Shown piece by piece: positions 1 through 64,000 of a stretch of DNA of 64,000 nt (within the stretch, counting starts at the first letter, position 1; every line of letters begins with the position of its first letter). Both the position numbers and the translations under genes were made by a program. The DNA is from Bacteroidota bacterium. Lineage in GTDB: Bacteria; Bacteroidota; Bacteroidia; 2-12-FULL-35-15. Location: contig JAZKBF010000043.1 in the NCBI GenBank assembly GCA_040388745.1, positions 84,405-148,404 on the forward strand, read 5' to 3'. A model generated the notes under the pieces. The model searched no databases. It saw only the letters and a list, made by a program, of their open reading frames with translations, and was not told the origin of the DNA.

Positions 1-190
1 GCAAACCGGTAGCTAATGGATCAAGGGTGCCTGCATGTCCAATTTTGGATTCCACTCTTTTACCATCCAGCATTAGTGAAGGATGATGTTTAATGATATA
101 CTTCATTTTATTTACCACCTGAAAGGAAGTCCAGGTGTATGGCTTATGAATTAGGAGCACTTCTCCAGCCCTGAAATCATAGTTTTTCAT
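1..190 (-). CDS. truB: tRNA pseudouridine(55) synthase TruB, N-terminal fragment (gene continues past window start)
   Basis: Reverse-complement translation from ATG at 190-188 gives [63 protein letters not shown]; the GHAGTLDPLATG motif is the TruB catalytic Asp loop. Start overlaps uppP stop by 1 nt (TAATG). Confidence 0.8.
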   Translation of the reverse strand, partial: MKNYDFRAGEVLLIHKPYTWTSFQVVNKMKYIIKHHPSLMLDGKRVESKIGHAGTLDPLATGL

Positions 191-981
191 TAAACGATGC
201 TTAATTGGTAGCCGGCAAAATATAAAATTAAAATTGTGAGCCCAACAACAATACGGTAATATCCAAACACTCTAAAGCCGTGCTTTGTAAGGAAACCGAT
301 GAATGATTTAATAGCGATCATGGCTACAATAAATGCCACAATATTTCCGACTATCAATAAATTGATCTGGTGTGAATCAAATGCGATCCCATCTTTATAA
401 TAATCGTATCCCTTTTTTGCAGTGGCTGCAAACATAGTAGGAACAGCTAAAAAAAAGGAAAACTCCGCAGCTGCTTTACGTGTCATTTTTTGTGTTAGCC
501 CACCAATAATAGTTGCGGCAGAACGAGATACTCCGGGTATCATTGCAATAACCTGAAACAAGCCTATTTTAAAGGCGGATGGATAACTTGGCGGAGCATC
601 TGTTTTGTTGTGATCATTAAATAATTTATCCAGAAAAAGAAATAAAACGCCTCCTAAAAATAAGGTAATTCCAACTACTACAACGTTTTCAAGTAAAGCA
701 TCAATGTAATCATTGAACAATACACCAAAAATAACGGCAGGGATAAATGCGACAAAAATTTTATAATAAAAATCGAGGGTTTGAAAAAAATGTTTCCAAT
801 ACAATACAATAACGGAAAGTATTGCTCCCAGCTGGATAGCGATGGTGAACAATTTTGTAAAAGGATCGTGAGCAATGCCCATGATGGATGAACCTAAGAT
901 CATGTGACCGGTAGATGAAACGGGTAAAAACTCTGTAATGCCTTCAATAATGGCTAAAATAAAGGCTTGGATGTAGGACAT
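190..981 (-). CDS. uppP: undecaprenyl-diphosphate phosphatase
   Basis: 263 aa; N-terminus [18 protein letters not shown] and internal [10 protein letters not shown] are the two conserved BacA/UppP motifs; 8 predicted TM segments. Confidence 0.9.
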
Positions 982-1133
982 AAATAATTGGAGATTTTTT
1001 GAATTGGAGAAATGGAGAATTGTATTTTATCATACTTCAATGGACAGACTTGCGCTCCCTCATCCTTCTCACCACTATCAAAATACAAATTGGGCTATTG
1101 CCAAATGACTAAAAACTAATGGCTAATCACTAT

Positions 1134-1400
1134 TTAGTCTTTTGATTTTTTCATGATACCCAACAGTACAATAACAAAACCTACCAATATTGTAACAGGA
1201 GCAATAGTTACTCTACGAGTACTGAAAATTTCATCGGCATGGAATTGATTGGGGTCATCAGAGCCACCGCCAACCATCAGTAAATAACCAATAACAACAG
1301 TAACAACTCCTATAATGAGGATACGATAGTTTTCTTTTCCGAAAGCAAATCCTGGTTTTCTTGTTTCTTTACTCATTAAAATATCGATTTTAGAAGGCAA
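1134..1400 (-). CDS. small 2-TM membrane protein (DUF3098-like)
   Basis: 88 aa with two hydrophobic helices and a FAFGKENY N-terminal motif that I recall from the Bacteroidota DUF3098 family; no enzymatic motif. Confidence 0.45.
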   Translation of the reverse strand: MPSKIDILMSKETRKPGFAFGKENYRILIIGVVTVVIGYLLMVGGGSDDPNQFHADEIFSTRRVTIAPVTILVGFVIVLLGIMKKSKD

Positions 1401-1469
1401 ATGTAATTATTAATTTGACAATTTGATAATGTGTCAATTTGATAATTGAATTAACATGTTTTAAAATTA

Positions 1470-2609
1470 TTATAAAGTACCACGTTTTGCCTGTTCTGTT
1501 TCAATAGATTCAAAAAGGGCTTTGAAGTTGCCTTTACCAAATGAAGTAGCACCTTTACGTTGAATGATCTCGAAAAATACTGTTGGCCTGTCTTCAAGTG
1601 GTTTCGTGAAAATTTGCAACATATAGCCTTCGTCATCACGGTCAACCAAAATGCCTAATTTGGCCAGCTCTGCCACATTTTCATCAATTTTTCCTACACG
1701 ATCCTGCAATTCATCGTAATAAGAGGTAGGGATCGTTAAAAACTCCACTCCACGGCTTTGTAGAACGGAAACTGTTTCAATGATATTATCAGTTGCCATT
1801 GCAAGATGCTGTACACCCTGACCTTCATAAAAATCAATATATTCTTCAATCTGAGACCTCTTTTTACCTTCAGCAGGCTCGTTTATCGGAAATTTAATAC
1901 GGCCATTCCCATTGCTCATTACCTTACTCATTAAGGCAGAATATTCGGTTGAAATATCTTTATCATCAAAAGATAAAACATTTACAAAGCCCATCACTTT
2001 TTGGTAATAGTCAACCCAGGTATTCATTTCATTCCATCCTACGTTACCCACCATGTGATCGATATATTTCAGGCCGGTTGGAGTTGGATTGTAATCTGAT
2101 TCCCAGGGTTTGAACCCGGGTAAAAAAGTGCCTTTATAATTTTTACGCTCTACAAAAAGATGAACTGTTTCACCATAGGTGTAAATTCCAGAACGAATCA
2201 CGTAACCATTTGAATCTTCCTCTTTAGTAGGTTCCATAAAGGATCTGGCACCTCTTGAAATAGTTTCATTATATGATTTTGTTGCGTCATCCACCCAAAG
2301 TGCAACCACTTTTACACCATCACCATGTTTGCGCAAATGATCGTTAATAGGGGATTTAGAATTAAGCGGAGTAGTAAGTACAATACGGATCTTGTCCTGT
2401 GCCAATACGTAAGATGTATAATCGCGGCAGCCAGTCTCCAGCCCTTTGTAAGCAAAGGATTGAAAGCCGAATGCTGTTTTGTAAAAATGTGCAGCTTGTT
2501 TGGCATTACCAACATAAAATTCTACATAATCAGTTCCGTTCAAAGGTAAAAAGTCACCGGCTTCTTTGTAAACTTTTTCTAATGTTGGCGCAATATCTTT
2601 TGAGTTCAT
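1470..2609 (-). CDS. hppD: 4-hydroxyphenylpyruvate dioxygenase
   Basis: 379 aa; two VOC/glyoxalase-like halves, with HLAMATDNI and FFEIIQRKG...GFGKGNFKALFESIE C-terminal motifs typical of HPPD. Confidence 0.9.
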   Translation of the reverse strand: MNSKDIAPTLEKVYKEAGDFLPLNGTDYVEFYVGNAKQAAHFYKTAFGFQSFAYKGLETGCRDYTSYVLAQDKIRIVLTTPLNSKSPINDHLRKHGDGVKVVALWVDDATKSYNETISRGARSFMEPTKEEDSNGYVIRSGIYTYGETVHLFVERKNYKGTFLPGFKPWESDYNPTPTGLKYIDHMVGNVGWNEMNTWVDYYQKVMGFVNVLSFDDKDISTEYSALMSKVMSNGNGRIKFPINEPAEGKKRSQIEEYIDFYEGQGVQHLAMATDNIIETVSVLQSRGVEFLTIPTSYYDELQDRVGKIDENVAELAKLGILVDRDDEGYMLQIFTKPLEDRPTVFFEIIQRKGATSFGKGNFKALFESIETEQAKRGTL

Positions 2610-2831
2610 GTTTTAGTAGTATTAAGTATTGAATGTTATTATGTATGTTGAGCATTAAAAACAGTATCCCGCTTTTAATTAATTCAATTGAGGTACAAAT
2701 TTAGTTAACAAAATTCATTTAGCGATAAAATAAATCAATTTATAAATGTGATAATTGGAATGTTTAACTGCCCGAATGAAAGAATTTATTTTGTTCAGGC
2801 GGGTTTTCAAATTTTCAATTTTTTAAATTGA

Positions 2832-3665
2832 TTGTTTCGGTATCTTTGCATTGTTGTGCCAGAAAAAAATATCAAAAATATGAGTTCAGGTGATGGTGCG
2901 AATGCGCTTATTAAACCTATAATTACGGGTGTAAAAGATACATCAATAGCCCCTTCTTTATTTAAAAACCATTTATTACCGGTTAAAAATCCCAAGCCAG
3001 AAATTCATTTTACTAATTATGATTTTGTGATCACTGGGATATTGTTGTTCTTGTATATATTATTTGTTTGGATGTATGTATCCAATTATAAAAAATTGAG
3101 TCAGATAATTAATGGGTTTTATATTAATCGTAATTCCAATCAATTGTCACGCGATGAGCTATCGATAGGCAACAGGGTGTCGGTTTTTTTATCGATCTTT
3201 TTTATCATCACCCTCACTATATTTATCAGCAGGATCATAGCTTATTATGGCTTCCAATTTGGCATAAGTAATATCGCTGTTTTAAATTTAATTATAGGGA
3301 TTGCTGTCATAGCTGCCTATAGCTTAAAGTTTGCAAGCATTAAATTATTTGGATATATTTTTAAAGTACAAAGGGAAGCAAATGATTATATGATGACCAT
3401 TTTTTTGTTTTGCAATACATTGGGTTTATTCATGCTCCCGATAGTTGTAGGCTTAACCTTTGTTAAACAAGTTTCTCCTGTAGTTTTTATATATTCGGGG
3501 ATAGGGGTTATTGTCACTTTTTTCATGGTAAGAATGATTCGTGGGTTAATTCTTGGCCTTAACAGTTCAGAGATTTCCAAAATCTATTTATTTATGTATC
3601 TTTGCACTCTTGAAATATTACCAATTGCTATTATGGTGAAATTATTTATGCTTAATGTTAAATAA
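2832..3665 (+). CDS. polytopic membrane protein, DUF4271-like
   Basis: 277 aa, about 6 TM helices, no catalytic motif; sits between hppD and hemD as DUF4271 proteins often do in Bacteroidota. Start could instead be the internal Met a few codons downstream. Confidence 0.4.
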   Translation: MFRYLCIVVPEKNIKNMSSGDGANALIKPIITGVKDTSIAPSLFKNHLLPVKNPKPEIHFTNYDFVITGILLFLYILFVWMYVSNYKKLSQIINGFYINRNSNQLSRDELSIGNRVSVFLSIFFIITLTIFISRIIAYYGFQFGISNIAVLNLIIGIAVIAAYSLKFASIKLFGYIFKVQREANDYMMTIFLFCNTLGLFMLPIVVGLTFVKQVSPVVFIYSGIGVIVTFFMVRMIRGLILGLNSSEISKIYLFMYLCTLEILPIAIMVKLFMLNVK

Positions 3666-3727
3666 TTCCCTTTGAAAATGGTGTATTTATTGTTTTGTTT
3701 TTTTAATTTAACGATAGCTCGACAAAA

Positions 3728-4480
3728 TTGAAAATAAAGACCATACTCGTTACTCAGCCAAAGCCAGAGGGTGATAAATCACCTTATTTTGATCTTGCAA
3801 AAAAGTGCAATGTAAAAATTGACTTTCGCCCTTTTATACACATAGAGGGTGTTTCTGCATTGGATTTCAGAAAAGACAAAATAAATATTTTAGAGCATAC
3901 CGCTGTAATAATGACCAGCCGTAGCGCGGTTGACCATTATTTTAGAATGTGTCAGGAAATGAGAATCACTGTTCCGGAAACAATGAAATATTTTTGTATT
4001 TCAGAATCAACAGCATTTTACCTTCAGAAATATGTGTTGTATCGTAAACGTAAAATATTTCATGGTAAACAAACCATTATTGACCTAATGGTTGTTATTA
4101 AAAAACACAAAGACGAAAAATATTTATTGCCTTGTTCAGATATTCATAAGGAGGAGATCGCAGATAAGTTAGATGAGCAGAAAATAAAGTATACAAAAGC
4201 TGTTATGTATCGCACTGTTTGCAGTGATTTGAAGGATCTGGCAAATGTAAATTATGATGTGTTGGTGTTTTTTAGTCCATCAGGAATTAAGTCTTTATTA
4301 AAAAACTTCCCCAAGTTTAAACAAAATAAAACCCGAATAGCAAGTTTTGGTTCCACTACTGCTCTTGCCGTTAAAGATGCCAAATTAAAGGTAGATATAT
4401 CGGCCCCAAATCCGAAAGCTCCATCCATGACAATGGCGCTTGAACAATATATTATAGCAAATAATAAAGCTGCTAAATAG
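3728..4480 (+). CDS. hemD: uroporphyrinogen-III synthase
   Basis: 250 aa; N-terminal KTILVTQPKPEG...SPYFDLAKK and the duplicated flavodoxin-like half architecture typical of Bacteroidota HemD. Confidence 0.7.
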   Translation: MKIKTILVTQPKPEGDKSPYFDLAKKCNVKIDFRPFIHIEGVSALDFRKDKINILEHTAVIMTSRSAVDHYFRMCQEMRITVPETMKYFCISESTAFYLQKYVLYRKRKIFHGKQTIIDLMVVIKKHKDEKYLLPCSDIHKEEIADKLDEQKIKYTKAVMYRTVCSDLKDLANVNYDVLVFFSPSGIKSLLKNFPKFKQNKTRIASFGSTTALAVKDAKLKVDISAPNPKAPSMTMALEQYIIANNKAAK

Positions 4481-4751
4481 TTTAATCTTCCGCAACTTAT
4501 CAAATAAAGGCTTTTACGAATAGGATAATTATCCTTTTATAGATCTTTTTTGACACGAATTTCACGAATTTAAATCAAACCAGTAATTATCAGAGTAATA
4601 GGGAAATTGAACCGGATCATATTCGTTTCAACCGTTGAAGTGTGAAAATTTTACATTTGAAAAACAAAAGAGTACATTTGTTAAGGATGTTTTGCGTAAC
4701 ATTCAGCAATAAGCTGTCGTAGAATATTTATTTTTTATTAAAACCACTTTT

Positions 4752-6458
4752 ATGAAAAAATCAATACTTGCTTTATCTCTCTCTCTTTTATTACAACTAA
4801 CTCTGTTTTCTTCATTTTCCTTTGCACAAAACTGGGCCTGGGCAAAAAGCGCTGGTGGGTTACAAAAAGTGGAATCATACTCCATAGCTATTGACAATGC
4901 AGGAAATAGTTACATAACAGGTTGGTTTGAAGACTCCTTAAAATTCGGATCTTTTACCTTGAAAGCCAGTGTTGCCGGCAATTCTTTTGCAAGCGATATT
5001 TTTATTGCAAAATATGACATTAATGGCAATTTCGTTTGGGCAAAAAAAGCGGGTGGTACCAGCTATGATTATGGTACAGGAATCGCTACGGATGCTGTGG
5101 GTAACGTTTATGTTACCGGGCTCTTTTTAGGTACTGCGGCTTTCGGGACCCTGAGTATAACCAGTATTTCTACCGATTATGATGTATTTGTAGCTAAGTA
5201 CGCTCCCGATGGTACAGCGCTTTGGGTAAGAAAAGGTGGGGGAACTGCATGGGATGTGGGAAGCGGTATTTGTATTGATAAATCAGGTAATTGTTTTATT
5301 GCCGGGGCTTTTAGAGGAACAGCCACTTTTGGAACTACGTCTTTAATAAGTGCGGGAAATTATGATGGATTTATTGCAAAATATGATAGTGCAGGAGTTT
5401 TCAAGTGGGCGAAAAGCGCAGGAGGGTTGTTAGAAGACAGGGCTCAAAGTATTAGCACTGATGCTATTGGTAATTGTTATGTTATAGGGTTTTACAATGG
5501 TACCGCCACCGTTGGTACTTCTATACTTACGAGCGTTGATAGTACTGATGTATGGATCGCAAAATATGATGCTGCCGGAACTTTTGCATGGGCAAAAAGT
5601 GCGGGTGGAACCGGTGCTGATGAGGGTAAGGGTATAGTGTCGGATAAAGCGGGTAACACGCACGTTACCGGGTATTTTGAGGGGAGCGCATTGTTTACCA
5701 CTATTAACCTGACAAGCTTTGGTTCCAGAGATATTTTTGTTGGGAAATACGATTACAAAGGAGATATTATGTGGATGAAAGGTATGGGAGGTGTACAAGG
5801 AGATATAGGATATGGAATTAGTATTGATAGTTCCAGCAATACTTATGTAGCGGGTTCTTTTTATGGCGCAGCAATGTTTGATACAATTAGCGTTGTGAGT
5901 GCAAATCAGGATGATGCCTTTGTTGCGGGGCTTGATTATTATGGCAGCACTAAATGGCTGATTCAGGCTGGTGGTGGAGATCCGGATATAGGAAGAGGAG
6001 TAATAGCCAGTACTTCGGGCAGTTGTTATACTACCGGATATTTTAGTGGTTCCGCTACTTTTGGTACTCATACTGTAACAGGTTTCAGTGATAATGATCT
6101 GTTTGTAGCTAAAGTGGATAGCGTTTTTATTGTTAATCCTATAATGACCGGATTAAACGAAGATGCTACTGATCTGAAGAATTTTGTTCTCTATCCTAAT
6201 CCGTCCAATACTGATGTTACTATCCAATTTGAAACAAAGCTCACGAGTGTGCAAGTGAGTGTTGAATTGTTTGATGTATTGGGCAAAATAGTAACAGATA
6301 GGGCTGTTGTATCTGAGACCAGGAGTTTTAATAATAAAAAACAGGTAACGATCAACAGGGGCAGTTTGCCTGACGGGCTTTATTTGGGGAAAGTTATTGC
6401 GGGAAATAAAATATACACTACTCGGTTTATGCTCATTTCCCCAAGTACTCAGCACTAA
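4752..6458 (+). CDS. secreted beta-propeller repeat (SBBP) protein with T9SS C-terminal sorting domain
   Basis: 568 aa; signal peptide; about ten degenerate ~48 aa repeats (WAKSAGG...D.G..I..D..GN.YVTG.F.G...FG) typical of SBBP; C-terminal ~80 aa (VLYPNPSNTDVTIQFE...GLYLGKVIAGNKIYTTRFMLI) matches the T9SS type-A CTD. Confidence 0.8.
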   Translation: MKKSILALSLSLLLQLTLFSSFSFAQNWAWAKSAGGLQKVESYSIAIDNAGNSYITGWFEDSLKFGSFTLKASVAGNSFASDIFIAKYDINGNFVWAKKAGGTSYDYGTGIATDAVGNVYVTGLFLGTAAFGTLSITSISTDYDVFVAKYAPDGTALWVRKGGGTAWDVGSGICIDKSGNCFIAGAFRGTATFGTTSLISAGNYDGFIAKYDSAGVFKWAKSAGGLLEDRAQSISTDAIGNCYVIGFYNGTATVGTSILTSVDSTDVWIAKYDAAGTFAWAKSAGGTGADEGKGIVSDKAGNTHVTGYFEGSALFTTINLTSFGSRDIFVGKYDYKGDIMWMKGMGGVQGDIGYGISIDSSSNTYVAGSFYGAAMFDTISVVSANQDDAFVAGLDYYGSTKWLIQAGGGDPDIGRGVIASTSGSCYTTGYFSGSATFGTHTVTGFSDNDLFVAKVDSVFIVNPIMTGLNEDATDLKNFVLYPNPSNTDVTIQFETKLTSVQVSVELFDVLGKIVTDRAVVSETRSFNNKKQVTINRGSLPDGLYLGKVIAGNKIYTTRFMLISPSTQH

Positions 6459-6507
6459 ATTGCAAATTTAAATTTATGGATCAAGTCGATAATTTACTTG
6501 GGACGTT

Positions 6508-6532
6508 CCCCTTTCTTTTTTCAAGAAAGGGG
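6508..6532. terminator. perfect 9 bp stem hairpin (ccccTTTCT-N7-AGAAAgggg) downstream of the SBBP gene
   Basis: Read directly; lies in the convergent intergenic region between 4752..6458(+) and 6804..8441(-); no U-tract, which is common in Bacteroidota. A near-identical stem recurs at 55033-55056. Confidence 0.45.
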
Positions 6533-6596
6533 CGAACTTGGACTTTATCATAGGGCTTCAATATTTTCTGAAAAATGAAAAGCCTCTTCAAGTAAC

Positions 6597-6624
6597 CATT
6601 CATTCATTCATTCATTCATTCATT
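6597..6624. repeat. (CATT)7 tetranucleotide microsatellite
   Basis: Seven perfect tandem CATT units read directly in the sequence, in the convergent intergenic region. Confidence 0.95.
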
Positions 6625-6803
6625 TTCATTGATTTATTCGGGCATCATGTCCATGGCAATCTCTTTGCATATTCTATTGAAGTCAGCTTGAATAGGGGAG
6701 GTTTTGTCCCAGGAGTTTTGTTAGGAAGCAAAATTAGTAAATAAAAAAAGGGTGTTACTCGCATATTAGCCAGTAACACCCTTTTTTTAAGGCTTAAACG
6801 AAT

Positions 6804-8441
6804 TTAAATATCTTTTTTGTACAATAAGTAGTGTTTCACTAAAACAGTTGGACCGTCCTTAGCAGCTTTAACTTCTACTTTTTCATCAACAGGTTTATAG
6901 CCTTCTAATTCTATTTTTACCTGGTATGTTTTTCCAGCTAAAATTGTAATAAAATAATCTCCGCTTCCTGAGTTAGATAAAGTACTACCTATTTTTGTCC
7001 CATTTTGGTCGTAATACACTATTTCTGCTTCCATAGCACTTCCATCGGTAGCGTTGAAGATGGTGCCTTTTAAAATAGCCATAGAATCGATAACTTTAGC
7101 TTTCATATCCTTTTCAAGGATCGGGTAATTTGACAAATCTACCTTATAGATATCAAGATCACCTTTACCACCTTTTCTGTCGCTGGTAAAATAGCCTGCC
7201 TGAGCATCAACAGATAAAGTTAAGCTCATATCATTATCAAGGGTGTTTATAGGGTAACCTAAGTTAACAGGTTTTGACCATTTACCATTTTCATTAACTG
7301 TTTTGAAAATATCATATCCACCCATAGAGTTGTATCCATTTGAGCTTAAGAACAATGTTTTTCCATCAGCAGCTAAGAAAATTCCACCTTCGTCTTCAGT
7401 TGTGTTTACATCCGGACCAAGATTAACAGGAACATCCCACTCAGTACGGCTTTTACGTTTCGATACGTAAATGTCGGCATGACCGAAACCACCTTCCGGA
7501 CGCTCACTTACAAAGTAAAGCATACTGCCATCCGGTGAAATACAAGCACCACCTTCAAAAAACGTGGTATTGATTGGTTTGCCTATTGTTACAGGTGATC
7601 CCCATTTTCCGGAAGAACTCAATTTTGAAAAATAAATATCTCCACCGCGAGATTCACCTTCGGTGTCATTTCTATAAACAAAAATTGCTTTACCATCAGG
7701 TGAAATACTTGTACAAGCATCGTGACCTTCAGTATTGATAGCTCCCGGAACCAATTCCGCATCAGCCCATGTTTTTTTAACTGAATCCCATCTTGAAATG
7801 TAAATATCCTCGTAGTATTTTTTATCCCCTTCGATATCCAATGCACTTGATTTTCCGGGACGTCTGGAGGTGAAAATCAACGTTCTTCCATCCGCAGTAA
7901 TTGATGGATTCTTATCGTCATATTCAGAATTAATTACATCACTTACGTTTTCAATTTTAACAGCAACAGGTTTTGCCATCAATATTTTAGCCTGATTTAC
8001 CTGAGAAAGGAATACATTTATATCACTTTCATTTGCTTTTTTACCCTCACCTACAGCGGCTTTAAAGGCTGTAAATTCGATAAGTGCAGAATCTACATTT
8101 CCGTCCATAAAATATAATTTACCAAGAAGTAATGAAATGTCTTCATTTGCCTTAGGATCAATGTTTTTGGCTTTTTTTGCGTTATCAAGTGCCTGAACAA
8201 ATTGATTCATTGAAAAATAACATTCAGCTATATGAAAAAGTATATTGGCATCGTTGGGAAGGGTTTTCAACAGGTCGTTATAAACATTTAATGACCCTTG
8301 ATAATCGCCAGCATAAAAACGTTGCTGAGCGTTGAACATTTTTACCTGATCTTCGCTTTTTTCAATTATACTTTTTTGGGCGGATACGGTAGTTATTGAA
8401 AACATCAACAGAACCGACAAATACATTATTTTTTTTATCAT
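6804..8441 (-). CDS. periplasmic TPR + TolB-like PD40 beta-propeller + carboxypeptidase-regulatory-like domain protein (OmpA-family-like architecture lacking an OmpA domain)
   Basis: 545 aa; signal peptide; N-terminal TPR-like helices; repeated PD40 signatures (SP.ISPDG..L.F.S.R.GG.G..DIY); C-terminal beta-sandwich segment GTIFNATDGSAMEAEIVYYDQNG...YQVKIELEGYKP. Confidence 0.6.
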   Translation of the reverse strand: MIKKIMYLSVLLMFSITTVSAQKSIIEKSEDQVKMFNAQQRFYAGDYQGSLNVYNDLLKTLPNDANILFHIAECYFSMNQFVQALDNAKKAKNIDPKANEDISLLLGKLYFMDGNVDSALIEFTAFKAAVGEGKKANESDINVFLSQVNQAKILMAKPVAVKIENVSDVINSEYDDKNPSITADGRTLIFTSRRPGKSSALDIEGDKKYYEDIYISRWDSVKKTWADAELVPGAINTEGHDACTSISPDGKAIFVYRNDTEGESRGGDIYFSKLSSSGKWGSPVTIGKPINTTFFEGGACISPDGSMLYFVSERPEGGFGHADIYVSKRKSRTEWDVPVNLGPDVNTTEDEGGIFLAADGKTLFLSSNGYNSMGGYDIFKTVNENGKWSKPVNLGYPINTLDNDMSLTLSVDAQAGYFTSDRKGGKGDLDIYKVDLSNYPILEKDMKAKVIDSMAILKGTIFNATDGSAMEAEIVYYDQNGTKIGSTLSNSGSGDYFITILAGKTYQVKIELEGYKPVDEKVEVKAAKDGPTVLVKHYLLYKKDI

Positions 8442-8588
8442 AACTGAACTATTAAATTGAATAGAAGAAATTACAGAAAAAACTCAATTTTTATTTATTT
8501 ACTGCAAACTTAATAAAAAAAGCCATACTTCATAGAAAATTTGGAATTACATTTTTTAAAAGGTAAAATAAGTGCGGATTGCAAAAAA

Positions 8589-9344
8589 TTAGAGCTTCAT
8601 TTTTGAAATATAGTCTAAAAACAGGTTTAACGCTTTTTCTTTTAAGCTATCATAATCATATTTAATATTAATGGTAAGATAGGCTCCAATATCGGTTGCG
8701 TAGGTATTTTGTTCAACTAATTCAGCAATTAATTTAGTCCGGTTATCAATTCCAAATTTTAAAGCCCGGTTGAATTCACTGATAAAGTGATCCGGCAATT
8801 TTTTATTGGCTACCCAACAGGCAAAAACAAAAGGTAATTGTGTTAATTTTTGCCATTCTTCGGCCAGATCATACGAATAAGGGTATTTGTTTTCCAATTC
8901 AAATGTTCGATCTCCAATAATAACGGCCGCAGTATTACCTTCTATATCATTTTCATAGTCAGCCTTTGCGGAGATCCATTGAGGATCTATTTTCCAAAAA
9001 TTAGCAGCTAACACTTTTACAAGTAAAACGGATGTTTTTGATTGATAATCGAGCAAAATGTTTTTTATTTCCTGTAAGGGGACTTTGCTGTATAATATTA
9101 CTGATGCTACTTTTCCTTCGGCACCAATACAGTAATCGCTGATGATATACTTTTCTTTTAGCTGCGGCAATACTGCAACCGGAATTAATCCAATATCAAC
9201 TTTCCCCTCTATTAATTTTTGTGCACAAACAGATGGAATATCCAGTTGTAAGTCAATTTCATTGATCAATTTAGAATGATCTAAACCATACATAAAAGGT
9301 TTGGAATTCAAATAAGATACAACTGATATTTTTATTTTACTCAT
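8589..9344 (-). CDS. mqnA: chorismate dehydratase MqnA (futalosine-pathway menaquinone biosynthesis) / MqnA-MqnD family
   Basis: 251 aa; N-terminal ISVVSYLNSKPFMYGL and periplasmic-binding-protein-like fold motifs characteristic of MqnA/MqnD. Confidence 0.65.
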   Translation of the reverse strand: MSKIKISVVSYLNSKPFMYGLDHSKLINEIDLQLDIPSVCAQKLIEGKVDIGLIPVAVLPQLKEKYIISDYCIGAEGKVASVILYSKVPLQEIKNILLDYQSKTSVLLVKVLAANFWKIDPQWISAKADYENDIEGNTAAVIIGDRTFELENKYPYSYDLAEEWQKLTQLPFVFACWVANKKLPDHFISEFNRALKFGIDNRTKLIAELVEQNTYATDIGAYLTINIKYDYDSLKEKALNLFLDYISKMKL

Positions 9345-9513
9345 AAATTTAATTTCGAAAAAATAAAAATACAGTATTTTGTTTTAAGTATAGAAAAACT
9401 CCAGAGAATTAGGAAATAATACGAAACCTAGGATCTAATATTATTGATACGAATCAAGGCTTAAAGCATCCCGCTTTGCATGAAAAGATGCATTAAGTTG
9501 AAGAGGAAATGCA

Positions 9514-9565
9514 GGCCCACAGTCTCCGACAGGCTCTGACTGACCGTGCGCTGATTATTGGGACG
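9514..9565. repeat. copy 1 of a dispersed intergenic repeat family (GGCCCACAGTCTYCGACARGCTCWGACTGAC core)
   Basis: Shares a ~31 nt core with 58619-58692 (3 mismatches) and a GTGCGCTG segment with 48875-48926. Confidence 0.5.
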
Positions 9566-9615
9566 TAATTCGTGCATTTAATTTACAATTCATAGTGTTA
9601 TTAAAAATCAAAGGC

Positions 9616-9623
9616 TATTTTTG
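9616..9623 (+). promoter_or_regulatory. candidate Bacteroidota sigma-A -7 box (TATTTTTG, consensus TAnnTTTG) about 19 nt upstream of the TonB-receptor start
   Basis: Motif match only; position relative to the ATG at 9642 is plausible. Confidence 0.3.
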
Positions 9624-9641
9624 TAATTAAAATCCTCCAAA

Positions 9642-12026
9642 ATGTATAAACACATTATCCTATTGTTGCTTGTATTGTTTTCCTGTTTTGAAAATGGCAA
9701 TGCACAAATATATAAACAGACTATACGTGGAAAAGTTATAGACACTGATTCTAAATCACCTGTATTTGGTGCAAATATTATTTTATTGAATAGTGATACT
9801 TTGATCGGTTCAACAACTGATGTGGACGGAAAATTTCGTTTGGAAAATGTACCTATCGGGAGGCGGACGATAAAAGTAACTTCTATCGGATACGAAGAAA
9901 CTATATTGAATAATATTATTATTACTTCCGCTAAAGAAATGATCTTAACGGTTGAATTACGTGAGAAAGTTTACTCATCCGAAGTAATTGAAATAGTAGC
10001 TGAAAAAGATAAAACAAAAGCAAATAATGATCTGGTAAGTGTAAGCTCACGTAACTTTCAGGCGGAAGAAGCCAACCGTTATGCGGGAAGCAGAGGCGAT
10101 CCAAGTAAAATGGTTTCGAATTATGCAGGTGTTTCATCCGGGAATGATGCTCAGAATAATATTATTGTTCGTGGTAACTCACCGTTGGGTGTTTTGTGGC
10201 GTTTGGAAGGTGTTGATATACCAAATCCCAACCATTTTTCTACACAAGGGGCATCAGGTGGACCAATAAGTATGCTTAATACCAATGTACTTGGTAATTC
10301 TGATTTTTTAACCGGAGCCTTCCCATCTGAATATGGAAATAAAACAGCTGCAGTATTTGATCTGAAATTGCGAAACGGGAATAACGAAAAGAGAGAATTC
10401 ACCGGACAGGTTGGTGTTAATGGTATTGAGCTGGGAGCGGAAGGGCCGATATCAAAGAAAAAGGGAAGTTCTTATATTGTGAATTATCGTTATTCCACGT
10501 TGGAAGTATTTAACAGGTTGGGAATCTCATTTGGTGTTTCCGCTAGTCCTCAATACCAGGATCTGTCATACAAATTCAATATTCCAACCGAAAAGGCGGG
10601 CATATTTACTTTTTGGGGTATTGGTGGAATCAGCTCTATCTCTTTATTGGACAGCAAACAAAAATCAAGCGATTGGTCCTTTACTACAAAAGGAGAAGAT
10701 CTTGTTTTCAAAACAAGTATGGGCGCAACAGGACTTTCACATACTTATTTTTTTAAAAGTAATGTTTCGGGAAAACTTTCGTTGTCCGCTTCTGCAAGCG
10801 ATTTTGATGTAACTATTGATTCGCTTTCACCTGTGGATGTTTCCAAATTCAGAATAGCCGGAAACAATTCAACGGAAGGGAATTTAATTGCTAATTACAC
10901 AGTTACGGATAAAATAAATGCAAGTCATTTAGTTAAAGTAGGTGCAACTTATCAGACGCTGTTTTTCGATGCTCATTCCTTTGCGTATTCCACGTTATAT
11001 GGCAAATATATTAAGGAATTGGATGTAAATAATTCAACTGCAGGTTTGTTCCAATCTTTTGTAGCATGGCAATTCCGGCCTACGGATAAACTGACTATTA
11101 ATAGCGGTATACATTATCAGAATTTTTTATTGAATAAGACCTGGGCACTGGAACCACGGTTAGGGATGCGTTATCAGCTGTCGCCCAAACAAAATTTTAG
11201 TATTGGTTATGGAATGCACAGTCAGATGCAACCTACCATATATTATTTTTATGAAAATTACATTCCTGCAACCGACAGTTATTACATGAGCAACCGTAAT
11301 TTAGATCTGTCGAAAAGCCATCATCTTATTTTAAACTACGATTATAATTTTGCAAATGGTTTCAGGTTTAAACTCGAAACATATTATCAATATTTATATA
11401 ATATTCCTATACAGCAATATTCGAGTTCATCCTTCTCTATGATCAATGAGGGTAATGCTTTGGAAGGACTTACATTAATTGATAGTTTGGTGAACAAGGG
11501 CGATGGAAAAAATTATGGAGTAGAATTTACTATTGAAAGATTTTTTAGCAAGCACTATTATTTTTTAACCACTGCATCTGTATATCAATCAAAATATAAA
11601 GGCAGTAACAATTTGGAAAATCATACAAGTTATGATGGTGGATATGTGGCCAATGCCCTTGTTGGTTATGAATTAGAATTAGGAAAAAATAAAATCAAAT
11701 CGCTTTCACTTGATCTGAAATATACCCAAGCAGGAGGAAACAGGTATACACCAATAGATCTGGAAAAATCAAATGCTGCAGGTATGGCTGTTTATATTGA
11801 CAGTGAAGCTTTTTCAAAAAAAGTAAAAGATTATTCCCGATTTGATATTAAGCTTTCCTATAAAACGAACAGAAAAAAGACTTCACAAAGTTTATTTGTA
11901 AGTATTGAAAATATATTTGATACACAAAATATTCTTAGACAATCCTATAACAGGGATACAAAATCCATACAAACCGAATACCAATTCGGCATATTTCCTT
12001 ATGGTGGTTATAGGATAGAGTTTTAG
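9642..12026 (+). CDS. TonB-dependent outer-membrane receptor with N-terminal carboxypeptidase-regulatory-like domain
   Basis: 794 aa; signal peptide; CarbopepD_reg-like N-terminus (IRGKVIDTDSKSPVFGANIIL...TDVDGKFRLENVP); plug region with TonB-box-like DLVSVSS and NIIVRGNSPLGVLWRLEGVDI; C-terminal beta-barrel ending in aromatic F. No adjacent SusD. Confidence 0.85.
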   Translation: MYKHIILLLLVLFSCFENGNAQIYKQTIRGKVIDTDSKSPVFGANIILLNSDTLIGSTTDVDGKFRLENVPIGRRTIKVTSIGYEETILNNIIITSAKEMILTVELREKVYSSEVIEIVAEKDKTKANNDLVSVSSRNFQAEEANRYAGSRGDPSKMVSNYAGVSSGNDAQNNIIVRGNSPLGVLWRLEGVDIPNPNHFSTQGASGGPISMLNTNVLGNSDFLTGAFPSEYGNKTAAVFDLKLRNGNNEKREFTGQVGVNGIELGAEGPISKKKGSSYIVNYRYSTLEVFNRLGISFGVSASPQYQDLSYKFNIPTEKAGIFTFWGIGGISSISLLDSKQKSSDWSFTTKGEDLVFKTSMGATGLSHTYFFKSNVSGKLSLSASASDFDVTIDSLSPVDVSKFRIAGNNSTEGNLIANYTVTDKINASHLVKVGATYQTLFFDAHSFAYSTLYGKYIKELDVNNSTAGLFQSFVAWQFRPTDKLTINSGIHYQNFLLNKTWALEPRLGMRYQLSPKQNFSIGYGMHSQMQPTIYYFYENYIPATDSYYMSNRNLDLSKSHHLILNYDYNFANGFRFKLETYYQYLYNIPIQQYSSSSFSMINEGNALEGLTLIDSLVNKGDGKNYGVEFTIERFFSKHYYFLTTASVYQSKYKGSNNLENHTSYDGGYVANALVGYELELGKNKIKSLSLDLKYTQAGGNRYTPIDLEKSNAAGMAVYIDSEAFSKKVKDYSRFDIKLSYKTNRKKTSQSLFVSIENIFDTQNILRQSYNRDTKSIQTEYQFGIFPYGGYRIEF

Positions 12027-12086
12027 AAATTTTTCGGTCTATTGAATTTTAGAATCAATTTGTTTCTCAATTCTGAAATTCAACAA

Positions 12087-12854
12087 TTACTGTGCAATCC
12101 AGCCACCGTCTATAGGGATTGCGGTGCCTGTGATCATTGAAGCTGCATCAGAGGCTAAAAATAACGCTAAGGCCCCAATTGATTGACTGGTAACAAATTC
12201 TTTGATCGGATGTTTTGCAAGCATGATCTTATCGATCACTTCTTTTTCAGGGATATTATGGGATATGGATTGTTCCGAAATTTGTTTTTCAACTAAAGGT
12301 GTTTTAACATAACCCGGGCAAATTGCATTCGCAGTTATTCCGAATGGCGCACCTTCCAGTGCCAACACTTTTGTTAAGCCCACCAAGCCATGTTTTGAGG
12401 CCACATACGCTGCTTTGTATTCGGAAGCAACTAATCCGTGAGCTGAAGCAATATTAATGATCCTGCCGGTTTTTTTCTCTTTCATTCCCGGCCAAACAGC
12501 CTTAGAAGTATGAAATGCTGCTGTTAAATTAATTCCAATGATATCATTCCACTTCGCTGCAGGAAAATCCTCAATGGGTGAAACATATTGAATCCCCGCA
12601 TTGTTGATCAATACATCTATATTGCCGAATTTGGATGTTCCTTCTTTAATCATTGAACTGATCTCGGAAGGGTTAAGCATGTTGGCGGATAAGTATAGAG
12701 TATTCACCTTGTATTCTTTCCCAACCGATTCGGCTATTGCAGGTCCATCTGTTTCTAAACCATTAAAAATAATATTGTAACCTGCCTTCGCAAACTCCTT
12801 GGCAATGCCTAATCCAAGGCCACTGGTACTGCCTGTTATTAATACTGTTTTCAT
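12087..12854 (-). CDS. bdhA: 3-hydroxybutyrate dehydrogenase (SDR family)
   Basis: 255 aa; TGSTSGLGLGIA Rossmann motif, YVASKHG catalytic Tyr/Lys, C-terminal IDGGWIAQ typical of BDH. Confidence 0.75.
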   Translation of the reverse strand: MKTVLITGSTSGLGLGIAKEFAKAGYNIIFNGLETDGPAIAESVGKEYKVNTLYLSANMLNPSEISSMIKEGTSKFGNIDVLINNAGIQYVSPIEDFPAAKWNDIIGINLTAAFHTSKAVWPGMKEKKTGRIINIASAHGLVASEYKAAYVASKHGLVGLTKVLALEGAPFGITANAICPGYVKTPLVEKQISEQSISHNIPEKEVIDKIMLAKHPIKEFVTSQSIGALALFLASDAASMITGTAIPIDGGWIAQ

Positions 12855-12937
12855 AAGTTAAAAAAGATGTACTGTTTTTTTATCGTGTAAAAGTTCCCCT
12901 AAATAACCAAATTGAAAATCAAAAATCTTCAGTTTTT

Positions 12938-14017
12938 TTACTCCTTTATTTCATGAATACGATTAATAGGTATAACAAGTGCCTTGTTTAAAAGAATCCG
13001 CTTGTCGGTGATTCCCCAAATGGTTGTTTTTATTTGTTTAATGCCTTCATCATCAGCAAAAATAATTGTCACTTTCGTTTTATAATTATTTCCGAGCAAT
13101 ATTGCTCTTTCTATGTCTCGTTTTCGTTGCTGGATAGCGTCTTCCGATTGAAGTACTTCTTTATCGGGAAAATGCAATTCACTGATCTTACTTTTTTCGA
13201 TAGTAAGGGGTTTGACAGGGACCTGAATAAATTCCATTATCAATTGAACTGTTTGTGGAACCGCTTCCAGATTGAGCGTATGTCCGGCACCTGAGATAAC
13301 AATAAATTTACTTCCGGGAATTGAATCACCAACCGCTTTTCCCATGTGTACGGGCAGTAAAGCATCTTTTTCACCATGGATGACAATTGTTGGGATCTTA
13401 ATTTCTTTAAGTTTTTCTCTGTAGTCGCCACGTTTATAAGTGGCATCCATTAATTTGTTAAGAGCCCCGGCATCTGTATTGGTGGTTTGCCTTGAGTTTT
13501 TAAGAATATTAATAGGTATCAAAGGATGTTCAAAATAGGCTTCGCTTAATACGGTAGGGAGCATCACATCAAGCATAAGTGAATACCCTCCTGTATCTAA
13601 AGCTCTTTGCCAGGCTAATGATATTGCCTCAAAATAAGATGTTTTATGAGCAAAAGAGGAAAGCAGTATCAGGTTGTTCACTTTTTCGGGATAATTAAGA
13701 GCAATGTGCTGGGCAACGAGGCTTCCGTAGGATATACCTGCTATGTCTATCTTTTTTATCTGTAACGAATTAAGTAAACCATTCACATCGGCAGCATGTT
13801 GATCAAAGTCACGTTCAGCACTTTTTGAATCAGATTGCCCCTGGAAAATAAAATCACATAAAATAATCTGATAGTCGTTTGTAAAGGCCGGAAGCATTAA
13901 TAACCAGGCTACCGTTGATTGAGATAATCCATTAAGAAAAAGTATATATTTTTTTGAATTTAGATTTCCATGAACTTCATAATGAAGATTCAGATTGTCG
14001 GAAGTTTTATAGTACAT
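12938..14017 (-). CDS. alpha/beta-hydrolase fold protein with ~90 aa C-terminal extension of unknown function
   Basis: 359 aa; nucleophile elbow GISYGS, catalytic His near GAGHTLNLE; residues ~275-359 form an extra domain not part of the hydrolase fold. Confidence 0.6.
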   Translation of the reverse strand: MYYKTSDNLNLHYEVHGNLNSKKYILFLNGLSQSTVAWLLMLPAFTNDYQIILCDFIFQGQSDSKSAERDFDQHAADVNGLLNSLQIKKIDIAGISYGSLVAQHIALNYPEKVNNLILLSSFAHKTSYFEAISLAWQRALDTGGYSLMLDVMLPTVLSEAYFEHPLIPINILKNSRQTTNTDAGALNKLMDATYKRGDYREKLKEIKIPTIVIHGEKDALLPVHMGKAVGDSIPGSKFIVISGAGHTLNLEAVPQTVQLIMEFIQVPVKPLTIEKSKISELHFPDKEVLQSEDAIQQRKRDIERAILLGNNYKTKVTIIFADDEGIKQIKTTIWGITDKRILLNKALVIPINRIHEIKE

Positions 14018-14064
14018 ATGAAAAAGATTAACAGATTATTAAATGATTATTGTTAGTTGTTTGC

Positions 14065-15129
14065 CTATTGTCCAATTGTTAAATTGTTTTTTATTAGCAT
14101 TCCTTTGATCTTGATCCATGAATAACAAATGCCGCTGGAAACCAATAAAACACATACAAACCAGAGTGCTAAATATAAAGGATTTGACACGGTTTTATAT
14201 ATTTCGGTTGCAATATTTCCAATAATTATCCATTGAATTATATATACAATAGTAATGTTTTTTCCCAACCATTTCAAGTAAAGAAATAAAATTGTGGCTC
14301 CAAATCTCTTGTCAATTTCGTTAATAAAAAAACTATAAAAGAAGAGAAATGAGATCACCCATAAAAAGAAGATCAATCCATGATGATAATAGGCCGGGAG
14401 ATCGGATGAGATGGTAATAGCATATTGAATGGTAAGAGCCAAAAACAGTAGAAAGGAAACTCCAAGAATCATTTTTACCTTCGACTTATGTAGTAAGCTA
14501 AGATCATAACCCTGTGTTATTTTATACAAAAGAATACCTGTTAAAGAGTAGGATAACCAAGGGAATAAAGGGAAGTACGACCATGTTGAAGCGCCATAAA
14601 ACAATGAAAGGATATATTTTAAAAAGGGCTGTTCGGTAGAATGATCTAACAGGAAATTACCCAGAAATGCTGAAATAATAATAGAAACAATAACTAAAAT
14701 AATATTTCTATCAAGTGCTTTTTTCAATACTGCAATACAGATTATACTTAAACCGGCAAGTAGCAATATATCAACACCAAAAATATAAGGCCAAATATCA
14801 ATATCAAGTAAACCTTTATTTACCGATAAGATCAAATTGCAATTTAATGCAAGATTTAAAAATATTCCTAAAAAAATAATTTTTACTCCTCTTACTATTA
14901 ATTGAATTGTTGTTTTTTTTGATTGAGCAATAAAATACCCGAAGATCACCATAAATAAAGGAGCTACAGGAGGGCCTCCTAAAAAGAGTAGTAGTTGACC
15001 TAAGTTGCTTTTGAAAATATCGTGTGTAGCAAATAATTCAATGATGTGTACCTGAATCATCAATACTGCCGCTATTCCTTTTAATAAATCAGCAGTTGGG
15101 GTTCTGTTTGTCATTTTGAAAGAAGTCAA
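14065..15129 (-). CDS. membrane acyltransferase-like protein (DUF1624/DUF5009, heparan-alpha-glucosaminide N-acetyltransferase-like)
   Basis: 354 aa, ~10 TM; N-terminal R...DLLKGIAAVLMIQVH motif resembles this family. Confidence 0.45.
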   Translation of the reverse strand: MTSFKMTNRTPTADLLKGIAAVLMIQVHIIELFATHDIFKSNLGQLLLFLGGPPVAPLFMVIFGYFIAQSKKTTIQLIVRGVKIIFLGIFLNLALNCNLILSVNKGLLDIDIWPYIFGVDILLLAGLSIICIAVLKKALDRNIILVIVSIIISAFLGNFLLDHSTEQPFLKYILSLFYGASTWSYFPLFPWLSYSLTGILLYKITQGYDLSLLHKSKVKMILGVSFLLFLALTIQYAITISSDLPAYYHHGLIFFLWVISFLFFYSFFINEIDKRFGATILFLYLKWLGKNITIVYIIQWIIIGNIATEIYKTVSNPLYLALWFVCVLLVSSGICYSWIKIKGMLIKNNLTIGQ

Positions 15130-15272
15130 AAGAGAAAAAATTCAAAAGTCAAAAATTCTTTGCTCAACAAAAAAGAAGTCGAAATAAAGGACAAAATGTA
15201 ATTCAAGTATAAATTCAATTTTTTCTATTGTGATTATTTTGACTTTTGACTTAAAACTTTTAACTTTTTGAT

Positions 15273-17477
15273 CTAATTCCCAAATTCACTCATAAAACGA
15301 ATGCGCATTAACCGGATCTCTTCTTCAGTATAATCATCCTCACCTAATTCAGTTATGGCCGCCTCAATAGAATCAGTAGCTGATTCCTTGAAATATTCCA
15401 TAGCTTCCTGTTGCTTATCGTCATCCATATTATCGTTTATATAATAAGCGATATTCACTTTTGTTCCTGAGTGTACGATGCTTTCAATTTCGGCAATTAA
15501 ATCAGATAAACTTAATCCTTTTGCACTTGCAACATCTTCTAAAGGTAGCTTTCTGTCAATGCTTTGGATGATATGAACTTTTAATCCCGATTTATTAACG
15601 ATTGATTTTACAACAAGATCGAGTGGACGTTCGATTTCATTGTCCTCCACATATTTTGTAATAAGATCAAGAAATGGTTTTCCGAATTTTTGTGCTTTAC
15701 CTTGTCCAACTCCGGTTATATTAACCAACTCATCCATTTTAATAGGATACTGAATTGCCATTTCTTCCAGAGATAACTCTTGAAAAATAACGTAAGGAGG
15801 AAGTTTTAATTTATGGGCAGTTTGTTTTAATAGATCTTTTAATGCGGCAAATAAAGCAGCATCAGCACCGGAACCTCCTTTGTTACCAGGGCCTCCTTCA
15901 TCATCATCTGTTTCAGTTCCTTCATAATCGTGATCTTTGGTAACCATCATACTGTATGGCTCATCCATAAAAATTTTGCCTTCGGGGGTAGCTTTTAATA
16001 AACCATAATTTTCAACATCTTTAGCTAAAAGGCCTGACACGAGAGCCTGACGGATAACTGCATTCCAGTATTTTTCATTTTTTTCGTCTTCAGCTCCCTT
16101 ACCAAAACATTCCAGTTCGTTGTGTTTGTATGCTTTTGTTGTTGAATTGATAGTACCTAAAAGTATATTGATTATATCTTTCGTTTTAAATTTTTCTTTT
16201 ACGTCCAATATAGCTTCAATGGCTAATGCCACATCATCCATACCTTCAAATTTTTGTTTCGGGTTACGACAGTTGTCGCACATTCCACCACAGCCGGTAT
16301 CATCAAATTCTTCTCCAAAATAATGTAATAAGAATTTTCTTCTGCAACTTGATGTTTCAGCATAAGAAACGGTTTCATGTAATAGTTGTTTACCTATTTC
16401 CTGCTCAGAAACAGGCTTTCCTTTCATGAATTTTTCCAACTTCAAAATATCGTCATGGCTGTAGAAAGTAACACAGTTGCCTTCACCACCATCTCGCCCG
16501 CCACGACCAGTTTCCTGATAATAACCTTCTAATGATTTTGGAATGTCGTGGTGAATCACAAAACGAACATCCGGTTTGTCGATACCCATACCAAATGCAA
16601 TAGTAGCAACAATTACATCGATATCTTCCATCAAAAACAAGTCTTGTGTTTTTGCACGTTCTTTTGCTTCCAGACCCGCATGATATGGTAATGCTTTAAT
16701 ACCATTTACACGAAGTGTTTCAGCAAGCTCATCAACTTTTTTTCGGCTCAGGCAATATACAATACCTGATTTACCTTGTTGTCCTTTGATGTATTTGATA
16801 ATTTCTTTTATCGCATTAGTTTTGGGACGTATATCGTAATAAAGGTTGGAGCGGTTAAAAGATGATTTGTAAAGATTAGCACTTGTCATACCAAGGTTCT
16901 TTTGGATGTCCTGCTGTACTTTAGGTGTAGCTGTTGCGGTTAATGCAATGATCGGCACTTTTCCTATTTGCTCTATTATTTGGCGTAGTCTGCGGTATTC
17001 AGGGCGGAAATCATGTCCCCATTCGGATATACAGTGTGCTTCATCAATGGCAAAAAAGGAGATCTTTATTTCTTTAAAAAATGCAATATTGGCCTCTTTT
17101 GTTAAACTTTCAGGTGCTACATATAATAGTTTTGTTTTCCCATCAGTAATATCTTTTTTAACTTTAGTTATTTCAACTTTTGATAAGGATGAATTAAGGA
17201 AGTGGGCGATGCCTTCTTCATTACCGAAGTTACGTAACGCATCTACCTGATTTTTCATCAAAGCAATAAGTGGTGAAACAATAATAGCAGTACCTCCACT
17301 CACTAAAGCGGGTAATTGATAACATAAGGATTTACCTCCACCGGTAGGCATAATTACAAATGTATCTTTGCCTTCCATAAGGCTTGTAATAATTGCCTCT
17401 TGCTGTCCTTTAAAGCTGTCGAATCCGAAAAATTTTTGCAAACATTGTTGAAGGGACGTATCTACATCGAGCATCAT
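15273..17477 (-). CDS. recQ: ATP-dependent DNA helicase RecQ
   Basis: 734 aa; DEAH box (DEAHCISEWGHDFRPEY), zinc-binding Cys cluster (CRRKFLLHYFGE...CGGMCDNC), RQC and C-terminal HRDC-like regions. Confidence 0.95.
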   Translation of the reverse strand: MMLDVDTSLQQCLQKFFGFDSFKGQQEAIITSLMEGKDTFVIMPTGGGKSLCYQLPALVSGGTAIIVSPLIALMKNQVDALRNFGNEEGIAHFLNSSLSKVEITKVKKDITDGKTKLLYVAPESLTKEANIAFFKEIKISFFAIDEAHCISEWGHDFRPEYRRLRQIIEQIGKVPIIALTATATPKVQQDIQKNLGMTSANLYKSSFNRSNLYYDIRPKTNAIKEIIKYIKGQQGKSGIVYCLSRKKVDELAETLRVNGIKALPYHAGLEAKERAKTQDLFLMEDIDVIVATIAFGMGIDKPDVRFVIHHDIPKSLEGYYQETGRGGRDGGEGNCVTFYSHDDILKLEKFMKGKPVSEQEIGKQLLHETVSYAETSSCRRKFLLHYFGEEFDDTGCGGMCDNCRNPKQKFEGMDDVALAIEAILDVKEKFKTKDIINILLGTINSTTKAYKHNELECFGKGAEDEKNEKYWNAVIRQALVSGLLAKDVENYGLLKATPEGKIFMDEPYSMMVTKDHDYEGTETDDDEGGPGNKGGSGADAALFAALKDLLKQTAHKLKLPPYVIFQELSLEEMAIQYPIKMDELVNITGVGQGKAQKFGKPFLDLITKYVEDNEIERPLDLVVKSIVNKSGLKVHIIQSIDRKLPLEDVASAKGLSLSDLIAEIESIVHSGTKVNIAYYINDNMDDDKQQEAMEYFKESATDSIEAAITELGEDDYTEEEIRLMRIRFMSEFGN

Positions 17478-17658
17478 TTTAATATTTTTGATTTTTAATT
17501 AATATAGCGTGTAATAGATTATCAAGGAAAAAAACTAATTTTATACCGTTTTAATGAATCAGCAAAATTTGTTTCTTTTATTATTGTTAATGTAAATATA
17601 TAGTAAAATTTGTTCTAATGACAAACAGTTCTCCACTTTATTTTAAATATTCTACCAA

Positions 17659-18627
17659 GTGAATAAATCCATCGATAAAATAATTGAACTGGCCAAATCA
17701 ACCTTAACTATTGAGGCGGACTCAATTCGTAATCTGTTGAATTATATCAATAATGATTTTGTTGCATGTGTTCAACTAATATATGAATCAAAAGGAAGGG
17801 TTGTTGTTACTGGTATCGGAAAGAGTGCGATTATTGCTCAAAAAATAGTAGCTACTTTTAATTCAACCGGTACTCCAGCCATATTTATGCATGCTGCGGA
17901 TGCTATACATGGTGATTTAGGTACCCTTCAGCAGGATGATATTGTAATATGTATTTCGAAAAGCGGAAATACACCGGAAATTAAGGTATTGGTCCCACTT
18001 TTAAAAATTGGGGGAAATAAACTGATCGCATTGGTTGGTAATATTGAATCGTATTTGGCTAAACAAGCTGATTATATATTAAACTCTACAGTGGAGAAAG
18101 AGGCTTGTCCGAATAACCTTGCACCAACCTCAAGCACTACGGCACAATTAGCCATGGGGGATGCTTTAGCGGTTTGTTTGCTTGATTACAGAGGCTTTTC
18201 CAGTAAAGACTTTGCCAAGTATCATCCAGGAGGAGCATTGGGAAAGAAATTGTATTTAAAAGTTTCAGATATTTCATCACAAAATGAAACCCCCCAAGTG
18301 AAACCTGGTGATTCAATAAAAGCGGTTATTCTGGAGATTTCGTCCAAGCGATTGGGTGCCACTGCTGTAATTGATAATGATGAGTTAGTTGGTGTGATCA
18401 CTGATGGTGATTTGCGTAGAATGCTTGAAAAATCTGATTCCATAAATGATCTAAAGGCTTCTGATATTATGAATAAAACACCTAAAAGGATAGAGGCGGA
18501 TGAATTGGCAATAAACGCAATGTTATTGTTGGAACAGAATAATATCACGCAATTAATTGTGACGGATAAAGGGAAGTATCATGGTTTTGTACATTTGCAT
18601 GATCTGCTTAAAGAAGGGATAATTTAA
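17659..18627 (+). CDS. kpsF: arabinose-5-phosphate isomerase (KpsF/GutQ family; SIS + tandem CBS domains)
   Basis: 322 aa; SIS motif VVVTGIGKSAIIAQKIVATFNSTGTPA, ISKSGNT, then two CBS domains. Confidence 0.9.
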   Translation: MNKSIDKIIELAKSTLTIEADSIRNLLNYINNDFVACVQLIYESKGRVVVTGIGKSAIIAQKIVATFNSTGTPAIFMHAADAIHGDLGTLQQDDIVICISKSGNTPEIKVLVPLLKIGGNKLIALVGNIESYLAKQADYILNSTVEKEACPNNLAPTSSTTAQLAMGDALAVCLLDYRGFSSKDFAKYHPGGALGKKLYLKVSDISSQNETPQVKPGDSIKAVILEISSKRLGATAVIDNDELVGVITDGDLRRMLEKSDSINDLKASDIMNKTPKRIEADELAINAMLLLEQNNITQLIVTDKGKYHGFVHLHDLLKEGII

Positions 18628-18750
18628 ATCCTACGAATTACGAATTTTAACGAATTACGAATCTGTGTTTTTATAATTTATAATTTTTAAATAAGTATTA
18701 TACATATATCCCTAAAAAGCTTCTTTTTGGGGAGATAGAAGGATCTTTAA

Positions 18751-19467
18751 ATGAAAAGAATAGCGGCCATAGTTCCAGCATACAATGAAGAAGAGGCAAT
18801 AGCATTTGTTGTGAATGATATTAATACTTTGGCGGAATCTCAACAATTATTGATAGATGTAATTGTGGTAAATGATTGTTCTAAAGATTCCACAGCAGAG
18901 GTAATTTCCAAACTTAACTGTATTGCTCTAAACCTGCCTATTAATTTAGGAATAGGCGGTGCAGTACAAACTGGTTTCAAATACGCTTTAAAAAATGGTT
19001 ACGACTATGCTATACAGATTGATGGAGATGGACAACATCCTGCATCCGAAATTCCAAAGATTGTAAATGCAGCTATTAACGATAATTTCGATGTTGTTAT
19101 TGGTTCCCGGTTTATTTCAAATGAAGGTTTTCAGTCATCTGCTGTTCGAAGGATGGGAATTAATTATTTTAAATGGCTGAATCGCCTGTTGGTGGGTACA
19201 GTTGTAAATGATAGCACTTCAGGTTTTCGTTTAATTAATAGAAAGGTTTTGGAAATAGTGGCAGAGTATTATCCTGATGAATATCCAGAACCGGAAGCGA
19301 TCATTATGTATTCGCTTAATAATTTTAAAATTGGCGAAGTCCCTGTAACAATGAAAGAGAGGCAAGGAGGGGTTTCATCAATTGGTACCATTGCATCGGT
19401 TTATTATATGTTTAAAGTTACACTGGCAATAATTTTTACGTTTACACGAATGACATTCAGGAAATAA
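18751..19467 (+). CDS. GT2 glycosyltransferase, DPM1/GtrB-like polyprenyl-phosphate sugar synthase
   Basis: 238 aa; AAIVPAYNEEEAI, VVNDCSKDST, DGDGQH DXD region; family assignment from these motifs. Confidence 0.8.
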   Translation: MKRIAAIVPAYNEEEAIAFVVNDINTLAESQQLLIDVIVVNDCSKDSTAEVISKLNCIALNLPINLGIGGAVQTGFKYALKNGYDYAIQIDGDGQHPASEIPKIVNAAINDNFDVVIGSRFISNEGFQSSAVRRMGINYFKWLNRLLVGTVVNDSTSGFRLINRKVLEIVAEYYPDEYPEPEAIIMYSLNNFKIGEVPVTMKERQGGVSSIGTIASVYYMFKVTLAIIFTFTRMTFRK

Positions 19468-19522
19468 AGTAAAAAGAGACAAAAGGCAAAATTCAAAAAT
19501 TTTTGACTAAAAAAATAACATT

Positions 19523-19870
19523 ATGGCAAAAATCCAGATCGTAGCAATAGCAGTTAGTTTACTGTTTTTATTTTATATTGTTCGTTTGATCATTAAAGGG
19601 AAATTACGCGAAGAATATTCAATAGTTTGGATCGTGTGTACAATTGTATTGATCCTGTTTTCATTTTGGAGAAACGGGTTGGAAGTTCTTGCGAATACAT
19701 TAGGTGTGTACGAAGCTCCAAACCTAGTGTTTACAGGTGCTATCTTTGCCATTTTAATTTATCTTTTGCATTTAAGTATCGTGGTTTCAAAATTACATTC
19801 GCAAAATAAGCAGTTGGCACAAGAGATCGCATTGCTAAAAAACGAGTTTGTTAAAAACAAAGCCAATTAA
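19523..19870 (+). CDS. DUF2304 small membrane protein (typical partner of GtrB/DPM1-like GT2; putative lipid-linked sugar translocation accessory)
   Basis: 115 aa, 3-4 TM, immediately downstream of the GT2; this pairing recurs in many bacteria. Confidence 0.55.
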   Translation: MAKIQIVAIAVSLLFLFYIVRLIIKGKLREEYSIVWIVCTIVLILFSFWRNGLEVLANTLGVYEAPNLVFTGAIFAILIYLLHLSIVVSKLHSQNKQLAQEIALLKNEFVKNKAN

Positions 19871-20026
19871 TTCAATAGGCAATTTAACAGTAGGCAATTA
19901 AGAGGTAATCAATTAGAAAAATTAGAGAAACGCGCACTGCTTATCTGGCTATTGCCAAATTGAACAATTGTAAAATTAGTTTTTTAATTGCCTACTGCGA
20001 AATTGTAAAATTGTTAAATTATTTTC

Positions 20027-21130
20027 ATGAAAAGACTTGCAGTTATAAATGGGTTGAGAGGTTATGCTATTTTGGGAGTAATATACTTTCATTTGATTGG
20101 CGTTTTTTTTAATCAACCGGGTTGGTATACCGTTTTTATTGGTAATCTACCGATATTCCCTTTAACCTATTTAGGGCATGGCTGGTTGGGAGTTGATCTG
20201 TTTTTTATCCTCTCGGGGTTTGTACTCTATCTGCCTTATGCAAATGGCAGCCGTGAATTAAAAACGGGCGCCAGTGTCTGGACCTTTTATAAACACCGGG
20301 CTTCCCGGTTATTGCCTTTGTACTATATTTCGTTAGTAATTTCTATTTTCTTTATCGTTCATGCAAGTAACATTCATGAGTGGAGTTTTTGGAAAGACAT
20401 GATATTGATGTTTACTATAACCTTCAATTTTACTAAGGCGACCTTTATACCGTCCTATAATTATGTGTTATGGTCTTTAGGTATAGAGGTGTTGTTCTCT
20501 GTAATTTTCCCTTTATTGATCTGGTTGATCGTTAAAAAAGGGATAACAAAGTTTTGTTTGGTGGTATTTTATATGAGTTTTATTGTAAGGGTTGTCTCTT
20601 GTTTTTATCCGAATTATTATCTGGCACCTCACCTGAATATGATCAAGGACAGTTTGTTTGGTAGGTTAGATGATTTTGCAACAGGAATGCTGCTTTGCCA
20701 TTGGTTTGTAACAGGCTGGAAACAAAAATGGTTTGAACAATACAGCCTCGTTTTATTTTTCCTTTCACTTTTTGTGATCACCTTGGGATGCTATTTTTCA
20801 GACTATGTTTTTTTACATTACATCTCTTCTTATTTCGAACCCTTGATAAATACGTTCTTTCAGCTGGGCTTTGGATTGTTAACGTTATCGCTTTTGCACA
20901 TGAAAACAAATCCAATACAATTTTTATTTGCAAATAAATCGTTACAACTATGCGGAATGATGTGTTATAGTTTATATCTATGGCATGGAAATATGCGTAT
21001 GGTGTTTATTGCAGATTATACTCCACTGCGAATTATCACTTATTCGATGTTTTTATTTTTGCTTTCCTTTTTAACCTATAGGTATATTGAATTCGGAAAT
21101 AAAAAAATGGAAGATATACTTCCACAATAA
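20027..21130 (+). CDS. acyltransferase family 3 (membrane O-acyltransferase)
   Basis: 367 aa, ~10 TM, N-terminal NGLRGYAILGVIYFHL signature of Acyl_transf_3. Confidence 0.75.
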   Translation: MKRLAVINGLRGYAILGVIYFHLIGVFFNQPGWYTVFIGNLPIFPLTYLGHGWLGVDLFFILSGFVLYLPYANGSRELKTGASVWTFYKHRASRLLPLYYISLVISIFFIVHASNIHEWSFWKDMILMFTITFNFTKATFIPSYNYVLWSLGIEVLFSVIFPLLIWLIVKKGITKFCLVVFYMSFIVRVVSCFYPNYYLAPHLNMIKDSLFGRLDDFATGMLLCHWFVTGWKQKWFEQYSLVLFFLSLFVITLGCYFSDYVFLHYISSYFEPLINTFFQLGFGLLTLSLLHMKTNPIQFLFANKSLQLCGMMCYSLYLWHGNMRMVFIADYTPLRIITYSMFLFLLSFLTYRYIEFGNKKMEDILPQ

Positions 21131-21148
21131 AGGTTCTCAGGTTTTGAA

Positions 21149-21832
21149 TTAAACCAACCCTCCGTTCAAGTCAATGCAGGAGCCTGTTAGGTAGGGCGTT
21201 TGGCGAATGTATTGTATTGTATTAAAAATATTTTCAGGATCGCCAAATTCATTGTAAGCAATTTTTGATTTTATTTTTTCTTGTATTTCAAGGGGTACAG
21301 AATTTATCATTCCAACTTCAAAATAACCTAAATTAATATTATTTATAGTAATACCTTTTTGTGCATTTTCTAAGGCAATACTTTTTATCATTCCGTTTAA
21401 TCCTGCTTTGGATGCTGCGTAAGCGCTGGTCCCCATCACTCCAATTTGTCCTACTATTGAAGATAAATTAATGATGCGTCCAAAGTTTTGTTCACGCATT
21501 ACCTGTAATGTTGCACGTATCAGATGATACGTTCCATTCAGATTTACATTAATTACCTGGGTCCAATCGTTAACATTTGATTTATGAGTGAATGAGTTTT
21601 GAGTAATGCCGGCACAGTTAATTAGTGTGGTGTTTTTTAATTCCGGTTCAACGCTTTTAATAAATTTTTCAACTTGTATGTAGTCGGTGATATCAAGTTG
21701 ATAGGTGTTTTCAAAAATTTCTCCTTCAGGTTTGTTTTCGTGATAAGTGCCAATAATTTTTTCTCCAGCTTGGGTAAACTTATTGAATAAAAAATCCCCT
21801 ATTCCGCCTGTAATGCCCGTAATGATTATCAT
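21149..21832 (-). CDS. short-chain dehydrogenase/reductase (SDR)
   Basis: 227 aa; TGITGGIGDFL glycine-rich loop; NAG; YAASKAG catalytic motif. Confidence 0.75.
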   Translation of the reverse strand: MIIITGITGGIGDFLFNKFTQAGEKIIGTYHENKPEGEIFENTYQLDITDYIQVEKFIKSVEPELKNTTLINCAGITQNSFTHKSNVNDWTQVINVNLNGTYHLIRATLQVMREQNFGRIINLSSIVGQIGVMGTSAYAASKAGLNGMIKSIALENAQKGITINNINLGYFEVGMINSVPLEIQEKIKSKIAYNEFGDPENIFNTIQYIRQTPYLTGSCIDLNGGLV

Positions 21833-21856
21833 AGAGGTAGATTGAAGGTTAGCACG

Positions 21857-24226
21857 TTATTTCTTTGATTTTGCTTTTTCGTCTTTTGCCCAATTCAAAT
21901 TGCCTTTTGCTAATCGGTGTGTAGGATCAATTTGTAAGGCTTTGGTACAAGCCTCAATGGCTTTATCCCATTGTTTTAACATGTTATAAGCCGCGCCCAT
22001 ATTGCTGTAAGCGCTTGCATATTCAGGTTGAAATTCTAATGCTTTTTTACAAGCTTCAATACTTTTTTCATATTGGCCTTGTTGATAATAGGCTAAACTT
22101 AGATCGATCTGGCTACCGGCAGATGGTGATTCATTAGCAGCGGTTTCAACTTTTGAGGTTTTATCGCGCTGACTTAAAGCATCAGCGAGGTTGTTTTTTG
22201 CTAACTGAAAATCAGGTTTGATCTCTATTGCTTTTTGACAGGCAGCAATACCTTTATCGTATTGTTTCATTAAGGTATATGCGGAGCCCATATTGTTATA
22301 AGCATCGGCATAATCAGGTTTTAATTTTACTGCTTCTAAACCGGCATTAACGCATTGTTCGTATTTACCTGCCTGATAATACATTAAACTTAAATTAAAA
22401 TATTTTTCTGCCGAAGGGTCTTTCTTTACTTCTTCTTCAGTCATTTCAATTTTCCCTTTTTGGTTTTTGCTTGCTTCCAAATATTGCAATGCTTCCGGGT
22501 TGTTAGGTATTATTTGTAAAGTACCCTCAGCTATATCTTTAAGTTTAGTCCAATTACCGGTATCGTTATATGCTTTCATCAATATACTGCGAGCGCCAAT
22601 ACTAGCAGGGGAAAGCTCGATACATTTTTCTAACATAGGTATCGCTTCGGTATACCGTAATTGACCACATAAAAAATTGCCATAAAAAAACCAGGTATCC
22701 GGAGTATTTCCTCCATATTGAGTTGCACTTTTAAAATAATTTTCTGCACTTACTTTATCACCTGTAGCGTTTTTCAAAACGCCCATGTTTATGTGTAAAG
22801 AATAGTAATAGGGCCACATAGCTATGGCTTTGGTAAAACATTTTTCAGCTTCCACGTAATCACCTTTTCCCATTCTGCTAAGTCCGTAATTCATTAATCC
22901 ACGGGCATTTTTTGGGCTTTTAATAGTTACATCATACCATAAACTCTCTTCAGTTTTCCATACTTTATTACGTTCGTAAGTTCCAAAGGCGTAACCTGAA
23001 AGTACCACTATTACAATAAAAACAGCCATTATATCATAGCTAAAAGGTAGTTGTTCCAGACGTTTTTTATATTTCATTAACAATAAACCAATGGCCCAGC
23101 ATACACTTATTACAAGCCCGACATAAGGAAAAAAGATACGGTGGTCATTTAATACCTCAGCAAAAGGAATTACACTTGAAGAAGGGACCAATGCTAAGAA
23201 AAACCAAAGGATACCATAACTTATAGGGCGAAGACGTTCATCTTTAGAGAAAAGGAATGAAATATAAATCATTAAAAAAATAAATGCACAACCAATAAAA
23301 AATCGAATGTTCCAAATGTTTTGCAGCGGTTCCCAATCGCTATCTGCACTTAAGCCGAAGGGAAAAAAGAAAGTAGTAAAATAATGAGCAATTACAAATG
23401 GTTGAGTAATTAAGTAGTTGATAGTGGATGAACCGCCAGATTCCCAAGTTTTAGGGGTTAAGTGGTCAATAAATAAATATAATGCGGCACAAAAAATAAA
23501 TGAAGGGATCGTTTTTTTAATTACACTAATTAGTTGTTTTGACTGCTTTTTATTAAAGATATCATACAAACTCATTTTTTGCTCAAACAAAAGGATGTAA
23601 AAGAATAATAAGGGTGCAAACATAACCGTGGTTGGTTTTGCCAGACCACCAATACCGATCGGAATCAGGTAGAGATGAGTTCTTTTACAATAGGGCGAAA
23701 ACATATACAGAACAAAGCCAAGCACCACAAAAAACGTGGATTGCAAATCGGACCGGGCGATAACGTAATTGATCGTTTCGGCATTGGCAGGGTGCAAAAG
23801 GTACCATGCAACGGCAATTGCAGCAATATAAAAATTCCAGTTGTTTTTATAGGAGGTATTAAAGAACTTGAAAATAAAAAAGAACATTAAAATACCCTGT
23901 AACAAAAAAAGGATAAATGATGAAAGGTGAAAATAAAACATGTTATACCCTTTCCCTAACCAATAATCGAAAGCGAGTGATGTGCTAACAAAAGGCCGGT
24001 AGGATTGGTTGCTGGGCAGGGAACTAAAAGTTGTTGCGTCTTTGAAAAAACGCGGAATGTTTTTTATATCCTGAATAAATAAATTGTTTTCTACAGCATG
24101 GGAATCATCAAAATGAAAAGAGTTGTTAAAATGATTTGAATAAACAAGTGTTACAACTATTATCAGTAATAGGAAATAAACTAAAGTTTTGCCTTTAGAT
24201 AAATTTTCAAATAAATTTTTAATCAT
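21857..24226 (-). CDS. TMTC-like membrane protein: N-terminal DUF1736/PMT_2-type polytopic (GT-C-like) domain fused to C-terminal TPR repeats
   Basis: 789 aa; ~11 TM in the first ~420 aa with first-loop FHFDDSHAVENN (the acidic DD motif of DUF1736/TMTC); C-terminal ~350 aa of TPR units (A.AY.N.G.AY....Y..A...L.). Confidence 0.65.
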   Translation of the reverse strand: MIKNLFENLSKGKTLVYFLLLIIVVTLVYSNHFNNSFHFDDSHAVENNLFIQDIKNIPRFFKDATTFSSLPSNQSYRPFVSTSLAFDYWLGKGYNMFYFHLSSFILFLLQGILMFFFIFKFFNTSYKNNWNFYIAAIAVAWYLLHPANAETINYVIARSDLQSTFFVVLGFVLYMFSPYCKRTHLYLIPIGIGGLAKPTTVMFAPLLFFYILLFEQKMSLYDIFNKKQSKQLISVIKKTIPSFIFCAALYLFIDHLTPKTWESGGSSTINYLITQPFVIAHYFTTFFFPFGLSADSDWEPLQNIWNIRFFIGCAFIFLMIYISFLFSKDERLRPISYGILWFFLALVPSSSVIPFAEVLNDHRIFFPYVGLVISVCWAIGLLLMKYKKRLEQLPFSYDIMAVFIVIVVLSGYAFGTYERNKVWKTEESLWYDVTIKSPKNARGLMNYGLSRMGKGDYVEAEKCFTKAIAMWPYYYSLHINMGVLKNATGDKVSAENYFKSATQYGGNTPDTWFFYGNFLCGQLRYTEAIPMLEKCIELSPASIGARSILMKAYNDTGNWTKLKDIAEGTLQIIPNNPEALQYLEASKNQKGKIEMTEEEVKKDPSAEKYFNLSLMYYQAGKYEQCVNAGLEAVKLKPDYADAYNNMGSAYTLMKQYDKGIAACQKAIEIKPDFQLAKNNLADALSQRDKTSKVETAANESPSAGSQIDLSLAYYQQGQYEKSIEACKKALEFQPEYASAYSNMGAAYNMLKQWDKAIEACTKALQIDPTHRLAKGNLNWAKDEKAKSKK

Positions 24227-24426
24227 GGTTAAAATTAGCTTTATTCGTAAAAGTAGTAAAAATTCTAATTTGAATTTGGGAATTAAAAACCATAGTTTTT
24301 ATTTTGTAGTGAAAATAATATTTTAATATTTAATTATTTTTATTAAATTTGAACTGCAATTTTATCTAAATCTGTTGATGATCTAGAACCGTATAATTAA
24401 TATTAAAAAACCAAATAGGACAGAGC

Positions 24427-25359
24427 ATGAATACTAATAATGAAGAGAAAAAAGAAAACGATTTAGTTGACTCAAACCAAACCTCCGATATTAATCAAGA
24501 AGGAAAATCCGAAAACACTCCATTTGATTCAGATGACAGTTTAGATATTGGTCAGGAAGAAAAAAACGAAACAACTCCTGCTGATGAAAAACAAAGTAAA
24601 ACGATCAGAACTATTGTAATCGTTGTTTTATTATTGTTACCTATTGCGTATATTTTTTACAAAACTGCCGGTAATTCCAGTTCAACTCCGGAACAAGCGG
24701 CTAATCAGGCTCAAACGATAGATGTTGCCGCTTATGAAAATGCTGCAGCTACCAATCCTACTTTTAGTAACCTACTTAACCTTTCAAATGCTTACATCAA
24801 CTCCGGAGTTGCAGGAAAGGCTATAGAGCCTTTAAAGAAAGCAATTGAATTAAATCCTGAAAGTGCTATTGCATATAGCAATTTGGGATTTGCATATACT
24901 ATTATTCAGCAGTATAAAAAAGGAATAGAATTTGGACAAAAGGCTGTGCAATTGGATAGTACTTTCCAGTTGGCTAAAAACAATTTGAATTGGGCTTTAA
25001 CCGAACAAAACAAATTGCTTCAAGCGATTGCGGAAGTAGAAAAAACACCTGAAGATAAAAGAAATACGGATTTTTATATTATGTACGGATTGCAATATTT
25101 AAAATTACAGGACTACGATAAGAGTATTGCAATCTGGAATAAAATACTTGTAACAGAGCCTAAAAATTCGGCAGCATTAATAAATATTGGTGTGGCTTAT
25201 ATGTCTAAAACCCAATACGATGATGCGGTTAAGAGTTTTCAAAAGGCTATAGATGCCAATGCTAATGATCAACTTGCGAAAAATAATCTTGCTTGGGCGT
25301 TGAGTGAGCAAAATAGAGTATTAGCTGAAAAAAATAAAACAGGAGTTCAACAAAAATAA
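24427..25359 (+). CDS. TPR-repeat protein with acidic N-terminus and single TM anchor
   Basis: 310 aa; low-complexity acidic N-terminus, TM (IVIVVLLLLPIAYIFY), then ~6 TPR units; repeats end with LAKNNLNWAL / LAKNNLAWAL, closely resembling LAKNNLADAL / LAKGNLNWA in the upstream TMTC-like protein. Confidence 0.7.
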   Translation: MNTNNEEKKENDLVDSNQTSDINQEGKSENTPFDSDDSLDIGQEEKNETTPADEKQSKTIRTIVIVVLLLLPIAYIFYKTAGNSSSTPEQAANQAQTIDVAAYENAAATNPTFSNLLNLSNAYINSGVAGKAIEPLKKAIELNPESAIAYSNLGFAYTIIQQYKKGIEFGQKAVQLDSTFQLAKNNLNWALTEQNKLLQAIAEVEKTPEDKRNTDFYIMYGLQYLKLQDYDKSIAIWNKILVTEPKNSAALINIGVAYMSKTQYDDAVKSFQKAIDANANDQLAKNNLAWALSEQNRVLAEKNKTGVQQK

Positions 25360-25436
25360 TAGGATCCTGAAAAGGAAATCGAGGTTAGTTGCATTATGAT
25401 TTTGCGCCTTTTTTTCTTTTTTTTAATTATACATTT

Positions 25437-25479
25437 AGGGGACGTTATGCAAAAAATATTTTTTTGCATAACGTCCCCT
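25437..25479. terminator. perfect 20 bp-stem hairpin (AGGGGACGTTATGCAAAAAA-tat-TTTTTTGCATAACGTCCCCT), bidirectional intrinsic terminator candidate
   Basis: Read directly; the right arm is the exact reverse complement of the left arm; it sits between convergent genes 24427..25359(+) and 25813..27000(-) and has A/T tracts on both sides. Confidence 0.65.
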
Positions 25480-25812
25480 AATAATTTGTATTCTTGGTAA
25501 TGCAATATGAAGATATTGTCAAAGCGTCTGAATAAAGTAATTCGTATCAGTTATAATTTAGAAATAATTCCACTCTTCATTGTAAAGGGGGGCTTGTAAC
25601 TCAGAATATGATTTAACATAATGAATAAGCCCTGATCAGTTAAGGTAACCCTAACTATAAAGAATTACATTCCACTAACATTTATTTTGATGATTTTCTG
25701 GAATTTTGTTTTACAATTATATTGGGTTTAAGATTTTCCAAACCTCCAAAAGCATTTTCCATTGCTGATTTGCAATTTTAGTAACAATCCAGAAAGCAGA
25801 TTTTAATCTCTA

Positions 25813-27000
25813 CTAATTTAATGATTGCAAATACGCTAAACGACCTTTAATCAGTTGTAATACTTTATTTGTAAAAAAACTAAGGAGTACAATTGTGCCT
25901 GATAAATATAGAATAATCATTGCTATATAACGCGACCAATGCTCGTTGGTAAGGCCTGTAGCAAATCTTTCCCAAATGCTATTAAAAACAAGTAAAGTCC
26001 CTGTTAAATAACAAAGTAGGGCGATGAGTATTGAAGTTGAATGCTCAAAAATATAATAGAGTATTGTTTTATTTTGTTTTGCATTTGGCTGAAGAGTGAA
26101 GCATACAACATTATAAGTAATATGCGAAATGCTAAGTAAAATAATCCCAATTAAACCAAATACTGTTGATACAACAAATCTATAGATCATCCAATCTTCA
26201 AGGAAATGATTTTTTAAGTAAAATAAAAATGGGGAAGCAATAATTAATAATGCAATTGACAAACAGCAAACAGCAATCAGATTGAATATTTTATATGGGA
26301 TATATAAAAAAATGTTTTCAAGTATCACAGATAAAAAGCGTTTCCCATCTTTCCATATTTTAAGTTTAGATTCCCCTTCACGTTCCAAATAAGGCATATC
26401 TTTTTCAAGAATAGTAAGATCTTGACTTAATACAGCTCTTGCGCTCATTGCGGGTGTAAAATGCAGGCCATCAGGTAATGGCATAATTTTATGCAAGGCT
26501 GTTTTGCGAATAACCCTCATACCACTGGCGGTATCTTTTATCCGTTTGTTTGCAACCAAAGAAAGCATTACTGAAAATAGTGTATTACCAATCCTTCTTA
26601 TAAGTGGCATTTCACTTTGTTTATTTAATCGCGAGCCTAAAGCAACATCAGCACCTTGCTCAGTGATCAGGTTGCATAGTTCCGAAAAAAATAAAGGGTC
26701 ACATGTGCCATCGGCATCAAGAAATGCAAGTAAGTCAGCATCCTCCCTGCTTTTCCAGCCTTCTTTTATAGCAGCACCGTATCCGCGGTTTTTTTCAAAA
26801 ATGATAAGATCTATTTTATCAGAGTGACTTTTAGCAATATTTACAGTATTATCGGAAGATCCATCGCTAACTACAACAATGTCAATTGAAGTTACTTTGC
26901 TTTTTTCACAAATAGCAGATTTCGCTTGCTGTGTCCGTAATATTATGCTCTCAATGCTCTTTTCTTCATTCAGAGCGGGAATTACAATTAATAATTTCAT
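25813..27000 (-). CDS. membrane-anchored GT2 glycosyltransferase (DPM1/GtrB-like catalytic domain + C-terminal ~5-TM domain)
   Basis: 395 aa; LIVIPALNEEKSI, VVSDGSSDNT, LDADGTCDP (DXD); C-terminal 170 aa polytopic. Confidence 0.75.
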   Translation of the reverse strand: MKLLIVIPALNEEKSIESIILRTQQAKSAICEKSKVTSIDIVVVSDGSSDNTVNIAKSHSDKIDLIIFEKNRGYGAAIKEGWKSREDADLLAFLDADGTCDPLFFSELCNLITEQGADVALGSRLNKQSEMPLIRRIGNTLFSVMLSLVANKRIKDTASGMRVIRKTALHKIMPLPDGLHFTPAMSARAVLSQDLTILEKDMPYLEREGESKLKIWKDGKRFLSVILENIFLYIPYKIFNLIAVCCLSIALLIIASPFLFYLKNHFLEDWMIYRFVVSTVFGLIGIILLSISHITYNVVCFTLQPNAKQNKTILYYIFEHSTSILIALLCYLTGTLLVFNSIWERFATGLTNEHWSRYIAMIILYLSGTIVLLSFFTNKVLQLIKGRLAYLQSLN

Positions 27001-27171
27001 TTATATTAAATATTACCTTCTATTTCGTTAAGTTTTTTGTGAAGCATAAGCCTGTTTTTTCAATGTTGTTCTTCTCCTTCTCAGGAATTAATATAAACTT
27101 GCTTTAATACCATGCAATTGTAGTGTTTTATTTTTAAGGGGCAATAAATTTTCATTAAAACCTCTCCTACA

Positions 27172-28596
27172 TTAAGTTCGTTTTTTTTTTAATGCCAGAA
27201 AATATATAAATATAAAAGAAGGAAATAGTTGAAAAAATAACCTGTGAAGGGAAGAGGAAAGGTAATAATTTAAATCTAAATGTGAGATTATAAAAATAAA
27301 GAAAAACCCTATTAACATTAATAAGAGCAGAATAAAATTAGATACAAAGCTTGGATTATTTTTGAGACTTACGCCTTTATATAAAATTCCAAAAAGAAAT
27401 AACCACCAAGGATTTAGTGCCCATTTTCCAAATGCGCTAAATTGATCAAGATACCATCTGCTTGCTATTACATACCTCGAAGAATCTGTAAGCTTTGCAA
27501 ATGCATGTGTTCCTTGTGCATCTGCCATTATATCAGATGGTGGAGCTATTTTTATTTTATAATATGCCAAGAGAATTAATATGGGAAGCATACCTGCAAG
27601 CAGGTATAACATTTCAACAAGTAGCACGCGGTAATTTTTTTTAAAAAACAATAATACTAATTGCGAAGTAAATAAACACATAATAAAAAACAATCCTTCA
27701 TTTTTACTCCAAGCGGCTAATCCTGCTGCAATGCCCGCCATTATAAGAAAATGGGGTTTTGTCGAAGTTTCGTTACGGGCATAAGTCAATAATACTATTG
27801 TTGCTAAATAAAAATAGCCAATTGTATTATCGGCATATTGGGAATCACCCATTGTCATATAAAAAGGAGTACAAAGCAATATTAAACCAGCGATAAGCCC
27901 ATTTGTTTTATTAGAAAAAAAGCTAACAGACGAAGCCAAAAGGCCAATGGTGCAAAAAGTAATTATGAAGCAAAAAATTATCGGAACCCACACTGTTTCA
28001 TTTTGGATCAGTATCCAGCAGCGGGCAATAAAGCCTTTCTGTAACAAAGGGTAATCTAAATGGAGGTCATACAGATCATCCGGGATCATTTTGTGAAATG
28101 AATTTGCCCAGCCTTGAGGGTATCGGCTAATGAATTTAGCGCTTAAATTCCAATTCGCCCAGGCATCCCATAAGCCATGAGGAGTTTCGATGCTATCGAA
28201 TAGGAAAATTCCAGCATCCATCATCCAGGCGTAAATATAGATCCCTGTAATTAAAAGTAAAATAGGATTTTGAAGTAATCTATTCAAATAGCTGATTTTA
28301 TGAGGCAGGGCAGGTTTGCTTGTGTTAAACCATTCGAATTGATAAATTGTTTTCGGATAAATTTTAAATTTGAATATTAGAAAAGCCAACAATCCAATTT
28401 CAATCAAAAAGGTCAGGAAAGTTGTAAATCCAAGTAAATTAAAAAAAATGAAAATAACAGAGGAAATACCTATTCCTATTGGGAAAGAAAGATTGATAAG
28501 AAGCCTGAATTCAATCGTTTTGGTTTCTTTAAAAATTAGAAGGCAAGACACAAAGCCGAGCAAAAGAGGTATAAACATTGAAAAAAACAACATCAT
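27172..28596 (-). CDS. large polytopic membrane protein, paralog A of 41037..42530 (uncharacterised; possible GT-C-type glycosyltransferase or polymerase)
   Basis: 474 aa, ~12 TM; roughly 50-55% identical by eye to the 41037..42530 product, including LINLS.P.GIGISSVIF, HGLWDA..NWNL.AKFIS, PFYMTMGDSQYADNT, AWSKNEGL, HRLFFQLFP.FIFIYFL; no named family recognised by eye. Confidence 0.5.
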   Translation of the reverse strand: MMLFFSMFIPLLLGFVSCLLIFKETKTIEFRLLINLSFPIGIGISSVIFIFFNLLGFTTFLTFLIEIGLLAFLIFKFKIYPKTIYQFEWFNTSKPALPHKISYLNRLLQNPILLLITGIYIYAWMMDAGIFLFDSIETPHGLWDAWANWNLSAKFISRYPQGWANSFHKMIPDDLYDLHLDYPLLQKGFIARCWILIQNETVWVPIIFCFIITFCTIGLLASSVSFFSNKTNGLIAGLILLCTPFYMTMGDSQYADNTIGYFYLATIVLLTYARNETSTKPHFLIMAGIAAGLAAWSKNEGLFFIMCLFTSQLVLLFFKKNYRVLLVEMLYLLAGMLPILILLAYYKIKIAPPSDIMADAQGTHAFAKLTDSSRYVIASRWYLDQFSAFGKWALNPWWLFLFGILYKGVSLKNNPSFVSNFILLLLMLIGFFFIFIISHLDLNYYLSSSLHRLFFQLFPSFIFIYFLALKKKRT

Positions 28597-29045
28597 TTAG
28601 CAAGTACGATTAAACCATTATTAAAATCTTTAACTATGTGCCAACCATTATTTAAATGAAAATTGGTTTCGGGGTTAATATGAACTGACGAATAAAGGTT
28701 GTATAGAATTGTATCGCAAACAATTCCATCAATGGAGATTATATTAGGAGTTAAATAATACCGTGTAAGAGCGAAATGCATTGCACCTGTACCATAATCT
28801 TCATTGGCTTCTCCAAAATACGAGAAATGCGAGGGTTTAATAAATATTTTTTTTACCTCTTCGTACCGGTTTCCGTAAAGTGTAATGTAATCATTACCAT
28901 AATTTTTCTTAATAAACTGTACAGGACTTTCAAACTTTTCTTCATATTTAAGGAACGTAATATACATTTGTCCTACTATGATGGATAGTAAAATTAATAT
29001 TAGAATGTTATTGACAACATTAATGATCTGTATATTCGATTTCAC
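28593..29045 (-). CDS. small single-TM protein, paralog A of 42527..42976; 4-nt ATGA overlap with the downstream large membrane gene
   Basis: 150 aa; N-terminal TM; conserved YGNDYITLYGNRY, and a C-terminal 22-mer FHLNNGWHIVKDFNNGLIVLAK nearly identical to its paralog. Confidence 0.5.
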   Translation of the reverse strand: MKSNIQIINVVNNILILILLSIIVGQMYITFLKYEEKFESPVQFIKKNYGNDYITLYGNRYEEVKKIFIKPSHFSYFGEANEDYGTGAMHFALTRYYLTPNIISIDGIVCDTILYNLYSSVHINPETNFHLNNGWHIVKDFNNGLIVLAK

Positions 29046-29159
29046 TTGTTTTAAACTTTTGTTGTTATTGATAATTAACCATAAATCAGGTGAACTATAT
29101 CTAATTTTTAAGCAATTTGAGCTTTCGATTAAGCAACTTTGTTAATAATGCAATGAACT

Positions 29160-30380
29160 CTATAAGCCGCCAAAAAATCCCGCAGCAGTAAGCAAATTAT
29201 ATGACATTGGGTCAAAGATATTATGTATTACAAAAAAATTACGATAAGACAAAAAATCATTCGTTAGGATCAGTAAAAAAGAGGAAATGATAATTGCCCT
29301 TTTTATTCCAATGGAAAGATTAATTTTTTTATAAAGCTCAATAATCATCAAAGCAGCACTGATTCGGTATATTAGGTCGATAGGTTGGGCATAACGCACA
29401 TTTTTAGGAAGAAAAGAAAACACAACAATAAAATAAACGAAGAAAAGAAACAAAATACGTAGTTGTGGATTCTGATTTTTATGAATTGTAAAATAGTAGC
29501 CGACAAAAGAAAGAAAAAGAAGCGAAGTGAATGGGGACAACATAAAATAATCCACAAAATACTGATACCATGGTCCCGAGTTATACCAAAGTATATAGGT
29601 GTGTGGAACACCGATATTGATCTCTCGCATAATAGTAAAAACAGCCACTGTTTTATTGATATCGCCAATAGCAAAAAGATATATACAAAAAGAGATCAAA
29701 AGCGGGCTTAAAATCAAAGCTATAAGTTGTATAATATTAAAAGGTTTCTTAAAATAGAATTTTTCCAATAATAATATTCCGCCAAAAAAAGGTAAAATAA
29801 AAACAGCACTTTCTTTTACCTGAATGCAAAGACTGAAAAACAATATAAACAGGAGCATTTTGATTAAATCAGGCTTGTTCAAATAATTAATAAATGTGAA
29901 TAAGGAAAGGGTGAAAAATAAATAATATTCGGATTCGGAAAGGGCCCTGCCAGCCAGTCCACTGCTTAAGGGTGAAATACAAATTAATAATCCAGCAAGA
30001 AGTGAAGCCGTTGCTCCCCAATACTTTTTTATAAAAAAGAAGCAAACAATGCAATGGATTATATAAAAAATAAGCGATAAGCAAGATAGCGAAGTGAATG
30101 AATCAGAAAATTTTAAAGCAATCGCATTTAAAAAAGCATGTACAATTCGAATTGGTGGAGGATATAACTGAGATATAGGGTTGCTCAAAAAGGCATCAAC
30201 ATTTAGTTGAAATCCATCTATTCCATGTTCCGCTATATTCTTTGCCTGAAGGTAGTATGTTATTTCATCTCCCTTGTTTTCAGTAGGGAAATATTTTATT
30301 ATTCTCGCAGCAGAAAAAAATAATGCAACAAAGAAAATAATACCGAAATAAAAATGCTTGCTTTTTATTAAAAATTGCAT
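29160..30380 (-). CDS. polytopic membrane protein, PMT_2/ArnT-like GT-C glycosyltransferase candidate
   Basis: 406 aa, ~11 TM; first extracytoplasmic loop ENKGDEITYYLQAKNIAEHG carries the DE acidic motif typical of GT39/GT83-type GT-C enzymes; assignment tentative. Confidence 0.45.
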   Translation of the reverse strand: MQFLIKSKHFYFGIIFFVALFFSAARIIKYFPTENKGDEITYYLQAKNIAEHGIDGFQLNVDAFLSNPISQLYPPPIRIVHAFLNAIALKFSDSFTSLSCLSLIFYIIHCIVCFFFIKKYWGATASLLAGLLICISPLSSGLAGRALSESEYYLFFTLSLFTFINYLNKPDLIKMLLFILFFSLCIQVKESAVFILPFFGGILLLEKFYFKKPFNIIQLIALILSPLLISFCIYLFAIGDINKTVAVFTIMREINIGVPHTYILWYNSGPWYQYFVDYFMLSPFTSLLFLSFVGYYFTIHKNQNPQLRILFLFFVYFIVVFSFLPKNVRYAQPIDLIYRISAALMIIELYKKINLSIGIKRAIIISSFLLILTNDFLSYRNFFVIHNIFDPMSYNLLTAAGFFGGL

Positions 30381-30673
30381 ATCAATAGCAGCCTAAACGA
30401 TTAAAGTAAAAAGACTTTTTATATTCACAAATATAACTTTATTTATCAAACTCAGTTCAAAAAAATGAGCCGGATTGGCATTAAAACGGACAAAGCGCTC
30501 AAATGTTAGGAGGTGTTTTGTTTTGTTTCTTGATCGTATTTAATGTAAAAAAAGAAAAAACAGTACAAAAAAAATTCATACATTTACAATTACAACATCA
30601 AAATATATTGCCAAAAATCATTTCACTCCAAGAACTGCACTTGTAGATGAAATTACGTAGCTAACAACAATTC

Positions 30674-31855
30674 ATGAGTCCTTTAAATCCCTTTTTTTCT
30701 ATAATTATATATGTAATTGCTTTCTTAGCCGGGTATCTAATTAAATTAAACTATAAAGTAGAGTCTTTAAATGGCAGGTATGAATCCATTGACGGAATGC
30801 GAGGTTTTTTAGCTTTAGGTGTTTTTATTCACCATGCATGCATATGGCACCAATATATACAAACCGGCACTTGGGAAGCTCCAAAATCAAACCTCTATAC
30901 TCAGTTCGGACAAACTAGCGTTGCTTTGTTTTTTATGATCACTAGTTTTTTATTCATTTCGAAACTCCTTAATTCCAATGAAAAAGGGTTTAGTTGGCGA
31001 TTCTTTTTTCTTTCAAGAATATTCCGATTAGTGCCGATGTACTATTTTTCACTATGCCTGATTATTATTTCAATACTATTTATGAGTCATTGGCAGTTAA
31101 ATGTAGGATTATCAGAGCTTCTTAAATCTATATTTAATTGGTGCTTTTTTACTATTTACGAAACTCCACATATTAATAATTCAGGATTTACTTCTTATAT
31201 AAATGCGGGTGTAGTGCAGACTCTTCCTTATGAGTGGCTGTTTTATTTAAGTTTACCCTTAATTTCGATATTTATATTAAAGGTGAAACCTAAAATAGGA
31301 TACATTATTTTGACTGTAGTTTTCATAATAATATTTTATAAAGTACATGGCGTTTATGAATATTATATTTATTCTTTTATGGGAGGTGGAATTGCTCCAA
31401 TTTTAATAAAATATAATCGTCTAATAAAGATAAATGACACTATTGCAAGTATAATTGTTTTAATATGTCTTTTTTTAATTGTCCAATTTAGTTCCGCTGT
31501 TAGTGTATTTGGTATACTTTTACTTACTGTGATTTTCACACAAATAGCACTAGGAGCTTCATTATTTGGGTTATTAAAAAATTCTACATTAAAGTTTTTA
31601 GGAACGATATCTTATAGTACCTATTTGTTACACGGTATACTGCTTTTTACAGTATATTATTTTGGCTTTGGCTTTGAAAAGATTAAACTTTTAACGCCTC
31701 TTGAGTATTGTTTGGTTGTATTTTCGTTAACTCCCGCACTTTTACTAATTAGCTTTTTAGGATTTAAATACGTTGAGAAACCTAATATAGATAGAGCAAA
31801 GATAATTATACAAAAATTAACCAAATCACCCAAAACTCAACCATCTTTAAAATAA
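30674..31855 (+). CDS. acyltransferase family 3 (membrane O-acyltransferase)
   Basis: 393 aa; ~10 TM; SIDGMRGFLALGVFIHH signature. Confidence 0.75.
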   Translation: MSPLNPFFSIIIYVIAFLAGYLIKLNYKVESLNGRYESIDGMRGFLALGVFIHHACIWHQYIQTGTWEAPKSNLYTQFGQTSVALFFMITSFLFISKLLNSNEKGFSWRFFFLSRIFRLVPMYYFSLCLIIISILFMSHWQLNVGLSELLKSIFNWCFFTIYETPHINNSGFTSYINAGVVQTLPYEWLFYLSLPLISIFILKVKPKIGYIILTVVFIIIFYKVHGVYEYYIYSFMGGGIAPILIKYNRLIKINDTIASIIVLICLFLIVQFSSAVSVFGILLLTVIFTQIALGASLFGLLKNSTLKFLGTISYSTYLLHGILLFTVYYFGFGFEKIKLLTPLEYCLVVFSLTPALLLISFLGFKYVEKPNIDRAKIIIQKLTKSPKTQPSLK

Positions 31856-32113
31856 GTGGCAACTTTCGTTATCAGTATTTTTTTATAGATTAAGGATATT
31901 TAGTTGATTTTTCGTAAATAATTTTTCTGCAATTTCCCCTTAACTTTTTAAACATATTTGATTTTTTATAAATAAAAAGTTAATTTCACTTTTTATAAAA
32001 AATGATCAATCCTGAAATCTCGTTAAATTATCTTTCTTGGTAAACTCTGTCAGTTTTTATTGAAGGGGCTTTATATATTTAATATCAGGCATATACAATG
32101 AATTTTTAAAAAT

Positions 32114-32689
32114 TTGGAACGTAAAAAAATGAGCAAGCCTTTTATTCATTCAAATGCAATTGTGGAAACAGATGATATCGGAGACGATACTAGGATATGG
32201 GCTTTTGTTCATATTCTTAAAGGAGCGAAAATTGGCTATGGATGCAATGTATGTGACCATTGCTATATCGAATACGATGTAATTATAGGAAATAATGTAA
32301 CTATAAAATGTGGTATTTATCTTTGGGAAGGTGTGCGTCTGGAAGATGATGTATTTCTTGGACCCAATGTAGTTTTCACCAACAATCCTCGTCCTCGTAG
32401 CAAACAAAGGATTGTTCATTTAAAGACCTTTGTCAAACAAGGCGCTTCTATTGGTGCAAATTCAACAATCATGGGAGGTATAACTATTGGGAAATATGCA
32501 ATGACAGGAATAGCATCCGTAGTTACTCGCGATGTTCCTGATTACGCCTTGGTATATGGTAATCCTGCCAAATTTAAAAGTTGGATTGATGAACAAGGAC
32601 AAGACCTGGTGATGCATGAAGATGGTTATTGGACATCACCCGATGGAATAAAATTTGAAGAAACGCAAAATGGTTTAAAAAGAAAATAA
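32114..32689 (+). CDS. left-handed beta-helix (hexapeptide) sugar N-acetyltransferase, WxcM/QdtC/PglD-like
   Basis: 191 aa; multiple hexapeptide repeats (IGYGCNV, IGNNVTI, LGPNVVFTN, IGANSTIMGGITIG). Confidence 0.7.
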   Translation: MERKKMSKPFIHSNAIVETDDIGDDTRIWAFVHILKGAKIGYGCNVCDHCYIEYDVIIGNNVTIKCGIYLWEGVRLEDDVFLGPNVVFTNNPRPRSKQRIVHLKTFVKQGASIGANSTIMGGITIGKYAMTGIASVVTRDVPDYALVYGNPAKFKSWIDEQGQDLVMHEDGYWTSPDGIKFEETQNGLKRK

Positions 32690-32826
32690 TCTAATATTCG
32701 TTTTGTGTATTTTTTAAAAAAGCGGGAATTGCCATCAAAACCTCAAGCTTAATCGCGGACCTATTCATATTATTTAAATACCTGGATTTTTAAATTAATT
32801 AAGTTAATTGAAAATAATATTTTTTT

Positions 32827-33753
32827 ATGCCTAAATTATCTATTATCATTCCATGTTACTTCAATGAATTGAATATCCCTACTACATCACAGGCTTTGTT
32901 ATTGAATGAGAAATTATTCCCCAATGATGTTTCTTTTGAATATGTTATGGTAGATGATGGCAGTAAAGATCGAACATTTGAGGCACTGAGTTTATTCAAA
33001 AATCAATATCCCGAAAAAGTTACTATTGTAAAACTCTCGGGGAATTTCGGTTCCTATAATGCAATTCAGGCCGGCATGGAATATGCTACCGGTGATTGCA
33101 ATATAGTTATAACTGCTGATCTTCAAGATCCCCCTGAATTGATGCCCAAAATGTATGAATATTGGTTGAAAGGATTTAAATTAGTATTAGCAAATAGGGA
33201 GGAGAGAGACGACCCATTTTTAACCAAAATCCTAGCGTCCGGTTATCAAAAGTTAATTAAAAAATTCGCTCTTCCAAATATTCCTGATGGGGGGTTCGAC
33301 TTTTGTTTATTTGACAGACAATTAAGGGAAGATGTTTTGGCAATACAGGAAAAAAACACAAACTCATTATATTTATTGGTGTGGTTAAAATACGAGTATG
33401 CTTGTATTCCTTATAAAAGAAGAGAAAGGGAAATCGGAAAATCACGTTGGACAATGAAGAAAAAAATTCAACTATTTATTGATTCATTCGTTTCATTTTC
33501 TTATGCGCCACTTCGGTTTATTACGATCAGCGGGATTTTGCTTGGTAGTGTATCATTTATATATGCACTGTATGTTCTTTACGCAAAACTCTCGGGTCAC
33601 GTAGATGTTGAAGGATGGACTACCATGATGATGGTTTTTTTACTCGTATCATCATTTCAAATGTTGGCGATCGGAATTATTGGAGAATATCTTTGGCGGA
33701 ATTTTGAGGCTACTCGCAACCGGCCAGCATACGTTATCGATAAAGTATTATAA
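32827..33753 (+). CDS. GT2 polyprenyl-phosphate sugar transferase, ArnC/GtrB-like (two C-terminal TM helices)
   Basis: 308 aa; SIIIPCYFNE, VDDGSKDRT, DLQDPPE region; C-terminal TM pair. Confidence 0.8.
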   Translation: MPKLSIIIPCYFNELNIPTTSQALLLNEKLFPNDVSFEYVMVDDGSKDRTFEALSLFKNQYPEKVTIVKLSGNFGSYNAIQAGMEYATGDCNIVITADLQDPPELMPKMYEYWLKGFKLVLANREERDDPFLTKILASGYQKLIKKFALPNIPDGGFDFCLFDRQLREDVLAIQEKNTNSLYLLVWLKYEYACIPYKRREREIGKSRWTMKKKIQLFIDSFVSFSYAPLRFITISGILLGSVSFIYALYVLYAKLSGHVDVEGWTTMMMVFLLVSSFQMLAIGIIGEYLWRNFEATRNRPAYVIDKVL

Positions 33754-33845
33754 TTTTTAAAAATGATTTAGTTTCAAAAAAAACGGAACATTGTTTTTAC
33801 GAAAATGTCATCAATAAGAAATTTCACCTTGGATTTTAATATTAT

Positions 33846-35396
33846 TTATTTTGAAATTTGGTATTTGCGAATAAGTCGAATTTTTCCATTCACCTCAATC
33901 TTATATAACATTAAAAACAATATTCCTATAAAAAGTAACATTACGCCTCCCTGAATATAATACATTTGTTCGCTCATCCATGGACCGATATTCATCCACA
34001 GTATTTGACTAGGAAAACCCATATTTCCATTTTCATCAATGTTCAAGGTCGAATTAATTTCATAAATATTTAGCAATAGCCATATTTTAGAGGCAACAAA
34101 ACTCAACAATCCAACAACTATGTAAAAATTAGTTGAAAACGAATATTTGTTAATAGCTTTAATTAGAAAAACGATTATCCAAGGAAGAAGGTTAATTAAG
34201 TGCCTACTTTCGGTTGTAATACCGAATAGAAATAAATTCAGTCCAAATGCTGCAACAATACCCCAGCCCAATTGCGACACCGTTTTACAAAAACTGTCCC
34301 AAAATATAATTAATAGACAAACAATAATCCCAAAGTAACTTACGTGTGCAACAAGAGAAATAAGAGGTTTGATCAATGAGGATAAAGTAGGGCCACTCAA
34401 AATTTGAGAGATTGGGTACATTGAATTTGGCTTTGGATGCAAAAAATGCACGATCATTAAAACACTAATAAAAACACCAACAGAAATTAATAGCCTTTTG
34501 TAATTAATTTTTTTCAAAAATAAAGTGAAATCAAGAAGCGATCTATTAAGAAATAATTTTGCGAAAAAAAAGTAAAGTAATACTATTCCTGATATACTAA
34601 AAAACAAAAGATTACGATCTATTTTTGCAACAAAACTCACATCGGTGTCCTTGTTTTGAATAAAAATAAAGAATATCGTAATTCCTAAGATATAGAAAAC
34701 CGAAGCGCTATAAATAAGAATTTTTTGCCATTTCAGAGTTTGCGAAAATGGTAAGAAGCATATAGGAAAAGCAATTAACAATAATCCCTGATAATAGGAC
34801 ATTTGCCAGGAAAATGCAGACAATAACGTAATTATAATTATTCCCTTAATATTGTTTTTAAGGTAAAAATACAACAAAGCAGAGCTAAGCATTAATCCAA
34901 ATGTATCAGTCATTACTGGCAGATAAAACGGGTACTTGATTACTCCGAAATTGATTAAAAATAAGGTAAAGGCGAGTAATTGGTTTCTAAAAGATATTTT
35001 AAATAAAATGAGCATACATTTCAAAAAATAACAAGAAAGAGCAATGCTTACTAAATTTAAAATTTGAAAAGCTATGAAAATGTTTTGTTCCGAAGGTTTT
35101 AATGATAAAAGTTTAAAAAACACACTTATGACGAATGATGGGAATATTCTATGAACGTAATAGATATCGAAAAAAAAACTTTTTGTGAAGTCAGGAATAA
35201 AAGTTGAAAACACAAAACCATCCGTAGTGAGTCCACCGTTATAAGGGTATGTTTCACCAAATAAAATGTAAAACATCCCGTAGTAAAGCATTAATACAGG
35301 GAAGAACCATTTGTTATTAAGGATTTTTTTTAACTTGATCATAGTATGCATAAAAAACCAAAGATAGAAAAAGAAATAGATATAGAAAAAACTCAT
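33846..35396 (-). CDS. large polytopic membrane protein of unknown function (polymerase/GT-C-like candidate); true start probably the internal MIKLKKIL
   Basis: 516 aa, ~13 TM, extremely hydrophobic; no recognisable catalytic motif. Confidence 0.4.
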   Translation of the reverse strand: MSFFYIYFFFYLWFFMHTMIKLKKILNNKWFFPVLMLYYGMFYILFGETYPYNGGLTTDGFVFSTFIPDFTKSFFFDIYYVHRIFPSFVISVFFKLLSLKPSEQNIFIAFQILNLVSIALSCYFLKCMLILFKISFRNQLLAFTLFLINFGVIKYPFYLPVMTDTFGLMLSSALLYFYLKNNIKGIIIITLLSAFSWQMSYYQGLLLIAFPICFLPFSQTLKWQKILIYSASVFYILGITIFFIFIQNKDTDVSFVAKIDRNLLFFSISGIVLLYFFFAKLFLNRSLLDFTLFLKKINYKRLLISVGVFISVLMIVHFLHPKPNSMYPISQILSGPTLSSLIKPLISLVAHVSYFGIIVCLLIIFWDSFCKTVSQLGWGIVAAFGLNLFLFGITTESRHLINLLPWIIVFLIKAINKYSFSTNFYIVVGLLSFVASKIWLLLNIYEINSTLNIDENGNMGFPSQILWMNIGPWMSEQMYYIQGGVMLLFIGILFLMLYKIEVNGKIRLIRKYQISK

Positions 35397-35447
35397 ATAT
35401 TTACTCTTATAACATCAAAATGATACTGAAAAAAAACGGCAAACATT

Positions 35448-36131
35448 ATGGAGGAACTGTTTGATAAATCGGCAGAATACGATGATATGCTGAATAAAGG
35501 CATTTCACTTAGTGGCGAGGATAAATATTTTTTCATTCATGGACGATTTAGTGACCTTGTAAAAAATATTCCGTCTGAAAAAAAAATAAAAAATTTGCTT
35601 GATTTTGGTTGCGGAGTGGGGGATGCAACTCTTTTAATGAAACAGTATTTTCCTGAAGCCGAAATTACCGGTAGCGATACAGCAGCGAAAGCATTAAAAT
35701 ATGCTGGTTATAAAAATAGCGACAATGGAACAATCCGTTATATAGAAATCAAAGATTTTCAATTAAAAAATGAATTTGACCTTTGCTTTGTTAATGGTGT
35801 GTTTCATCACATCCCTATAGAACAAAGATCGGATGCCGCCAAAATGATTTATGATTCATTAAAGCCTGGAGGCTTACTTGCTCTTTTTGAAAATAACCCT
35901 TTAAATCCAGGTACGAAGATGGTGATGAGGCGAATCCCATTTGATAAGGACGCTATTACTTTAGTTCACAACGAAACGCGGAGAATGCTGATCTCCGCAG
36001 GTTTTAAAATAAAAATTAAACCCCGTTTCCTGTTTTATTTTCCTAAAGCCCTTGGGTTTTTGAGGCCATTAGAAAAATTCTTTGTTCATGTGCCATTAGG
36101 AGCTCAATATTATTTTATTGCCGAAAAATAA
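35448..36131 (+). CDS. class I SAM-dependent methyltransferase
   Basis: 227 aa; motif I LLDFGCGVGDAT, motif post-I, LKPGGLLALFE. Confidence 0.7.
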   Translation: MEELFDKSAEYDDMLNKGISLSGEDKYFFIHGRFSDLVKNIPSEKKIKNLLDFGCGVGDATLLMKQYFPEAEITGSDTAAKALKYAGYKNSDNGTIRYIEIKDFQLKNEFDLCFVNGVFHHIPIEQRSDAAKMIYDSLKPGGLLALFENNPLNPGTKMVMRRIPFDKDAITLVHNETRRMLISAGFKIKIKPRFLFYFPKALGFLRPLEKFFVHVPLGAQYYFIAEK

Positions 36132-36317
36132 AGTCAATTGCTCCAATGAGATAGCTTTCAGAGCATCGGGCAGCGAATATTCGGAACCATTATCATCATC
36201 GTTTGGAAGTAACTTAGGATTCAGAAGTAAATGTTGGACATTCCTTCTAATATTTTGTAATTTTAATTTTCGAAAACTTATCCAAGCTAAAATATTATTA
36301 AAAAAGGTAATTTCACA

Positions 36318-37823
36318 ATGCAAGCAATAAAGATCAATGAACTATTTTTCAAACGTGCGTCCATTGTTTTTTTTGCCGTTTTGTTTATTGTGGGATGCTT
36401 TGTCTTTTCTGATTATGGGATATCTTGCGATGAGCCGGACTTCTCTCGTTATAATGGGGCAGTAAATTACAATTTTCTTAGTACAGGAGATTCTAAGGAA
36501 TTGCTTGCGTCCACCGAAAAATACCACGGGCCGGCTTTTGAAATAGTTTTATATTCTGTCGAAAAATTATTGAAAGTTACCGATTCCCGCAACATCTATT
36601 TGTTGCGGCATGGTTTAACTTTTTGGGTTTTTTTCATTGGCACCCTGTTTTTCTATTTATTGGGCTTGAAATTTTTTAAAAGCCATGGAGCTGCTCTATT
36701 ATGCAGCGTTATGTTAGTTGCATCCCCCCGAATTTTTGCGGAGAGTTTTTTTAATTCGAAGGATATAGTCATGCTTTGTTTTTGCATTATTGCGAGTTAT
36801 ACCGCTTTCATATTTGTAGAGCGTCAAACAATAAAGTGGGCTTTTATTCATGCGGCTTGTTGCGGATTTGCAACTGACATTCGGATTATGGGATTGTTAA
36901 TACCTATTATAACGTTATATTTATATGCTATGCAAAAACAAAGGAAATTTACTCCTGTTTTGTTTTTCATATCCTACACTTTGTTCTTCATTATTGCTTT
37001 TTGGCCAATTATGTGGCTCAATCCTGTCCAGCATTTTATTGGGGCGCTCCGGGAAATGACTCATTTCCCAGTATTTATGACTGCTTTATATTTTGGGAAG
37101 TTGATTGACTGTCAAAATTTGCCTTGGCACTATTTACCTGTATGGATTTCCATTACAACGCCTTTTTTGTATGTCATTTTTTTTCTGATAGGAATATTTT
37201 TCGCGGTAAAAAACTCATTTGTTAATTTTTCAAACACTCTGCCGATTCAATTCTCGTTATTTATGTTTGGCACACCTATCCTGGCTGTAATAATTTTAAA
37301 CTCTACTGTTTACGATTCTTACAGACATATATATTTTGTATATCCTTATCTCTTATTAGTCGCAGTATATGGCTTTATTCAACTAACTCAGACTATAAAA
37401 AAAAATTGGGCGGTAAAAATAATTTCCTATTCAACCGGCCTGTCCATTCTATTAGTTTTTGTTTTCATGATTGTAAATCATCCTCATCAAAATGTATATT
37501 TTAGTTTTTTAGCCGGAAAAAATGTGAGGCAAAATTTCGAATTGGATTATTGGGGATTGTCGTATCGACAAGGATTAGAATATATTTTAGCAAATGATAA
37601 ATCCAGTCATATAAATATTGCTGCCGATACAGGGGAATGCCTTTTGAATTTTAATATTATCCCGATTGAGGATAGAAAACGCCTTGTATGGACAGATATA
37701 AAATCAGCAAAATATTATTTAATGAATTTTAGGTGGCATCCTTCAGACTATGATTTTGGAACTACAATATTTGAAATTAAAGTTGATAACGAAAAAATTA
37801 TGGAAGTTCAAAAACAAAAATAA
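36318..37823 (+). CDS. polytopic membrane protein, GT-C-type glycosyltransferase candidate
   Basis: 501 aa, ~12 TM in the first 400 aa plus C-terminal soluble domain; first loop FSDYGISCDEPDFSRYNG carries a DE acidic motif. Confidence 0.45.
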   Translation: MQAIKINELFFKRASIVFFAVLFIVGCFVFSDYGISCDEPDFSRYNGAVNYNFLSTGDSKELLASTEKYHGPAFEIVLYSVEKLLKVTDSRNIYLLRHGLTFWVFFIGTLFFYLLGLKFFKSHGAALLCSVMLVASPRIFAESFFNSKDIVMLCFCIIASYTAFIFVERQTIKWAFIHAACCGFATDIRIMGLLIPIITLYLYAMQKQRKFTPVLFFISYTLFFIIAFWPIMWLNPVQHFIGALREMTHFPVFMTALYFGKLIDCQNLPWHYLPVWISITTPFLYVIFFLIGIFFAVKNSFVNFSNTLPIQFSLFMFGTPILAVIILNSTVYDSYRHIYFVYPYLLLVAVYGFIQLTQTIKKNWAVKIISYSTGLSILLVFVFMIVNHPHQNVYFSFLAGKNVRQNFELDYWGLSYRQGLEYILANDKSSHINIAADTGECLLNFNIIPIEDRKRLVWTDIKSAKYYLMNFRWHPSDYDFGTTIFEIKVDNEKIMEVQKQK

Positions 37824-38061
37824 TCTAAAAAAGCAGTGACTCATAATATAACTTCTGGGCTGAATTTCGATACTCAATCCTAAATCCGTAAAAGCCAAAC
37901 ATGATATTTTTTTGTTATTTTTCTTAATTCACTTGAAGGTTTTTTTGCGAATTCTTAGCTTGTTTATTCAGCGTTTTTTTATAGAAATATTATTCAAAAA
38001 AATGAAATTGAGCTTAATGTAAAAGTTTAAACATGAGGAATAAAATTAACATTTTTGAAAT

Positions 38062-39129
38062 ATGATCAAGCCTCTCACTTCATTACGATTTGTATTTGCC
38101 TTGATGGTGTTTTTCGACCACATTGCTACTTCTGCGATTAATGTTGATATTCATATGCAATGGCTTTCGGATAATGTTTTTCGCGAGGGGTATGTTGGAG
38201 TTGGATTCTTTTTTGTGCTTAGTGGATTTATATTAGCGTATAACTATAAAGATAAATTTTCAAAAAAGGAGGTCAATAAAAAGAATTTTTGGATAATGCG
38301 CTTGGCACGTGTATACCCTTTGCATTTACTTACTTTATACTTGTCGGTGCCTATGGTATTAATGCTTTGGAATTACGATCTGACGGGAATTCTATTTCCG
38401 TTTTTTTTAAACTTGTTTTTATTACAAAGTTATATTCTTCCTCCATTTGAATATTATTGGTCATTTAATACAGTTTCTTGGAGCGTATCAGACGAAATGT
38501 TTTTTTATTTTTTGTTCCCATTTATTATTAATTTTTTAAATAAGAAAAAAGAGCTTCTTATTGCATTGGTGTTACTGGCTTGTATAGCTATTCCATTGTT
38601 AATGCTAAAAACTTCAAACATGGATATGCGACCTGTTTGGTTTTATATACATCCTTTTTTTAGGATAGTTGATTTTTTAATAGGGATTTTATTATATGAA
38701 ATTTATCTGAAAATGAAAGACAGCAAAATATTGAAGTTTGCCAGTATCTTAGAGTTATTCTCAGTATTGCTTTTTGTTTTATTTTTTTTATTTCACAATT
38801 CAGTGCCACAGGTATATAGAAGTTCATGCTATTACTGGCTCCCGATATCTTCCATTATATTAATTTTTTCGTTTCAAAAAGGAGTTTTTTCTCAAATGTT
38901 TTTGAATAAGCATCTTGTCTACTTAGGCGAAATTAGTTATGGATTTTATATGTTTCATGCTTTAGTAATTCAATATTTTATAATTTTGAATGCGAATTAT
39001 TCCATTTTTGAAAATTATTATTTATTTGTATTTTTTATGCTCTGTTTTTCAATTTTTATAAGTGCAATTTGTCATAGCGCATTTGAAAAACCAATAAATA
39101 AGTATATAGTGAAAAGGTTTTGCAGATAA
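38062..39129 (+). CDS. acyltransferase family 3 (membrane O-acyltransferase)
   Basis: 355 aa; LRFVFALMVFFDH signature; ~10 TM. Confidence 0.75.
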   Translation: MIKPLTSLRFVFALMVFFDHIATSAINVDIHMQWLSDNVFREGYVGVGFFFVLSGFILAYNYKDKFSKKEVNKKNFWIMRLARVYPLHLLTLYLSVPMVLMLWNYDLTGILFPFFLNLFLLQSYILPPFEYYWSFNTVSWSVSDEMFFYFLFPFIINFLNKKKELLIALVLLACIAIPLLMLKTSNMDMRPVWFYIHPFFRIVDFLIGILLYEIYLKMKDSKILKFASILELFSVLLFVLFFLFHNSVPQVYRSSCYYWLPISSIILIFSFQKGVFSQMFLNKHLVYLGEISYGFYMFHALVIQYFIILNANYSIFENYYLFVFFMLCFSIFISAICHSAFEKPINKYIVKRFCR

Positions 39130-39265
39130 ATAATTTTCTGCTCTTTGTTTTAATTTGCAGTTTGAAGCAAAAAAATGGTAATACCCTACCTCGCTTTTTA
39201 TGTTTTTTTCGCTAACCTAAGATAAACCTGGTCAATATCATCTCTTTTTCAAGAGGTCATTTTGG

Positions 39266-40894
39266 TTAGATGTTACTTTTAGAAAATATTTTTATTTGAA
39301 AATTGATCTTGTCAATAATTTGCCGTTCAGTTATATTAATCCCTTCATACTGATAGGCTTTAAAATTAAGCCAATGAGTTTTTGTTTCAATTAATTTACA
39401 GGAATCATCCGGTGTATATTTATGATATAAGGTTAAGTCATTCACGGGGTAAAAAAAACAACAATTCGTTACTACAAAAGTGTCGGGTTGAGTTTTTGCT
39501 TTTACGGGAAATTTTGAATAATCTATTATTTCTGTTTGATCCGGAGATACTGACCAGCCATTAACATACTCGCAAATGTTTTCGATGTTACTTAGATTGG
39601 TCGTTTCATTCAGCTTCCAATAAACATCTCTGGGGTATGAAAATGAACTATAATGGATAAAATTAGTTCCGAAATTTAATATAAAAACTAATGAGATCAT
39701 AAACAATACCAAATCCTTTTTCTTCGTTATTTTAATTAATAGCATATTTATTGAAAACAAAGAAAAGAGACAAATGAAGGGAACATATTGATGTAATGAT
39801 CTTCCCATTAAATATAAAGTATTAAAGAAATAGCCCACACTTGCGTAAGCTAAATACAAACCAAAAACTCCAATGCCTAACAACATGATAAGTGAATTTT
39901 GTTGGAAAGTTTTGTTTCTGATTTGATTTAACATTATTAAACAAAAAAGTGGGATGCATATTATCAAAATTATTCCTGTTACCCACTCTACCTCAAAAAG
40001 GTACTTAATTATAAATGTATATGATTCTTCGGAAGATCCTTGATTTACTATACTGGAAGCATGAAGTGCATCCGATATATAGGAGACTCCTCCAAGTCTG
40101 GACATTCCCTCAAAAATAAGCAAGCAATATATGCTTCCTAAAATATAATAGAATGAATGGTAAATTTTATTGAAAACATTTTTTTTAGTTAAATTATTAA
40201 AGAATAATAAAAATAAACCTAAGAAGAATAATGGGAAATATCCCGGATAAACTAAATAACCAAAAAATGAACCGATTCCTATAAGCACGGATATTTTAAA
40301 CGATAACTTGTCTTCTTTCGTATATTTAAAAATTTTATAAATGATCAAATAGAAGATCAAAAGACTGGTATCATACGCAAGCACATGTCTTAGATACAAG
40401 TATGAATTTGTTAATGAACTGTATAGTAAAACACTTAGTAAAGCTAAAAAGTTGTCCTTTAAAACCAATTTTGAAACTTTATAATGGACAATTAGGATAA
40501 AGCAATAAATAATAAAATTGAAAATAAATAATGGGTATGAATTATTGCTTTCATAAGTATATAGGTTAAATATGTAGGAAGTAAGTTGTTGTATGGCATT
40601 TGGAATAGTTGATAATATGACATCTCCAGGTTTGGATTTGGTTGAAAATATGTCTGTCATTGCTTCTCCTATCTTTAGTTCCGATAAGTCATGTAATGTT
40701 TGTTCTGCTGCAAAAAAGCGAAATTCATCAGGAAAGGTTAAGAAACCGGACCCCATTAAATTTAGTTTGATAACTGTAATCAGCACAATACTTGTAATCA
40801 CTAAATATTTTAGTGGCTGTTTGCTAAAGCAATAAGCTAAAGCTTGCAGTTTTAATTTTATTTTAATAAAAAATGTATTGATGGTTAAACTCAT
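39266..40894 (-). CDS. polytopic membrane protein with C-terminal ~140 aa soluble domain; GT-C-type candidate
   Basis: 542 aa; first loop FLTFPDEFRFFAAEQ (DE motif); ~11 TM then a soluble Cys-containing C-terminal domain (ArnT-like architecture). Confidence 0.4.
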   Translation of the reverse strand: MSLTINTFFIKIKLKLQALAYCFSKQPLKYLVITSIVLITVIKLNLMGSGFLTFPDEFRFFAAEQTLHDLSELKIGEAMTDIFSTKSKPGDVILSTIPNAIQQLTSYIFNLYTYESNNSYPLFIFNFIIYCFILIVHYKVSKLVLKDNFLALLSVLLYSSLTNSYLYLRHVLAYDTSLLIFYLIIYKIFKYTKEDKLSFKISVLIGIGSFFGYLVYPGYFPLFFLGLFLLFFNNLTKKNVFNKIYHSFYYILGSIYCLLIFEGMSRLGGVSYISDALHASSIVNQGSSEESYTFIIKYLFEVEWVTGIILIICIPLFCLIMLNQIRNKTFQQNSLIMLLGIGVFGLYLAYASVGYFFNTLYLMGRSLHQYVPFICLFSLFSINMLLIKITKKKDLVLFMISLVFILNFGTNFIHYSSFSYPRDVYWKLNETTNLSNIENICEYVNGWSVSPDQTEIIDYSKFPVKAKTQPDTFVVTNCCFFYPVNDLTLYHKYTPDDSCKLIETKTHWLNFKAYQYEGINITERQIIDKINFQIKIFSKSNI

Positions 40895-41036
40895 TTTTTA
40901 GATTTTTAATTTTTTGAAACTCCAGCTTTTTGATTAGGTAAATTCCTCTTTTACCCTTATCAATCGAAATTTCCGTGCATTATGATATTCTTTCCGTTTC
41001 GGCTGCATCCCATGAATACAACTAACTATTTCTTTT

Positions 41037-42530
41037 CTATTTGACTAAATTATGATTTTGTTTAAGAGTTTTTTGTTTAACCCCAAGAAAATATATAAAA
41101 ATAAAAGTTGGGAATAGTTGAAAAAATAATCTATGTATAGACGTAGAAAGATGGAATTCTAATGGCAATGGAGTTATAATGTAAATAAAGAAAAAGCCAA
41201 GTAGCATTAATAAGAACAAAATAAAAGCTGAAAGCAGGCTGTCTCGATTTTCTTTAAGATTGATACCTTTATAAATAATCCCAAAAAGAAATAACCACCA
41301 AGGGTTTATTACCCATTTCCCAAATGTTGTAAATTGTTCAAAATACCATTTACACACTGTTTCGTATCGGGAATAATCTGTTAGTTTAATAAATGTTTCT
41401 GCTCCTTGTGCACTCACAATGTCATTGGGTGGGGCGATTGAGATTTTGTAATATGCTATTAAAAATAAAATTGGCAACATACCCAACAATAAATATTTTA
41501 GTTCGGTTAACAATTCGCGATAATTTTTGAAAAAAAGCAGCGAAAATTGGGAACAAAATAAGCAGGCAATAAATAGTAATCCTTCATTTTTACTCCAGGC
41601 CGATAAACCAGCTGTAATTCCTGCTACAATTAATAATTGTGGTTTTATTGAGGCCTCTCTCCGTGCAAAAGTTAATAGTACAACTGTTGCAAGGTAGAAA
41701 AACCCTACCGTATTGTCGGCATACTGCGAGTCTCCCATTGTCATATAAAAAGGGGTGGCAAGTAGAATTAAGCCTGCAATTAGTCCTTTGGTTTTATTTG
41801 TAAAAATGCTTACTGAAGTGGCCAAAAAACCGATGGTGCAAAAAGTGAATGCAAAAGAAACAACTATAGGAGCCCATACACTTTCATTTTTCAAATACAA
41901 CCAACAGCGCGCTATATAGCCGGTTTGTAATAATGGATAATCCGGATGGAAGTCATCCGAAACCATTTGATGAAATAAATGTGGCCAATCAAAAGGAGCA
42001 AGGCTGATAAACTTAGCCTTTAAATTCCAATAATTAAATGCGTCCCATAAACCATGAGATTCTTTAATGCTATCAAAATAGAAAATGCCGGAGTCCATCA
42101 GCCATGCATAAAAATAAATTACGGTAAATAAAAGTAAAATTGGATTTTTAAGCAATTCCTCTCCCCAACAATTGAAGCTATTCCTCAAGCGCTTGGCAAT
42201 ACTATTAGAACCAGTTTTTGGTGATGGCTTTTGAAGCTGCAGTTCGGGTATAATATGTTTAAGCCCTGAAAATTGACCAATTGTTTTGTTTGATTTTTTG
42301 ATTTTAAAAGCCAGAAAAATGATCAATCCAATTTCTACCAAAGAAATCAAGAAAAATGGCAATTTTAATAAATTTAAAGAAATAAAAATAACTGATGAAA
42401 TCCCAATCCCTAAAGGTAGAGATAGGTTTATAAGAAAACGGAAATTGGTATTGTCATTTTTTTCAAAAACTAAAATACAGAACAAGAGTCCGAGAAAAAA
42501 CGATAATAATATTGAAAAAATAAGCATCAT
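41037..42530 (-). CDS. large polytopic membrane protein, paralog B of 27172..28596
   Basis: 497 aa; same conserved blocks as paralog A; has an extra ~25 aa insertion near residue 85-110. Confidence 0.5.
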   Translation of the reverse strand: MMLIFSILLSFFLGLLFCILVFEKNDNTNFRFLINLSLPLGIGISSVIFISLNLLKLPFFLISLVEIGLIIFLAFKIKKSNKTIGQFSGLKHIIPELQLQKPSPKTGSNSIAKRLRNSFNCWGEELLKNPILLLFTVIYFYAWLMDSGIFYFDSIKESHGLWDAFNYWNLKAKFISLAPFDWPHLFHQMVSDDFHPDYPLLQTGYIARCWLYLKNESVWAPIVVSFAFTFCTIGFLATSVSIFTNKTKGLIAGLILLATPFYMTMGDSQYADNTVGFFYLATVVLLTFARREASIKPQLLIVAGITAGLSAWSKNEGLLFIACLFCSQFSLLFFKNYRELLTELKYLLLGMLPILFLIAYYKISIAPPNDIVSAQGAETFIKLTDYSRYETVCKWYFEQFTTFGKWVINPWWLFLFGIIYKGINLKENRDSLLSAFILFLLMLLGFFFIYIITPLPLEFHLSTSIHRLFFQLFPTFIFIYFLGVKQKTLKQNHNLVK

Positions 42531-42976
42531 TTAGCAAGAACAATTAAACCATTATTAAAATCTTTTACAATATGCCAACCATTTTTCAAATGGAAGTTAG
42601 TTGAAGGTGTAATTTGTTTTGAGTTGTAAAGGTTATAGATAATCGTATCCCGAACAATTTGATTTCTTAAAATTAAATTAGGCGATAAATAGTATTGAGT
42701 AAGGATGTAATGAAGTGCCCCGGAAGCAAAGTCTTCATTGTTTTCTCCGATGTAAGTTAAATTGGTTGGCTTTGGAAATAGTTTTTTTATTTCTACAAAA
42801 CGATTTCCATATTGGGTAATGAAATCATTCCCATAGTCTTGTTTTGTAACTATTACAGGGTTTTCAAATTTGTCTTCATATTTAATAAATGAAGCATATA
42901 GTTGCCATACAAAAAAGCAGAGCAATGCTATCAATAGGATATTATTGGCAATTTTAATAATGGGTTCCTTCATCAA
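42527..42976 (-). CDS. small single-TM protein, paralog B of 28593..29045; 4-nt overlaps with genes on both sides
   Basis: 149 aa; C-terminal FHLKNGWHIVKDFNNGLIVLAK is nearly identical to paralog A; YGNDFITQYGNRF conserved. Confidence 0.5.
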   Translation of the reverse strand: MMKEPIIKIANNILLIALLCFFVWQLYASFIKYEDKFENPVIVTKQDYGNDFITQYGNRFVEIKKLFPKPTNLTYIGENNEDFASGALHYILTQYYLSPNLILRNQIVRDTIIYNLYNSKQITPSTNFHLKNGWHIVKDFNNGLIVLAK

Positions 42977-44439
42977 TCAAAAAATAATTTTTGAGGTAAA
43001 TTTCCCGAAACGTTAATTTTATTAAAACGTTTAAAATTTGTATGTTTCTTCACAGCCACGATCACCTGAAAAATCATTATTAAAAACATGATAAGAACAG
43101 GAATGATCCTGTCGAGGCGGATTAATGTTAAGGCATTGCCACTGAAATCGCCACCACGGAATAAAAAGTATAAACTTGGTAGACACAAAAATATGCCTAC
43201 ATAAAACATGATTGAAATATATTTTTTATAAAAAACATCTTTTTCTTTTAATATCGGCAATAATGCAAGAATTGGCAATACTGATGTAAATTGATATTCC
43301 CACACGGTATTATAACTTAAAAAGAAGGATAATGAAATTGCCATCACCAACAATAATGTACTTTCCAGGCGGATTTTTTTATCCTCAATAAAAGCAACTC
43401 CTATAGATAAAAACAAACTAACATAGATCGGTATTTTATAAATACCTGATGGTGTAGATTTTTCAGCGATAGTGTCTATAAATACAGGTAAAGAAAAAAC
43501 ATCAATATGCATGAGCTTGTATTCTGATTGCGCAATTAAATTCAACCAATGAATACTATTATCTCTCATATATTCATTTAAAACAAAATGGTTTTTATAA
43601 ATGTTCATATTTTCTTTTATAAAATCAAAGTCAAAGACAATACTTAGCAGTTTATTAAAACCAACCCCTTGCGGATTTAATTGCGGTAATAGTATAAAAA
43701 GCAGAGAAACAACTGAATAGATTATTAGACTTTTAATAGTTGTTTTGCGCGTTTCTTTTGTTAAAAGTAACAGTGGAAGCATTAGTAATACAATGGGTTT
43801 GCTGAAAAATGAAATAAGTAAGCCAACAAGGAGTTTTTTATTGGCGGCTTTTATATCCTTTTCATTCTCAGAATATGTTAATTCATAAATGGAAACTAAA
43901 ATTAAGGTAAGTGCAAGTACCAAAGGAGCGTGCATATTACCTACAAACAGCATCCAATAAGTAGGGAAGGCGCATAACATTAAAAAATAGGAGAGATGTT
44001 TTTTAAAATTATTTGTTGTTATTTTTGAGATCAGGTAACCACAATATGCCATTACTGCTATCGAAAAAAGGGCAAATAACCAGTAACTGGTCCATGGCGA
44101 AAAAAATGAAAACCAGGAAGCCACAAAAAGGCTGAATGCGGGATGTGCCAGGTACCAGGTGGAGTGGGGGCCATAAGGAGTCCCGCCCCAGGTGTCAAAT
44201 ATACTACGTCCTTCAAGCAGATTTAAAAAAGATTTTGGCACTGCAAAATAATCGATCCCCTGAACACTAGGATTCAGCTCTGCACCATAAAAAAACATGT
44301 TTAACCATCCGAAATGCAAGGATAGAAGCATTGTTGCAACTATTGCAATAGTTGCAATTGATAAATACCAGCCAGAATTTTGTTTCATATGTTTCAAAAG
44401 TATTAATTTTTTAGTTAGGGATTGAATTGATCTGCACAA
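42973..44439 (-). CDS. polytopic membrane protein, DUF2029/GT87-like (mannosyltransferase-like) candidate; start may be internal Met at 44388
   Basis: 488 aa, ~12 TM; general resemblance to the DUF2029 family; weak assignment. 4-nt overlap with the downstream small gene. Confidence 0.4.
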   Translation of the reverse strand: MCRSIQSLTKKLILLKHMKQNSGWYLSIATIAIVATMLLSLHFGWLNMFFYGAELNPSVQGIDYFAVPKSFLNLLEGRSIFDTWGGTPYGPHSTWYLAHPAFSLFVASWFSFFSPWTSYWLFALFSIAVMAYCGYLISKITTNNFKKHLSYFLMLCAFPTYWMLFVGNMHAPLVLALTLILVSIYELTYSENEKDIKAANKKLLVGLLISFFSKPIVLLMLPLLLLTKETRKTTIKSLIIYSVVSLLFILLPQLNPQGVGFNKLLSIVFDFDFIKENMNIYKNHFVLNEYMRDNSIHWLNLIAQSEYKLMHIDVFSLPVFIDTIAEKSTPSGIYKIPIYVSLFLSIGVAFIEDKKIRLESTLLLVMAISLSFFLSYNTVWEYQFTSVLPILALLPILKEKDVFYKKYISIMFYVGIFLCLPSLYFLFRGGDFSGNALTLIRLDRIIPVLIMFLIMIFQVIVAVKKHTNFKRFNKINVSGNLPQKLFFD

Positions 44440-44475
44440 AATGAACTAAATTCTGTTAACTTTACATCCCAATTA

Positions 44476-45312
44476 ATGGCACTACTCGGACTTTTTAATA
44501 ATTCAAAAAACGCATCAGGTGAAATGTCCTTTTGGGGGCATATTGATGCATTGCGTGGACACCTTGTCCGATCTGTATTAGTGGTACTGGTAATAACCGG
44601 AGTTTTATTCTGCTTCCCTGAATTTTTGTTTGATACCATAATTTTTGGTCCACTTAATAGTGATTTCATCACTTACAGAGGCTTCTGCCAGCTATCTCAT
44701 TTTCTTAACCTTGGCGATCAGTTATGTTTTGGCCATTATACTTTTAAACTTCAGAGCCTTGGTTTAGGGGATCAGTTTACTTCACTCATGTGGATTTCCT
44801 TTTTAGGCGGTTTAATAATTGGTTCTCCATATTTATTATGGGAGATATGGCGTTTTATCAAACCTGCTTTGCGCGATAAAGAAAAAAAGGCCTCAACAGG
44901 GTTCATTATTGCATCTACCTTATTGTTTTTAACGGGGGTCTTATTCAGCTATTACATTATCGTTCCCTTATCAATTAATTTTTTAGGTAATTACCAGGTA
45001 AGTAAAATGGTCGAAAATAATTTCACCATGGATTCATACATTTCCACCGTTACAACACTTACACTTGCTTCTGGAATTGTATTTGAGTTGCCTGTATTTG
45101 TTTATTTTTTAACCAAATTTGGATTAATTACTCCGGAGTTTATGCGAAAATACCGCAAACATGCGGTGGTAGTGATATTAGTGGCAGCTGCAATTATTAC
45201 ACCCTCTCCGGATGTTACCTCGCAAATGTTGGTAGCTTTTCCTCTCTATTTCTTGTATGAGGCTAGTATATTTGTTTCGACATACGTAATTAAAAAAAAG
45301 ACTAAATTGTAA
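44476..45312 (+). CDS. tatC: twin-arginine translocase subunit TatC
   Basis: 278 aa; SFWGHIDALRGHLVRS N-terminus, six TM, PFLLWE-like motif (PYLLWEIWRFIKPAL). Confidence 0.85.
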   Translation: MALLGLFNNSKNASGEMSFWGHIDALRGHLVRSVLVVLVITGVLFCFPEFLFDTIIFGPLNSDFITYRGFCQLSHFLNLGDQLCFGHYTFKLQSLGLGDQFTSLMWISFLGGLIIGSPYLLWEIWRFIKPALRDKEKKASTGFIIASTLLFLTGVLFSYYIIVPLSINFLGNYQVSKMVENNFTMDSYISTVTTLTLASGIVFELPVFVYFLTKFGLITPEFMRKYRKHAVVVILVAAAIITPSPDVTSQMLVAFPLYFLYEASIFVSTYVIKKKTKL

Positions 45313-45368
45313 GTAATTTATCTGCAGGCAATTAATCAAAAGGCAATTTAACCAACACTTTTTCTTAA

Positions 45369-45442
45369 AATTGTAATAATTCATTTTTTCGAATTCAGTA
45401 AATTAATCAACTCAGTTTCGTAAATTTGTAATAATTCATTTA
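45369..45442. repeat. direct repeats TTGTAATAATTCATTT x2 (plus a degenerate third) in the promoter region of the DUF5686 gene
   Basis: Read directly at 45369-45386 and 45425-45442; the degenerate copy is at ~45459. Confidence 0.5.
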
Positions 45443-45487
45443 TTGGTAACGCTTTAAATTCTTAATAATACATTATCAACATCAACA

Positions 45488-47986
45488 TTGACTAAAAAAT
45501 TAAAATATTGTTTATTACAGCTTGTATTGGTATCGTCAGTGTTGATGCTTGCCTTACCTCAATCATGTTTCGCTCAAACCACTAAAGTGAGCGGAAAAAT
45601 AGTTGATGCGATCACACGTGAACCATTGCCCTTTGTTAATGTGCTTTTAAAAGGCACTAAAGCAGCAGGAGCAAGTGATATTGAAGGTAATTACATTGTT
45701 TCCACTTCCGAAAAGTGTGATTCCATTATTATTTCTTTTGTTGGCTATAATCGTGTGATAAGAGCCATCAAATATGGTGCTATCCAGGAAATAAACATCG
45801 GACTTACACAAGGTGTGGATCTGGTTACCGTAGAAGTACGTCCGGGTGAAAATCCTGCACACCGGATCCTCCGAAAAATCATTGCAAATAAAGATAAAAA
45901 CGATAGTGAGGAGTTAAGTGCCTACCAATATGAAGCCTATAACAAAATAGAATTTGATTTGAACAATATTCCTGATGAGTTTAAAAACAAAAAACTGCTT
46001 CAGCCATTTTCTTTTATTTTCGATAATATTGATAGTTCCAATGTTCGGGAAAAGCCTTATTTGCCGGTTTTTATGACCGAATCATTATCCGAATATTATT
46101 ATCGGAAAAATCCGAAAACACATAATGAAATTATAAAGGCAAGTAAAGTTGCAGGTCTTGAAAATGCAAGTGTTTCCCAATTTATGGGTGATATGTATCA
46201 GAAGGTAAATATATATGACAATACCATTATCGTATTTAGCAAAACGTTCATCAGCCCCATCTCAGATAATGCACTGTTTTTTTACAAATTTTATTTGATT
46301 GATAGTATGGAAATTGACGGCCATAAATGCTATCAATTACAATTTAAACCAAAACGTAAGCAGGAGTTAACTTTTACAGGAAATTTGTGGGCAGCAGACA
46401 GTTCATTTGCTATCAAACAAATAGAAATGAGTATTGCTACTGATGCCAATATTAATTTTATAAATTCAACTGCTGTAGTTCAGACATACACGGAAGTGGA
46501 CAATGCCTGGATGATGCAAAAGGAGCGTTTGATAATCGATTTTAACCCTTTCCCAATTGATCAGAAAGTGAAATCCCTTATGGGTATTTATGGTCGAAAA
46601 ACAGCTTCATACAATAGTTTTAAGATCAATAAACCTGAGGATGATAAGTTTTACTCGCTTACTGATAATTTAAAAGTTGCTGATGATGCTTTTAATAAAA
46701 CAAATGATTTCTGGAATGAGAAACGACATGATTCATTATCAAAAAATGAAAAAGAAATTTATCACATGGTGGATACATTGCAATCATTGCCAATATACCG
46801 CACATGGGTTGATATCATACAGTTATTTGTAACGGGATATAAAACCAAAGGTAACTTTGAGTATGGTCCTTATTACAATATATATAGTTTTAACGAAATT
46901 GAAGGTCAGCGTTTTCGTTTTGGCGGACGTACGAGCGATAAATTCAGTAAATGGTATGAGTTAAGCGGGTATGTGGCTTTTGGTACCCGGGATGAAAGAT
47001 TAAAATACAGTTTGGGAATGCGGTGTTTTCTGGAAAAAAAGCCACGTACGCTTGTGGGGATGTATTACAAAAATGATAATGAGATTTTAGGGCAGAGTCA
47101 AAATGGATTTACAACCGATAACATTCTTGCATCGCTTTTTAGAATAACTCCCTTACGTAATTTAACAAGTGTAAAGCAGGTAAATGCCTATATCGAACGT
47201 GAGTGGTTTACGGGCTTTAGTTCTAAGCTAAGTTTTTTTAACAGGCAAATGTCGCCTCTTGCAGATTTTCATTACGAGTATCAGAAAACCCCCTATAAAA
47301 CTGCATTTAAGGAGAGCATCACCACATCCGAAGTACGTTTATTAACACGATTTGCATTCGATGAAAAATACCTCAGTGGGACTTTTACCCGAGCCAGTTT
47401 AGGAACACGTTATCCTGTCATTCAGGCCCAATACACCTTAGGCATTAAAAATTTATTTTTCAGCGATTATGATTATCAAAAACTAACAGTAAATCTGGAC
47501 GACCGTATTCGGATTAATCCGATTGGATATTTTGATTACGTACTGGAGTATGGAAAAACGTGGGGCAAATTGCCTTACCCCTTAATGACAATTCATGGTG
47601 GTAACGAAACCTATATTTACGATATATACGCCTACAATAGCATGAATTACTACGAATTTGTGAGTGATGAGTATGCATCATTAACTTTATCCCACCATTT
47701 TGATGGGTTCTTTTTAAATAAAATTCCATTAATGCGGAGATTAAAATGGAGAGAGGTTGTTGGAGGGAAAGCTTTAATTGGCAGGGCAAATCAAACGAAT
47801 AATGATTTGCTTATTTTCCCTGCTTTTCTAACCACACTTAATAAAGGCCCTTATATTGAAACATCAGCAGGTATCGAAAATATATTTAAGATCTTTAGGT
47901 TGGATGCTGTTTGGCGGATGTCTTATTTAGATAACCCTAGAGCTATTCCATTTAGTATTAAAGGAACACTTCAGTTCTCTTTTTAA
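45488..47986 (+). CDS. DUF5686 + carboxypeptidase-regulatory-like domain outer-membrane protein
   Basis: 832 aa; signal peptide; N-terminal CarbopepD_reg-like ([24 protein letters not shown]); long beta-rich body ending in an aromatic residue; this architecture is widespread in Bacteroidota. Confidence 0.65.
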
Positions 47987-47996
47987 TTTTACAACT

Positions 47997-48749
47997 ATGA
48001 TTCTACGTACAGATAATTTAATAAAAAAATACAGAAGCCGTACCGTTGCAAAAAACGTAAGCGTTGAAGTAAAGCAAGGCGAAATTGTTGGACTTTTAGG
48101 TCCTAATGGTGCCGGGAAAACTACATCATTTTATATGATAGTTGGAATGATACAGCCCAATTCCGGTAAAATATTTTTAGATGATAAAGATATTACCAAC
48201 GAACCAATGTATAAACGAGCACAACTCGGAATTGGTTATTTGGCGCAGGAAGCATCTGTTTTCAGAAAATTGAGTGTGGAAGATAATATCCGTGCGATAT
48301 TAGAAATGACGAAATTAAATAAAGAAGAACAGAGTGCTAAGCTTGAAGAGTTATTGAATGAATTTCATTTGCAGCACATCCGAAAAAATTTGGGCGACAG
48401 ATTATCCGGTGGTGAACGCAGACGTACAGAAATTGCACGTTGCTTAGCTGCCGATCCTAAATTTATTTTATTAGATGAACCCTTTGCAGGAGTTGACCCA
48501 ATTGCTGTTGAAGATATTCAGCAAATTGTAGCAAAACTTAAACAACGAAATATCGGTATATTAATTACTGATCACAATGTGCAGGAAACCTTGCAAATAA
48601 CTGATCGCGCCTATTTGCTTTTTGAAGGAAGTATTTTGAAAGCAGGAACTGCTGAAGAATTGGCTGGTGATGAGCAGGTACGCAGAGTTTACTTGGGCAA
48701 AAATTTTGAATTACGTGAAAAAAAATACGATCAACCTAATGTTATTTAA
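47997..48749 (+). CDS. lptB: LPS export ABC transporter ATP-binding protein LptB
   Basis: 250 aa; Walker [10 protein letters not shown], signature LSGGERRR, Walker [12 protein letters not shown]; length and C-terminal tail typical of LptB. Confidence 0.85.
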
Positions 48750-48874
48750 CAAAATAACATTGGGTCATGCTGAACTTGTTTCAGCATATAAACAGCTTCT
48801 CTGAGTAGTTTGAATGAAAATCAATGGACATTTTATATTTAATTCGTTAAGTAATCAACTTGCTTTTTCGATAA

Positions 48875-48926
48875 TCTCGAAATGACCTGTGCGCTGTCAT
48901 TTCGAGCTTGTCGAGAAAAGTGTGTG
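48875..48926. repeat. copy 3 of the dispersed palindromic repeat family (TCGAAATGAC...GTCATTTCGAGCTTGTCGAG)
   Basis: 10 bp stem tcgaaatgac/gtcatttcga; shares GTGCGCTG and TGAGCTTGTCGA-like segments with copies at 9514 and 58619. Confidence 0.45.
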
Positions 48927-49005
48927 TAAGCATTTTTACTGGAAATTTTCTTTGTAAATAGTAGGATGTATTTAACTTATATAAAAGTCTAATATTACAA
49001 CGCTT

Positions 49006-49920
49006 TTATTTTTTGATATACTTGAACTTCAGCAAAGTAGGCTTTCCCTTTTGTGCTTCATTACTAATAAGCATATCCCCATCAGGTAAAAAAGTAATGC
49101 CTTCCGCTTTATTAAATAAAACTGGATCTAAGGCAAAAAGTTGAATGATATGTCCTTTTTCATTCATAATTAAAAGCAATTTGTCGCTTGACGAAAGAAT
49201 GTAGATCAAATGGCTGAAAGGATGCACAGCTATTGCAGATGGCCTGAAGTTGAAATCACTGACCTCTTTCCCTGTTTTTTTTATTGTTCGTGTAGGAATA
49301 GGGATTTTCATAGCAAGTGCCTTTTCTTCAATTTTATCTACACTCAATTTAAAGATAGGTTCCTTACTAAGTATTTTGTTTTTTAAGTCAAAACCATAGA
49401 TCAATCGGATATCTTTATTTTCATTCCCCTTGCCTGCCTTACTTTTTGCGGCTATTAATAACCTGTTATTTTTTTTATCAAAACACAAACCTTCATTATT
49501 CGAAGAAGGTAAATGGAGTGTATATTCTTTCTTTTCAGCGGATGGTTTGGAATAGTCTTTATGCTCGATCAGTACACCATCGCTTCGTAGCAAATACATC
49601 GCATTTCCAACAAGGGCGATCTCTTCAAAATCACCAATTAATTTAGACGGGTATTCTTTTATAATGACTTCTTTTGTTAGATCATAAATAAAAATAGTCC
49701 CTATTTCATCTTGTACACAAGCGATCTCATTTTGACTAAGAGTTGTAATGCCGGAAATTTCATTGAGCGCAGCCGGCAGAACAAAGTTTTTGGTGGGTTT
49801 GGATAGGTTGTATTCGAACAGAGTTGATTCCTCATTATTAATGGAAGAATAGCCATAAAACAGTACAAGGAGGAACATGCTGAATACACTGGAAATCAAA
49901 AAAGTTAAAATACGTTTCAT
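49006..49920 (-). CDS. secreted beta-propeller-like protein (SdiA-regulated/YjiK-like?)
   Basis: 304 aa; N-terminal signal/anchor; LNEISGIT-type motif; weak family call. Confidence 0.35.
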   Translation of the reverse strand: MKRILTFLISSVFSMFLLVLFYGYSSINNEESTLFEYNLSKPTKNFVLPAALNEISGITTLSQNEIACVQDEIGTIFIYDLTKEVIIKEYPSKLIGDFEEIALVGNAMYLLRSDGVLIEHKDYSKPSAEKKEYTLHLPSSNNEGLCFDKKNNRLLIAAKSKAGKGNENKDIRLIYGFDLKNKILSKEPIFKLSVDKIEEKALAMKIPIPTRTIKKTGKEVSDFNFRPSAIAVHPFSHLIYILSSSDKLLLIMNEKGHIIQLFALDPVLFNKAEGITFLPDGDMLISNEAQKGKPTLLKFKYIKK

Positions 49921-49980
49921 TGTTTATAAAATTACAAGTACACGTTTTTTGTGATTCAATTGTTGTGCCTATGAAAGAGA

Positions 49981-50583
49981 TCAAATAGTTTTTTGCAGCT
50001 CCTCTATTTGTAATATGTGGCGGTTTGTGTGAGCGATCATAAAATGGATCCAGTCAGTCTTTGTCATTGGGCCCAATACAGGATGTTTTAGGGTATGCGT
50101 TTCCTGTTCTATTCCATTAGTATTAATGTGTTGAATTATCTTATCAATAGTAATGTTGATACTTTGAGTAGCATCTTTACTATCCGCAAAACGACCTTTA
50201 GGACTTACAAAATCAGGCGCTGGAACCTTAAATGCCCGGTTCGTAATTAAAAGCATATTTAGTTTTTCTTCACCAAATAATTCAGTCTTGCTATTTTCAG
50301 TTTTTTCAGCTGGTGATGGAGTGGAAATGACTTTTAATACTGCTTCACTAATTAAAAAAATATGCTCCACGCATTCCAAAACTGACCAGGCTTTTTCAGA
50401 AGGTTTAAATACAAGCTCTGCTTGATTTAACGTGTTGAAGGACTTTAATAGTTCTCCGGTATTGTTTTGTATTTTCTCTTGTAAGCCCATCTGTAAAATG
50501 GTTTTAACCCCAGGAGGGGTGTTTTGTTTTGAAACGAATAAAATAGGATCAACAATTTCTCGGATTGAAATTGAAGAAAACAA
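49981..50583 (-). CDS. DinB/YfiT-like four-helix-bundle metalloprotein (DinB_2 superfamily)
   Basis: 200 aa; conserved His pattern (ECVEHIF...HTLKHPVLG...WIHFMIAHTNRH). Confidence 0.55.
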   Translation of the reverse strand: MFSSISIREIVDPILFVSKQNTPPGVKTILQMGLQEKIQNNTGELLKSFNTLNQAELVFKPSEKAWSVLECVEHIFLISEAVLKVISTPSPAEKTENSKTELFGEEKLNMLLITNRAFKVPAPDFVSPKGRFADSKDATQSINITIDKIIQHINTNGIEQETHTLKHPVLGPMTKTDWIHFMIAHTNRHILQIEELQKTI

Positions 50584-50596
50584 AAAGAAATTTTAT

Positions 50597-50848
50597 TTAG
50601 TTTTCGAAAATTTCGAATTCATAAAATTCCATAATTTGGTTGGCCAATAATTTCTTGCAGGCTTCATCCACTTTAGTTGACGCTGCATCTTTAGAGGCTG
50701 CTTCAATTTCCAATGTAATGTGTTTACCAATACGCACATTTTCAATTTCGGGTAAACCTAAATTTTTCATGCTTCCTGTAACTGCTTTCCCTTGAGGATC
50801 TAGTAATGCTTTCAATGGCATTACATCTATTTCTGCTCTGAATTTCAT
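50597..50848 (-). CDS. purS: phosphoribosylformylglycinamidine synthase subunit PurS
   Basis: 83 aa; MKFRAEIDVMPLKALLDPQGKAV...LGLPEIENVRIGKHITL matches PurS. Confidence 0.85.
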   Translation of the reverse strand: MKFRAEIDVMPLKALLDPQGKAVTGSMKNLGLPEIENVRIGKHITLEIEAASKDAASTKVDEACKKLLANQIMEFYEFEIFEN

Positions 50849-50854
50849 TTTCTA

Positions 50855-51622
50855 TTAATTGTTTAATTTGTTTACGGAACTGTTACTTATAAAAACGGTG
50901 TCGATCACTGATAAGATCACATACAAAAATATAATAAAAGGGATTGCAATAAACTGAAAAAGCAATAACATTACTATAGAAGCGATTAAAAATGAATAAC
51001 GAATTTTATTGTCAGCCCATCCAAAATTTTTGAATTTAAGGGCGAATAAAGGTAATTCCGCCACCAATAAATAAGACATAAGGATGGTGAGTCCTAATAA
51101 AAACCATACGTTTTCCAAAATTGGAATTAAGTTGAAATTTCCAATATTGGGTTGAAAAAAATGAATAAGGGGCAAAGAACAAATTAATAGCGCATTAGCG
51201 GGAGTGGGAACACCAATAAAAGAGCTAGTTTGCCTGGTATCAATATTGAATTTTGCTAAGCGTATTGCAGAAAAAATTGTAATTATAAATGCAAAAAGAG
51301 GAAGATAGCTTAGTGCTACCATATTGGAGCCAGATGTTCCTGCATAAATAGCTGTAGCATTTGATAGGAATATAAACATTACCACTCCCGGTACTAATCC
51401 GAACGTTACCATATCAGCCAAGGAATCCAACTGTTTTCCAATTTCAGAATGTACATTTAAAAGCCTTGCAAGGAACCCGTCAAGAAAATCCAATACTCCG
51501 GCAATGCCCACTAAATAGGCGCTCCAAAGTAAATTATCATTGAAGGCACATACAACTGCCAGGCAGCCGCAAAATAAATTGCCGCAGGTGATGGTGTTCG
51601 GTATGTTTTTTTTAATGTTCAT
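50855..51622 (-). CDS. pssA: CDP-alcohol phosphatidyltransferase, phosphatidylserine synthase-like
   Basis: 255 aa; D(x)2DG(x)2AR...G(x)3D(x)3D motif present (DFLDGFLARLLNVHSEIGKQLDSLADMV). Confidence 0.7.
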   Translation of the reverse strand: MNIKKNIPNTITCGNLFCGCLAVVCAFNDNLLWSAYLVGIAGVLDFLDGFLARLLNVHSEIGKQLDSLADMVTFGLVPGVVMFIFLSNATAIYAGTSGSNMVALSYLPLFAFIITIFSAIRLAKFNIDTRQTSSFIGVPTPANALLICSLPLIHFFQPNIGNFNLIPILENVWFLLGLTILMSYLLVAELPLFALKFKNFGWADNKIRYSFLIASIVMLLLFQFIAIPFIIFLYVILSVIDTVFISNSSVNKLNN

Positions 51623-51714
51623 TTTGTGTTGGCGAAATTACAAATCTCCCTTTTAATTGAGAGCGAAAATACTCTTTTAATTTTAGAAACTGTTTTTCTA
51701 AATTTGAATTGTTT

Positions 51715-51928
51715 AGAGCCTGTTTAAATTTTATTCAAATAATTTAATAGGACGCTCCTAGGGAGCTTAAATTAAAAACCCTTTCATTGTTATTACTACA
51801 AACAGTTTATCCCTACGGGATATTTTCAGCTCCGGAGGAGCGTTCTGTTTGTAGATAAAGAGATACATCACAATTATAGCCCCAGAGGGGCGACCTGTAT
51901 TAAAAAATATAAAATTTAAACAGGCTCT
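51715..51928. repeat. ~214 bp element bounded by perfect 20 bp terminal inverted repeats (AGAGCCTGTTTAAATTTTAT ... ATAAAATTTAAACAGGCTCT) with nested internal inverted repeats; MITE-like or highly structured RNA
   Basis: TIRs read directly at 51715-51734 and 51909-51928; internal IRs GGACGCTCCTAGGGAGC/GCTCCGGAGGAGCGTTC and CTACAAACAG/CTGTTTGTAG; lies in the divergent intergenic region between pssA and the PorV-like gene. Confidence 0.5.
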
Positions 51929-52120
51929 TAGGTAAATTATAATTCACAATAAATTCTCAAATCTGCAGGTTTATTCTAAATCCTTAAAAAAATGAGCAAT
52001 AAGAATTAAAAAAACACGTTTTCAAATCCTCTGGCACGTTTTCGAACCCTTTTTAAGGCTAAAAAATTAGATATTAAAAAATTGACTGAACCATTATTTA
52101 GTTTAATTTTATGACCTATT

Positions 52121-53194
52121 ATGACTAAAAAGTATTTTTTATCAATAACCATTATAATAAGCATTTGTTTTAGTGCCTTTGCGCAGGCTCCTAAATACAG
52201 TAATGAGTTTTTAAATGTTGGTGTGGGTGCAAGAGCCTTAGGAATGTCTAATTCGTATATATCATCAGCAAATGATGTTACTGCCGGTTATTGGAATCCA
52301 GCAGGATTATTGGGTATTGGCAATCAGCATCAAGTGGCGCTCATGCATAGCGAATACTTTGCCGGCATTGCTAAATATGATTATGGCGCTTATGCCACCC
52401 GTTTAGACAGTTCAAGTGTACTCGGTATCACTATTATTCGTTTTGGTGTGGATGATATCCCTAATACTACTGAATTGATCAATTCCAATGGTAATGTGGA
52501 TTATAACCGGATCACTACTTTCTCAGCCACAGATTTTGCCTTTATAGTTTCGTACGCAAAAACACTTAAAATTCCCGGATTACGACTAGGAGCCAATGCG
52601 AAAGTTATTCGCAGAAGGGTTGGCAGCTTTGCAGGTTCATGGGGTTTCGGAATTGATGCAGGTGCACAATATGATTACAAAAAATGGAAATTTGCCGCCA
52701 TGGCACGCGATGTAACTTCTACATTTAATGCCTGGACCTATAATCTTTCTGAAGAAACAAAAGCCGTATTTGTGGCCACCGGCAATGAGATCCCCGAAAA
52801 TTCGGTTGAAATTACGCTGCCTAAATTATTATTGGGTGGGGCTCGTAAATTCGACTTTTCTCCCAAAATGTCATTACTTGCCGAACTGAATTTGGATGCA
52901 ACCTTTGATGGTAAACGCAGCGTAATGATCAAGAGCAAAGCCATTAGCATCGATCCTCACTTTGGACTTGAAGCATCTTATATGAATTTGGTGTTTTTAC
53001 GAGCCGGACTGGGTAATTACCAGGCATATACCGATGCGGTGGGTCAAAAAATCAAAACCTTTCAGCCCAATATTGGTATAGGTGTTCGCATTAAGTCTGT
53101 TACCATTGATTATGCCTTAACTGATATTGGCGACCAGTCAGTGGCATTGTATTCCAATGTGTTCTCCATTAAAGTGGATATTAATAAAAAATAA
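52121..53194 (+). CDS. PorV/PorQ-family outer-membrane beta-barrel (T9SS-associated) candidate
   Basis: 357 aa; signal peptide; N-terminal EFLNVGVGARALGMSNSY motif characteristic of the PorV/PorQ family; beta-strand-rich body. Confidence 0.5.
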   Translation: MTKKYFLSITIIISICFSAFAQAPKYSNEFLNVGVGARALGMSNSYISSANDVTAGYWNPAGLLGIGNQHQVALMHSEYFAGIAKYDYGAYATRLDSSSVLGITIIRFGVDDIPNTTELINSNGNVDYNRITTFSATDFAFIVSYAKTLKIPGLRLGANAKVIRRRVGSFAGSWGFGIDAGAQYDYKKWKFAAMARDVTSTFNAWTYNLSEETKAVFVATGNEIPENSVEITLPKLLLGGARKFDFSPKMSLLAELNLDATFDGKRSVMIKSKAISIDPHFGLEASYMNLVFLRAGLGNYQAYTDAVGQKIKTFQPNIGIGVRIKSVTIDYALTDIGDQSVALYSNVFSIKVDINKK

Positions 53195-53278
53195 ATTGTT
53201 TAGCATTATATCTCCTGAATGTTTGGTTAGTTCTGACAAAAGCTAAAACTTTCGTACTTTTGCGACCAAATTAATGAT

Positions 53279-54871
53279 GTGAAAACCTATCAGCTTTTTT
53301 TACTCTCCTTATTAAGTGCTTTATTACTGGCTTTTGGCTGGTTCCCCCATGGCTTTGTTCCTTTATTATTTATCGCGTTTGTTCCCCTCTTAATGGTGGA
53401 ACATACCATATTTAAAAATCCTGATAAATACAAAACACTTACTCTTTTTGCCTGTAGCTATTTAACGTTTTTTACCTGGAATGTTTTAACAACCTGGTGG
53501 GTCAAGAATGCTTCTTATGGAGGCGCAGCAATGGCAATAGGGTGTAATGCATTATTGATGACCATTACATTCATGTTATTTCATAAAGTTAAAAAACGTG
53601 TAGGTGAAAAATGGGGAAGTCTGGTATTCATCAGTTTTTGGATCACCTTTGAATTTTTACATCTCGATTGGGATCTAACCTGGACCTGGCTTACCTTGGG
53701 GAATGGTTTTGCTCCCACACTTAATTGGATTCAATGGTACGAATATACAGGCGCTTTTGGAGGAAGTTTATGGGTGCTTATTTGCAATTGCTTCATTTTT
53801 AAAATAATTTCGGATTTTGGTTTTCGATTCTCAAAAAAACAGATCATTGGACTGGCAGCTTTAATAGCTCTTCCTATTTTAATTTCGTACATAATTTTGG
53901 CTTTTCATGATGACTTAAAAGCTGAAACAAATGTTGTAATTGTTCAACCCAATATTGATCCATATAACGAGAAATTTATATCAGGTTATGAAGTACAATT
54001 ACAAAAAATGTTGCAACTTGCTTCACAGCAAACAGATAGTACAACCGACTATTTAGTTTTTCCGGAAACAGCTTTAACAGAGGAGTTCTGGGAGGGTGAG
54101 TTGATACAAAGTAGTAGCATTAAAACGTTAAAAGAGTTCTTAAAGCCATATCCCAAACTTAAAATTATCATTGGTGCCTCAACCGCCAAGGTTTATCAAC
54201 CAGATGAAGCTTTATCTTCAACCGCCCGGAAATTCAGAAGCCAGGATGGCTATTATGATTCATACAACACTGCCCTGCAAATAGACAGCAGCAATCAGAT
54301 CCAGATTTATCATAAATCGAAATTAGTGCCGGGTGTGGAAAAAATGCCATTCCCTTTTATTTTTAAGTACCTCGGAAAATTGGCCATCGATCTGGGTGGA
54401 ACAACAGGAAGCTTAGGTACGCAGGAGGAGCGCAGTGTGTTCGTTTCCACGGATGGCAAAATAAAGGCAGCCCCTGTGGTTTGTTATGAAAGTGTGTATG
54501 GCGAATATGTCTCAGAATATGTTAAAAACGGAGCTCAGTTTATTGCGATCATTACCAACGATGGTTGGTGGGGCGATACTCCCGGTTACAAGCAGCATTT
54601 AAAATATGGCGCATTAAGAGCTATTGAAACGCGCAGATATATTGTACGGTCAGCAAATACAGGCATTTCCTGTATTATTACTGATAAAGGAGAAATACAA
54701 CAAGCAACAAATTGGTGGGTTCCCGCAGTTATAAAAACACAAATTAAATTAAATAATGATCAGACGTTTTATACTCGTTTTGGCGATTATATTGGTCGGG
54801 CAGCAATGTATCTATCCTTGCTCCTGATCTTATACTCATGGCTTTTGCGATTTAAAATTATCAGACAATAG
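53279..54871 (+). CDS. lnt: apolipoprotein N-acyltransferase
   Basis: 530 aa; N-terminal polytopic domain then C-terminal nitrilase/CN-hydrolase fold (VVIVQPNIDPY...E...K...C active-site context CYESVYGEY). Confidence 0.85.
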   Translation: MKTYQLFLLSLLSALLLAFGWFPHGFVPLLFIAFVPLLMVEHTIFKNPDKYKTLTLFACSYLTFFTWNVLTTWWVKNASYGGAAMAIGCNALLMTITFMLFHKVKKRVGEKWGSLVFISFWITFEFLHLDWDLTWTWLTLGNGFAPTLNWIQWYEYTGAFGGSLWVLICNCFIFKIISDFGFRFSKKQIIGLAALIALPILISYIILAFHDDLKAETNVVIVQPNIDPYNEKFISGYEVQLQKMLQLASQQTDSTTDYLVFPETALTEEFWEGELIQSSSIKTLKEFLKPYPKLKIIIGASTAKVYQPDEALSSTARKFRSQDGYYDSYNTALQIDSSNQIQIYHKSKLVPGVEKMPFPFIFKYLGKLAIDLGGTTGSLGTQEERSVFVSTDGKIKAAPVVCYESVYGEYVSEYVKNGAQFIAIITNDGWWGDTPGYKQHLKYGALRAIETRRYIVRSANTGISCIITDKGEIQQATNWWVPAVIKTQIKLNNDQTFYTRFGDYIGRAAMYLSLLLILYSWLLRFKIIRQ

Positions 54872-54943
54872 TAAATTGAAAAGTTAATTTTTTTTAATGT
54901 TTAATTAATGGATAAAATATTTTCGTTGCTAATTTGCGTTAGG

Positions 54944-55056
54944 GATTGCAGCGTAAATCCCCGCCCGAACGAATGAATTCGTTCATTCGGGCAGGCTTTT
55001 CTGTTTAGAAAAGATTGAAGCGTAAAGACCGCCCCCTTTCTGTTTCAAGAAAGGGG
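54944..55056. repeat. tandem pair of ~68 nt units, each GATTGMAGCGTAAAKMCCGCCC followed by hairpin(s); second unit hairpin ccccTTTCT-gtttca-AGAAAgggg
   Basis: Direct repeat heads at 54944-54966 and 55013-55035; hairpins at 54964-54991, 54996-55013 and 55033-55056; located between lnt and lpdA. Confidence 0.55.
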
Positions 55057-55151
55057 AAACGCCCAAATAATTAAAAATTTAATTCTTTAAAGAATCTAAC
55101 AAATTGATATTCTCAACTCATAACTAATAGAACATAATACTTTTAAATACA

Positions 55152-56555
55152 ATGGAAAAATTTGATGTTACAATTATAGGTTCAGGTCCGGGCGGTTATG
55201 TGGCGGCAATTCGTTGCGCACAATTAGGTATGAAAACAGCAATCATCGAGCGTTACAATACGCTTGGCGGCACATGTTTGAATGTGGGTTGTATTCCATC
55301 CAAAGCATTATTAGATTCATCAGAGCATTATTACAATGCTGCACATTCATTTACCGAACACGGTATTGAAATAAAGGATCTGAAAGTAAATTTCAAACAA
55401 ATGATCAAACGCAAAGGTGATGTTGTAAAACAAACTTCTGAGGGAATTAATTTTTTAATGAAAAAAAATAAGATCACTGTTTTTAACGGTCACGGTGCAT
55501 TTGTAAATAAAAACACAATTGAAATTGCAGGTGCAGATGGAAAAAAAACACAAATTGAATCTGCGAAAACAATTATAGCTACCGGTTCAAAACCGACATC
55601 ATTACCGGGAATTGAGATTGATAAAAAACGAATTATCTCTTCCACCGAAGCCTTGGAATTAACTGAAATTCCTAAACACATGGTGATCATTGGTGGTGGT
55701 GTAATTGGTTTGGAATTGGGTTCGGTCTATGCAAGGTTGGGCGCAAAAATTTCTGTACTTGAATTTACAGGAGGGATCATCAGTACCATGGATACTGCAT
55801 TAGGTAAAGAGTTACTGAAAAGTCTGAAAAAGCTGGGCTTTGAGTTTTATCTGAATCATAAGGTTACCGGTGTAACAGCTAAGGGTAAAGAAGTAACGAT
55901 AACTGCCGATAATACAAAAGGAGAAAAGGTTGAATTAAAAGGTGATTATTGCCTGGTTTCCGTTGGCCGTAAGCCGTACACTGATAATTTAGGTTTAGAT
56001 AAAGCCGGAGTAAAAATTGATAATCGCGGAAAAATTGAAACTGACGATCATTTACAAACCAATGTACAAGGTATTTATGCAATTGGCGATGTGATCAAAG
56101 GCCCAATGCTTGCGCATAAAGCAGAAGATGAGGGGACTTTTGTTGCAGAAATTATTGCAGGACAAAAACCACACATTGATTATAATTTAATACCGGGAGT
56201 AGTTTATACATGGCCGGAAGTGGCTGCTGTTGGCTTTACCGAAGAGCAACTAAAAGAGCAGGGTAAAAAATACAAAGTTGGTATTTTCCCATTCAAAGCA
56301 AGTGGAAGAGCTCGTGCATCAATGGATACAGATGGCTTTGTAAAAGTTTTAGCAGATGAAGTAACAGATGAAATATTAGGTGTACACATCATTGGCCCTC
56401 GTGCTGCTGATATGATAGCCGAAGCAGTAGTTGCAATGGAATACCGTGCAAGTGCCGAAGATATTTCACGTATGAGCCACGCACACCCTACTTATACAGA
56501 AGCTTTTAAAGAAGCTTGTTTAGATGCAACGGGGAAAAGAGCATTGCATATTTAA
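55152..56555 (+). CDS. lpdA: dihydrolipoyl dehydrogenase
   Basis: 467 aa; FAD GSGPGGYVAA, redox disulfide GGTCLNVGCIPSK, NAD GGGVIGLELG, C-terminal HAHPT interface motif. Confidence 0.9.
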   Translation: MEKFDVTIIGSGPGGYVAAIRCAQLGMKTAIIERYNTLGGTCLNVGCIPSKALLDSSEHYYNAAHSFTEHGIEIKDLKVNFKQMIKRKGDVVKQTSEGINFLMKKNKITVFNGHGAFVNKNTIEIAGADGKKTQIESAKTIIATGSKPTSLPGIEIDKKRIISSTEALELTEIPKHMVIIGGGVIGLELGSVYARLGAKISVLEFTGGIISTMDTALGKELLKSLKKLGFEFYLNHKVTGVTAKGKEVTITADNTKGEKVELKGDYCLVSVGRKPYTDNLGLDKAGVKIDNRGKIETDDHLQTNVQGIYAIGDVIKGPMLAHKAEDEGTFVAEIIAGQKPHIDYNLIPGVVYTWPEVAAVGFTEEQLKEQGKKYKVGIFPFKASGRARASMDTDGFVKVLADEVTDEILGVHIIGPRAADMIAEAVVAMEYRASAEDISRMSHAHPTYTEAFKEACLDATGKRALHI

Positions 56556-56584
56556 TTATTGATTTAGAGATTTGTTGAATAGCA

Positions 56585-56619
56585 ATTCTCTAATTCTCTA
56601 ATTCTCCAATTCTCTAATT
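56585..56619. repeat. tandem octamer repeat (AATTCTCT-like x4) immediately upstream of hemH
   Basis: Read directly: caATTCTCTAATTCTCTAATTCTCCAATTCTCTAATTT. Confidence 0.6.
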
Positions 56620-56627
56620 TTTTAATT

Positions 56628-57644
56628 ATGAAAACAGGCGTACTGCTTATAAATCTTGGAACACCCGACAGCCCAAAAACTTCGGATGTGAGAAAATATT
56701 TATCACAATTTTTGAATGATCCTCGTGTGATCGATATCAATCCTATTGGTCGTTTTTTATTGGTAAATGGTATTATAGTGCCATTTCGGGCACCTAAATC
56801 CGCTAAATTATACCAACACATCTGGACCAAAGAAGGATCCCCTCTTTTAACCAATAGTATTAAAGTAAAAACGCTGTTACAAAAGGCTTTAGGCGATTCG
56901 TTTGTAGTTGAATTAGGGATGCGTTATCAAAGCCCGAGTATGGAATCGGCATTGAACAAACTACGTGAAGCCCAGGTACAAAAGATCATTATGATCCCTT
57001 TGTATCCTCAATATGCATCATCAAGTACAGGTTCATCAGTTGAAGAGGCATTGCGTATAATTGGTAGATGGGAAGTAACACCATCCGTTGAAATTATCTC
57101 AAAATTTTATGATAATCCTGATTTTATTGATGCTTGCGTAGAAGTAGCAAAAAAATATAATTTTGATGATTACGATTATTTTATTTTTAGTTACCACGGT
57201 TTGCCCGAACGCCACATCTTGAAAGGTTCTGCACACTATGGTGCAAGCACTTGTAATTTGGGCAGCTGCTGCGATTCCATTACCAAAGACAATCACTATT
57301 GTTACCGTGCCAATTGTTTTGAAACAACACGTCAGTTAGTAAAACGATTAAATATTCCGGAAGGAAAATATGAGAGTACTTTCCAATCACGCTTGAATGA
57401 TAAATGGATCAAGCCTTATAGCGATAAGGTGGTAGAGCAAAAAGCAAAAGAAGGCAAAAAGAAAATATTAGTTTTTTCACCTGCTTTTGTTTCGGATTGT
57501 TTAGAAACTATTTATGAAATAGGAATAGAATACAACGAAATTTTTACCGAGCATGGTGGAGAGAAAATAACCCTCGTTGAAAGTTTAAATGATCATCCCA
57601 AATGGATCGAAGCGTTGAAAAATATGGTGTTGAGTAGAAAATAA
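56628..57644 (+). CDS. hemH: ferrochelatase
   Basis: 338 aa; N-terminal GVLLINLGTPDSP, PLYPQYASSSTGS and the conserved His/Glu region. Confidence 0.9.
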   Translation: MKTGVLLINLGTPDSPKTSDVRKYLSQFLNDPRVIDINPIGRFLLVNGIIVPFRAPKSAKLYQHIWTKEGSPLLTNSIKVKTLLQKALGDSFVVELGMRYQSPSMESALNKLREAQVQKIIMIPLYPQYASSSTGSSVEEALRIIGRWEVTPSVEIISKFYDNPDFIDACVEVAKKYNFDDYDYFIFSYHGLPERHILKGSAHYGASTCNLGSCCDSITKDNHYCYRANCFETTRQLVKRLNIPEGKYESTFQSRLNDKWIKPYSDKVVEQKAKEGKKKILVFSPAFVSDCLETIYEIGIEYNEIFTEHGGEKITLVESLNDHPKWIEALKNMVLSRK

Positions 57645-58020
57645 TAAATTGTTTTTTTGAAAAAAAGAAATCAATTCTGCAAAATTCCTTTACATATGCC
57701 ATAATCATTGTTATCACAATAGCTAACGTACATTTTCTGTAATTTGTTTTTGTACTAAGTAACAATTAACGGTGCGGCTGGCGTCCACGAAAAGAGCGAA
57801 CTGCAATTTTTTCAGGCCCAGATTTGAGTTGGCCTTTGTGTGAAAGAAAAAATTGAAGTTGGTTTTCGTGGGCTCTTTTTCTTTGTTTCTTTCTTTTGGA
57901 GAAGCAAAAGAAAGAAAAATGCTCTGAGGAAGCAGGATTACTCGATCTTCAATACTAATAAGTTAAGAATACTTCCTGTAATTAAACTCTGATTTACTAA
58001 TGATTTAGTATATGAAGATA

Positions 58021-58578
58021 TTACAACTCTTTCAAAACCTCATCACTCATCGGACTTACAGCCGCAGAATAAAACTTAACCAACTCCCCTTTTTCATTAA
58101 TTAAATATTTACAGAAGTTCCAGCTGGGAGCAGTATCATTCCATCCATTTTGATCTTTATGTGTAAGCCATTGGTATAAGGGATTTTGATCAGGACCTTT
58201 AACCTCCGATTTTTCAAATAGTTGAAATGTTACTCCAAAATTCCGTTGGCAAAAAGTTGCAATTTCTTCGTTACTTCCCGGTTCCTGTGCGCCAAAATTA
58301 TTTGCAGGAAAGCCAAGTAGCACCACTTTATCTTTATACTTTTCATGCAACTCCTCTAATTCATTAAATTGTGGAGTGTAGCCACATTCCGATGCAGTAT
58401 TTACAATCAATACTTTTTTGCCTTTATAAATAGAAAAGGGAATATCCTTACCTTCAATCGACTTCATTGTAAAATCATAAAATGATTTTGTAGCCATTGG
58501 CGCAGTTGAATTACTTGGTTTTCCTTTTATATATTTTTTAGAAAAAAGAGATAAAAAGAAATATTTTATTTTTTTCAT
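58021..58578 (-). CDS. gpx: glutathione peroxidase (Cys-type, not selenocysteine)
   Basis: 185 aa; signal/anchor; VLIVNTASECGYTPQ, LGFPANNFGAQEPG, WNFCKYLI catalytic tetrad motifs. Confidence 0.9.
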   Translation of the reverse strand: MKKIKYFFLSLFSKKYIKGKPSNSTAPMATKSFYDFTMKSIEGKDIPFSIYKGKKVLIVNTASECGYTPQFNELEELHEKYKDKVVLLGFPANNFGAQEPGSNEEIATFCQRNFGVTFQLFEKSEVKGPDQNPLYQWLTHKDQNGWNDTAPSWNFCKYLINEKGELVKFYSAAVSPMSDEVLKEL

Positions 58579-58618
58579 TGTTAGAATTTAATACTGTTTA
58601 ATTAAAACTAAAATATGC

Positions 58619-58692
58619 CGGCCCACAGTCTTCGACAAGCTCAGACTGACAATTGCGCGATGTCATACTGAGCTTGTCGATTGTGTGGGCGG
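58619..58692. repeat. copy 2 of the dispersed repeat family; here a full ~74 nt imperfect palindrome (GGCCCACAGTCTTCGACAAGCTCAGACTGACA ... TGTCATACTGAGCTTGTCGATTGTGTGGGCGG)
   Basis: Left arm matches copy 1 (9514-9545) at 28/31 nt; right arm matches copy 3; located between the uvrD stop and the gpx start. Confidence 0.55.
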
Positions 58693-58708
58693 CATAATTT
58701 TCAACTTT

Positions 58709-61249
58709 CTAACCCACAATCCTCAGTTTCGCAAATTTTATTAATAATTGTTTTTGTCCAACGCCTTCAAAAAACACAGTAGTTTTATTATTCGGGAAAT
58801 CACCATCCATATTTATTACTTTACCTTTTCCAAAACGATCGTGCTCCACTTCCATACCCACTTGTAAACTCCTTAAACTTTCGGTATCAAAATCAGAAGT
58901 GTTTTTTGATGCAGTATTAATTTTAACTAAATTTTTTCCAATAACAGGTCGCTGCACAAAGGTCTCTTTAGGCTTAGTGTTATATTGTTTCGGTTTGCTT
59001 GAATATTCTTCATTACCAAACAATCGGCTGCTGCTTTCTGTTGGCATGTCTAAATATTTCGCATCCACTTCCTCAATAAATCTACTTGGTTCGCAATAAA
59101 TTAAATTCCCCCAGCGGTATCGTGTCGTGGAGTAGGAGAGGGTTACACGTTTTTCGGCACGGGTAATGGCAACATAAAATAATCTGCGTTCCTCTTCCAG
59201 ATCAGCTCTTTCCGTTAATGACATTTGTGATGGAAATAAATTCTCTTCCAAACCTACAACATACACATAAGGGAATTCCAGGCCTTTTGCAGCATGTATG
59301 GTCATTAAGGAAACTTTATTTCTATCTTCTTCAGTTTCTGTTTTTTTATCCGCATCAGTCATTAATGCAATATCCCGCATAAACAGATCCAATGTAGGAT
59401 TAGTAGTTATTTCAGTTGTTGGATTTTCAAGATCAGACTTTTGTTCATCGAAAGAAAATAACAATCCATTAATTTCATTATCTATCGCAGTTTCCTGGCG
59501 CTCTTGTACTTCTTCTTCTTGATTCTTGATTCTAGATTCTTGACTCTCATCCCCCCCTTCTTGATTCTTGATTCTTAAATCTTGATTCTCATCCCCCGCA
59601 TCTTGGTTCTCAGTTGTGATCTCCGCCCCAATGTCATTTATATCAATTTCACTTTCAGTAAATTCTTTTAATCCGTTTAATAATTCCTGAATGTTTTCAT
59701 GCCTGCTAACTCCTTCCGGTGATTTATCAGCATAAAGATCTCTCAGGATGCCCGAATGAACTGCTATGTATTGCCCCAGGTCATACGCACTATGCGTTTG
59801 AAGCATTGCAGAAAAACTTTTTATCATCACCGTAAACTCATCCACTTTTGCTTTGGCTCCTGCATTTAAACCAATGTCAAATTCATTAATATTTTCAATC
59901 ACCCTCCAAAGGCTTATGTTATGGTCGTTTGCGGCAACAATAATTCTATCAATTGTGGTGTCACCTATTCCACGACCAGGATAATTGATGATCCGTTTTA
60001 AGGATTCTTCATCATTACTATTGATCGCAAGGCGGTAATAGGCCAATAGATCTTTGATCTCTTTACGTTGGTAAAACGACAGACCACCAAATATTCGGTA
60101 TGCAATATTTTGTTTGCGCAACGCTTCCTCCATGGCACGTGATTGTGCGTTGGTACGATAAAGGATAGCGAATTCACGGTTATGCGCCTGCTCATTCATC
60201 TTTGTTTCAAAAATGGAATTGGCAACAAAATTACCTTCGGAATTATCCGATTCTGTTTTCATTACCTTAATGAGTTCACCTTCTACGTTCTCTGTAAAAA
60301 CATTTTTTTTGAGCTGTTCTTTATTTTTAGAAATAACTGTATTAGCAGCACCTACAATGATTTTTGTAGAACGGTAATTTTGTTCCAGTTTAAATATATT
60401 GAGCTCAGGATAATCTTTTTCGTAATTGAAAATGTTTTGAATGTTCGCACCACGGAAGGCGTAAATACTTTGTGCGTCATCGCCAACTACGCATATATTG
60501 CGGTATGCAGCAGCCAATTGTTTGATAATTACATATTGCGAAAAGTTAGTATCCTGGTACTCATCCACCATGATGTATTTGAATTTATGCTGATACTTAT
60601 GTAATACCGCAGGAAAATCACGCAATAAAATATTGGTATTAAATAACAGATCATCAAAATCCATTGCACCTGCTTTGAAACAGCGTTGAGCATAGATCTG
60701 ATAGATAAGGCCCATTTTGGGCTTTGCTGCCTGGCGGTCTTCTTCTAATGCCTGCTTATCATTTTGGTACGCTTGTGCAGAAATTAAATTATTTTTTGCA
60801 GCAGAAATACGCGAAAGTACCATACCCGGTTTATATATTTTATCATCCAGGCCTTGCTCTTTTAAAATCGCTTTTATTAAACTTTTGGAATTATCAGTAT
60901 CATAAATGGTAAAATTTTGAGGATAGCCAAGCTTCTCTGCTTCACTGCGTAAAATGCGCGAAAATACAGAGTGAAAGGTACCCATCCAGATGTTTCTCGA
61001 TTCGCTGGTCCCAACCACTTTGGCAATACGTTCTTTCATTTCACGTGCCGCTTTATTGGTGAACGTGAGTGATAATATATTAAAGGGATCAACACCTTTT
61101 TTTATCAGGTGTGTAATACGATAAGTAAGTACACGCGTTTTTCCGGACCCAGCACCGGCAATGATCATTACAGGGCCTTCGGTACATTCAACAGCTTTGC
61201 GTTGTACGGGATTTAATTCATCTAAATAATTCTTCGACATGGTAAGCAA
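58709..61249 (-). CDS. uvrD: ATP-dependent DNA helicase UvrD/PcrA family with ~100 aa acidic low-complexity repeat insertion
   Basis: 846 aa; Walker A AGAGSGKT, DEYQDTN, GDDAQSIYAFRGA, C-terminal helicase motifs V-VI; residues ~540-640 are repetitive (ENQDAGDENQDLRIKNQEGGDESQESRIKNQEEE), encoded by a DNA tandem repeat at ~59505-59620. Confidence 0.9.
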   Translation of the reverse strand: MLTMSKNYLDELNPVQRKAVECTEGPVMIIAGAGSGKTRVLTYRITHLIKKGVDPFNILSLTFTNKAAREMKERIAKVVGTSESRNIWMGTFHSVFSRILRSEAEKLGYPQNFTIYDTDNSKSLIKAILKEQGLDDKIYKPGMVLSRISAAKNNLISAQAYQNDKQALEEDRQAAKPKMGLIYQIYAQRCFKAGAMDFDDLLFNTNILLRDFPAVLHKYQHKFKYIMVDEYQDTNFSQYVIIKQLAAAYRNICVVGDDAQSIYAFRGANIQNIFNYEKDYPELNIFKLEQNYRSTKIIVGAANTVISKNKEQLKKNVFTENVEGELIKVMKTESDNSEGNFVANSIFETKMNEQAHNREFAILYRTNAQSRAMEEALRKQNIAYRIFGGLSFYQRKEIKDLLAYYRLAINSNDEESLKRIINYPGRGIGDTTIDRIIVAANDHNISLWRVIENINEFDIGLNAGAKAKVDEFTVMIKSFSAMLQTHSAYDLGQYIAVHSGILRDLYADKSPEGVSRHENIQELLNGLKEFTESEIDINDIGAEITTENQDAGDENQDLRIKNQEGGDESQESRIKNQEEEVQERQETAIDNEINGLLFSFDEQKSDLENPTTEITTNPTLDLFMRDIALMTDADKKTETEEDRNKVSLMTIHAAKGLEFPYVYVVGLEENLFPSQMSLTERADLEEERRLFYVAITRAEKRVTLSYSTTRYRWGNLIYCEPSRFIEEVDAKYLDMPTESSSRLFGNEEYSSKPKQYNTKPKETFVQRPVIGKNLVKINTASKNTSDFDTESLRSLQVGMEVEHDRFGKGKVINMDGDFPNNKTTVFFEGVGQKQLLIKFAKLRIVG

Positions 61250-61544
61250 AATGGGATGTTTGGTTATTTACAAATTTACTTTTTTTTGACGATGTTTTTA
61301 TGTTTGTTGAAATTTAAGAGAAAATATATTGTAACCCTTATTCCATAGGTAAAATGCGAGTTATTGATTTGTTGATATGTTCTTTGATTTTGATGTTTTT
61401 ATACAGCTATGTTTTGGGTACTTTAGCTTTATTAAATTGTATCAACAATGATTTACAAATATTTGTAAGCGCTTTGAAGTATTTGTTATCACAAAACTTG
61501 CGTCTATAAATTTGTTACAAGCAATTTTACCGCAAAACAATTAA

Positions 61545-62174
61545 ATGACAAAAAAAACATTGCGACTGTTGATTTTCTTTGTTATAGCAGGGTGTGGATC
61601 CCCTGTGACTTTTGATCAACCGCAGCCCCCAAAGACAAGAGAGATTCATAGATTTCCTCGACAATTATTCGGAAAATATACAAGTTTCGACAGTAAATCG
61701 ACTATTATTATCAACGAAAAGTTTATACTTAAAATTTACGATTATGACCTAATGACTTCTAAAGACTCTTTGGATAAGTCCTATAAGATTAAGGGTGACA
61801 CGTTATATTTTCGAGAGGGGGATAATTACGAACTTATTAAGACAATTCATGATTCAATTATTCAACATGTGTACTCTAAAGAAACCTTATTTTCATTCGA
61901 CAGCTCCACTGTACTAAAAAAATTCAAAGGGAATTATTTCTTAAACTACTTATGGGATAAAGACAAGTGGATTGTAAAAAAAATGACACTAGTAAAAGGC
62001 ATATTAACACTTTCCGACATTAATACAAGGGAAGAGGTTACTATCTTAAATGAAATTACTGAAACACCCGCAGACACTATTTCTTATGACTTTGAGGTAA
62101 GTAAAAAACAATTCAAACAATTTTTAAAATTGGGAGGATTTCGAGACACTGACTTTTTTATTAAAATGAAATAA
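61545..62174 (+). CDS. hypothetical lipoprotein
   Basis: 209 aa; lipobox-like LIFFVIAGCGSP; no recognisable domain. Confidence 0.4.
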   Translation: MTKKTLRLLIFFVIAGCGSPVTFDQPQPPKTREIHRFPRQLFGKYTSFDSKSTIIINEKFILKIYDYDLMTSKDSLDKSYKIKGDTLYFREGDNYELIKTIHDSIIQHVYSKETLFSFDSSTVLKKFKGNYFLNYLWDKDKWIVKKMTLVKGILTLSDINTREEVTILNEITETPADTISYDFEVSKKQFKQFLKLGGFRDTDFFIKMK

Positions 62175-62453
62175 AAACTGCTTGTAAACAGCACCAATAA
62201 GTTATGCGGGCTTTGTGCAAGTTTCAACTTTGTTTTTCAGCCGATGTAAATTTATTTTTTAAAGTTGCAATAAAGTTCAGTACATTTCATTCAGTTTTTC
62301 GGTTAAGACAATTTCGTGTTTTTGACCCGCAATCTTGTAGCTGCCAATCGTTGCAAGCGTCCCCCAAAAGCGACCACTATTTGAAAATTGGAATTGATTT
62401 TTTGAAAAATATTTTTTCACTTTAATGAGTAAAATGGTTAATACATAAGAAAA

Positions 62454-62876
62454 TTGAAACCACTTCAAAAAGCTCTCATTCAAAAAATAATTGACAAATT
62501 TGAAGGAAATGTTTCCTTTAAAAATTCAAAAAGGGAATACTTCTTTGTAAACGAGCAATGGTTAAGGTTAAGTAACCTTAAAAGAGAGGAGGTTATTGGC
62601 AAAACAGATAATGAAATTTTATCTTTGGACAATGCTATTCGTGCCGAAAAGACAGATATGAAGGCATTTGAAAAACAAATTCCAATTGAATATACTAATT
62701 CAGTTATATTAAATGGCGAGAGAATTGATTTCATTGCAATTAAGTTTGTTATCAATTTTGGATCCGGAGAGCATTTTTTTCTTTGTACTATTGCCGACTT
62801 CTTATATAATAAAGAAAAGGTCTTAGCTTTTCGTAAAATTATTGATGCTTTTTTTGAAAGAAAAGGTAGACGATAA
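62454..62876 (+). CDS. hypothetical protein
   Basis: 140 aa ORF with no recognisable motif; coding status uncertain. Confidence 0.25.
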   Translation: MKPLQKALIQKIIDKFEGNVSFKNSKREYFFVNEQWLRLSNLKREEVIGKTDNEILSLDNAIRAEKTDMKAFEKQIPIEYTNSVILNGERIDFIAIKFVINFGSGEHFFLCTIADFLYNKEKVLAFRKIIDAFFERKGRR

Positions 62877-63300
62877 CTCTTATTTACTACTCGCCAGTAA
62901 CTGACCTAGGCTAAGCAAAATGAACGTTTATCTTTAATTTCATCATTTGGGTTAGCAATGAAAAAAGATCGCATCAAGCACATTTCATAGCGGTATAAAA
63001 TTGTTTTTATTTTGTTTTTGCGCAGATTAAAGTAAAATTGGTACGAAAAATGTGATGATTGATATGATTTGCTGCTTGAGAAAAAATCAAAATGCTAGAC
63101 AATTTCAAATTCCAAACTCTCTACCTATAATTTGGAAATTTTGAATCTATGCATTACCTTTAGCTCAAGCATAGTTAAAAGAAATAATAATTGATTTTAA
63201 AAATACAAATCGATTCTAAGGAATTTAATTTATAGAAATACTGAAATAATTTATTGTCAAAAAGTGCGGAGTCAGCACTATAATCACCGACAACAGCAAA

Positions 63301-64000
63301 ATGAAAACAAAAGTACTATCAGTAGTTGCTGCAATAATGTTTACCTCCATTAGTCTGCAGGCACAAACACTATCCACATTTGCCGGTTCTGGTGTTAATG
63401 GATTCGTAGATGGTCCGGCTTTAACTGCTCAGTTTTCAGGACTTGAGCAAATGGTGTACGATAAAAAAGGGAATTTATTAATTTGTGATGCTTCAAATCA
63501 TCGAATACGAAAAATAGATGCAGCGGGCAATGTGACCACTTTCGCAGGAACCGGAACAGCAGGTTTTGTAAATGGAAATGTGGGTACAGCTCAATTCAAC
63601 AATCCTTTAGGAATAGCGGTAGATAATTTTAATAATATTTATATATCTGATAATTCAAATTTCGTAATACGGAAAATTGACAATTTGGGTAAGGTAACAA
63701 CCTACGCAGGAACCGGTGATAAAGGATTTGTTAATGGAAGTAGTTCATCAGCACAATTTGATTACCTGAATTATATGTGTTTTGACAAGGCAATGAATTT
63801 ATATGTAGCCGATCCTGGTAATAACATGATCAGAAAAATTGATAGCCAGGGCAATGTCAGTACTTTTGTTGGAAGCGGGAAAACAGGGTTTGCTGATGGA
63901 ATAGGTGCATCTGCTGACTTATCATTCCCTATTGCAATTGCGTACGACAAAAGCAATGATGTTTTTTATGTTAGTGATCAGGGCAATTCTGTAATAAGAA
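63301..64000 (+). CDS. NHL-repeat beta-propeller protein, N-terminal fragment (continues past window end)
   Basis: Translation from ATG 63301: MKTKVLSVVAAIMFTSISLQAQTLSTFAGSGVNGFVDGPALTAQF...NHRIRKIDAAGNVTTFAGTGTAGFVNGNVGTAQFNNPLGIAVD...; repeated NHL signatures (GxGxxGFxDG, Ax.F..P.GiA.D, N..IRKID). Confidence 0.7.
   Translation, partial: MKTKVLSVVAAIMFTSISLQAQTLSTFAGSGVNGFVDGPALTAQFSGLEQMVYDKKGNLLICDASNHRIRKIDAAGNVTTFAGTGTAGFVNGNVGTAQFNNPLGIAVDNFNNIYISDNSNFVIRKIDNLGKVTTYAGTGDKGFVNGSSSSAQFDYLNYMCFDKAMNLYVADPGNNMIRKIDSQGNVSTFVGSGKTGFADGIGASADLSFPIAIAYDKSNDVFYVSDQGNSVIR

Follow-up and report, generated by a model that had tools for sequence, protein, structure and literature searches.

The 26-kb glycosylation island in the window (the whole 64-kb stretch of DNA analysed) most plausibly represents an enlarged version of a known periplasmic logic, in which lipid-phosphate sugars feed GT-C glycosyltransferases. 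With a probability of roughly 0.45, we favour a self-contained periplasmic-face glycosylation locus whose preferred acceptors would be Ser/Thr residues of exported proteins. A preliminary description had named the mechanistic class correctly, as lipid-phosphate monosaccharide donors feeding periplasmic-face GT-C enzymes. Its term 'novel pathway' was an overstatement because the same two-step logic has been characterised in the Gtr, Arn, GacIJKL and Pgf/PgtC2 systems, in three-component pentofuranose systems and in mycobacterial LM/LAM/AG assembly. What is unusual about the island is its scale, its hypervariable cassette structure and its phylum; a limited literature search returned no description of such a Bacteroidota locus. 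The open reading frames listed in the preliminary description are present where it placed them, and Pfam, NCBIfam and PDB searches support nearly every assignment. Genes are named below by their first coordinate in the window.

Three GT2 genes supply the candidate donor synthases, and their expected polyprenyl-phosphate type was borne out by Pfam, NCBIfam and PDB matches. In each case, polyprenyl-phosphate glycosyltransferases head the NCBIfam matches and are the sole sequence hits in the PDB at E<1e-5. The first, 18751 (18751-19467, plus strand, 238 aa), is a short GacI/PpgS-like enzyme of the conserved core (Pfam Glycos_transf_2, 3e-25); its top NCBIfam match, PpgS (4e-26), lies under the equivalog cut-off (91.8 versus 370 bits), and its PDB matches are ArnC, PfDPMS and GtrB only. 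Orthologues with 63-80% identity adjoin DUF2304 genes in 10 related loci. The anticipated DUF2304 partner is 19523 (19523-19870, plus strand; Pfam DUF2304, 6.9e-29), a small core protein with three transmembrane (TM) helices and, as judged from its sequence, a putative GacJ/Rv3632-type stimulatory partner of 18751. The second synthase, 25813 (25813-27000, minus strand), has an archaeal DPMS/AglJ-like architecture with four C-terminal TM helices (residues 241-377), and matches Pfam GT2 (9e-23), NCBIfam AglJ (3e-23) and Dol-P-hexose transferase (9e-23), and ArnC, PfDPMS (5mlz) and GtrB in the PDB. The third, 32827 (32827-33753, plus strand, 308 aa, two C-terminal TM helices), is of the GtrB/ArnC type, with a full-length PDB match to GtrB sll0501 (2e-50) and a further one to ArnC (1e-31); NCBIfam gave PgfS as best match (5e-58) and also ArnC (2e-39). 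A NeuD/VioB-type acetyltransferase adjoins 32827, which raises the possibility that this synthase handles an N-acetylated amino sugar. The neighbour, 32114 (32114-32689, plus strand), is a left-handed β-helix (hexapeptide) protein (Pfam Hexapep, 3e-19) that best matches the NeuD/PglB/VioB sugar N-acetyltransferase family (NCBIfam TIGR03570, 5e-24, under its cut-off). One related locus, L084, repeats this Hexapep-GT2-GT-C arrangement.

The key enzyme of the conserved core is 21857 (21857-24226, minus strand, 789 aa), a TMTC-like GT-C glycosyltransferase with an 11-TM N-terminal domain (approximately residues 1-425) and, at the C terminus, TPR repeats that are predicted to lie on the periplasmic side. 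Its first loop carries FDD40-41, and D40 and D41 are invariant in family alignments. Of the seven published TMTC motifs, M1, M3 and M5 are conserved outright and M2, M4 and M7 partly, with M4 reading KP instead of the metal-binding KE. The N-terminal 430 residues had no DUF1736 or PMT_2 Pfam match, even at E≤10. The earlier label 'TMTC-like DUF1736+TPR' was thus supported for TMTC likeness (by fold, topology and motif conservation) and for the TPRs, but not for DUF1736. The KP in M4 and the missing DUF1736 match count against the favoured mechanism, and analogy with TPR/TMTC proteins is the sole pointer towards what may be a protein acceptor. Two further core genes flank this enzyme. The single-TM protein 24427 (24427-25359, plus strand), with orthologues in 9 related loci, carries a TPR domain (Pfam TPR matches) paralogous to the 21857 C terminus (33% identity to residues 584-786). 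Directly downstream of 21857 lies a classical SDR oxidoreductase, 21149 (21149-21832, minus strand, 227 aa; Pfam adh_short, 2.5e-39), which has generic FabG-like NCBIfam matches only and orthologues of 70-78% identity in 9 loci.

Pfam profiles assigned several of the large membrane proteins to PMT_2. The paralogues 27172 (27172-28596, minus strand, 474 aa) and 41037 (41037-42530, minus strand, 497 aa), 61% identical and each with an N-terminal 3-TM extension, had been listed as unassigned; their PMT_2 matches clear the gathering score of 26.1 bits (2e-9, 38.2 bits and 1e-10, 42.3 bits, respectively), and 41037 has orthologues of 59-75% identity in 8 loci. Each is preceded by the gene of a single-TM partner, 28593 (28593-29045, minus strand, 150 aa), which overlaps the start of the 27172 gene by 4 bp, and 42527 (42527-42976, minus strand, 149 aa), which overlaps each flanking gene by 4 bp. 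The partners are 62% identical to each other; 28593 had no Pfam or NCBIfam match, and their family has a C-terminal NGWHIVKDFNNGLIVLAK motif and always lies upstream of this GT-C type. A third PMT_2 protein is 36318 (36318-37823, plus strand, 501 aa; 1e-6, 29.4 bits). Candidate 29160 (29160-30380, minus strand, 406 aa), with a 72%-identical orthologue in one related locus, falls slightly under the gathering score (4e-5, 24.3 bits). The rare family of 39266 (39266-40894, minus strand, 542 aa; 93 homologues found, including in Desulfobaccales MAGs) had no Pfam match among 50 members; its profile aligned over the full length (hhalign probability 100%, E 2e-47) with a Hymenobacter protein whose own PMT_2 match exceeds the gathering score, making 39266 a divergent PMT_2-related candidate. 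Evidence below threshold or transitive underlies three assignments, these two and 42973 below, which counts against the favoured mechanism. The acidic first-loop motifs reported for 21857, 29160, 36318 and 39266 could be read in the sequence and are invariant or nearly so in family alignments: GDE38-39 and CDE38-39 follow TM1 in 29160 and 36318, and PDE (about residues 55-57; D56 invariant, E57 nearly so) follows it in 39266.

The remaining two GT-C genes are 33846 and 42973. Listed earlier as unassigned, 33846 (33846-35396, minus strand; true start probably near M17) encodes a GT-C-fold protein whose family has no Pfam model. Its first outer loop contains E48 and D59, both nearly invariant in the closer family alignment, with D59 invariant in the wider one. 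Family members elsewhere are fused to CBM60, PA14 or AlgX/SGNH domains, which points to polysaccharide rather than protein as the likely acceptor of at least 33846. Gene 42973 (42973-44439, minus strand) adjoins tatC in the conserved frame and probably starts at the ATG at 44388 (M18). Described earlier as DUF2029/GT87-like, it matches Pfam GT87 itself only below the gathering score (8.5e-5, 22.8 versus 25 bits), but GT87 matches were obtained for 9 of 16 orthologues, the best at 6e-9; it is 94-97% identical in the nearest relatives. The presence of such a PimE-family-like candidate in the frame, together with many GT-Cs for few donors in a window without a Leloir glycosyltransferase or initiating phosphoglycosyltransferase, would suit a free lipoglycan or periplasmic glycan assembled de novo, with a membrane lipid as its anchor, through GT-C additions only, as a Bacteroidota counterpart to the PIM/LM/LAM assembly of mycobacteria. 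We consider this unlikely: no gene was found that would prime a lipid acceptor (for example, a PimA/PimB-type GT4), 42973 itself stays below the GT87 threshold and no such lipoglycan is known from Bacteroidota.

The decoration enzymes had been classified correctly, as their Pfam matches show. They comprise, besides 32114 and the SDR, three AT3 membrane O-acyltransferases (20027-21130, 367 aa, 1e-19; 30674-31855, 393 aa, 2.9e-22; 38062-39129, 355 aa, 2.4e-23; all plus strand, Acyl_transf_3) and a cytoplasmic SAM-dependent methyltransferase (35448-36131, plus strand, 227 aa; Methyltransf_11/12/25, ~1e-15). AT3 20027 is a lineage-specific insertion into the core, being absent between DUF2304 and SDR in three related loci. 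AT3 enzymes that stand alone typically O-acetylate O-antigens and polysaccharides, and their presence fits a large Gtr/Arn/Rgt-type post-assembly modification locus. The chemistry would be the same and the acceptor different: side-chain sugars and O-acyl groups would be added to LPS (lipid A, core or O-antigen) or to capsular or exopolysaccharide, on a backbone from conventional machinery elsewhere in the genome, and the TPR domains would contact export or assembly proteins instead of substrate proteins. Such three-component periplasmic modification is common among Gram-negative bacteria; 32827 is GtrB/ArnC-like, PMT_2 is the ArnT/Rgt family, the 33846-family fusions fit, the centre is as hypervariable as O-antigen loci and relatives carry an Arn-like NDP-4-amino-sugar-type pathway beside a GT2. 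We regard this reading as possible, if one we would bet against. Eight GT-Cs for three donors far exceed described side-chain modification systems, the core enzyme combines TMTC-type motifs with TPRs, which are tied to protein acceptors in characterised GT-Cs, and no GtrA, SMR or MATE flippase was recognised in the window ORFs or the island gaps, where no free small ORF was found. The kpsF/lptB adjacency is merely an ancestral insertion site and therefore no evidence for LPS.

Consistent with the reported lack of classical O-antigen or capsule machinery, a Pfam scan of 50 window ORFs (those of at least 100 aa, except six nested in or overlapping longer genes and one short right-end ORF) returned no match for Wzx/MOP, Wzy, Wzz, WbaP/WecA, GT1/GT4, polysaccharide ABC exporters or GtrA. 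Because the 64-kb window is only part of the MAG, a base glycan could come from a Wzx/Wzy, ABC or lfg-type general O-glycosylation locus in another part of the genome, which counts against the favoured reading.

The conserved synteny sought in related genomes was found, as a core around a hypervariable centre. Relatives with TatC identities of 59-97% retain GT2-DUF2304, SDR, TPR-GT-C, TPR and, often, the GT87-like gene. Since kpsF abuts tatC directly in more distant relatives, kpsF (17659) is an ancestral neighbour outside the island. The centre (approximately 25360-42970) has a GC content of 0.29-0.33 versus 0.35-0.37 and ends at a sharp breakpoint at 42971, to the right of which relatives are collinear at 91% nucleotide identity and to the left of which matches are patchy (70-80%) or absent. 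At its left edge, between convergent genes, a terminator scan found a hairpin with a perfect 20-bp stem (25435-25481), probably a bidirectional terminator. Gene sets of the centre differ between relatives; L085 contains a nucleotide-amino-sugar pathway there, and L084 has at least nine GT-C-like genes. Such a conserved frame with a variable centre is typical of exposed, antigenically or phage-selected surface-glycan loci. A mosaic, strain-dependent centre, along with genes that occupy both strands and form several transcription units, might also mean that unrelated membrane-protein genes piled up by chance at a recombination hotspot and share no pathway. This is very improbable: the density of 11 glycosyltransferase and three AT3 genes within 26 kb is far above chance, each gene falls in a glycan-synthesis or glycan-modification class, identical classes recur in all relatives' versions and translationally coupled gene pairs are conserved.

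In the favoured mechanism of protein glycosylation, the GacI/PpgS-like synthase with its DUF2304 activator, the DPMS/AglJ-like and the GtrB/ArnC-like synthase would take three monosaccharides from nucleotide sugars and attach them to undecaprenyl phosphate on the cytoplasmic side of the membrane. The lipid-phosphate sugars would then be flipped by a factor without a recognisable gene in the island, a gap that counts against this mechanism. Eight proteins of GT-C fold, all of which carry an acidic motif in their first loop on the periplasmic side, would move the sugars to extracytoplasmic acceptors, most likely selected by the periplasmic TPR domain of 21857 and the free paralogue 24427, with Ser/Thr of envelope proteins favoured. 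The GT87-like and PMT_2-like enzymes may then extend or branch the glycan, as in mycobacterial mannan and arabinan assembly. The three AT3 enzymes would O-acylate the completed glycan across the membrane, and the methyltransferase and SDR would act on donors in the cytoplasm. The fifth element is evolutionary and is seen directly in the sequences: the low-GC, strain-variable centre lies within a conserved frame and has a sharp recombination breakpoint. GtrB/PgtC2 and PgfS/PgfM1 are bacterial precedents for protein O-glycosylation by a GT2 and GT-C pair.

Among known systems, GtrA/GtrB/GtrC O-antigen glucosylation, ArnC/ArnE-F/ArnT and Citrobacter PPPRS/MATE/GT136 resemble the island in that a cytoplasmic GT2 or related synthase makes an Und-P-monosaccharide and a periplasmic GT-C transfers it; 32827 aligns over its full length with GtrB and ArnC, and PMT_2 includes ArnT. 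These systems use one synthase, one flippase and one GT-C on a pre-made glycan, whereas the island combines three synthases with eight GT-Cs, and neither a recognisable flippase nor a backbone locus lies in the window. The HexNAc side-chain systems GacI/GacJ/GacK/GacL (Streptococcus) and PpgS/Rv3632/Rv3779 (Mycobacterium) share the arrangement of a short GT2, a DUF2304 activator beside it and then a GT-C transferase. The island differs in lacking a Wzx-like GacK, in the distance of 18751 from the PpgS cut-off and in its TPR-bearing, TMTC-like partner GT-C. The eukaryotic TMTC1-4 cadherin O-mannosyltransferases and PMT/POMT are set apart from 21857 by DUF1736 and by the M4 glutamate, replaced by proline in 21857; they use Dol-P-Man, whereas the 21857 donor would be an undecaprenyl-P-sugar, possibly a HexNAc. 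Mycobacterial PIM/LM/LAM/arabinogalactan genes (PimE, MptA-C, EmbA-C, AftA-D) are scattered and conserved, unlike the strain-variable island, and belong to a different phylum, with a PI anchor and galactan acceptors that have no known island counterpart. The streptococcal Pgf (PgfS/PgfE/PgfM1/PgfM2) and GtrB/PgtC2 systems have YfhO-family GT-Cs (at most two), a Gram-positive host and no hypervariable cassette. Like the island, they combine a GT2 lipid-P-sugar synthase with GT-Cs, in their case to modify Ser/Thr residues of exported proteins on the outer side of the membrane, and PgfS is the top NCBIfam match of 32827.

The island at 17659–44439 comprises 23 open reading frames (ORFs) of at least 100 amino acids, nested ones excluded, among which three lipid-phosphate-sugar synthases, eight GT-C transferases and three trans-membrane O-acyltransferases are shown by homology or fold (proteins are named here by the left coordinate of their ORF). 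A Pfam scan of 50 window ORFs of at least 100 amino acids matched almost every item of the gene list in the preliminary description, including GT2 domains in 18751, 25813 and 32827, DUF2304 in 19523 (6.9e-29), Acyl_transf_3 in 20027, 30674 and 38062, an SDR (21149), a hexapeptide transferase (32114) and a SAM methyltransferase (35448). A second, membrane-anchored TPR protein, 24427 on the plus strand, had been missing from that list, and 33846, 39266, 28593 and 42527 had no match in Pfam or NCBIfam. Two gene starts are probably called too far upstream: for ORF 42973–44439, a family-invariant M18 and gene calls of 470–471 amino acids favour the ATG at 44388, and for ORF 33846–35396, homologues of about 500 amino acids favour a start near M17.

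Both flanks are housekeeping in character, with RecQ and kpsF (SIS and CBS domains) on the left and TatC, DUF5686 and an LptB-like ATPase on the right, as is the remainder of the 64 kb (UppP, HemD, Lnt, ferrochelatase, UvrD and others). A further three genes lie beyond the island and have no obvious link to it: an undecaprenyl-diphosphate phosphatase (BacA; 190–981), a beta-propeller protein with a C-terminal sorting domain for type IX secretion (4752–6458) and a fourth acyltransferase of the Acyl_transf_3/HGSNAT type (14065–15129).

The island had been described as lacking classical O-antigen or capsule machinery, which by Pfam held throughout the 64-kb window. Within these 64 kb, we found no Wzx, Wzy, Wzz, initiating phosphoglycosyltransferase, Leloir GT1 or GT4 enzyme, or ABC or other polysaccharide exporter. 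No Pfam family of small flippases (GtrA, SMR, MATE or Wzx) was present among the 50 scanned ORFs, and the intergenic gaps of the island contained no free small flippase-like ORF. The two Pfam-less polytopic proteins that might have been taken for Wzy or Wzx (33846 and 39266) are GT-C by fold or homology.

All three GT2 proteins were closest to polyprenyl-phosphate glycosyltransferases, in agreement with their original assignment as polyprenyl-phosphate synthases. At E < 1e-5, their only PDB sequence matches were ArnC, the Pyrococcus DPMS (PfDPMS) and Synechocystis GtrB, and their best NCBIfam matches were PpgS, AglJ, Dol-P-hexose transferase, PgfS and ArnC. None reached a curated equivalog cut-off in NCBIfam (91.8 versus 370 for PpgS, 196.8 versus 500 for PgfS), so the sugars that they handle cannot be named. 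Protein 18751 is a short GT2 accompanied by a separate DUF2304 protein, the gene for which (19523) begins 56 bp 3′ of 18751, and this pair is kept in 10 related loci. DUF2304 is the family of GacJ, which binds and strongly activates the GlcNAc-P-Und synthase GacI, and of Rv3632, which acts likewise on the GalNAc-P-polyprenol synthase PpgS. Protein 25813 is a GT2 with four C-terminal transmembrane helices, and 32827 is a full-length GtrB/ArnC look-alike with two (E = 2e-50 against GtrB). The gene for 32827 is preceded by that for the acetyltransferase 32114, whose top match is to NeuD/PglB/VioB sugar N-acetyltransferases; this trio of Hexapep, GT2 and GT-C genes was seen again in one relative.

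The remaining polytopic proteins of the island, many of them initially called GT-C-like, all turned out to be GT-C or GT-C-like. For 27172, 41037 and 36318 the assignment comes from PMT_2 matches above the gathering score. For 29160 and 42973 the matches are only sub-threshold or family-level: 29160 falls just under the PMT_2 gathering score, and 42973 scores 22.8 bits against PF09594 (GT87; GA 25), with 9 of its 16 orthologues matching GT87 (best E = 6e-9). The family profile of 42973 matched no PDB sequence. For 39266, we collected 93 homologues, and none of 50 sampled members had a Pfam match; the family aligned over its full length with a Hymenobacter protein that passes the PMT_2 threshold (hhalign probability 100%, E = 2e-47), and 39266 would accordingly qualify as a GT-C through transitive profile homology. 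This rare family (39266–40894) also has members of 50–53% identity in Desulfobaccales/Thermodesulfobacteriota MAGs (P0145, P0148 and P0173), a spread that suggests gene transfer between phyla. Profile–profile hhalign of the island GT-C families A5, A3 and A2 against A6 gave no signal; the families appear too divergent, or their alignments too shallow, to be linked by sequence.

The acidic motifs noted earlier in the first extracytoplasmic loop were recovered as conserved acidic residues just after the first GT-C helix. They are invariant in 21857 (D40 D41, in both family alignments) and in 41037 (D163 and D197); in the 39266 family alignment D56 is invariant and E57 nearly so, and 29160 and 36318 carry a DE38-39 motif. 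In the 33846 family, D59 and R398 are invariant across the wider set of 42 members, and D59 and E48 are nearly invariant in a closer alignment of 70. From the order of transmembrane helices and the positive-inside loops, we infer that the acidic loops face the periplasm. The 33846 family is large: a profile search gave 1,794 clusters at 50% identity, of which 1,145 reach E ≤ 1e-30, and no Pfam model covers its membrane domain among the 42 sampled members. As a family of GT-C-fold proteins, it is a candidate for the definition of a new GT-C family.

The description of 21857 as a TMTC-like protein with DUF1736 stood in part: counterparts of the TMTC motifs and C-terminal TPRs are present, and the DUF1736 signature is absent. 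Residues 1–430 gave no DUF1736 match in Pfam even at E ≤ 10, nor did precomputed Pfam annotation place DUF1736 in any of the 120 homologues listed for 21857. Seven motifs, M1–M7, have been published for human TMTC1–4 (PMC7801869, Table 4), and recognisable counterparts lie among the invariant columns of the 21857 family. The DD of M1 corresponds to the invariant D40 D41, and SHKSYRP (M2) to N-Q-S-Y76-R77-P78, conserved as NQSYRP about 33 residues past the DD. RxD (M3) and DW (M5) have invariant counterparts in R158-S-D160 and D297 W298. K197 corresponds to KE(T/Q)xxT (M4), the next residue being E in a clade at 40% identity and P in the clade of the window; ERxxY (M7) finds its counterpart in D-H362-R363-x-F-F-P-Y368 (DHRxFFPY), and PxxP (M6) has no clear one. 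Set beside these motifs and the two K/R-rich loops at 216–225 and 386–396, the helices of the model give a predicted topology of 11 transmembrane helices, with the N terminus inside and the TPR domain, which occupies the C-terminal half of the 789-amino-acid protein in the Pfam scan, outside, as in TMTC proteins. Protein 21857 is thus predicted to work like TMTC-type enzymes and is probably homologous to them. Its family has more than 2,400 members and extends to cultured Emticicia and Mucilaginibacter. In Emticicia fluvialis (locus L082; JANUSD010000002.1, 8001–14193), a TPR-GT-C homologue lies beside genes for a methyltransferase, a GT2, a DAO-family FAD oxidoreductase and a UbiA-family prenyltransferase. 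This set is reminiscent of decaprenyl-phosphoribose-type donor synthesis and may represent a donor route different from that of the window locus.

Two of the PMT_2 proteins belong to a duplicated two-gene module, in which the gene for a single-TM protein of about 150 amino acids stands ahead of one for a PMT_2 GT-C whose N terminus is extended by three extra transmembrane helices. The copies (28593–29045/27172–28596 and 42527–42976/41037–42530) are 61–62% identical, and the genes of each pair overlap by ATGA. The fold of the small protein was not recognised; its family has a C-terminal NGWHIVKDFNNGLIVLAK motif and always lies directly upstream of one type of PMT_2 GT-C, of which it is possibly an accessory subunit. 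In 27172 and 41037, the three extra helices and a K/R-rich loop come before the helix leading into the conserved acidic loop, and the Pfam match begins only at residue 189 or 203; an N-terminal addition of this kind is unusual in the PMT_2 family.

Relatives were sought through TatC, with one genome per species; all those recovered were uncultured Bacteroidota MAGs, of freshwater, soil or groundwater origin. The island proteins were mapped onto 80 loci. In distant relatives (TatC 54–73% identical), kpsF abuts tatC directly. A broad clade (TatC 59–97% identical) carries a compact core between kpsF and tatC, or between RecQ and TatC, in the order GT2–DUF2304, SDR and TPR-GT-C on the opposite strand, TPR protein and, often, a GT87-like gene. 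In the window and the genomes nearest to it, the stretch from the TPR gene to the GT87-like one (about 25360–42970) contains many additional genes. A link to Kdo or LPS through the neighbouring kpsF and lptB was rejected, both being ancestral flanks of the insertion site.

Compared with its three closest genomes, the window is collinear at about 91% nucleotide identity from 42971 rightwards past tatC; to the left, only patchy matches of 70–80% in another gene order were found. Position 42971, which falls on the 4-bp overlap between the GT87-like gene (42973–44439) and a 149-amino-acid gene (42527–42976), thus reads as a sharp recombination breakpoint; its left counterpart is placed solely by comparison with remoter relatives. 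The convergent genes 24427(+) and 25813(−), at the left margin of the variable centre, flank a perfect hairpin with a 20-bp stem, TTAGGGGACGTTATGCAAAAAA...TTTTTTGCATAACGTCCCCTAA (25435–25481). The GC content of the centre is 0.29–0.33, against 0.35–0.37. Relatives fill their centres with differing selections from the same gene classes: one (L084) has at least nine GT-C-like genes together with a GT2 and a Hexapep gene, and another (L085; JAVHPE010000100.1, 1–5033) encodes a nucleotidyltransferase, a 4,6-dehydratase, a DegT aminotransferase, an epimerase and a GT2, adjoining partner/GT-C pairs and an Acyl_transf_3 gene. The L085 set would be a complete route to a lipid-linked amino-deoxy sugar, one that is not present in the window. 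Such an arrangement, in which a conserved frame encloses a mosaic, low-GC set of glycan genes, is the one seen in loci for exposed, diversifying surface glycans. An origin from a mobile element was discarded, with no tRNA, no Rfam match and no integrase or transposase Pfam match in the scanned ORFs. A promoter scan found sigma-70-like sites to be rarer than in shuffled sequence, which makes it uninformative for Bacteroidota.

In the mechanism that we propose, Und-P-monosaccharides would serve as donors, the lipid-phosphate sugars would be flipped, with no flippase family encoded among the island genes, and the sugars would be transferred in the periplasm. Exported proteins are our preferred acceptor for the core enzyme, because 21857 appears to be of TMTC type with an outward-facing TPR domain and because protein O-glycosylation by GT2 and GT-C enzymes is proven in streptococci. 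Set against this, several of the 42 sampled members of the 33846 family are fused to SGNH/GDSL, AlgX-like, PA14, CBM60 or Ig/cadherin-like domains, which points to glycan acceptors for that enzyme. The two lines of evidence agree with a glycan begun on protein and then elongated, the reading that we favour, with a probability of roughly 45%. They agree just as well with decoration of LPS or a polysaccharide produced elsewhere in the genome, a plausible competitor to which we lend somewhat less credence.

Initiation on protein with later elongation could also be read more ambitiously. The core (GT2/DUF2304 synthase, TMTC-like TPR GT-C, TPR partner and GT87-like extender) would be a bacterial counterpart of ER-type protein O-glycosylation that begins glycans directly on envelope proteins from a lipid-phosphate monosaccharide, and the hypervariable centre would elongate these O-glycans and vary them between strains by GT-C enzymes alone, as a Leloir-free assembly line. 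We consider this specific proposal unlikely as a whole. If true, it would give Bacteroidota a second way to glycosylate proteins, one whose mechanism differs from that of the known en-bloc Und-PP-oligosaccharide system. Two or more GT-C families that lack Pfam models would take part in it, as would a new 150-amino-acid GT-C accessory subunit.

With a protein acceptor, the locus would make it practicable to study TMTC enzymes, which are poorly understood, in a bacterial model; with LPS or a polysaccharide as acceptor, it would be unusually rich as a source of varied surface antigens and phage receptors in bacteria that abound in freshwater and soil. The TMTC-like family, the Pfam-less GT-C family of 33846 and the conserved 150-amino-acid partner protein provide handles for experiments.

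Periplasmic glycosylation from lipid-phosphate monosaccharides is mostly known as a one-enzyme side-chain add-on or as a specialised mycobacterial cell-wall pathway. Limited full-text literature searches turned up no account of a Bacteroidota locus of this kind, and nothing specific on GT-C arrays or TPR-bearing O-oligosaccharyltransferases in Bacteroidota or on a bacterial TMTC homologue. Three donor synthases and eight GT-C transferases in one locus without Leloir enzymes, with a conserved frame about a strain-variable centre, would be unusual, and the locus would add Gram-negative Bacteroidota to the organisms in which glycans are assembled and diversified by GT-C enzymes alone. Its two-step logic is shared with Gtr/Arn/Rgt modification, GacIJKL, PpgS/Rv3632/Rv3779, Pgf/PgtC2, mycobacterial LM/LAM/AG assembly and three-component pentofuranose systems. 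As in GacI/GacJ and PpgS/Rv3632, a DUF2304 membrane protein is encoded beside the GT2; unlike Gtr-type three-component systems, the island has no dedicated small flippase within the scanned window ORFs. It also departs from the known systems in having no Leloir enzyme, flippase or backbone genes nearby, more GT-Cs per locus, a TMTC-like core enzyme and hypervariable cassettes, and in belonging to a different phylum.

Follow-up and report, generated by a model that had tools for sequence, protein, structure and literature searches.

A homologue of eukaryotic TMTC O-mannosyltransferases and a divergently encoded membrane-anchored TPR protein in a Bacteroidota genome

The window analysed here (a 64,000-nt stretch of a Bacteroidota bacterium contig) includes two genes that diverge from a shared intergenic region of 200 bp and 20% GC (24227-24426, assigned to neither strand). 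The minus-strand gene (21857-24226) encodes a TMTC-like GT-C glycosyltransferase of 789 aa with a C-terminal TPR array, as recognized from the ORF, TPR Pfam matches, an AF2 model and hhalign, and the plus-strand gene (24427-25359) a type II membrane-anchored periplasmic TPR protein of 310 aa (ORF, Pfam and family comparison). Both reading frames are present as given in the preliminary description, but since they lie on opposite strands the 310-aa gene is neither downstream of the 789-aa gene nor following it, as had been stated. A Bacteroidota-type -7 motif (TAAATTTG) is found at 24344-24351, 75 nt 5' of the ATG of the 310-aa gene.

About 77 nt past the stop codon of the 310-aa gene begins a perfect hairpin (25437-25479, plus strand), recovered as first described, with a 20-bp stem, a 3-nt loop and a strong fold relative to shuffled sequences (dG -33.8 kcal/mol, z = -11.3). 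Different hairpins with T-runs occupy the equivalent position in three related loci (L003, L004 and L010), and the element probably ends transcription of the 310-aa gene as an intrinsic terminator. No other gene of the pair can be terminated by it, since the 789-aa gene is transcribed the opposite way, so that its proposed role in ending a unit of both genes could apply to just one of the two. The same hairpin also borders a ~17-kb lineage-specific insertion on the left. On the other side, 24 nt 3' of the 789-aa gene, lies an SDR gene (FabG-like; 21149-21832, minus strand; Pfam/NCBIfam), which is kept at the equivalent position in the close clade (62-96% identity) and is probably co-transcribed with the TMTC-like gene.

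The membrane GT-C domain of the 789-aa protein (residues 1-440; 22907-24226, minus strand) has ~11 TM helices and was characterized by AF2, Foldseek and hhalign. Its family profile aligned with eight metazoan TMTC N-domains at a probability of 99.8% (hhalign, E 1e-28, 393 columns, query 12-415 vs. TMTC template 7-432). All controls (ArnT, STT3, PglB and Pmt1) remained below 1.2% (Pmt1 0.3%, ArnT <1%), and a neighbouring PMT_2-type GT-C reached only 0.9%. The DUF1736 domain (PF08409) first attributed to the 789-aa protein was not matched by Pfam, even when the membrane domain was searched alone at E<=10, and neither were PMT and PMT_2 (same search) or MIR; PF08409 was, however, matched by 3 of 15 relatives (best E 4.9e-6), and PMT_2 by two. 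The AF2 model of the whole protein has a pLDDT of 87, and that of the membrane domain alone a pTM of 0.90. With the latter, Foldseek ranked Pmt4 first, followed by AglB, STT3, PglB, AftA/B, Pmt1 and DPY19 (probability 0.9-1.0, but with TM-scores of only ~0.42-0.45), and every match at probability 1.0 was a GT-C transferase; PDB sequence searches with the 789-aa protein, as a single sequence and as a profile, returned no match. Because the profile-profile comparison, the relatives reaching PF08409 and a fold matching GT-C enzymes only all agree, the original "TMTC-like" call stands, and this bacterial protein is homologous to the eukaryotic TMTC O-mannosyltransferases. Topologically, the odd number of TM helices and K-rich N-terminus are the available signals, and the catalytic DD loop and the TPR array are predicted to face the periplasm.

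All seven TMTC motif positions are in register in the hhalign alignment, with residues that are invariant or nearly so except for the Glu of M4. The FHFDDSH stretch of loop 1, correctly singled out beforehand, is the catalytic DD motif (M1; residues 37-43, 24098-24118, minus strand, predicted periplasmic loop); it aligns with TMTC FVxDD, and D40, D41 and H43 are invariant across 40 homologues. M2 (SHKSYRP in TMTCs, loop 1) corresponds to S72-N-Q-S-Y-R-P78, in which N73, Q74, Y76, R77 and P78 are invariant and the TMTC His-Lys, proposed to contact phosphate/mannose, is replaced by Asn-Gln. M3 (HPxHTE...RxD, loop 2) is found as H145-P-ANA-E150-x7-R158-S-D160, with the spacing of TMTC1 HPIHTEAVAGIVGRAD. 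For M4 (KE(T/Q)xxT, loop 3; Lys to phosphate, Glu to metal), K197 is invariant and Pro198 takes the place of the metal-binding Glu, a position that is variable within the family, some relatives having KE. M5 (DW, loop 4) is present as D297-W298, aligned to TMTC, and M6/M7 (PxxP ... ERxxY before TM10) as P348-SSS...H362-R363-IF-F366-P367, where the Arg is invariant, the M7 Glu and Tyr are replaced by His and Phe, and the spacing is shifted by one residue.

The C-terminal array (residues 441-789; 21860-22906, minus strand) comprises nine TPRs and two capping helices, as deduced from matches to Pfam TPR_1/2/8 and related models (E 1e-38 to 1e-14 on residues ~440-789) and from AF2 helix pairs. Two modules of two TPRs plus a cap can be delimited within it: module A (residues 596-684; 22175-22441, minus strand), with the cap QLAKNNLADAL, and module B (residues 694-782; 21881-22147, minus strand), with the cap RLAKGNLNWAK. 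These are 49% identical to each other, and since only 4 of 220 enzyme family members have this two-cap architecture, they represent a lineage-specific tandem duplication.

The 310-aa protein consists of an acidic cytoplasmic tail (17 D/E vs. 6 K/R in residues 1-58), a signal-anchor TM with K/R on its N-terminal side (residues ~59-77; 24601-24657, plus strand) and two modules of two TPRs and a cap. The acidic N-terminus, the single TM and the TPRs had all been noted before, and the repeats, originally put at ~6, are four TPRs and two caps. Its family is separate and well populated (45-91% identical internally), and is characterized throughout by the K/R-preceded signal-anchor TM and by a conserved LLLLPxxYxFYKT motif, and there is no lipobox; some members are annotated as "NlpI" or "superkiller protein 3" by their sources. 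The 310-aa gene is the divergent neighbour in 16 of the 19 loci with an enzyme of at least 65% identity, and also in L084-L086, whereas most enzyme family members (in Mucilaginibacter, Emticicia and Aquimarina) have no neighbour of this type. Across loci, the 310-aa family adjoins two kinds of GT-C, TMTC-like and TPR-less GT87-like, and this conserved neighbourhood makes some link of the protein to GT-C glycosylation plausible.

A candidate donor synthase is encoded nearby on the plus strand, as a GT2 polyprenyl-phosphate-sugar synthase of the GacI / PpgS / DPM1 / ArnC class (18751-19467; Pfam, NCBIfam and PDB), followed by a small DUF2304 membrane protein of the GacJ / Rv3632 type of GT2-synthase activators (19523-19870, plus strand; Pfam E 7e-29). 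The GT2 matches PpgS, Dol-P-hexose and ArnC models, as well as PDB structures of ArnC, Dol-P-Man synthase and GtrB. A membrane acyltransferase gene (Acyl_transf_3; 20027-21130, plus strand; Pfam) is kept in the closest relatives only. Of 80 related loci, at least 34 have the GT2 + DUF2304 pair in synteny with the TMTC-like gene, an association that spans Sphingobacteriales, Cytophagales and Chitinophagales. DUF2304 proteins such as GacJ and Rv3632 activate GT2 synthases that feed a GT-C, and the synteny thus indicates a periplasmic glycosylation system using a lipid-linked monosaccharide, which probably acts on proteins. Since the characterized GT2 + DUF2304 pairs produce HexNAc-P-polyprenol, the label "mannosyl" is unsupported for the system in the window. 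No GtrA/Wzx-type flippase was recognized by Pfam among 28 neighbouring proteins, where several membrane ORFs have no Pfam match.

Taking the observed TMTC homology, GT-C fold, motif conservation, donor-synthase synteny and topology signals as a basis, we consider it reasonably probable that the locus combines a bacterial TMTC homologue, a donor made by the GT2/DUF2304 pair and the 310-aa protein as an accessory, with a protein as the most likely acceptor. The 789-aa protein would be an inner-membrane GT-C enzyme, its ~11 TM helices placing the DD loop and TPR array in the periplasm. A single sugar would be loaded onto undecaprenyl phosphate at the cytoplasmic face by the GacI/GacJ-type pair, carried to the periplasmic face by a putative flippase, and passed by the TMTC-like enzyme to an acceptor held by its own TPR array, most likely a Ser/Thr of periplasmic or envelope proteins. 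The 310-aa protein, in a presumed physical partnership, would probably be an accessory to this machinery, either a scaffold or a subunit that recruits acceptors. Consistent with a protein acceptor, all GT-C + TPR enzymes with known substrates that we found in the literature glycosylate proteins; TfpW glycosylates pilin, and the TPR of TMEM260 is necessary and sufficient for recruiting its acceptor peptide.

It is possible, if tentative, that the 310-aa protein is instead the trans-acting TPR subunit of another enzyme, a GT87-like GT-C of 488 aa that itself lacks TPRs (42973-44439, minus strand; Pfam GT87 E 8.5e-5, below threshold), the pair then being a "split" version of the TMTC/TfpW architecture. 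Comparison of related loci identifies this gene as the ancestrally convergent neighbour of the 310-aa TPR gene: orthologues with 50-72% identity are directly convergent to the TPR gene in eight loci or locus pairs (L009, L017, L023, L024, L047, L056, L082/83 and L085/86). In the Chitinophagales pair L082/83, a DPPR-synthase / DprE1 / DprE2 / HAD operon beside the GT87-like gene ends with the TPR gene, and the surrounding 5 kb contain no TMTC-like gene. This DPA-type operon echoes TfpW, a GT-C + TPR enzyme using D-Araf-P-polyprenol. Yet the window has no DPA-pathway genes, its GT87-like and 310-aa genes are 17.6 kb apart, and many loci keep the TMTC-like/TPR pair with the GT87-like gene absent within the examined flank.

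Rather doubtful, in our view, is a system with the enzyme as described but with a glycan or glycolipid acceptor (LPS/O-antigen, capsule or another envelope polymer), its TPRs serving to assemble it with other envelope machinery instead of recognizing a protein substrate. The 26-kb island of glycan-modifying genes in which the enzyme gene lies, with three GT2, at least five PMT_2/GT87-like GT-C and four Acyl_transf_3 genes as well as a hexapeptide acyltransferase and a methyltransferase, is equally compatible with such an acceptor, and the characterized systems of GT2, DUF2304 and GT-C (GacI/J/L, PpgS/Rv3632) decorate polysaccharides. Most of this island (25.8-43.0 kb), however, is a lineage-specific insertion missing from related loci, and hence not ancestral context, and the substrates known for GT-C + TPR enzymes argue for proteins. 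A general role for the 310-aa protein as a periplasmic TPR scaffold outside glycosylation, its position reflecting inherited gene order only, is unlikely. TPR proteins are common and generic, most of the enzyme family has lost the neighbourhood, and the "NlpI" and "superkiller protein 3" annotations would fit such a role, but the gene is repeatedly found near GT-C and lipid-sugar genes in at least two orders and in differing arrangements (divergent, on the same strand in L047, one gene away in L084, or within the DPA-type operon of L082/83), which is more than inherited gene order predicts.

The preliminary description had further suggested, from shared repeat endings, that a TPR module was duplicated and split off from the enzyme. 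The four quoted strings are all found at repeat ends (in the 789-aa protein at residues 673-683 and 771-781, in the 310-aa protein at 181-191 and 282-292), an alignment of the two proteins covering 209 aa shows 33% identity (E 4e-32) and a shared two-module layout, and the enzyme's module B is 49% identical to module A of the 310-aa protein, equal to its identity with the enzyme's own module A. However, pairwise comparison of the TPR regions gave a similarity no higher than to a generic TPR: family-wide, modules of the two families are 29-35% identical, which does not exceed the 35-39% of either family to a designed consensus TPR, vs. 40-63% within each family. The likeness of module B is due to this module being itself very consensus-like in the window enzyme (45.6% to CTPR3), and the shared xLAKxNLxxA ending is a generic TPR C-terminal capping helix, since phmmer aligns it with the last residues, a terminal solvating helix, of CTPR proteins. 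With the 310-aa protein no closer to its neighbour's TPRs than to those of distant orthologues (27-37%), and belonging to a large and distinct family, it is quite improbable that it is a split-off duplicate turned substrate-recognition adaptor. Two outcomes had been named at the outset as speaking against the proposal, the lack of a DUF1736 hit and a TPR similarity no higher than between random TPR proteins; the first applies to the window protein but not to 3 of its 15 relatives, and the second applies in full.

TMTCs are disease-linked human O-mannosyltransferases. Direct enzymatic proof for them has been lacking, and our PDB searches (sequence, profile and Foldseek) returned no experimental TMTC structure. 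A bacterial family aligned end to end with TMTCs would give tractable models for their structure and mechanism. The membrane domain of this family (27,356 clusters of related sequences at 50% identity) has no covering Pfam model. The family is relevant to how eukaryotic O-mannosylation arose and offers a specific candidate for protein glycosylation steps still unexplained in Bacteroidota. The GacI/GacJ-type donor link makes the pathway directly testable in culturable relatives such as Mucilaginibacter, Pedobacter, Emticicia and Hydrotalea. That a stand-alone TPR protein repeatedly adjoins GT-C genes also suggests a trans-acting route to acceptor recognition. A 2025 review gives mannose as the reducing-end sugar of the Bacteroidota general O-glycan, lists the responsible transferase as unidentified and recommends looking for relatives of the eukaryotic O-mannosylation machinery. 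It is tempting to speculate, as a long shot, that the TMTC-like family and its GacI/GacJ-type synthase attach the reducing-end hexose of this glycan directly to Ser/Thr of periplasmic proteins, with the 310-aa protein as a trans acceptor-recruitment subunit shared with the GT87-like GT-C.

Among known systems, PMT/POMT (GT39) and ArnT (GT83) share the GT-C fold class, with Pmt4 closest in Foldseek, but differ from the window enzyme in sequence, as reflected in its lack of PMT/PMT_2 matches and MIR domain and in the hhalign probabilities of Pmt1 and ArnT. In the three-component extracytoplasmic glycosylation systems GacI/GacJ/GacK/GacL, PpgS/Rv3632/Rv3779 and GtrA/B/X, a polyprenyl-P-sugar GT2 synthase, a DUF2304 activator and a GT-C are similarly encoded together, although these GT-Cs have no TPRs and decorate polysaccharides, and a GtrA/Wzx-type flippase was not recognized beside the window locus. 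Human TMEM260, compared by architecture, likewise joins a GT-C core to an acceptor-recruiting TPR domain, but this has only five helices and is accompanied by an extra Rossmann-like luminal domain. Pseudomonas aeruginosa TfpW, a pilin D-Araf glycosyltransferase, is by description a GT-C whose 11 predicted TMs are joined to a large periplasmic TPR domain and whose periplasmic loop 1 carries an essential DDx motif, comparable to the DD loop here; tfpW adjoins pilA and D-Araf-lipid biosynthesis genes, neither pilin nor DPA genes being found in the window. Finally, TMTC1-4 (CAZy GT105; PF08409, TMTC_DUF1736) act in the ER rather than a bacterial inner membrane, with Dol-P-Man where an undecaprenyl-P-sugar would be the donor here, and on Ser/Thr of folded protein domains such as those of cadherins, which do not exist in the window organism; the M4 Glu to Pro and M2 His-Lys to Asn-Gln replacements and the missing PF08409 match also set the bacterial enzyme apart. 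They nonetheless share with it an 11-TM GT-C domain homologous over its full length, M1, M2, M3, M5 and M6/M7 in register, and a C-terminal TPR array that is extracytoplasmic, here by prediction.

Profile alignments, conserved motifs, structure matches confined to GT-C enzymes and PF08409 matches among its relatives provide good support for a TMTC-like identity of the 789-aa protein (21857-24226, minus strand), as first proposed from sequence inspection. An hhalign comparison of the bacterial family profile with the TMTC1-4 N-domains (sequences from the supplement of PMC7801869) gave 99.8% probability and an E-value of 1e-28 over 393 columns, approximately end to end, with the ArnT, STT3, PglB and Pmt1 controls all below 1.2%; another GT-C of the window, of PMT_2 type, scored 0.9%. 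The seven TMTC motifs defined in PMC7801869 are in register, and their residues are invariant or nearly so across 40 homologues: D40-D41 (M1), S72-NQSYRP78 (M2), H145-P-x3-E150-x7-R158-x-D160 (M3, with the same spacing as in TMTC1), K197 (M4), D297-W298 (M5), and P348-SSS ... H362-R363-xx-F366 (M6/M7). As full-length Foldseek searches were swamped by TPR proteins, the membrane domain was predicted anew by itself (AF2, pLDDT 88, pTM 0.90), and this model matched only GT-C enzymes at high probability (TM-scores ~0.45), with Pmt4 at the top followed by AglB, STT3, PglB, AftA/B, Pmt1 and DPY19. In the full-length AF2 model (pLDDT 87), nine TPRs and two capping helices follow the last TM helix.

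A DUF1736 (PF08409) domain had also been anticipated, and here the window protein has no match: PF08409, PMT and PMT_2 failed to hit the full protein or the isolated membrane domain (residues 1-440) even at E ≤ 10, and Pfam and NCBIfam scans of both returned TPR matches and nothing else. PDB sequence searches with the single domain or a 15-sequence profile likewise yielded 0 matches. Among 15 diverse superfamily members, PF08409 was reached by three (best E-value 4.9e-6) and PMT_2 by two. The superfamily membrane domain (22907-24226 in the window) is covered by no Pfam-A model; PF08409 models one loop only and misses most bacterial members, which are therefore annotated merely as “TPR repeat protein.” At E ≤ 1e-3, the superfamily includes 27,356 clusters (50% identity), and 10,837 remain at the stricter E ≤ 1e-10, its close members being Bacteroidota proteins of ~680 aa that mostly bear just this name, with some called “protein O-mannosyl-transferase” by JGI.

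The 310-aa TPR protein is encoded on the plus strand (24427-25359), so that the two genes form a divergent pair across a 200-bp spacer of 20% GC. The preliminary description was thus right about both ORFs but not about strand and gene order, having placed the small gene after the large one. The strings that it quoted are all present: FHFDDSH spans residues 37-43 of the large protein, which also has QLAKNNLADAL and RLAKGNLNWAK; its 310-aa neighbor has QLAKNNLNWAL and QLAKNNLAWAL. A promoter scan with a sigma-70 model, which is ill-suited to Bacteroidota, found fewer sites than in shuffles, and one TAnnTTTG motif was seen on promoter inspection. The hairpin at 25437-25479 is indeed a perfect 20-bp stem (dG -33.8 kcal/mol, z = -11.3) ~77 nt past the 310-aa stop, but the 310-aa gene is the sole gene that it can terminate, rather than the two-gene unit suggested earlier. 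In relatives, the equivalent position is occupied by other strong hairpins with T-runs, the pattern that intrinsic terminators would show; a repeated element can be dismissed, the hairpin being single-copy in the window and its sequence unconserved in relatives.

This region is 99% identical to an uncultured Bacteroidota MAG. Also on the minus strand, a FabG-like SDR gene (21149-21832) starts 24 nt past the end of the TMTC-like gene; in the close clade it is kept at this position directly downstream (62-96% identity). A terminator-like hairpin with a T-run (21107-21125, minus strand), located 24 nt past the SDR stop codon and within the 3' end of a convergent Acyl_transf_3 ORF, plausibly marks where the transcription unit of the TMTC-like and SDR genes ends.

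The small protein belongs to a Bacteroidota family of its own (245-330 aa, 45-91% identical to the window member). Throughout the family, a signal-anchor TM is preceded by K/R and a lipobox is lacking, from which we predict a type II topology with the TPR domain in the periplasm. A ~58-residue acidic low-complexity cytoplasmic tail (24427-24600) is specific to the window clade, and distant members begin 7-20 residues ahead of the TM segment.

Both proteins share a layout of two modules (A and B, each consisting of two TPRs plus a cap helix), and align at 33% identity over 209 aa (E-value 4e-32). This similarity, previously read as a TPR module duplicated and split off from the enzyme, is real, but family-wide it does not rise above the level of consensus TPRs. 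Within the window, identity is 49% for enzyme A vs. enzyme B as well as for enzyme B vs. small-protein A, 41% for enzyme A vs. small-protein A, 36-40% for pairs involving small-protein B, and 34-46% for any module vs. the designed consensus CTPR3. Over 220 homologues of the enzyme and 121 of the small protein, modules from the two different families are 29-35% identical, which is below what either family shows against CTPR3 (35-39%) and is far exceeded by within-family identity (40-63%). The small protein also resembles the TPRs of distant enzyme orthologues (27-37%) as much as those of its neighbor. Together, these module statistics and this equal similarity led us to reject any recent duplication, or gene conversion, linking the two genes, and, as far as alignments can tell, a recent duplication and split of the TPR module is not supported. 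The common “xLAKxNLxxA” ending aligns with the CTPR C-terminal solvating helix, and is therefore a generic TPR cap. The NCBIfam model “TPR_END_plus,” considered as a source of this ending, gave near-threshold matches that did not fall cleanly on the caps, hence the use of CTPR alignments in its place. An internal tandem duplication of the last module, rare in the family (4/220 members), accounts for the 789 aa of the window enzyme instead of ~683.

The small TPR gene lies just upstream of, and divergent from, the enzyme gene in 16 of the 19 loci where the enzyme is ≥65% identical. More distant family members are found beside a TMTC-like gene in exactly the window arrangement (L085/86) or one gene away from it (L084). 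A second recurrent neighbor is a TPR-less GT87-like GT-C gene (42973-44439 in the window, Pfam GT87 match below threshold), of which at least 10 loci hold an orthologue immediately convergent with the TPR gene. In a Chitinophagales MAG (L082/L083, 1444-7132), the TPR gene is last in an operon with DPPR-synthase-, DprE1-, DprE2- and HAD-like genes, which constitutes a D-arabinofuranosyl-P-polyprenol-type pathway; this operon is convergent with a GT87-like GT-C, and a TMTC-like gene is absent nearby. The window SDR and the DprE2-like SDR of L083 share just 25% identity, and no DPA-pathway genes were found in the window. Given these recurring GT-C neighborhoods, the small protein is credibly part of periplasmic GT-C glycosylation, with either enzyme as a possible partner. 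In Hydrotalea sandarakina (L047, 2311-8400), the TMTC-like gene is followed on its own strand by the TPR gene and then by a convergent GT87-like gene, i.e., the layout that had been assumed for the window, in another genus.

The ancestral order is RecQ - orf322 - GT2 - DUF2304 / SDR - TMTC-like | TPR / GT87-like - TatC - DUF5686. In the window, a ~17-kb block of extra glycosylation genes (25813-42976) is inserted just past the hairpin and before the GT87-like gene; L009, L017 and L085/86 pass directly from the TPR gene to GT87-like - TatC - DUF5686 without it, and the block is a lineage-specific insertion. It carries two GT2 genes, PMT_2-like GT-Cs at 27172, 29160, 36318 and 41037, two Acyl_transf_3 genes, one hexapeptide acyltransferase, one methyltransferase, and two ~520-540-aa ORFs without Pfam match at 33846 and 39266. 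Two paralogous two-gene cassettes (27172-29045 and 41037-42976, both minus strand, 61-62% identical) each combine a PMT_2-like GT-C (474 or 497 aa) with a ~150-aa ORF through overlapping stop and start codons; the 150-aa protein has no Pfam match, and a copy of the gene pair also occurs in L018. Separately, three MAG contigs (L020, L021, L022) labeled “Cyanobium sp. NIES-981” and “Chitinophaga pinensis” are closest to Emticicia-type Bacteroidota loci, and the labels seem to reflect faulty binning or naming.

Downstream of, and convergent to, the TMTC-like gene are genes for a GT2 (18751-19467) and a DUF2304 protein (19523-19870). This pair is syntenic with the TMTC-like gene in at least 34 of the 80 related loci, with Mucilaginibacter, Pedobacter, Emticicia and Hydrotalea all represented, and also in L085/86. 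The GT2 resembles the PpgS, Dol-P-hexose and ArnC models and the solved structures of ArnC, Dol-P-Man synthase and GtrB, and the DUF2304 protein is of the GacJ/Rv3632 family, whose characterized members bind and stimulate a GT2 making HexNAc-P-undecaprenol, which is then used by a GT-C outside the membrane. Synteny of GT2, DUF2304 and GT-C is characteristic of extracytoplasmic glycosylation systems that use a lipid-linked monosaccharide. Pfam scans of the neighboring proteins recognized no flippase, and no result here supports mannose as the donor sugar. It is unlikely that the TMTC-like family supplies the initiating transferase still missing from general O-glycosylation in Bacteroidota, given that the donor synthase linked to it looks like those that make HexNAc-lipids.

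Prokaryotic TMTC homologues are mentioned in passing in the literature, and some members are already labeled “O-mannosyltransferase” in databases; no characterized bacterial TMTC-like enzyme was found in the literature searched. A glycan is a possible acceptor, but a protein is what we would best infer by analogy, since proteins are glycosylated by those GT-C + TPR enzymes whose substrates are known, namely the TMTCs, TfpW (acting on pilin) and TMEM260, where the TPR is necessary and sufficient for acceptor-peptide recruitment. Compared with the TMTCs themselves, the window enzyme has two conspicuous departures, with Asn-Gln in M2 where TMTC has His-Lys, and Pro198 in M4 where TMTC has the proposed metal-binding Glu.

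Follow-up and report, generated by a model that had tools for sequence, protein, structure and literature searches.

A GT-C fold membrane enzyme paired with a small single-pass membrane protein: a conserved gene pair present in two diverged copies in a glycan island of an uncultured Bacteroidota lineage

Results

Organization of the two modules

The window, that is, the whole stretch of 64,000 nucleotides analyzed here, contains two modules (A and B), each made up of a gene for a small protein followed by a gene for a large membrane protein (Table 1). The positions of the four ORFs, all on the minus strand, agree with those of the initial annotation, and in both modules the stop codon of the small gene overlaps the start codon of the large gene within ATGA, as it had described. 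Genes in bacterial operons overlap by four bases more often than by any other length, and this feature on its own is no proof of interaction between the products. The alternative ATG start of small B, one codon past the TTG, yields a protein of the same length as an NCBI-sourced homolog (P0023). In module B, the stop of the gene encoding a 488-aa GT87-like protein also overlaps the start of small B, so that three genes are chained.

Table 1. Coordinates of the two modules and of neighboring features in the window
Feature	Position	Strand	Basis and remarks
GT2, PpgS-like	18751-19467		GT2 partner of the DUF2304 gene
DUF2304 gene	19523-19870		Gap ORF; with its GT2 partner spans 18751-19870
GT2 enzyme, four C-terminal TM helices	25813-27000	minus	Pfam, NCBIfam; context, outside the duplicated unit
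Large A	27172-28596	minus	ORF, 474 aa
ATGA, small A stop/large A start	28593-28596	minus	Sequence
Small A	28593-29045	minus	ORF, 150 aa, GTG start
GT2	32827-33753		PgfS model E 5e-58, ArnC model E 2e-39, both below cutoffs
Large B	41037-42530	minus	ORF, 497 aa
ATGA, small B stop/large B start	42527-42530	minus	Sequence
Small B	42527-42976	minus	ORF, 149 aa from TTG; 148 aa from ATG at 42973
488-aa polytopic protein, weakly GT87-like	42973-44439	minus	ORF list, Pfam; context

Divergence of the paralogous pairs

BLASTP alignment shows 61% identity between large A and large B (492 columns, E = 0.0) and 62% between small A and small B (144 columns, E = 1e-68). These values are far above the 25% under which, according to the initial annotation, the likeness might be a matter of generic hydrophobic segments, and the motifs that it quoted, including the C-terminal FHL[NK]NGWHIVKDFNNGLIVLAK, were found. 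At the DNA level the modules share 68-69% nucleotide identity, with about 51% at third codon positions. The dS between A and B is 1.4-1.8, which is saturated, and the dN/dS is 0.19 for the small genes and 0.14 for the large ones. The two copies therefore diverged long ago and purifying selection acts on each of them, in agreement with the earlier proposal of an old duplication in which both copies were retained. The unit of duplication is the pair rather than the single genes. Orthologs of large B, with 71-77% identity, are found in other MAGs. The clustering of module A is incongruent: small A groups with a B-type clade and large A with another clade.

The large protein is a GT-C fold enzyme

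The large protein is polytopic, and its structure can be superposed on those of solved GT-C enzymes. It represents a GT-C fold enzyme of the PMT_2/ArnT-like type, a possibility raised in the initial annotation, which could not assign either protein to a named family, and borne out here. Large A (38.2 bits) and large B (42.3 bits, E 1e-10) score above the gathering threshold (26.1 bits) of Pfam PMT_2 (PF13231). The first outer loop, located just after helix 111-137, is net acidic and contains D144 in the motif HGLWDAW, so that a conserved acidic residue lies in the first extracytoplasmic loop past a TM helix, as is characteristic of GT-C enzymes; D144 and D181 (DYPLL) are invariant in 44 large homologs. 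Large A has three extra N-terminal TM helices ahead of the helix that precedes the catalytic loop. The second helix of this extension carries the nearly invariant motif G41-x-G43-x-x-S46, and this same glycine-rich motif is also present in remote members.

NCBI labels relatives of the large protein with the generic name "glycosyltransferase family 39 protein". No PF02366 or MIR match was obtained for large A or large B at E ≤ 0.1, and they do not belong to CAZy GT39 in the strict PMT/POMT sense; PF02366 was detected only in some large relatives at 37-42% identity. Furthermore, no NCBIfam family matched large A or large B at E ≤ 0.1, and a profile of the large family (44 homologs) retrieved no PDB chain at E ≤ 1. 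Two other membrane proteins of the window, encoded at 33846-35396 and 39266-40894, were compared by hhalign as candidate relatives of the large family and show no similarity to it.

The small protein belongs to an uncatalogued family

The small protein consists of one N-terminal TM helix and an alpha/beta domain of about 115 aa, predicted to be periplasmic. The small ORFs, on whose conservation the earlier interpretation depended, are real conserved genes: the family comprises 84 close homologs and 193 cluster representatives at E ≤ 1e-3 in a search of 1.84 billion representatives, and the AF2 model of small A has a pLDDT of 88. An NCBI entry with 100% identity to small A is annotated as "hypothetical protein V4547_15110". 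No match was found in Pfam, in NCBIfam or among PDB sequences, nor any significant fold match, and the small protein is outside every catalogued family.

Within the small protein, conservation is highest not in the helix but in the soluble C-terminal hairpin (in small A, ...NGWHIVKDFNNGLIVLAK), with 90% conservation of residues 127-150 across 41 homologs. Twelve polar residues of the soluble domain are invariant (D52, R60, E63, E79, Q95, Y96, D111, T112, N116, H136, K139, and D140). In the TM helix, Q26 is invariant in the close family. One variant, P0349, shows a weak PA14-like domain and two further hydrophobic helices ahead of the domain; PA14 is an extracellular carbohydrate-binding domain. 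When the domain of the small protein was compared by hhalign with segments of four other polytopic, GT-C-like proteins of the window, the probabilities of a relationship were <1%. A plasmid origin found no support, as tblastn of the small protein against PLSDB gave no matches.

Predicted membrane topology

The topology of both proteins was predicted with the positive-inside rule, its sole basis. The N-terminal tail of the small protein has a net charge of +2.7, vs. +0.4 after the helix, and charge favors an N-in/C-out orientation in 48 of 60 family members. In the large protein, three hydrophobic helices are followed by a K/R-rich loop and then by the helix preceding the catalytic loop, an arrangement that would put the N-terminus of the large protein outside, where the C-terminus of the small protein is also predicted to lie.

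The two genes are paired in all informative loci

In each of the 34 informative loci (25 close Bacteroidota and nine remote), a small gene immediately precedes a large-family gene. The close set covers 17 loci, from about 14 Bacteroidota MAGs plus the window, in which all 25 small homologs are followed by a large homolog on the same strand and no large homolog stands without a small one. The remote set was defined by small proteins matched at E 1e-8 to 2e-4 or by large proteins at 32-37% identity; the order small-then-large is kept in the nine loci, with spacings of -4, -4, -4, -4, -4, -1, 0, +2, and +3 nt, and in eight of them the downstream proteins match the large-family HMM with E 1e-89 to 1e-166. 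The stop/start overlap is also kept in relatives, as ATGA at 24 of the 25 close junctions (the exception, in L017, is TGATG) and as a spacing of -4 in five of the nine remote loci. Judged by GC content only, which is 29-67% across the eight remote loci with readable DNA, the remote loci may represent several lineages, possibly several phyla.

The number of pairs per locus varies from one to three in relatives, in line with the copy-number variation that the initial annotation had envisaged. In two loci (L022 and L024) the pair is isolated amid unrelated housekeeping genes, which indicates that the two genes are a self-contained unit. The distance matrices of small and large proteins are correlated (r = 0.84, with none of 2000 Mantel permutations as high), a correlation that partly reflects shared species phylogeny. 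Among the best 150 of 193 matches from the 1.84 billion representatives, no protein is long enough to be a small-large fusion with a GT-C domain; the few longer ones carry extra domains of other kinds.

Genes surrounding the modules

About eight GT-C-like proteins and three synthases of lipid-linked sugars are encoded in the island around the modules, which also contains four of the five membrane acyltransferase genes of the window. The three-helix extension of the large protein is absent from five other GT-C-like proteins of the window. A GT2 enzyme is encoded 172 nt downstream of large A (Pfam Glycos_transf_2, E 9e-23; four TM segments); its best NCBIfam likenesses, all below cutoffs, are AglJ, dolichyl-phosphate hexose transferase, and ArnC, and it may be the enzyme that makes the lipid-linked sugar donor. 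A homolog of this GT2 enzyme adjoins a pair in two other loci (L011 and L014). The 488-aa protein encoded upstream of small B has ten TM segments and matches Pfam GT87 at E 8.5e-5, below cutoff, and in related MAGs its homolog is kept at a distance of 0.25-7 kb from a pair.

A scan of 47 of the 49 window ORFs with a length of 120 aa or more (the other two are nested opposite larger genes), together with the gap ORF at 19523-19870, detected no GtrA-type flippase; a flippase may be encoded outside the window.

Discussion

A proposed two-subunit glycosyltransferase

The inseparability of the pair, with its stop/start overlap, across genomes that differ widely in base composition points to a bacterial enzyme of two subunits that has no earlier description. 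On balance, we think that each module probably encodes an obligate heterodimeric, polyprenyl-phosphate-sugar-dependent periplasmic glycosyltransferase, for which we infer the complex as well as its donor and acceptor. Both subunits would be translated from one mRNA, and re-initiation at ATGA would be expected to tie the synthesis of the small subunit to that of the large one. The small protein would be inserted with its N-terminus in the cytoplasm and its TM helix would pack against the large subunit, probably at the family-specific three-helix N-terminal extension, leaving its periplasmic domain above the outer loops of the large subunit, where it may stabilize the enzyme or form part of the acceptor site. 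The large protein would be the catalytic subunit, which at the periplasmic face of the inner membrane would move a sugar from a polyprenyl-phosphate donor to an envelope glycan, a glycolipid, or a protein, by catalysis through the invariant D144. We also infer a division of labor between paralogs A and B, as the initial annotation had suggested; the sugar or the acceptor used is probably not the same for the two pairs.

The conserved adjacency and overlap indicate co-expression and not binding, and the small protein could instead be a separate membrane-anchored periplasmic factor of the same pathway (acceptor-handling, glycan-modifying, or chaperone), co-expressed with the large protein and not a stable subunit of it. 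The invariant polar residues of its domain could form a binding or active site of their own, and its weak fold resemblances are to nucleotide- or ligand-binding alpha/beta folds (THUMP, HPRT, and periplasmic binding proteins). However, the domain is small and has no catalytic-family match, and an adjacency without exception, with nothing else related to the pathway nearby in some genomes, is more typical of subunits; we therefore regard a separate factor as unlikely, although it deserves consideration.

A further reading concerns the membrane helices: the TM helix of the small protein and the three-helix extension of the large protein might constitute a four-helix module that flips or loads the donor in place of a GtrA-type flippase. 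Consistent with this, the window yielded no GtrA-like gene, the extension is limited to the paired family, its glycine-rich motif extends to remote members, Q26 is invariant in the close family, and the pair is self-contained in other lineages. Nevertheless, this idea is drawn purely from helix counts, a flippase gene can be located at another site in the genome, the conservation of Q26 does not extend to the wider family, and it is the hairpin rather than the helix in which the small protein is best conserved, which makes it quite improbable. The same low probability applies to its fuller version, a load-and-transfer machine in which the small helix and the three-helix extension bring the lipid-linked sugar across the membrane or into the active site and the hairpin closes over the acceptor; if true, it would be a new architectural class of bacterial GT-C enzyme without need for a separate flippase, spread over lineages with widely differing base composition.

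The orientation of the small protein could also be the reverse (N-out), with a cytoplasmic soluble domain that regulates the enzyme or couples the large protein to a cytoplasmic donor synthase. Charge does not favor N-in in 12 of the 60 members, the best weak fold matches are cytoplasmic folds, and two cysteines occur in the soluble part of only nine of 60 members, which leaves no conserved disulfide as an argument for the periplasm. We rate this orientation as slightly less probable still, given the majority of members for which charge favors N-in/C-out, the absence of a GT2 neighbor in many genomes, and the PA14-like segment and two hydrophobic helices ahead of the domain in P0349, which are consistent with an outside location. 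Finally, a single gene split by frameshift (a pseudogene or an assembly error) is effectively refuted, although the predicted same-side location of the small C-terminus and large N-terminus makes a fusion topologically possible, by the split in all informative loci from independent assemblies and lineages, the lack of fusion-length proteins among the best matches mentioned above, the purifying selection on both ORFs, and the stop of the small protein always at the same conserved residue.

Comparison with known systems

By score, the large protein is a member of the bacterial GT-C group defined by PMT_2, from which it differs by its three extra N-terminal helices. Its resemblance to ArnT (undecaprenyl-phosphate-L-Ara4N:lipid A transferase, CAZy GT83) is at the fold level only, with 12% identity in the structural alignment and no ArnT sequence match. 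ArnT has a C-terminal periplasmic domain, whereas the secondary structure of the large protein model has none and a separate single-pass small protein is encoded upstream instead. In the one-chain GT-C enzymes ArnT, PglB, and AglB, the C-terminal periplasmic domain stabilizes the enzyme or forms part of the acceptor site, and in GPI mannosyltransferase I a separate single-pass protein, PIG-X/Pbn1, fills that accessory role beside PIG-M/Gpi14. PIG-M/PIG-X may be viewed as a functional analogue of the large/small pair; no homology of the small protein to PIG-X/Pbn1 was found.

The three-component paradigm of periplasmic glycosylation, with a GtrA flippase, a GtrB-type GT2, and a GtrC-type or other GT-C enzyme, has been described (PMC11127046). 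The island is similar in having GT-C enzymes beside three GT2 enzymes of the polyprenyl-phosphate-sugar-synthase type, which correspond to the GtrB-type component. It differs in that the window yielded no GtrA-like flippase, the small protein has one TM helix and not four, the small gene is coupled to the GT-C gene and not to a GT2 gene, and the pair occurs without a GT2 neighbor in other lineages. The DUF2304 proteins GacJ and Rv3632 stimulate their synthase. In the literature they are named with the polyprenyl-phosphate sugar synthases GacI and PpgS, and they resemble the small protein in being small membrane proteins encoded beside a glycosylation enzyme of the same pathway type. However, DUF2304 proteins have three TM helices, no soluble domain, and a cytoplasmic-face GT2 as partner, whereas the small protein partners a GT-C enzyme, and no sequence relation between the two was detected.

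Significance

To our knowledge, the bacterial GT-C enzymes characterized so far, such as ArnT, PglB, GtrC-type enzymes, and the majority of mycobacterial arabinosyl- and mannosyltransferases, are reported to consist of one catalytic chain each, and dedicated single-pass accessory subunits are mainly known from eukaryotic ER enzymes (PIG-M/PIG-X and OST). A full-text literature search turned up no bacterial GT-C enzyme accompanied by a small partner of this kind. The family is rare and bacterial, and in lineages ranging from 29 to 67% GC its GT-C enzyme is always paired with the small one-helix protein, which is uncatalogued and predicted to be periplasmic. If the proposed enzyme is correct, a small family without Pfam or NCBIfam entry, and called "hypothetical protein" where it is named, would gain a testable role, the pair would provide a simple two-gene bacterial model for the support of GT-C enzymes by accessory subunits, and the small ORFs would be necessary partners when such GT-C enzymes are expressed. 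In addition, the island in which both modules lie points to an elaborate, unexplored periplasmic glycan-building pathway in this uncultured Bacteroidota lineage.

Organization and divergence of the gene pairs

Both modules of the window lie on the minus strand and contain a small gene, which encodes a protein with a single transmembrane (TM) helix, followed by a large gene which encodes a GT-C (PMT_2/ArnT-like) membrane enzyme. The coordinates of the initial annotation were confirmed, as were its proposals that modules A and B are true paralogs and that in each of them stop and start codons overlap by ATGA. Aligned over their whole length, the two large proteins share 61% of residues; the two small proteins share 62%. 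From its alternative ATG, small B has the same length (148 aa) as the NCBI-sourced homolog P0023. At the DNA level, A and B show 68-69% identity (~51% at third codon positions), with a dS of 1.4-1.8 and a dN/dS of 0.19 for the small and 0.14 for the large genes. The duplication is therefore old, as had been claimed, and all four genes are under purifying selection.

Coordinates and features of the genes discussed in the text
Gene product	Position	Strand	Length (aa)	Features
Beta-propeller repeat protein	4752-6458	+		Por_Secre_tail
GT2, PpgS-like	18751-19467	+	238	Followed by DUF2304 gene
DUF2304 protein	19523-19870	+	115	E 7e-29; three TM segments; 55 nt after PpgS-like GT2
GT-C-like	21857-24226	-	789	C-terminal TPR array
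GT2	25813-27000			Four TM helices
Large A	27172-28596	-	474	
Small A	28593-29045	-	150	GTG start
GT-C-like polytopic	29160-30380			GT-C-like helix pattern
GT2	32827-33753			PgfS/ArnC-like
Polytopic	33846-35396	-	516	11 predicted TM segments
GT-C-like polytopic	36318-37823			GT-C-like helix pattern
GT-C-like polytopic	39266-40894	-	542	9 TM segments; C-terminal ~130 aa without predicted TM
Large B	41037-42530	-	497	
Small B	42527-42976	-	149	TTG start; alternative ATG one codon on (148 aa)
GT-C-like, GT87-like	42973-44439		488	GT-C-like helix pattern

In module B, the stop codon (TGA) of the GT87-like gene shares bases with the TTG/ATG start region of small B (42971-42976, minus strand), which links three genes in a chain of overlaps. 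Related MAGs have the GT87-like gene 0.25-7 kb from the pair, so its adjacency here seems particular to this genome.

Pairing in close and remote relatives

When one genome per GTDB species was scanned, 17 loci turned up in about 14 MAGs, all Bacteroidota. Together with the window they have 25 small homologs, every one with a large homolog next downstream on the same strand, and no complete large homolog lacks an upstream small gene. The junction is ATGA in 24 pairs and TGATG in the other. Loci contain one to three pairs; L009 (MAG JAHEXZ010000018, 9992-19344) shows three within 10 kb, one of them inverted, with the second and third tail to tail. The survey of co-occurrence and copy number proposed in the initial annotation thus supports a unit duplicated as a pair. 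The ATGA overlap makes the second codon of every large gene begin with A and therefore position 2 is M, I or T, with M in most pairs.

Orthologs of module B in other MAGs show 71-77% identity in the large and 62-74% in the small protein, while module A, unlike module B, forms a separate lineage; therefore the duplication predates these species. Neighbor-joining trees place small A in the B-type clade and large A in the other paralog clade. Of the 23 pairs, only this one is clearly incongruent, which may be due to recombination between the modules or to an artefact of the trees.

When 1.84 billion cluster representatives were searched exhaustively with an HMM, 193 proteins matched at E ≤ 1e-3, and the best 150 are almost all stand-alone proteins of 105-180 aa. 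Eleven remote members, reached from the small side or from large homologs 32-37% identical, were examined, and two had contigs that were too short. In all nine informative loci, the small gene is directly followed by a gene of ~460-480 aa (in one case the contig ends after 423 aa), with a spacing of -4 (five cases), -1, 0, +2 and +3 nt. The DNA could be read for eight loci, which range from 29% to 67% in GC content and whose downstream proteins all match the large-family HMM (E 1e-89 to 1e-166). Of their small proteins, seven match the close-family HMM; the eighth, in L024, was found through its homology to protein P0218 (E 3e-7). In L022 and L024, the pair sits among unrelated housekeeping genes. 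The unit is thus old and self-contained, and is found in lineages of very different base composition.

The glycosylation island

The window is chromosomal Bacteroidota DNA, with a housekeeping set that includes a T9SS sorting-domain protein, DUF4271, TatC and Lnt. The C-terminal sorting domain of the beta-propeller repeat protein is of the type IX secretion kind, as fits a Bacteroidota chromosome. Both pairs lie in a ~27-kb island (about 17600-44440) rich in periplasmic glycosylation genes. Besides the pairs, it encodes six polytopic proteins, five with a GT-C-like helix pattern; in total, the island encodes about eight polytopic GT-C-like proteins. For the 516- and 542-aa proteins, neither Pfam nor NCBIfam gave a match, and similarity to the large family was undetectable; yet both are conserved (47-72% identity) adjoining pairs in many related MAGs. 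The 789-aa protein, 82% identical to an L010 protein, has nine predicted TM segments within its first ~420 residues and a long loop after helix 1; a GT-C-like membrane part with C-terminal TPRs is the architecture of eukaryotic TMTC O-mannosyltransferases. In related MAGs, homologs of the 516-, 501-, 542-, 488- and 789-aa proteins are again found close to pairs.

The island also contains three GT2 enzymes of the polyprenyl-phosphate-sugar synthase type. The best NCBIfam similarity of the 238-aa enzyme is to the mycobacterial polyprenyl-phospho-GalNAc synthase PpgS (E 4e-26, below cutoff). The DUF2304 gene downstream, below the 120-aa cut of the ORF listing, completes the arrangement named GacI/GacJ or PpgS/Rv3632 in the literature and is a second kind of small-partner pair in the island. 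Four Acyl_transf_3 proteins, a hexapeptide acyltransferase, a methyltransferase and a KpsF-like isomerase (SIS-CBS) are also encoded; no GtrA-type flippase was found within the window. The gene set (GT87-like, PpgS-like) looks more like actinobacterial lipoglycan machinery than like known Bacteroidota glycosylation loci.

Features of the small and large proteins

The small protein is conserved in related genomes, with 84 close homologs; every named one is a "hypothetical protein" of Bacteroidota or Bacteroidia MAGs, among them V4547_15110, 100% identical to small A. In its AF2 model (pLDDT 88), a long N-terminal helix (2-33) leads through a helical linker to a small alpha/beta domain of five strands. 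The final 24 residues form a beta-hairpin ending ...NGWHIVKDFNNGLIVLAK and are 90% conserved, compared with 55-66% elsewhere; the codons for these residues vary at the third position, which shows that selection is at the protein level. Extra domains occur in a few small-family members: besides P0349 (see below), P0250 at its C-terminus and P0342 at its N-terminus have an added region of at least 100 residues without Pfam match, and by eye the two look alike (GWAW/GWAT motif).

The large protein is related to known GT-C enzymes at the level of fold only. It matched no NCBIfam model, the Pfam scan showed neither a strict PMT nor a MIR domain, and the family profile found nothing among PDB sequences. 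Invariant residues include D144 (motif HGLWDAW), D181, D256, K298 and E300. D144 sits in the acidic loop after helix 111-137, a location at which GT-C enzymes have their catalytic acid. Three extra hydrophobic helices (2-21, 30-54 and 59-79) and a K/R-rich, poorly conserved loop precede helix 111-137, and therefore by the positive-inside rule the N-terminus is predicted to be periplasmic. Five other GT-C-like proteins of the window show the usual single helix and long loop; the extension is thus a hallmark of the large family. Its second helix contains a nearly invariant motif, G41-x-G43-x-x-S46, and this G-rich motif is visible in remote members too.

Proposed role of the pair

In the best-supported reading, which we consider probable, each pair is a heterodimeric GT-C enzyme. 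The large subunit would transfer sugar from a polyprenyl-phosphate sugar at the periplasmic face. The small subunit, which may be translated by re-initiation at the gene overlap, would be anchored through its helix on the large subunit, possibly at the family-specific extension. Its periplasmic domain, with the conserved hairpin, would cover the outer loops, where it could stabilize the enzyme or help acceptor binding. The sugar or the acceptor would distinguish the paralogous pairs. In this reading, fold, conservation, adjacency, co-duplication and selection are demonstrated, and the complex, its topology, the donor and the acceptor are inferred. Among known systems, eukaryotic GPI mannosyltransferase I comes closest: in this 1:1 heterodimer, Pbn1/PIG-X packs its single helix and a luminal lobe against Gpi14/PIG-M, the GT-C subunit (PMC12653191).

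The small and large distance matrices correlate with r = 0.84, reached by none of 2000 permutations, a result expected both from co-evolution and from shared phylogeny. That the small protein is a co-expressed but independent periplasmic factor appears unlikely. We give little credence to a donor-handling four-helix module formed by the small helix and the three helices of the large-protein extension. Charge favors an N-in/C-out orientation in 48 of 60 small-family members (net +2.7 in the N-tail, +0.4 in the C-flank). In the variant P0349 (L021, 437-1522), the domain is preceded by a segment with weak resemblance to PA14 (E 0.002) and by two more hydrophobic helices, a layout that, as read from its sequence, is consistent with an outside location; a cytoplasmic soluble domain is highly improbable. 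Among the best 150 of the 193 HMM matches, no protein is long enough to be a small protein fused to a GT-C enzyme, and a split gene or pseudogene is effectively excluded.

The heterodimer reading concerns a large protein that is a new member of the known GT-C superfamily; new in the unit are the dedicated, uncatalogued single-pass partner, the N-terminal extension and the invariable coupling, and full-text literature searches found no description of such a unit. With a function proposed from sequence and context, the small-large pair offers a clear and cheap experimental hypothesis on its role.

Follow-up and report, generated by a model that had tools for sequence, protein, structure and literature searches.

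Elements of the IS1031 group are approximately 850–1050 bp long, carry a single transposase ORF, give rise to a 3-bp duplication and have ends beginning with GAG. In Amoebophilus asiaticus, members of the IS1031 and IS427 groups (ISCaa8, ISCaa9 and ISCaa13) are 860–893 bp in length and encode proteins of 253–264 aa (PMC3196728); IS1237/ISLxx6 has a single ORF and a 3-nt target, with TAA being duplicated (PMC2516522). The sharing of terminal inverted repeats (TIRs) between short elements and an IS is described for MITE464/PgRS and BrickBuilt of Porphyromonas gingivalis, which share theirs with ISPg1/ISPg4, and for the Neisseria ATR element, which shares its TIRs with ISNme1 (PMC4596501). Within a different type of transposase, the Y1 enzymes, subclass 1.2 (motif Y---Q--HH) has been reported to be low-copy, to be without typical terminal hairpins and to have no REP (Quentin et al. 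2018).

The locus described here lies in a 64,000-nucleotide stretch of DNA from the MAG of an uncultured Bacteroidota bacterium, hereafter denoted the window. With a probability that we put at about 0.88, the segment at 51716–51927 is a 212-bp MITE, i.e. a non-autonomous derivative of an IS5-family IS of ~870 bp, with an interior of REP-like character. The match of its TIRs to those of the IS, the target-site duplication, the empty site in relatives, the absence of coding sequence and the piece of the parent IS that it retains all support this assignment directly. The features of the locus are as follows, where R2 is the covariance model for the REP-like units that is described below.

50855–51622, minus strand: pssA-like CDP-alcohol phosphatidyltransferase (ORF; ortholog with PF01066), its start codon 93 bp from the element
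51713–51715, no strand: left copy of the target-site duplication, TTA (a single TTA at the empty site of L124)
51716–51734, plus strand: left TIR GAGCCTGTTTAAATTTTAT, 19 nt, identical to the ends of 865–889-bp IS5-family elements (L116, L049, L051)
51735–51750, plus strand: subterminal remnant of the parent IS (last transposase codons; reverse strand ..LNKI*), from alignment to IS ends
51743–51767, plus strand: unit C, degenerate head TTTAATAGGAC and hairpin GCTCC-TAG-GGAGC; R2 10.5 bits, E 1.1, hairpin half only (51749–51768)
51794–51823, plus strand: unit A, CTACAAACAG-TTT-ATCCC-TAC-GGGAT; R2 33.8 bits, E 2.7e-6, second best in the window
51827–51856, minus strand: unit B, inverted relative to A, CTACAAACAG-AAC-GCTCC-TCC-GGAGC; R2 38.9 bits, E 1.6e-7, best in the window
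51877–51905, minus strand: unit D, degenerate head TTTAATACAGGTC and hairpin GCCCC-TCT-GGGGC; R2 16.5 bits, E 0.038, third best
51909–51927, minus strand: right TIR, 19 nt, perfect complement of the left TIR, from the repeat search
51928–51930, no strand: right copy of the target-site duplication, TTA
52121–53194, plus strand: PorV/PorQ-family outer-membrane protein (ORF; source names and PF19572 on homologs), its start codon 193 bp from the element

An earlier reading made from the DNA letters and ORF translations (the sequence-only reading) had described an element of ~214 bp with perfect TIRs of 20 bp. The repeat itself stands: AGAGCCTGTTTAAATTTTAT (51715–51734) is the exact reverse complement of 51909–51928 over 20 nt (100%), and this 20-mer, searched for at up to 3 mismatches, has only 2 sites in the 64 kb, with two or more matches being obtained in 0 of 100 shuffles. 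The boundaries, however, required correction. Because both flanks in the window read TTA, the outermost A...T pair is part of the TTA duplication, and the element proper therefore measures 212 bp with TIRs of 19 nt. Inspection of the flanks for a direct repeat of 2–9 bp revealed the 3-bp TTA on both sides. The 212-bp element contains no ORF as long as 40 aa, no second copy was found within the 64-kb window, and blastn of the element against plasmids returned no match.

The nested internal inverted pairs that had been reported are confirmed by arms at 51746–51774 and 51821–51849 (29 nt, 79% complementary), by the inverted pair CTACAAACAG / CTGTTTGTAG and by the hairpin CCCCAGAGGGG, all seen within the element. 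The sequence GCYCCNNNGGRGC occurs three times in the window, each time within the element (0.02 occurrences expected), and three of the eight GC-rich hairpins with a 5-bp stem in the window fall inside the 214 bp. The predicted folds of the two strands have energies of −78.3 and −77.9 kcal/mol (z = −9.6 and −9.5, respectively, relative to shuffles); equally stable folds on the two strands indicate a palindrome at the DNA level, not an RNA made from one strand.

The identification of the neighbours as pssA and a PorV-like gene is borne out by the ORFs, by PF01066 on the pssA ortholog and by PF19572 on homologs of the PorV-like protein; an exact look-up of the pssA-like protein gave no record. 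Orthologous loci were retrieved via the PorV/PorQ homologs, and the empty site was placed by pairwise alignment:

L121: identical to the window; spacer 498 bp; element present
L122 and L123: flanking genes ~92% identical; spacer 498 bp; element at the same site, TIRs decayed
L124 and L125: ~92% identical; spacer 282 bp; site empty, reading GAATTGTTTAGG with a single TTA
L258 and L259: closely related, PorV protein 98% identical; spacer 281 bp; site empty
L126, L260 and L128: more distant; spacers of differing length; unrelated DNA in mid-spacer

L124/L125 and L258/L259 thus lack exactly the element plus one TTA, which constitutes a presence/absence polymorphism with a precise empty site. About the same distance separates each pair among the lineages of the window, L122 and L124, and the exact 212-bp MITE has so far been seen at one locus in two lineages. 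The insertion point is in the variable, non-conserved centre of the spacer; the conserved blocks adjacent to each gene are intact, with 93 bp (pssA) and 193 bp (PorV-like gene) of native upstream DNA remaining. The same region of the spacer is occupied by ~300 bp of other DNA in the more distant relatives.

A sigma-70-type scan gave 4 sites, compared with 2.8 expected; one sigma-70-like hybrid site (51915–51943) spans the right TIR and its flank, the consensus used being not that of Bacteroidota. The Bacteroidota −33/−7 pattern (TTTG-N17-23-TAnnTTTG) was not found in the spacer. An influence of the element on the expression of both neighbours, as put forward in the sequence-only reading, is conjectural.

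An exact scan for the outer 18-mer of the TIR (AGAGCCTGTTTAAATTTT), using one genome per species, located at least 120 loci in the genome collection. Among the matches listed, 79 of the 80 titled records are from Bacteroidota; again among those listed, the family extends over Bacteroidia, Flavobacteriia, Sphingobacteriia, Chitinophagia and Saprospiria (at least five classes), and the genera bearing it include Bacteroides, Dysgonomonas, Chryseobacterium, Flavobacterium, Tenacibaculum, Pedobacter, Mucilaginibacter, Niabella and Aureispira. Several genomes have at least six TIR loci each (for example Dysgonomonas sp. 521 and Flavobacteriaceae Im510_bin53), and many matches lie within ~100 nt of a contig end, a pattern typical of high-copy repeats.

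TIR pairs 863–887 bp apart (L116, L051 and L049) enclose a single ORF of ~254–264 aa, making elements of 865–889 bp. The encoded protein scores 190.9 bits against NF033580 (IS5 family transposase; cut-off 110) and has the Pfam domains DUF4096 and DDE_Tnp_1. L049, from Mucilaginibacter psychrotolerans, is an 889-bp contig with 334x coverage, versus 65x for a neighbouring contig. The recurrent inward continuation from the TIR corresponds to the 3′ end of the transposase gene, with the stop codon located inside the TIR itself. Approximately 55 TIR pairs among the loci listed are only 42–340 bp apart, free of coding sequence and with unrelated interiors; these are MITEs, and minimal TIR–TIR elements of 42–77 bp are present at L039, L042, L045 and L048. 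Immediately outside the GAGCC end, TTA or TAA is found in nearly every case among the loci listed. Identical 3-bp direct repeats flank 44 of the 59 TIR pairs among the loci listed (24 TAA/TAA, 18 TTA/TTA, one TAT and one TGA), and the full-length copies in L051 and L116 likewise have a TAA or TTA duplication. The TAA/TTA mixture that would be given by an extended palindrome is seen in just 8 of the 59.

Positions 51712–51750 of the window are 87–93% identical to the IS ends of L116, L097, L053 and L117. As this similarity runs 16 nt past the left TIR, over the last transposase codons, the MITE keeps a piece of its parent IS. A tblastn search with the IS5 transposase found nothing in the window; its matches on plasmids reached at most 46.5% identity, all under the generic label 'IS5 family transposase'. 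The full-length elements have the traits of the IS1031 group, namely a length of 865–889 bp, a single ORF (L049, L116), a 3-bp TWA duplication and ends reading GAGCC; the putative parent is of the IS1031/IS427-like type of the IS5 family, a placement made by traits and not by an ISfinder name. The suggestion of a MITE-like non-autonomous element in the sequence-only reading is upheld by the TIR common to an IS5-family IS and its short derivatives, the TTA duplication and the clean empty sites in relatives.

The interior of the element is composed of four copies of a unit of ~26 nt, arranged → → ← ←. Each unit has a head, CTACAAASAK (CTACAAACAG in the element), followed by 4 nt and by a GC stem of 5 bp closed by a 3-nt loop. 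The nested palindromes are copies of a separate, widespread REP-like repeat, a point that had been overlooked by the sequence-only reading. The covariance model R2, which rests on 87 units found near Y1 genes, was scored unfiltered over all 64 kb. Unit B serves as an independent test, since unit A supplied the search pattern and B was unused in defining the family. As members of the family units A and B are secure, D is marginal and C is suggestive. The order C→ A→ ←B ←D accounts for the hairpin formed by the whole element. Neither R2 nor the pattern located units outside the element within the 64 kb; the high-copy, dispersed extragenic occurrence typical of REPs was not found within this window, where the units are present in the MITE only.

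The interior gave no blastn match among the 120 TIR-selected loci listed, and an interior 20-mer (GGACGCTCCTAGGGAGCTTA) had 0 matches in JGI metagenome contigs. L030, from another Bacteroidota MAG, is the only other TIR-bounded element listed that has such hairpins; its GCCCCAGAGGGGC is identical to the hairpin of unit D, and it shares CTACAAASA-N6-CCCTACGGG with the window. L028 was considered as a second chimera and rejected: a REP doublet lies 70–130 bp inside a solo TIR, the partner of which was not found. A likeness of the TIR (GAGC-CTGTTTAAA) to the 3′ half of the unit (GGAGC-nnn-CTGTTTGTAG) was also noted and is probably due to chance; R2 passes over the TIRs.

Outside the window, the motif CTACAAASA-N6-CCCTACGGG is present in at least 120 metagenome contigs with GC contents of 25–64%, where the units occur singly, as inverted doublets and in tandem arrays whose periods are 25, 50 and 54 nt. 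None of the 120 unit-selected contigs listed contains the IS5-type TIR. The consensus from 139 distinct copies is ttCTACAAAsAkgyCrN-CCC-TAC-GGG-N'yT, the stem ending at a conserved C..T mismatch. Within the hairpin 97% of cells are paired, with T-A, C-G and G-C all common, and the two stem pairs that lie outside the search pattern covary (111 both-side cell changes versus 34.9 ± 9.1, a value reached by 0 of 500 shuffles).

One of these contigs, L213, contains an ORF of 153 aa with clusters of units on both sides, in the arrangement → → ← ←. Its product matches Pfam Y1_Tnp (85.9 bits) and NCBIfam IS200 (70.4 bits; cut-off 55), and scores 28.3 bits against the RAYT model, below the cut-off of 80. 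Y1 homologs of 48–64% identity adjoin units in seven further contigs, making eight of the 120 unit-selected contigs listed. In the reciprocal test, homologs were picked by protein similarity alone (Melioribacter roseus P3M-2, an Ignavibacterium sp., a 5.2-Mb genome and an Aureispira MAG); units lie beside the gene in all four loci, one of which has an array of eight copies. The 87 units of the covariance model lie in 56 kb of Y1 loci, up to ~85 nt from the ORFs and usually on both sides. The Y1 proteins share DH-H, WQ and Y---Q--HH, the last being the signature of subclass 1.2, and the units flank these IS200-like transposases in the fashion of REP and RAYT. Rfam gave no relevant match on seven REP-rich loci. 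A literature search found no description of such repeats, which, given its limited coverage, is weak evidence of novelty, and a literature look-up by sequence strings returned primers only.

The comparison with L122 bears on whether the element, formerly a MITE, is now kept for a host function, acting as a hairpin-rich insulator, terminator or binding platform between the divergent promoters. Between the window and L122 the element shows 6 differences over 215 positions. Three of them fall in the TIRs, a hairpin loop and a spacer have one each and the last is an indel, so that all four hairpin stems are intact; the resulting identity of 97.2% compares with 92.6% for the flanking spacer (Fisher p = 0.028) and ~92% for the neighbouring genes, and is not predicted for a purely neutral passenger. 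Sites with a terminator-like hairpin and a T-run are also present at 51829–41 (+) and 51808–22 (−). However, the excess conservation is modest and its p value rests on 6 differences; it could stem from some constraint, and a later insertion or recombinational transfer would explain it equally well. Two of four closely related lineages, moreover, are without the element yet have the same genes, the insertion is in an unconserved part of the spacer where distant relatives have other DNA (~300 bp), and no Bacteroidota-type promoter was found in or at the element. A retained host role is therefore unlikely in our judgement. A long structured non-coding RNA, which the sequence-only reading had offered as its other possibility, or a cis-regulatory leader, would be in keeping with the very stable predicted fold (z about −9.6), but the complementary strand gives just as stable a fold, which is the mark of a palindrome in the DNA. 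Rfam gave nothing relevant at E up to 10 (51000–52600) and no family at gathering score in the whole window, the segment is missing from the orthologous spacers of relatives, and it is built of repeats that are found elsewhere in both orientations and in tandem arrays; we consider an RNA role highly improbable.

The two remaining alternatives each take one part of the architecture as primary. The interior units cluster at Y1 genes elsewhere in the same → → ← ← order, as would be expected if a Y1 (HUH) transposase had spread the locus as a native REP/BIME cluster and the TIRs were incidental. The boundary between presence and absence, however, coincides with the exact outer ends of the TIRs, together with the TTA duplication; the TIRs match the ends of the IS5-family IS at 19 of 19 positions, with an IS remnant after the left one, and are absent from the 120 unit-selected metagenome loci listed. 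There is, in addition, no unit outside the element in the 64 kb and no Y1 transposase gene in the window, and such an origin is very unlikely. If the TIRs are instead taken as recombination sites, the ~200 bp that they enclose, in a Bacteroidota promoter region and between inverted repeats of ~20 nt, could be an inverton, that is, a promoter segment whose orientation a site-specific recombinase switches, as happens during phase variation in Bacteroides. Against this, the repeats are the ends of a transposon, accompanied by a target duplication and by an empty site in relatives, the orientation is the same in all four carrying assemblies (the window, L121, L122 and L123) and no recombinase gene is found among the neighbours within ~3 kb. 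The repeat sequence is also, to our knowledge, unlike known invertase sites, and we give inversion almost no credence.

For the favoured reading, an IS5-derived MITE with a REP-like interior, the transposition steps can be outlined on the basis of established IS5-family behaviour. A DDE transposase of ~254–264 aa would be supplied in trans by a full-length IS copy elsewhere in the genome; it would bind both 19-nt TIRs and excise or copy the element, which would then integrate at TWA through a 3-bp staggered cut, with duplication of the target (here TTA). The copy in the window, with its intact ends, should be mobilisable if the partner IS is present. The interior is made of REP-like units and is not an IS remnant. 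These units may have entered through a Y1 enzyme inserting into a minimal TIR–TIR element; such elements, of 42–77 bp, exist and could have taken up a cluster in this way. Another route would be the capture, by two TIRs, of units that were already clustered at the site. In the element the REP-like units are most likely passengers. A broader proposal, which is tentative and which we think on the whole doubtful, is that two unrelated transposition systems are nested here (Y1-linked units inside a DDE-type MITE) and that the same units would be the missing cognate repeats of subclass 1.2.

A MITE of a Bacteroidota-wide IS5-family element is of a known kind, and its position between two housekeeping genes is ordinary, with a use as a strain marker; the spacer itself is a hot spot for insertions. 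The TIR is conserved at 17–19 nt over at least five Bacteroidota classes, and since this family breaks many assemblies at contig ends, recognising the TIR aids annotation and assembly across the phylum. What is unusual is the cargo from a second, Y1-type system, and the repeats that flank the subclass 1.2 Y1 transposases are the side finding most worth attention. If the link holds, the element would show, in a case from nature, how one mobile-DNA system can ride on another, and an orphan HUH subclass would gain a substrate testable in vitro, with a defined head and a 5-bp hairpin. Nesting, if true, could carry REP-like units into genomes and sites without an acting Y1 enzyme, and subclass 1.2 would represent a REPtron-like system across several phyla, the GC range of the unit contigs being 25–64%.

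Set against the systems described to date, the element resembles the Bacteroides invertons in its ~200 bp, its inverted repeats of ~20 nt and its position upstream of surface/envelope genes, but differs from them in that its ends are of the transposon type and come with a target-site duplication and an empty site, in being seen in one orientation and in having no recombinase nearby. It also resembles the IS5-derived MITEs such as those of Porphyromonas gingivalis (PMC4596501), being likewise short, non-coding and intergenic in a Bacteroidota genome, with TIRs that begin with GAG and match a co-family IS5 element and an interior unrelated to the transposase gene. It differs from the BrickBuilt system in TIR sequence (GAGCCTGTTTAAATTTT here versus GAGACCTTTGCA), in its regular 3-bp TWA duplication (variable or absent in BrickBuilt), in its interior, where REP-like hairpin units take the place of a 23-nt minisatellite, and in a TIR family that is spread over at least five classes of Bacteroidota. 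With IS1031 and IS427 it shares, through its full-length partners, a length of 865–889 bp, one ORF passing NF033580, TIRs of 16–19 nt and a TAA/TTA duplication, although unlike those elements the window holds a non-autonomous derivative only.

The interior units compare most closely with the REP/BIME/REPIN and RAYT systems, having a conserved single-stranded head beside a covarying hairpin (PMC3733652, PMC6006769) and occurring as single units, as inverted doublets and as clusters that flank one Y1 HUH gene on both sides. Unlike the GTAG and CGTC superfamilies of REPs (PMC3733652), their head CTACAAASAK stands 4 nt from the stem, and neither GTAG nor CGTC abuts the stem; the one place where GTAG is present is the far end of the unit when read in reverse complement, and the units would be REP-like in function terms, outside the GTAG/CGTC superfamilies. 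The associated protein likewise departs from RAYT, passing the IS200 model and not the RAYT model and having the Y---Q--HH motif of subclass 1.2. Finally, unlike free genomic REPs, the units in the window sit inside a DDE-type MITE.

The spacer between pssA and porV appears to be an insertion hot spot. In relatives approximately 80% identical, it contains around 300 bp of unrelated DNA, with a 30-nt perfect palindrome among it (CTTTCCTTCCTCCAATTGGAGGAAGGAAAG in L260). The two loci concerned are as follows:

L126:1956-2501, pssA–porV spacer with unrelated DNA
L260:915-1501, pssA–porV spacer with unrelated DNA

In the window, a direct repeat, CACGTTTTCAAATCCT / CACGTTTTCGAACCCT (52015-52050; spacing 20 nt), is located upstream of the PorV/PorQ gene, approximately 70-105 nt from its start, and is kept in the pssA–porV loci L122 and L124 of relatives; it could serve as a binding site for a regulator. 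A separate tandem repeat, with a 42-nt period (2.3 copies, 87% matches), is present at 59515-59610.

REP-like units, comprising a CTACAAASAK head plus hairpin, also cluster on both flanks of genes for 153-residue IS200-like Y1 transposases, on metagenome contigs picked by the unit motif and at loci picked by Y1 homology. The residue signature of these proteins (DH-H, WQ, Y---Q--HH) is that of subclass 1.2 of PMC6006769, which reports no associated REP for this subclass. In L254 and L255 the Y1 gene is duplicated, with two identical copies approximately 3 kb apart, surrounded by IS1595-type and DDE transposase genes. Units with a variant head, CTACACAGA, are found in a tandemly repeated intergenic block of approximately 275 bp in Chryseobacterium taichungense DSM 17453, which lies outside, and 700 bp from, a MITE having TIRs of the window element's family.

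L213:130-1200, Y1 gene with flanking units; likewise L183, L196, L133, L246, L188, L242, L215 and L250-L257
L254 and L255, Y1 gene pair, ENA ERZ25073217 ctg16657c, 480-487 kb
L063:5380-6060, intergenic tandem block, Chryseobacterium taichungense DSM 17453

Among the 80 titled loci listed, the sole match to the TIR 18-mer outside Bacteroidota is in an uncultured Shewanella (L013:410-427). Only one end is present there, unpaired, so that chance or a transfer may account for it.

Other elements share the TIRs of the window MITE:

L044:1391-2131, 741-bp element, TAA duplication
L039:7869-7918, L042:4658-4699, L045:3472-3537 and L048:7585-7650, minimal elements; also L111 and L115

The minimal elements (42-68 bp) are hardly more than two TIRs, with matching TWA duplications in most. 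The 741-bp element has no transposase; inside it is a long tandem repeat, the translation of which reads as YHVRD-type repeats, and in this respect it resembles the BrickBuilt MITE of Porphyromonas gingivalis, which bears a minisatellite.
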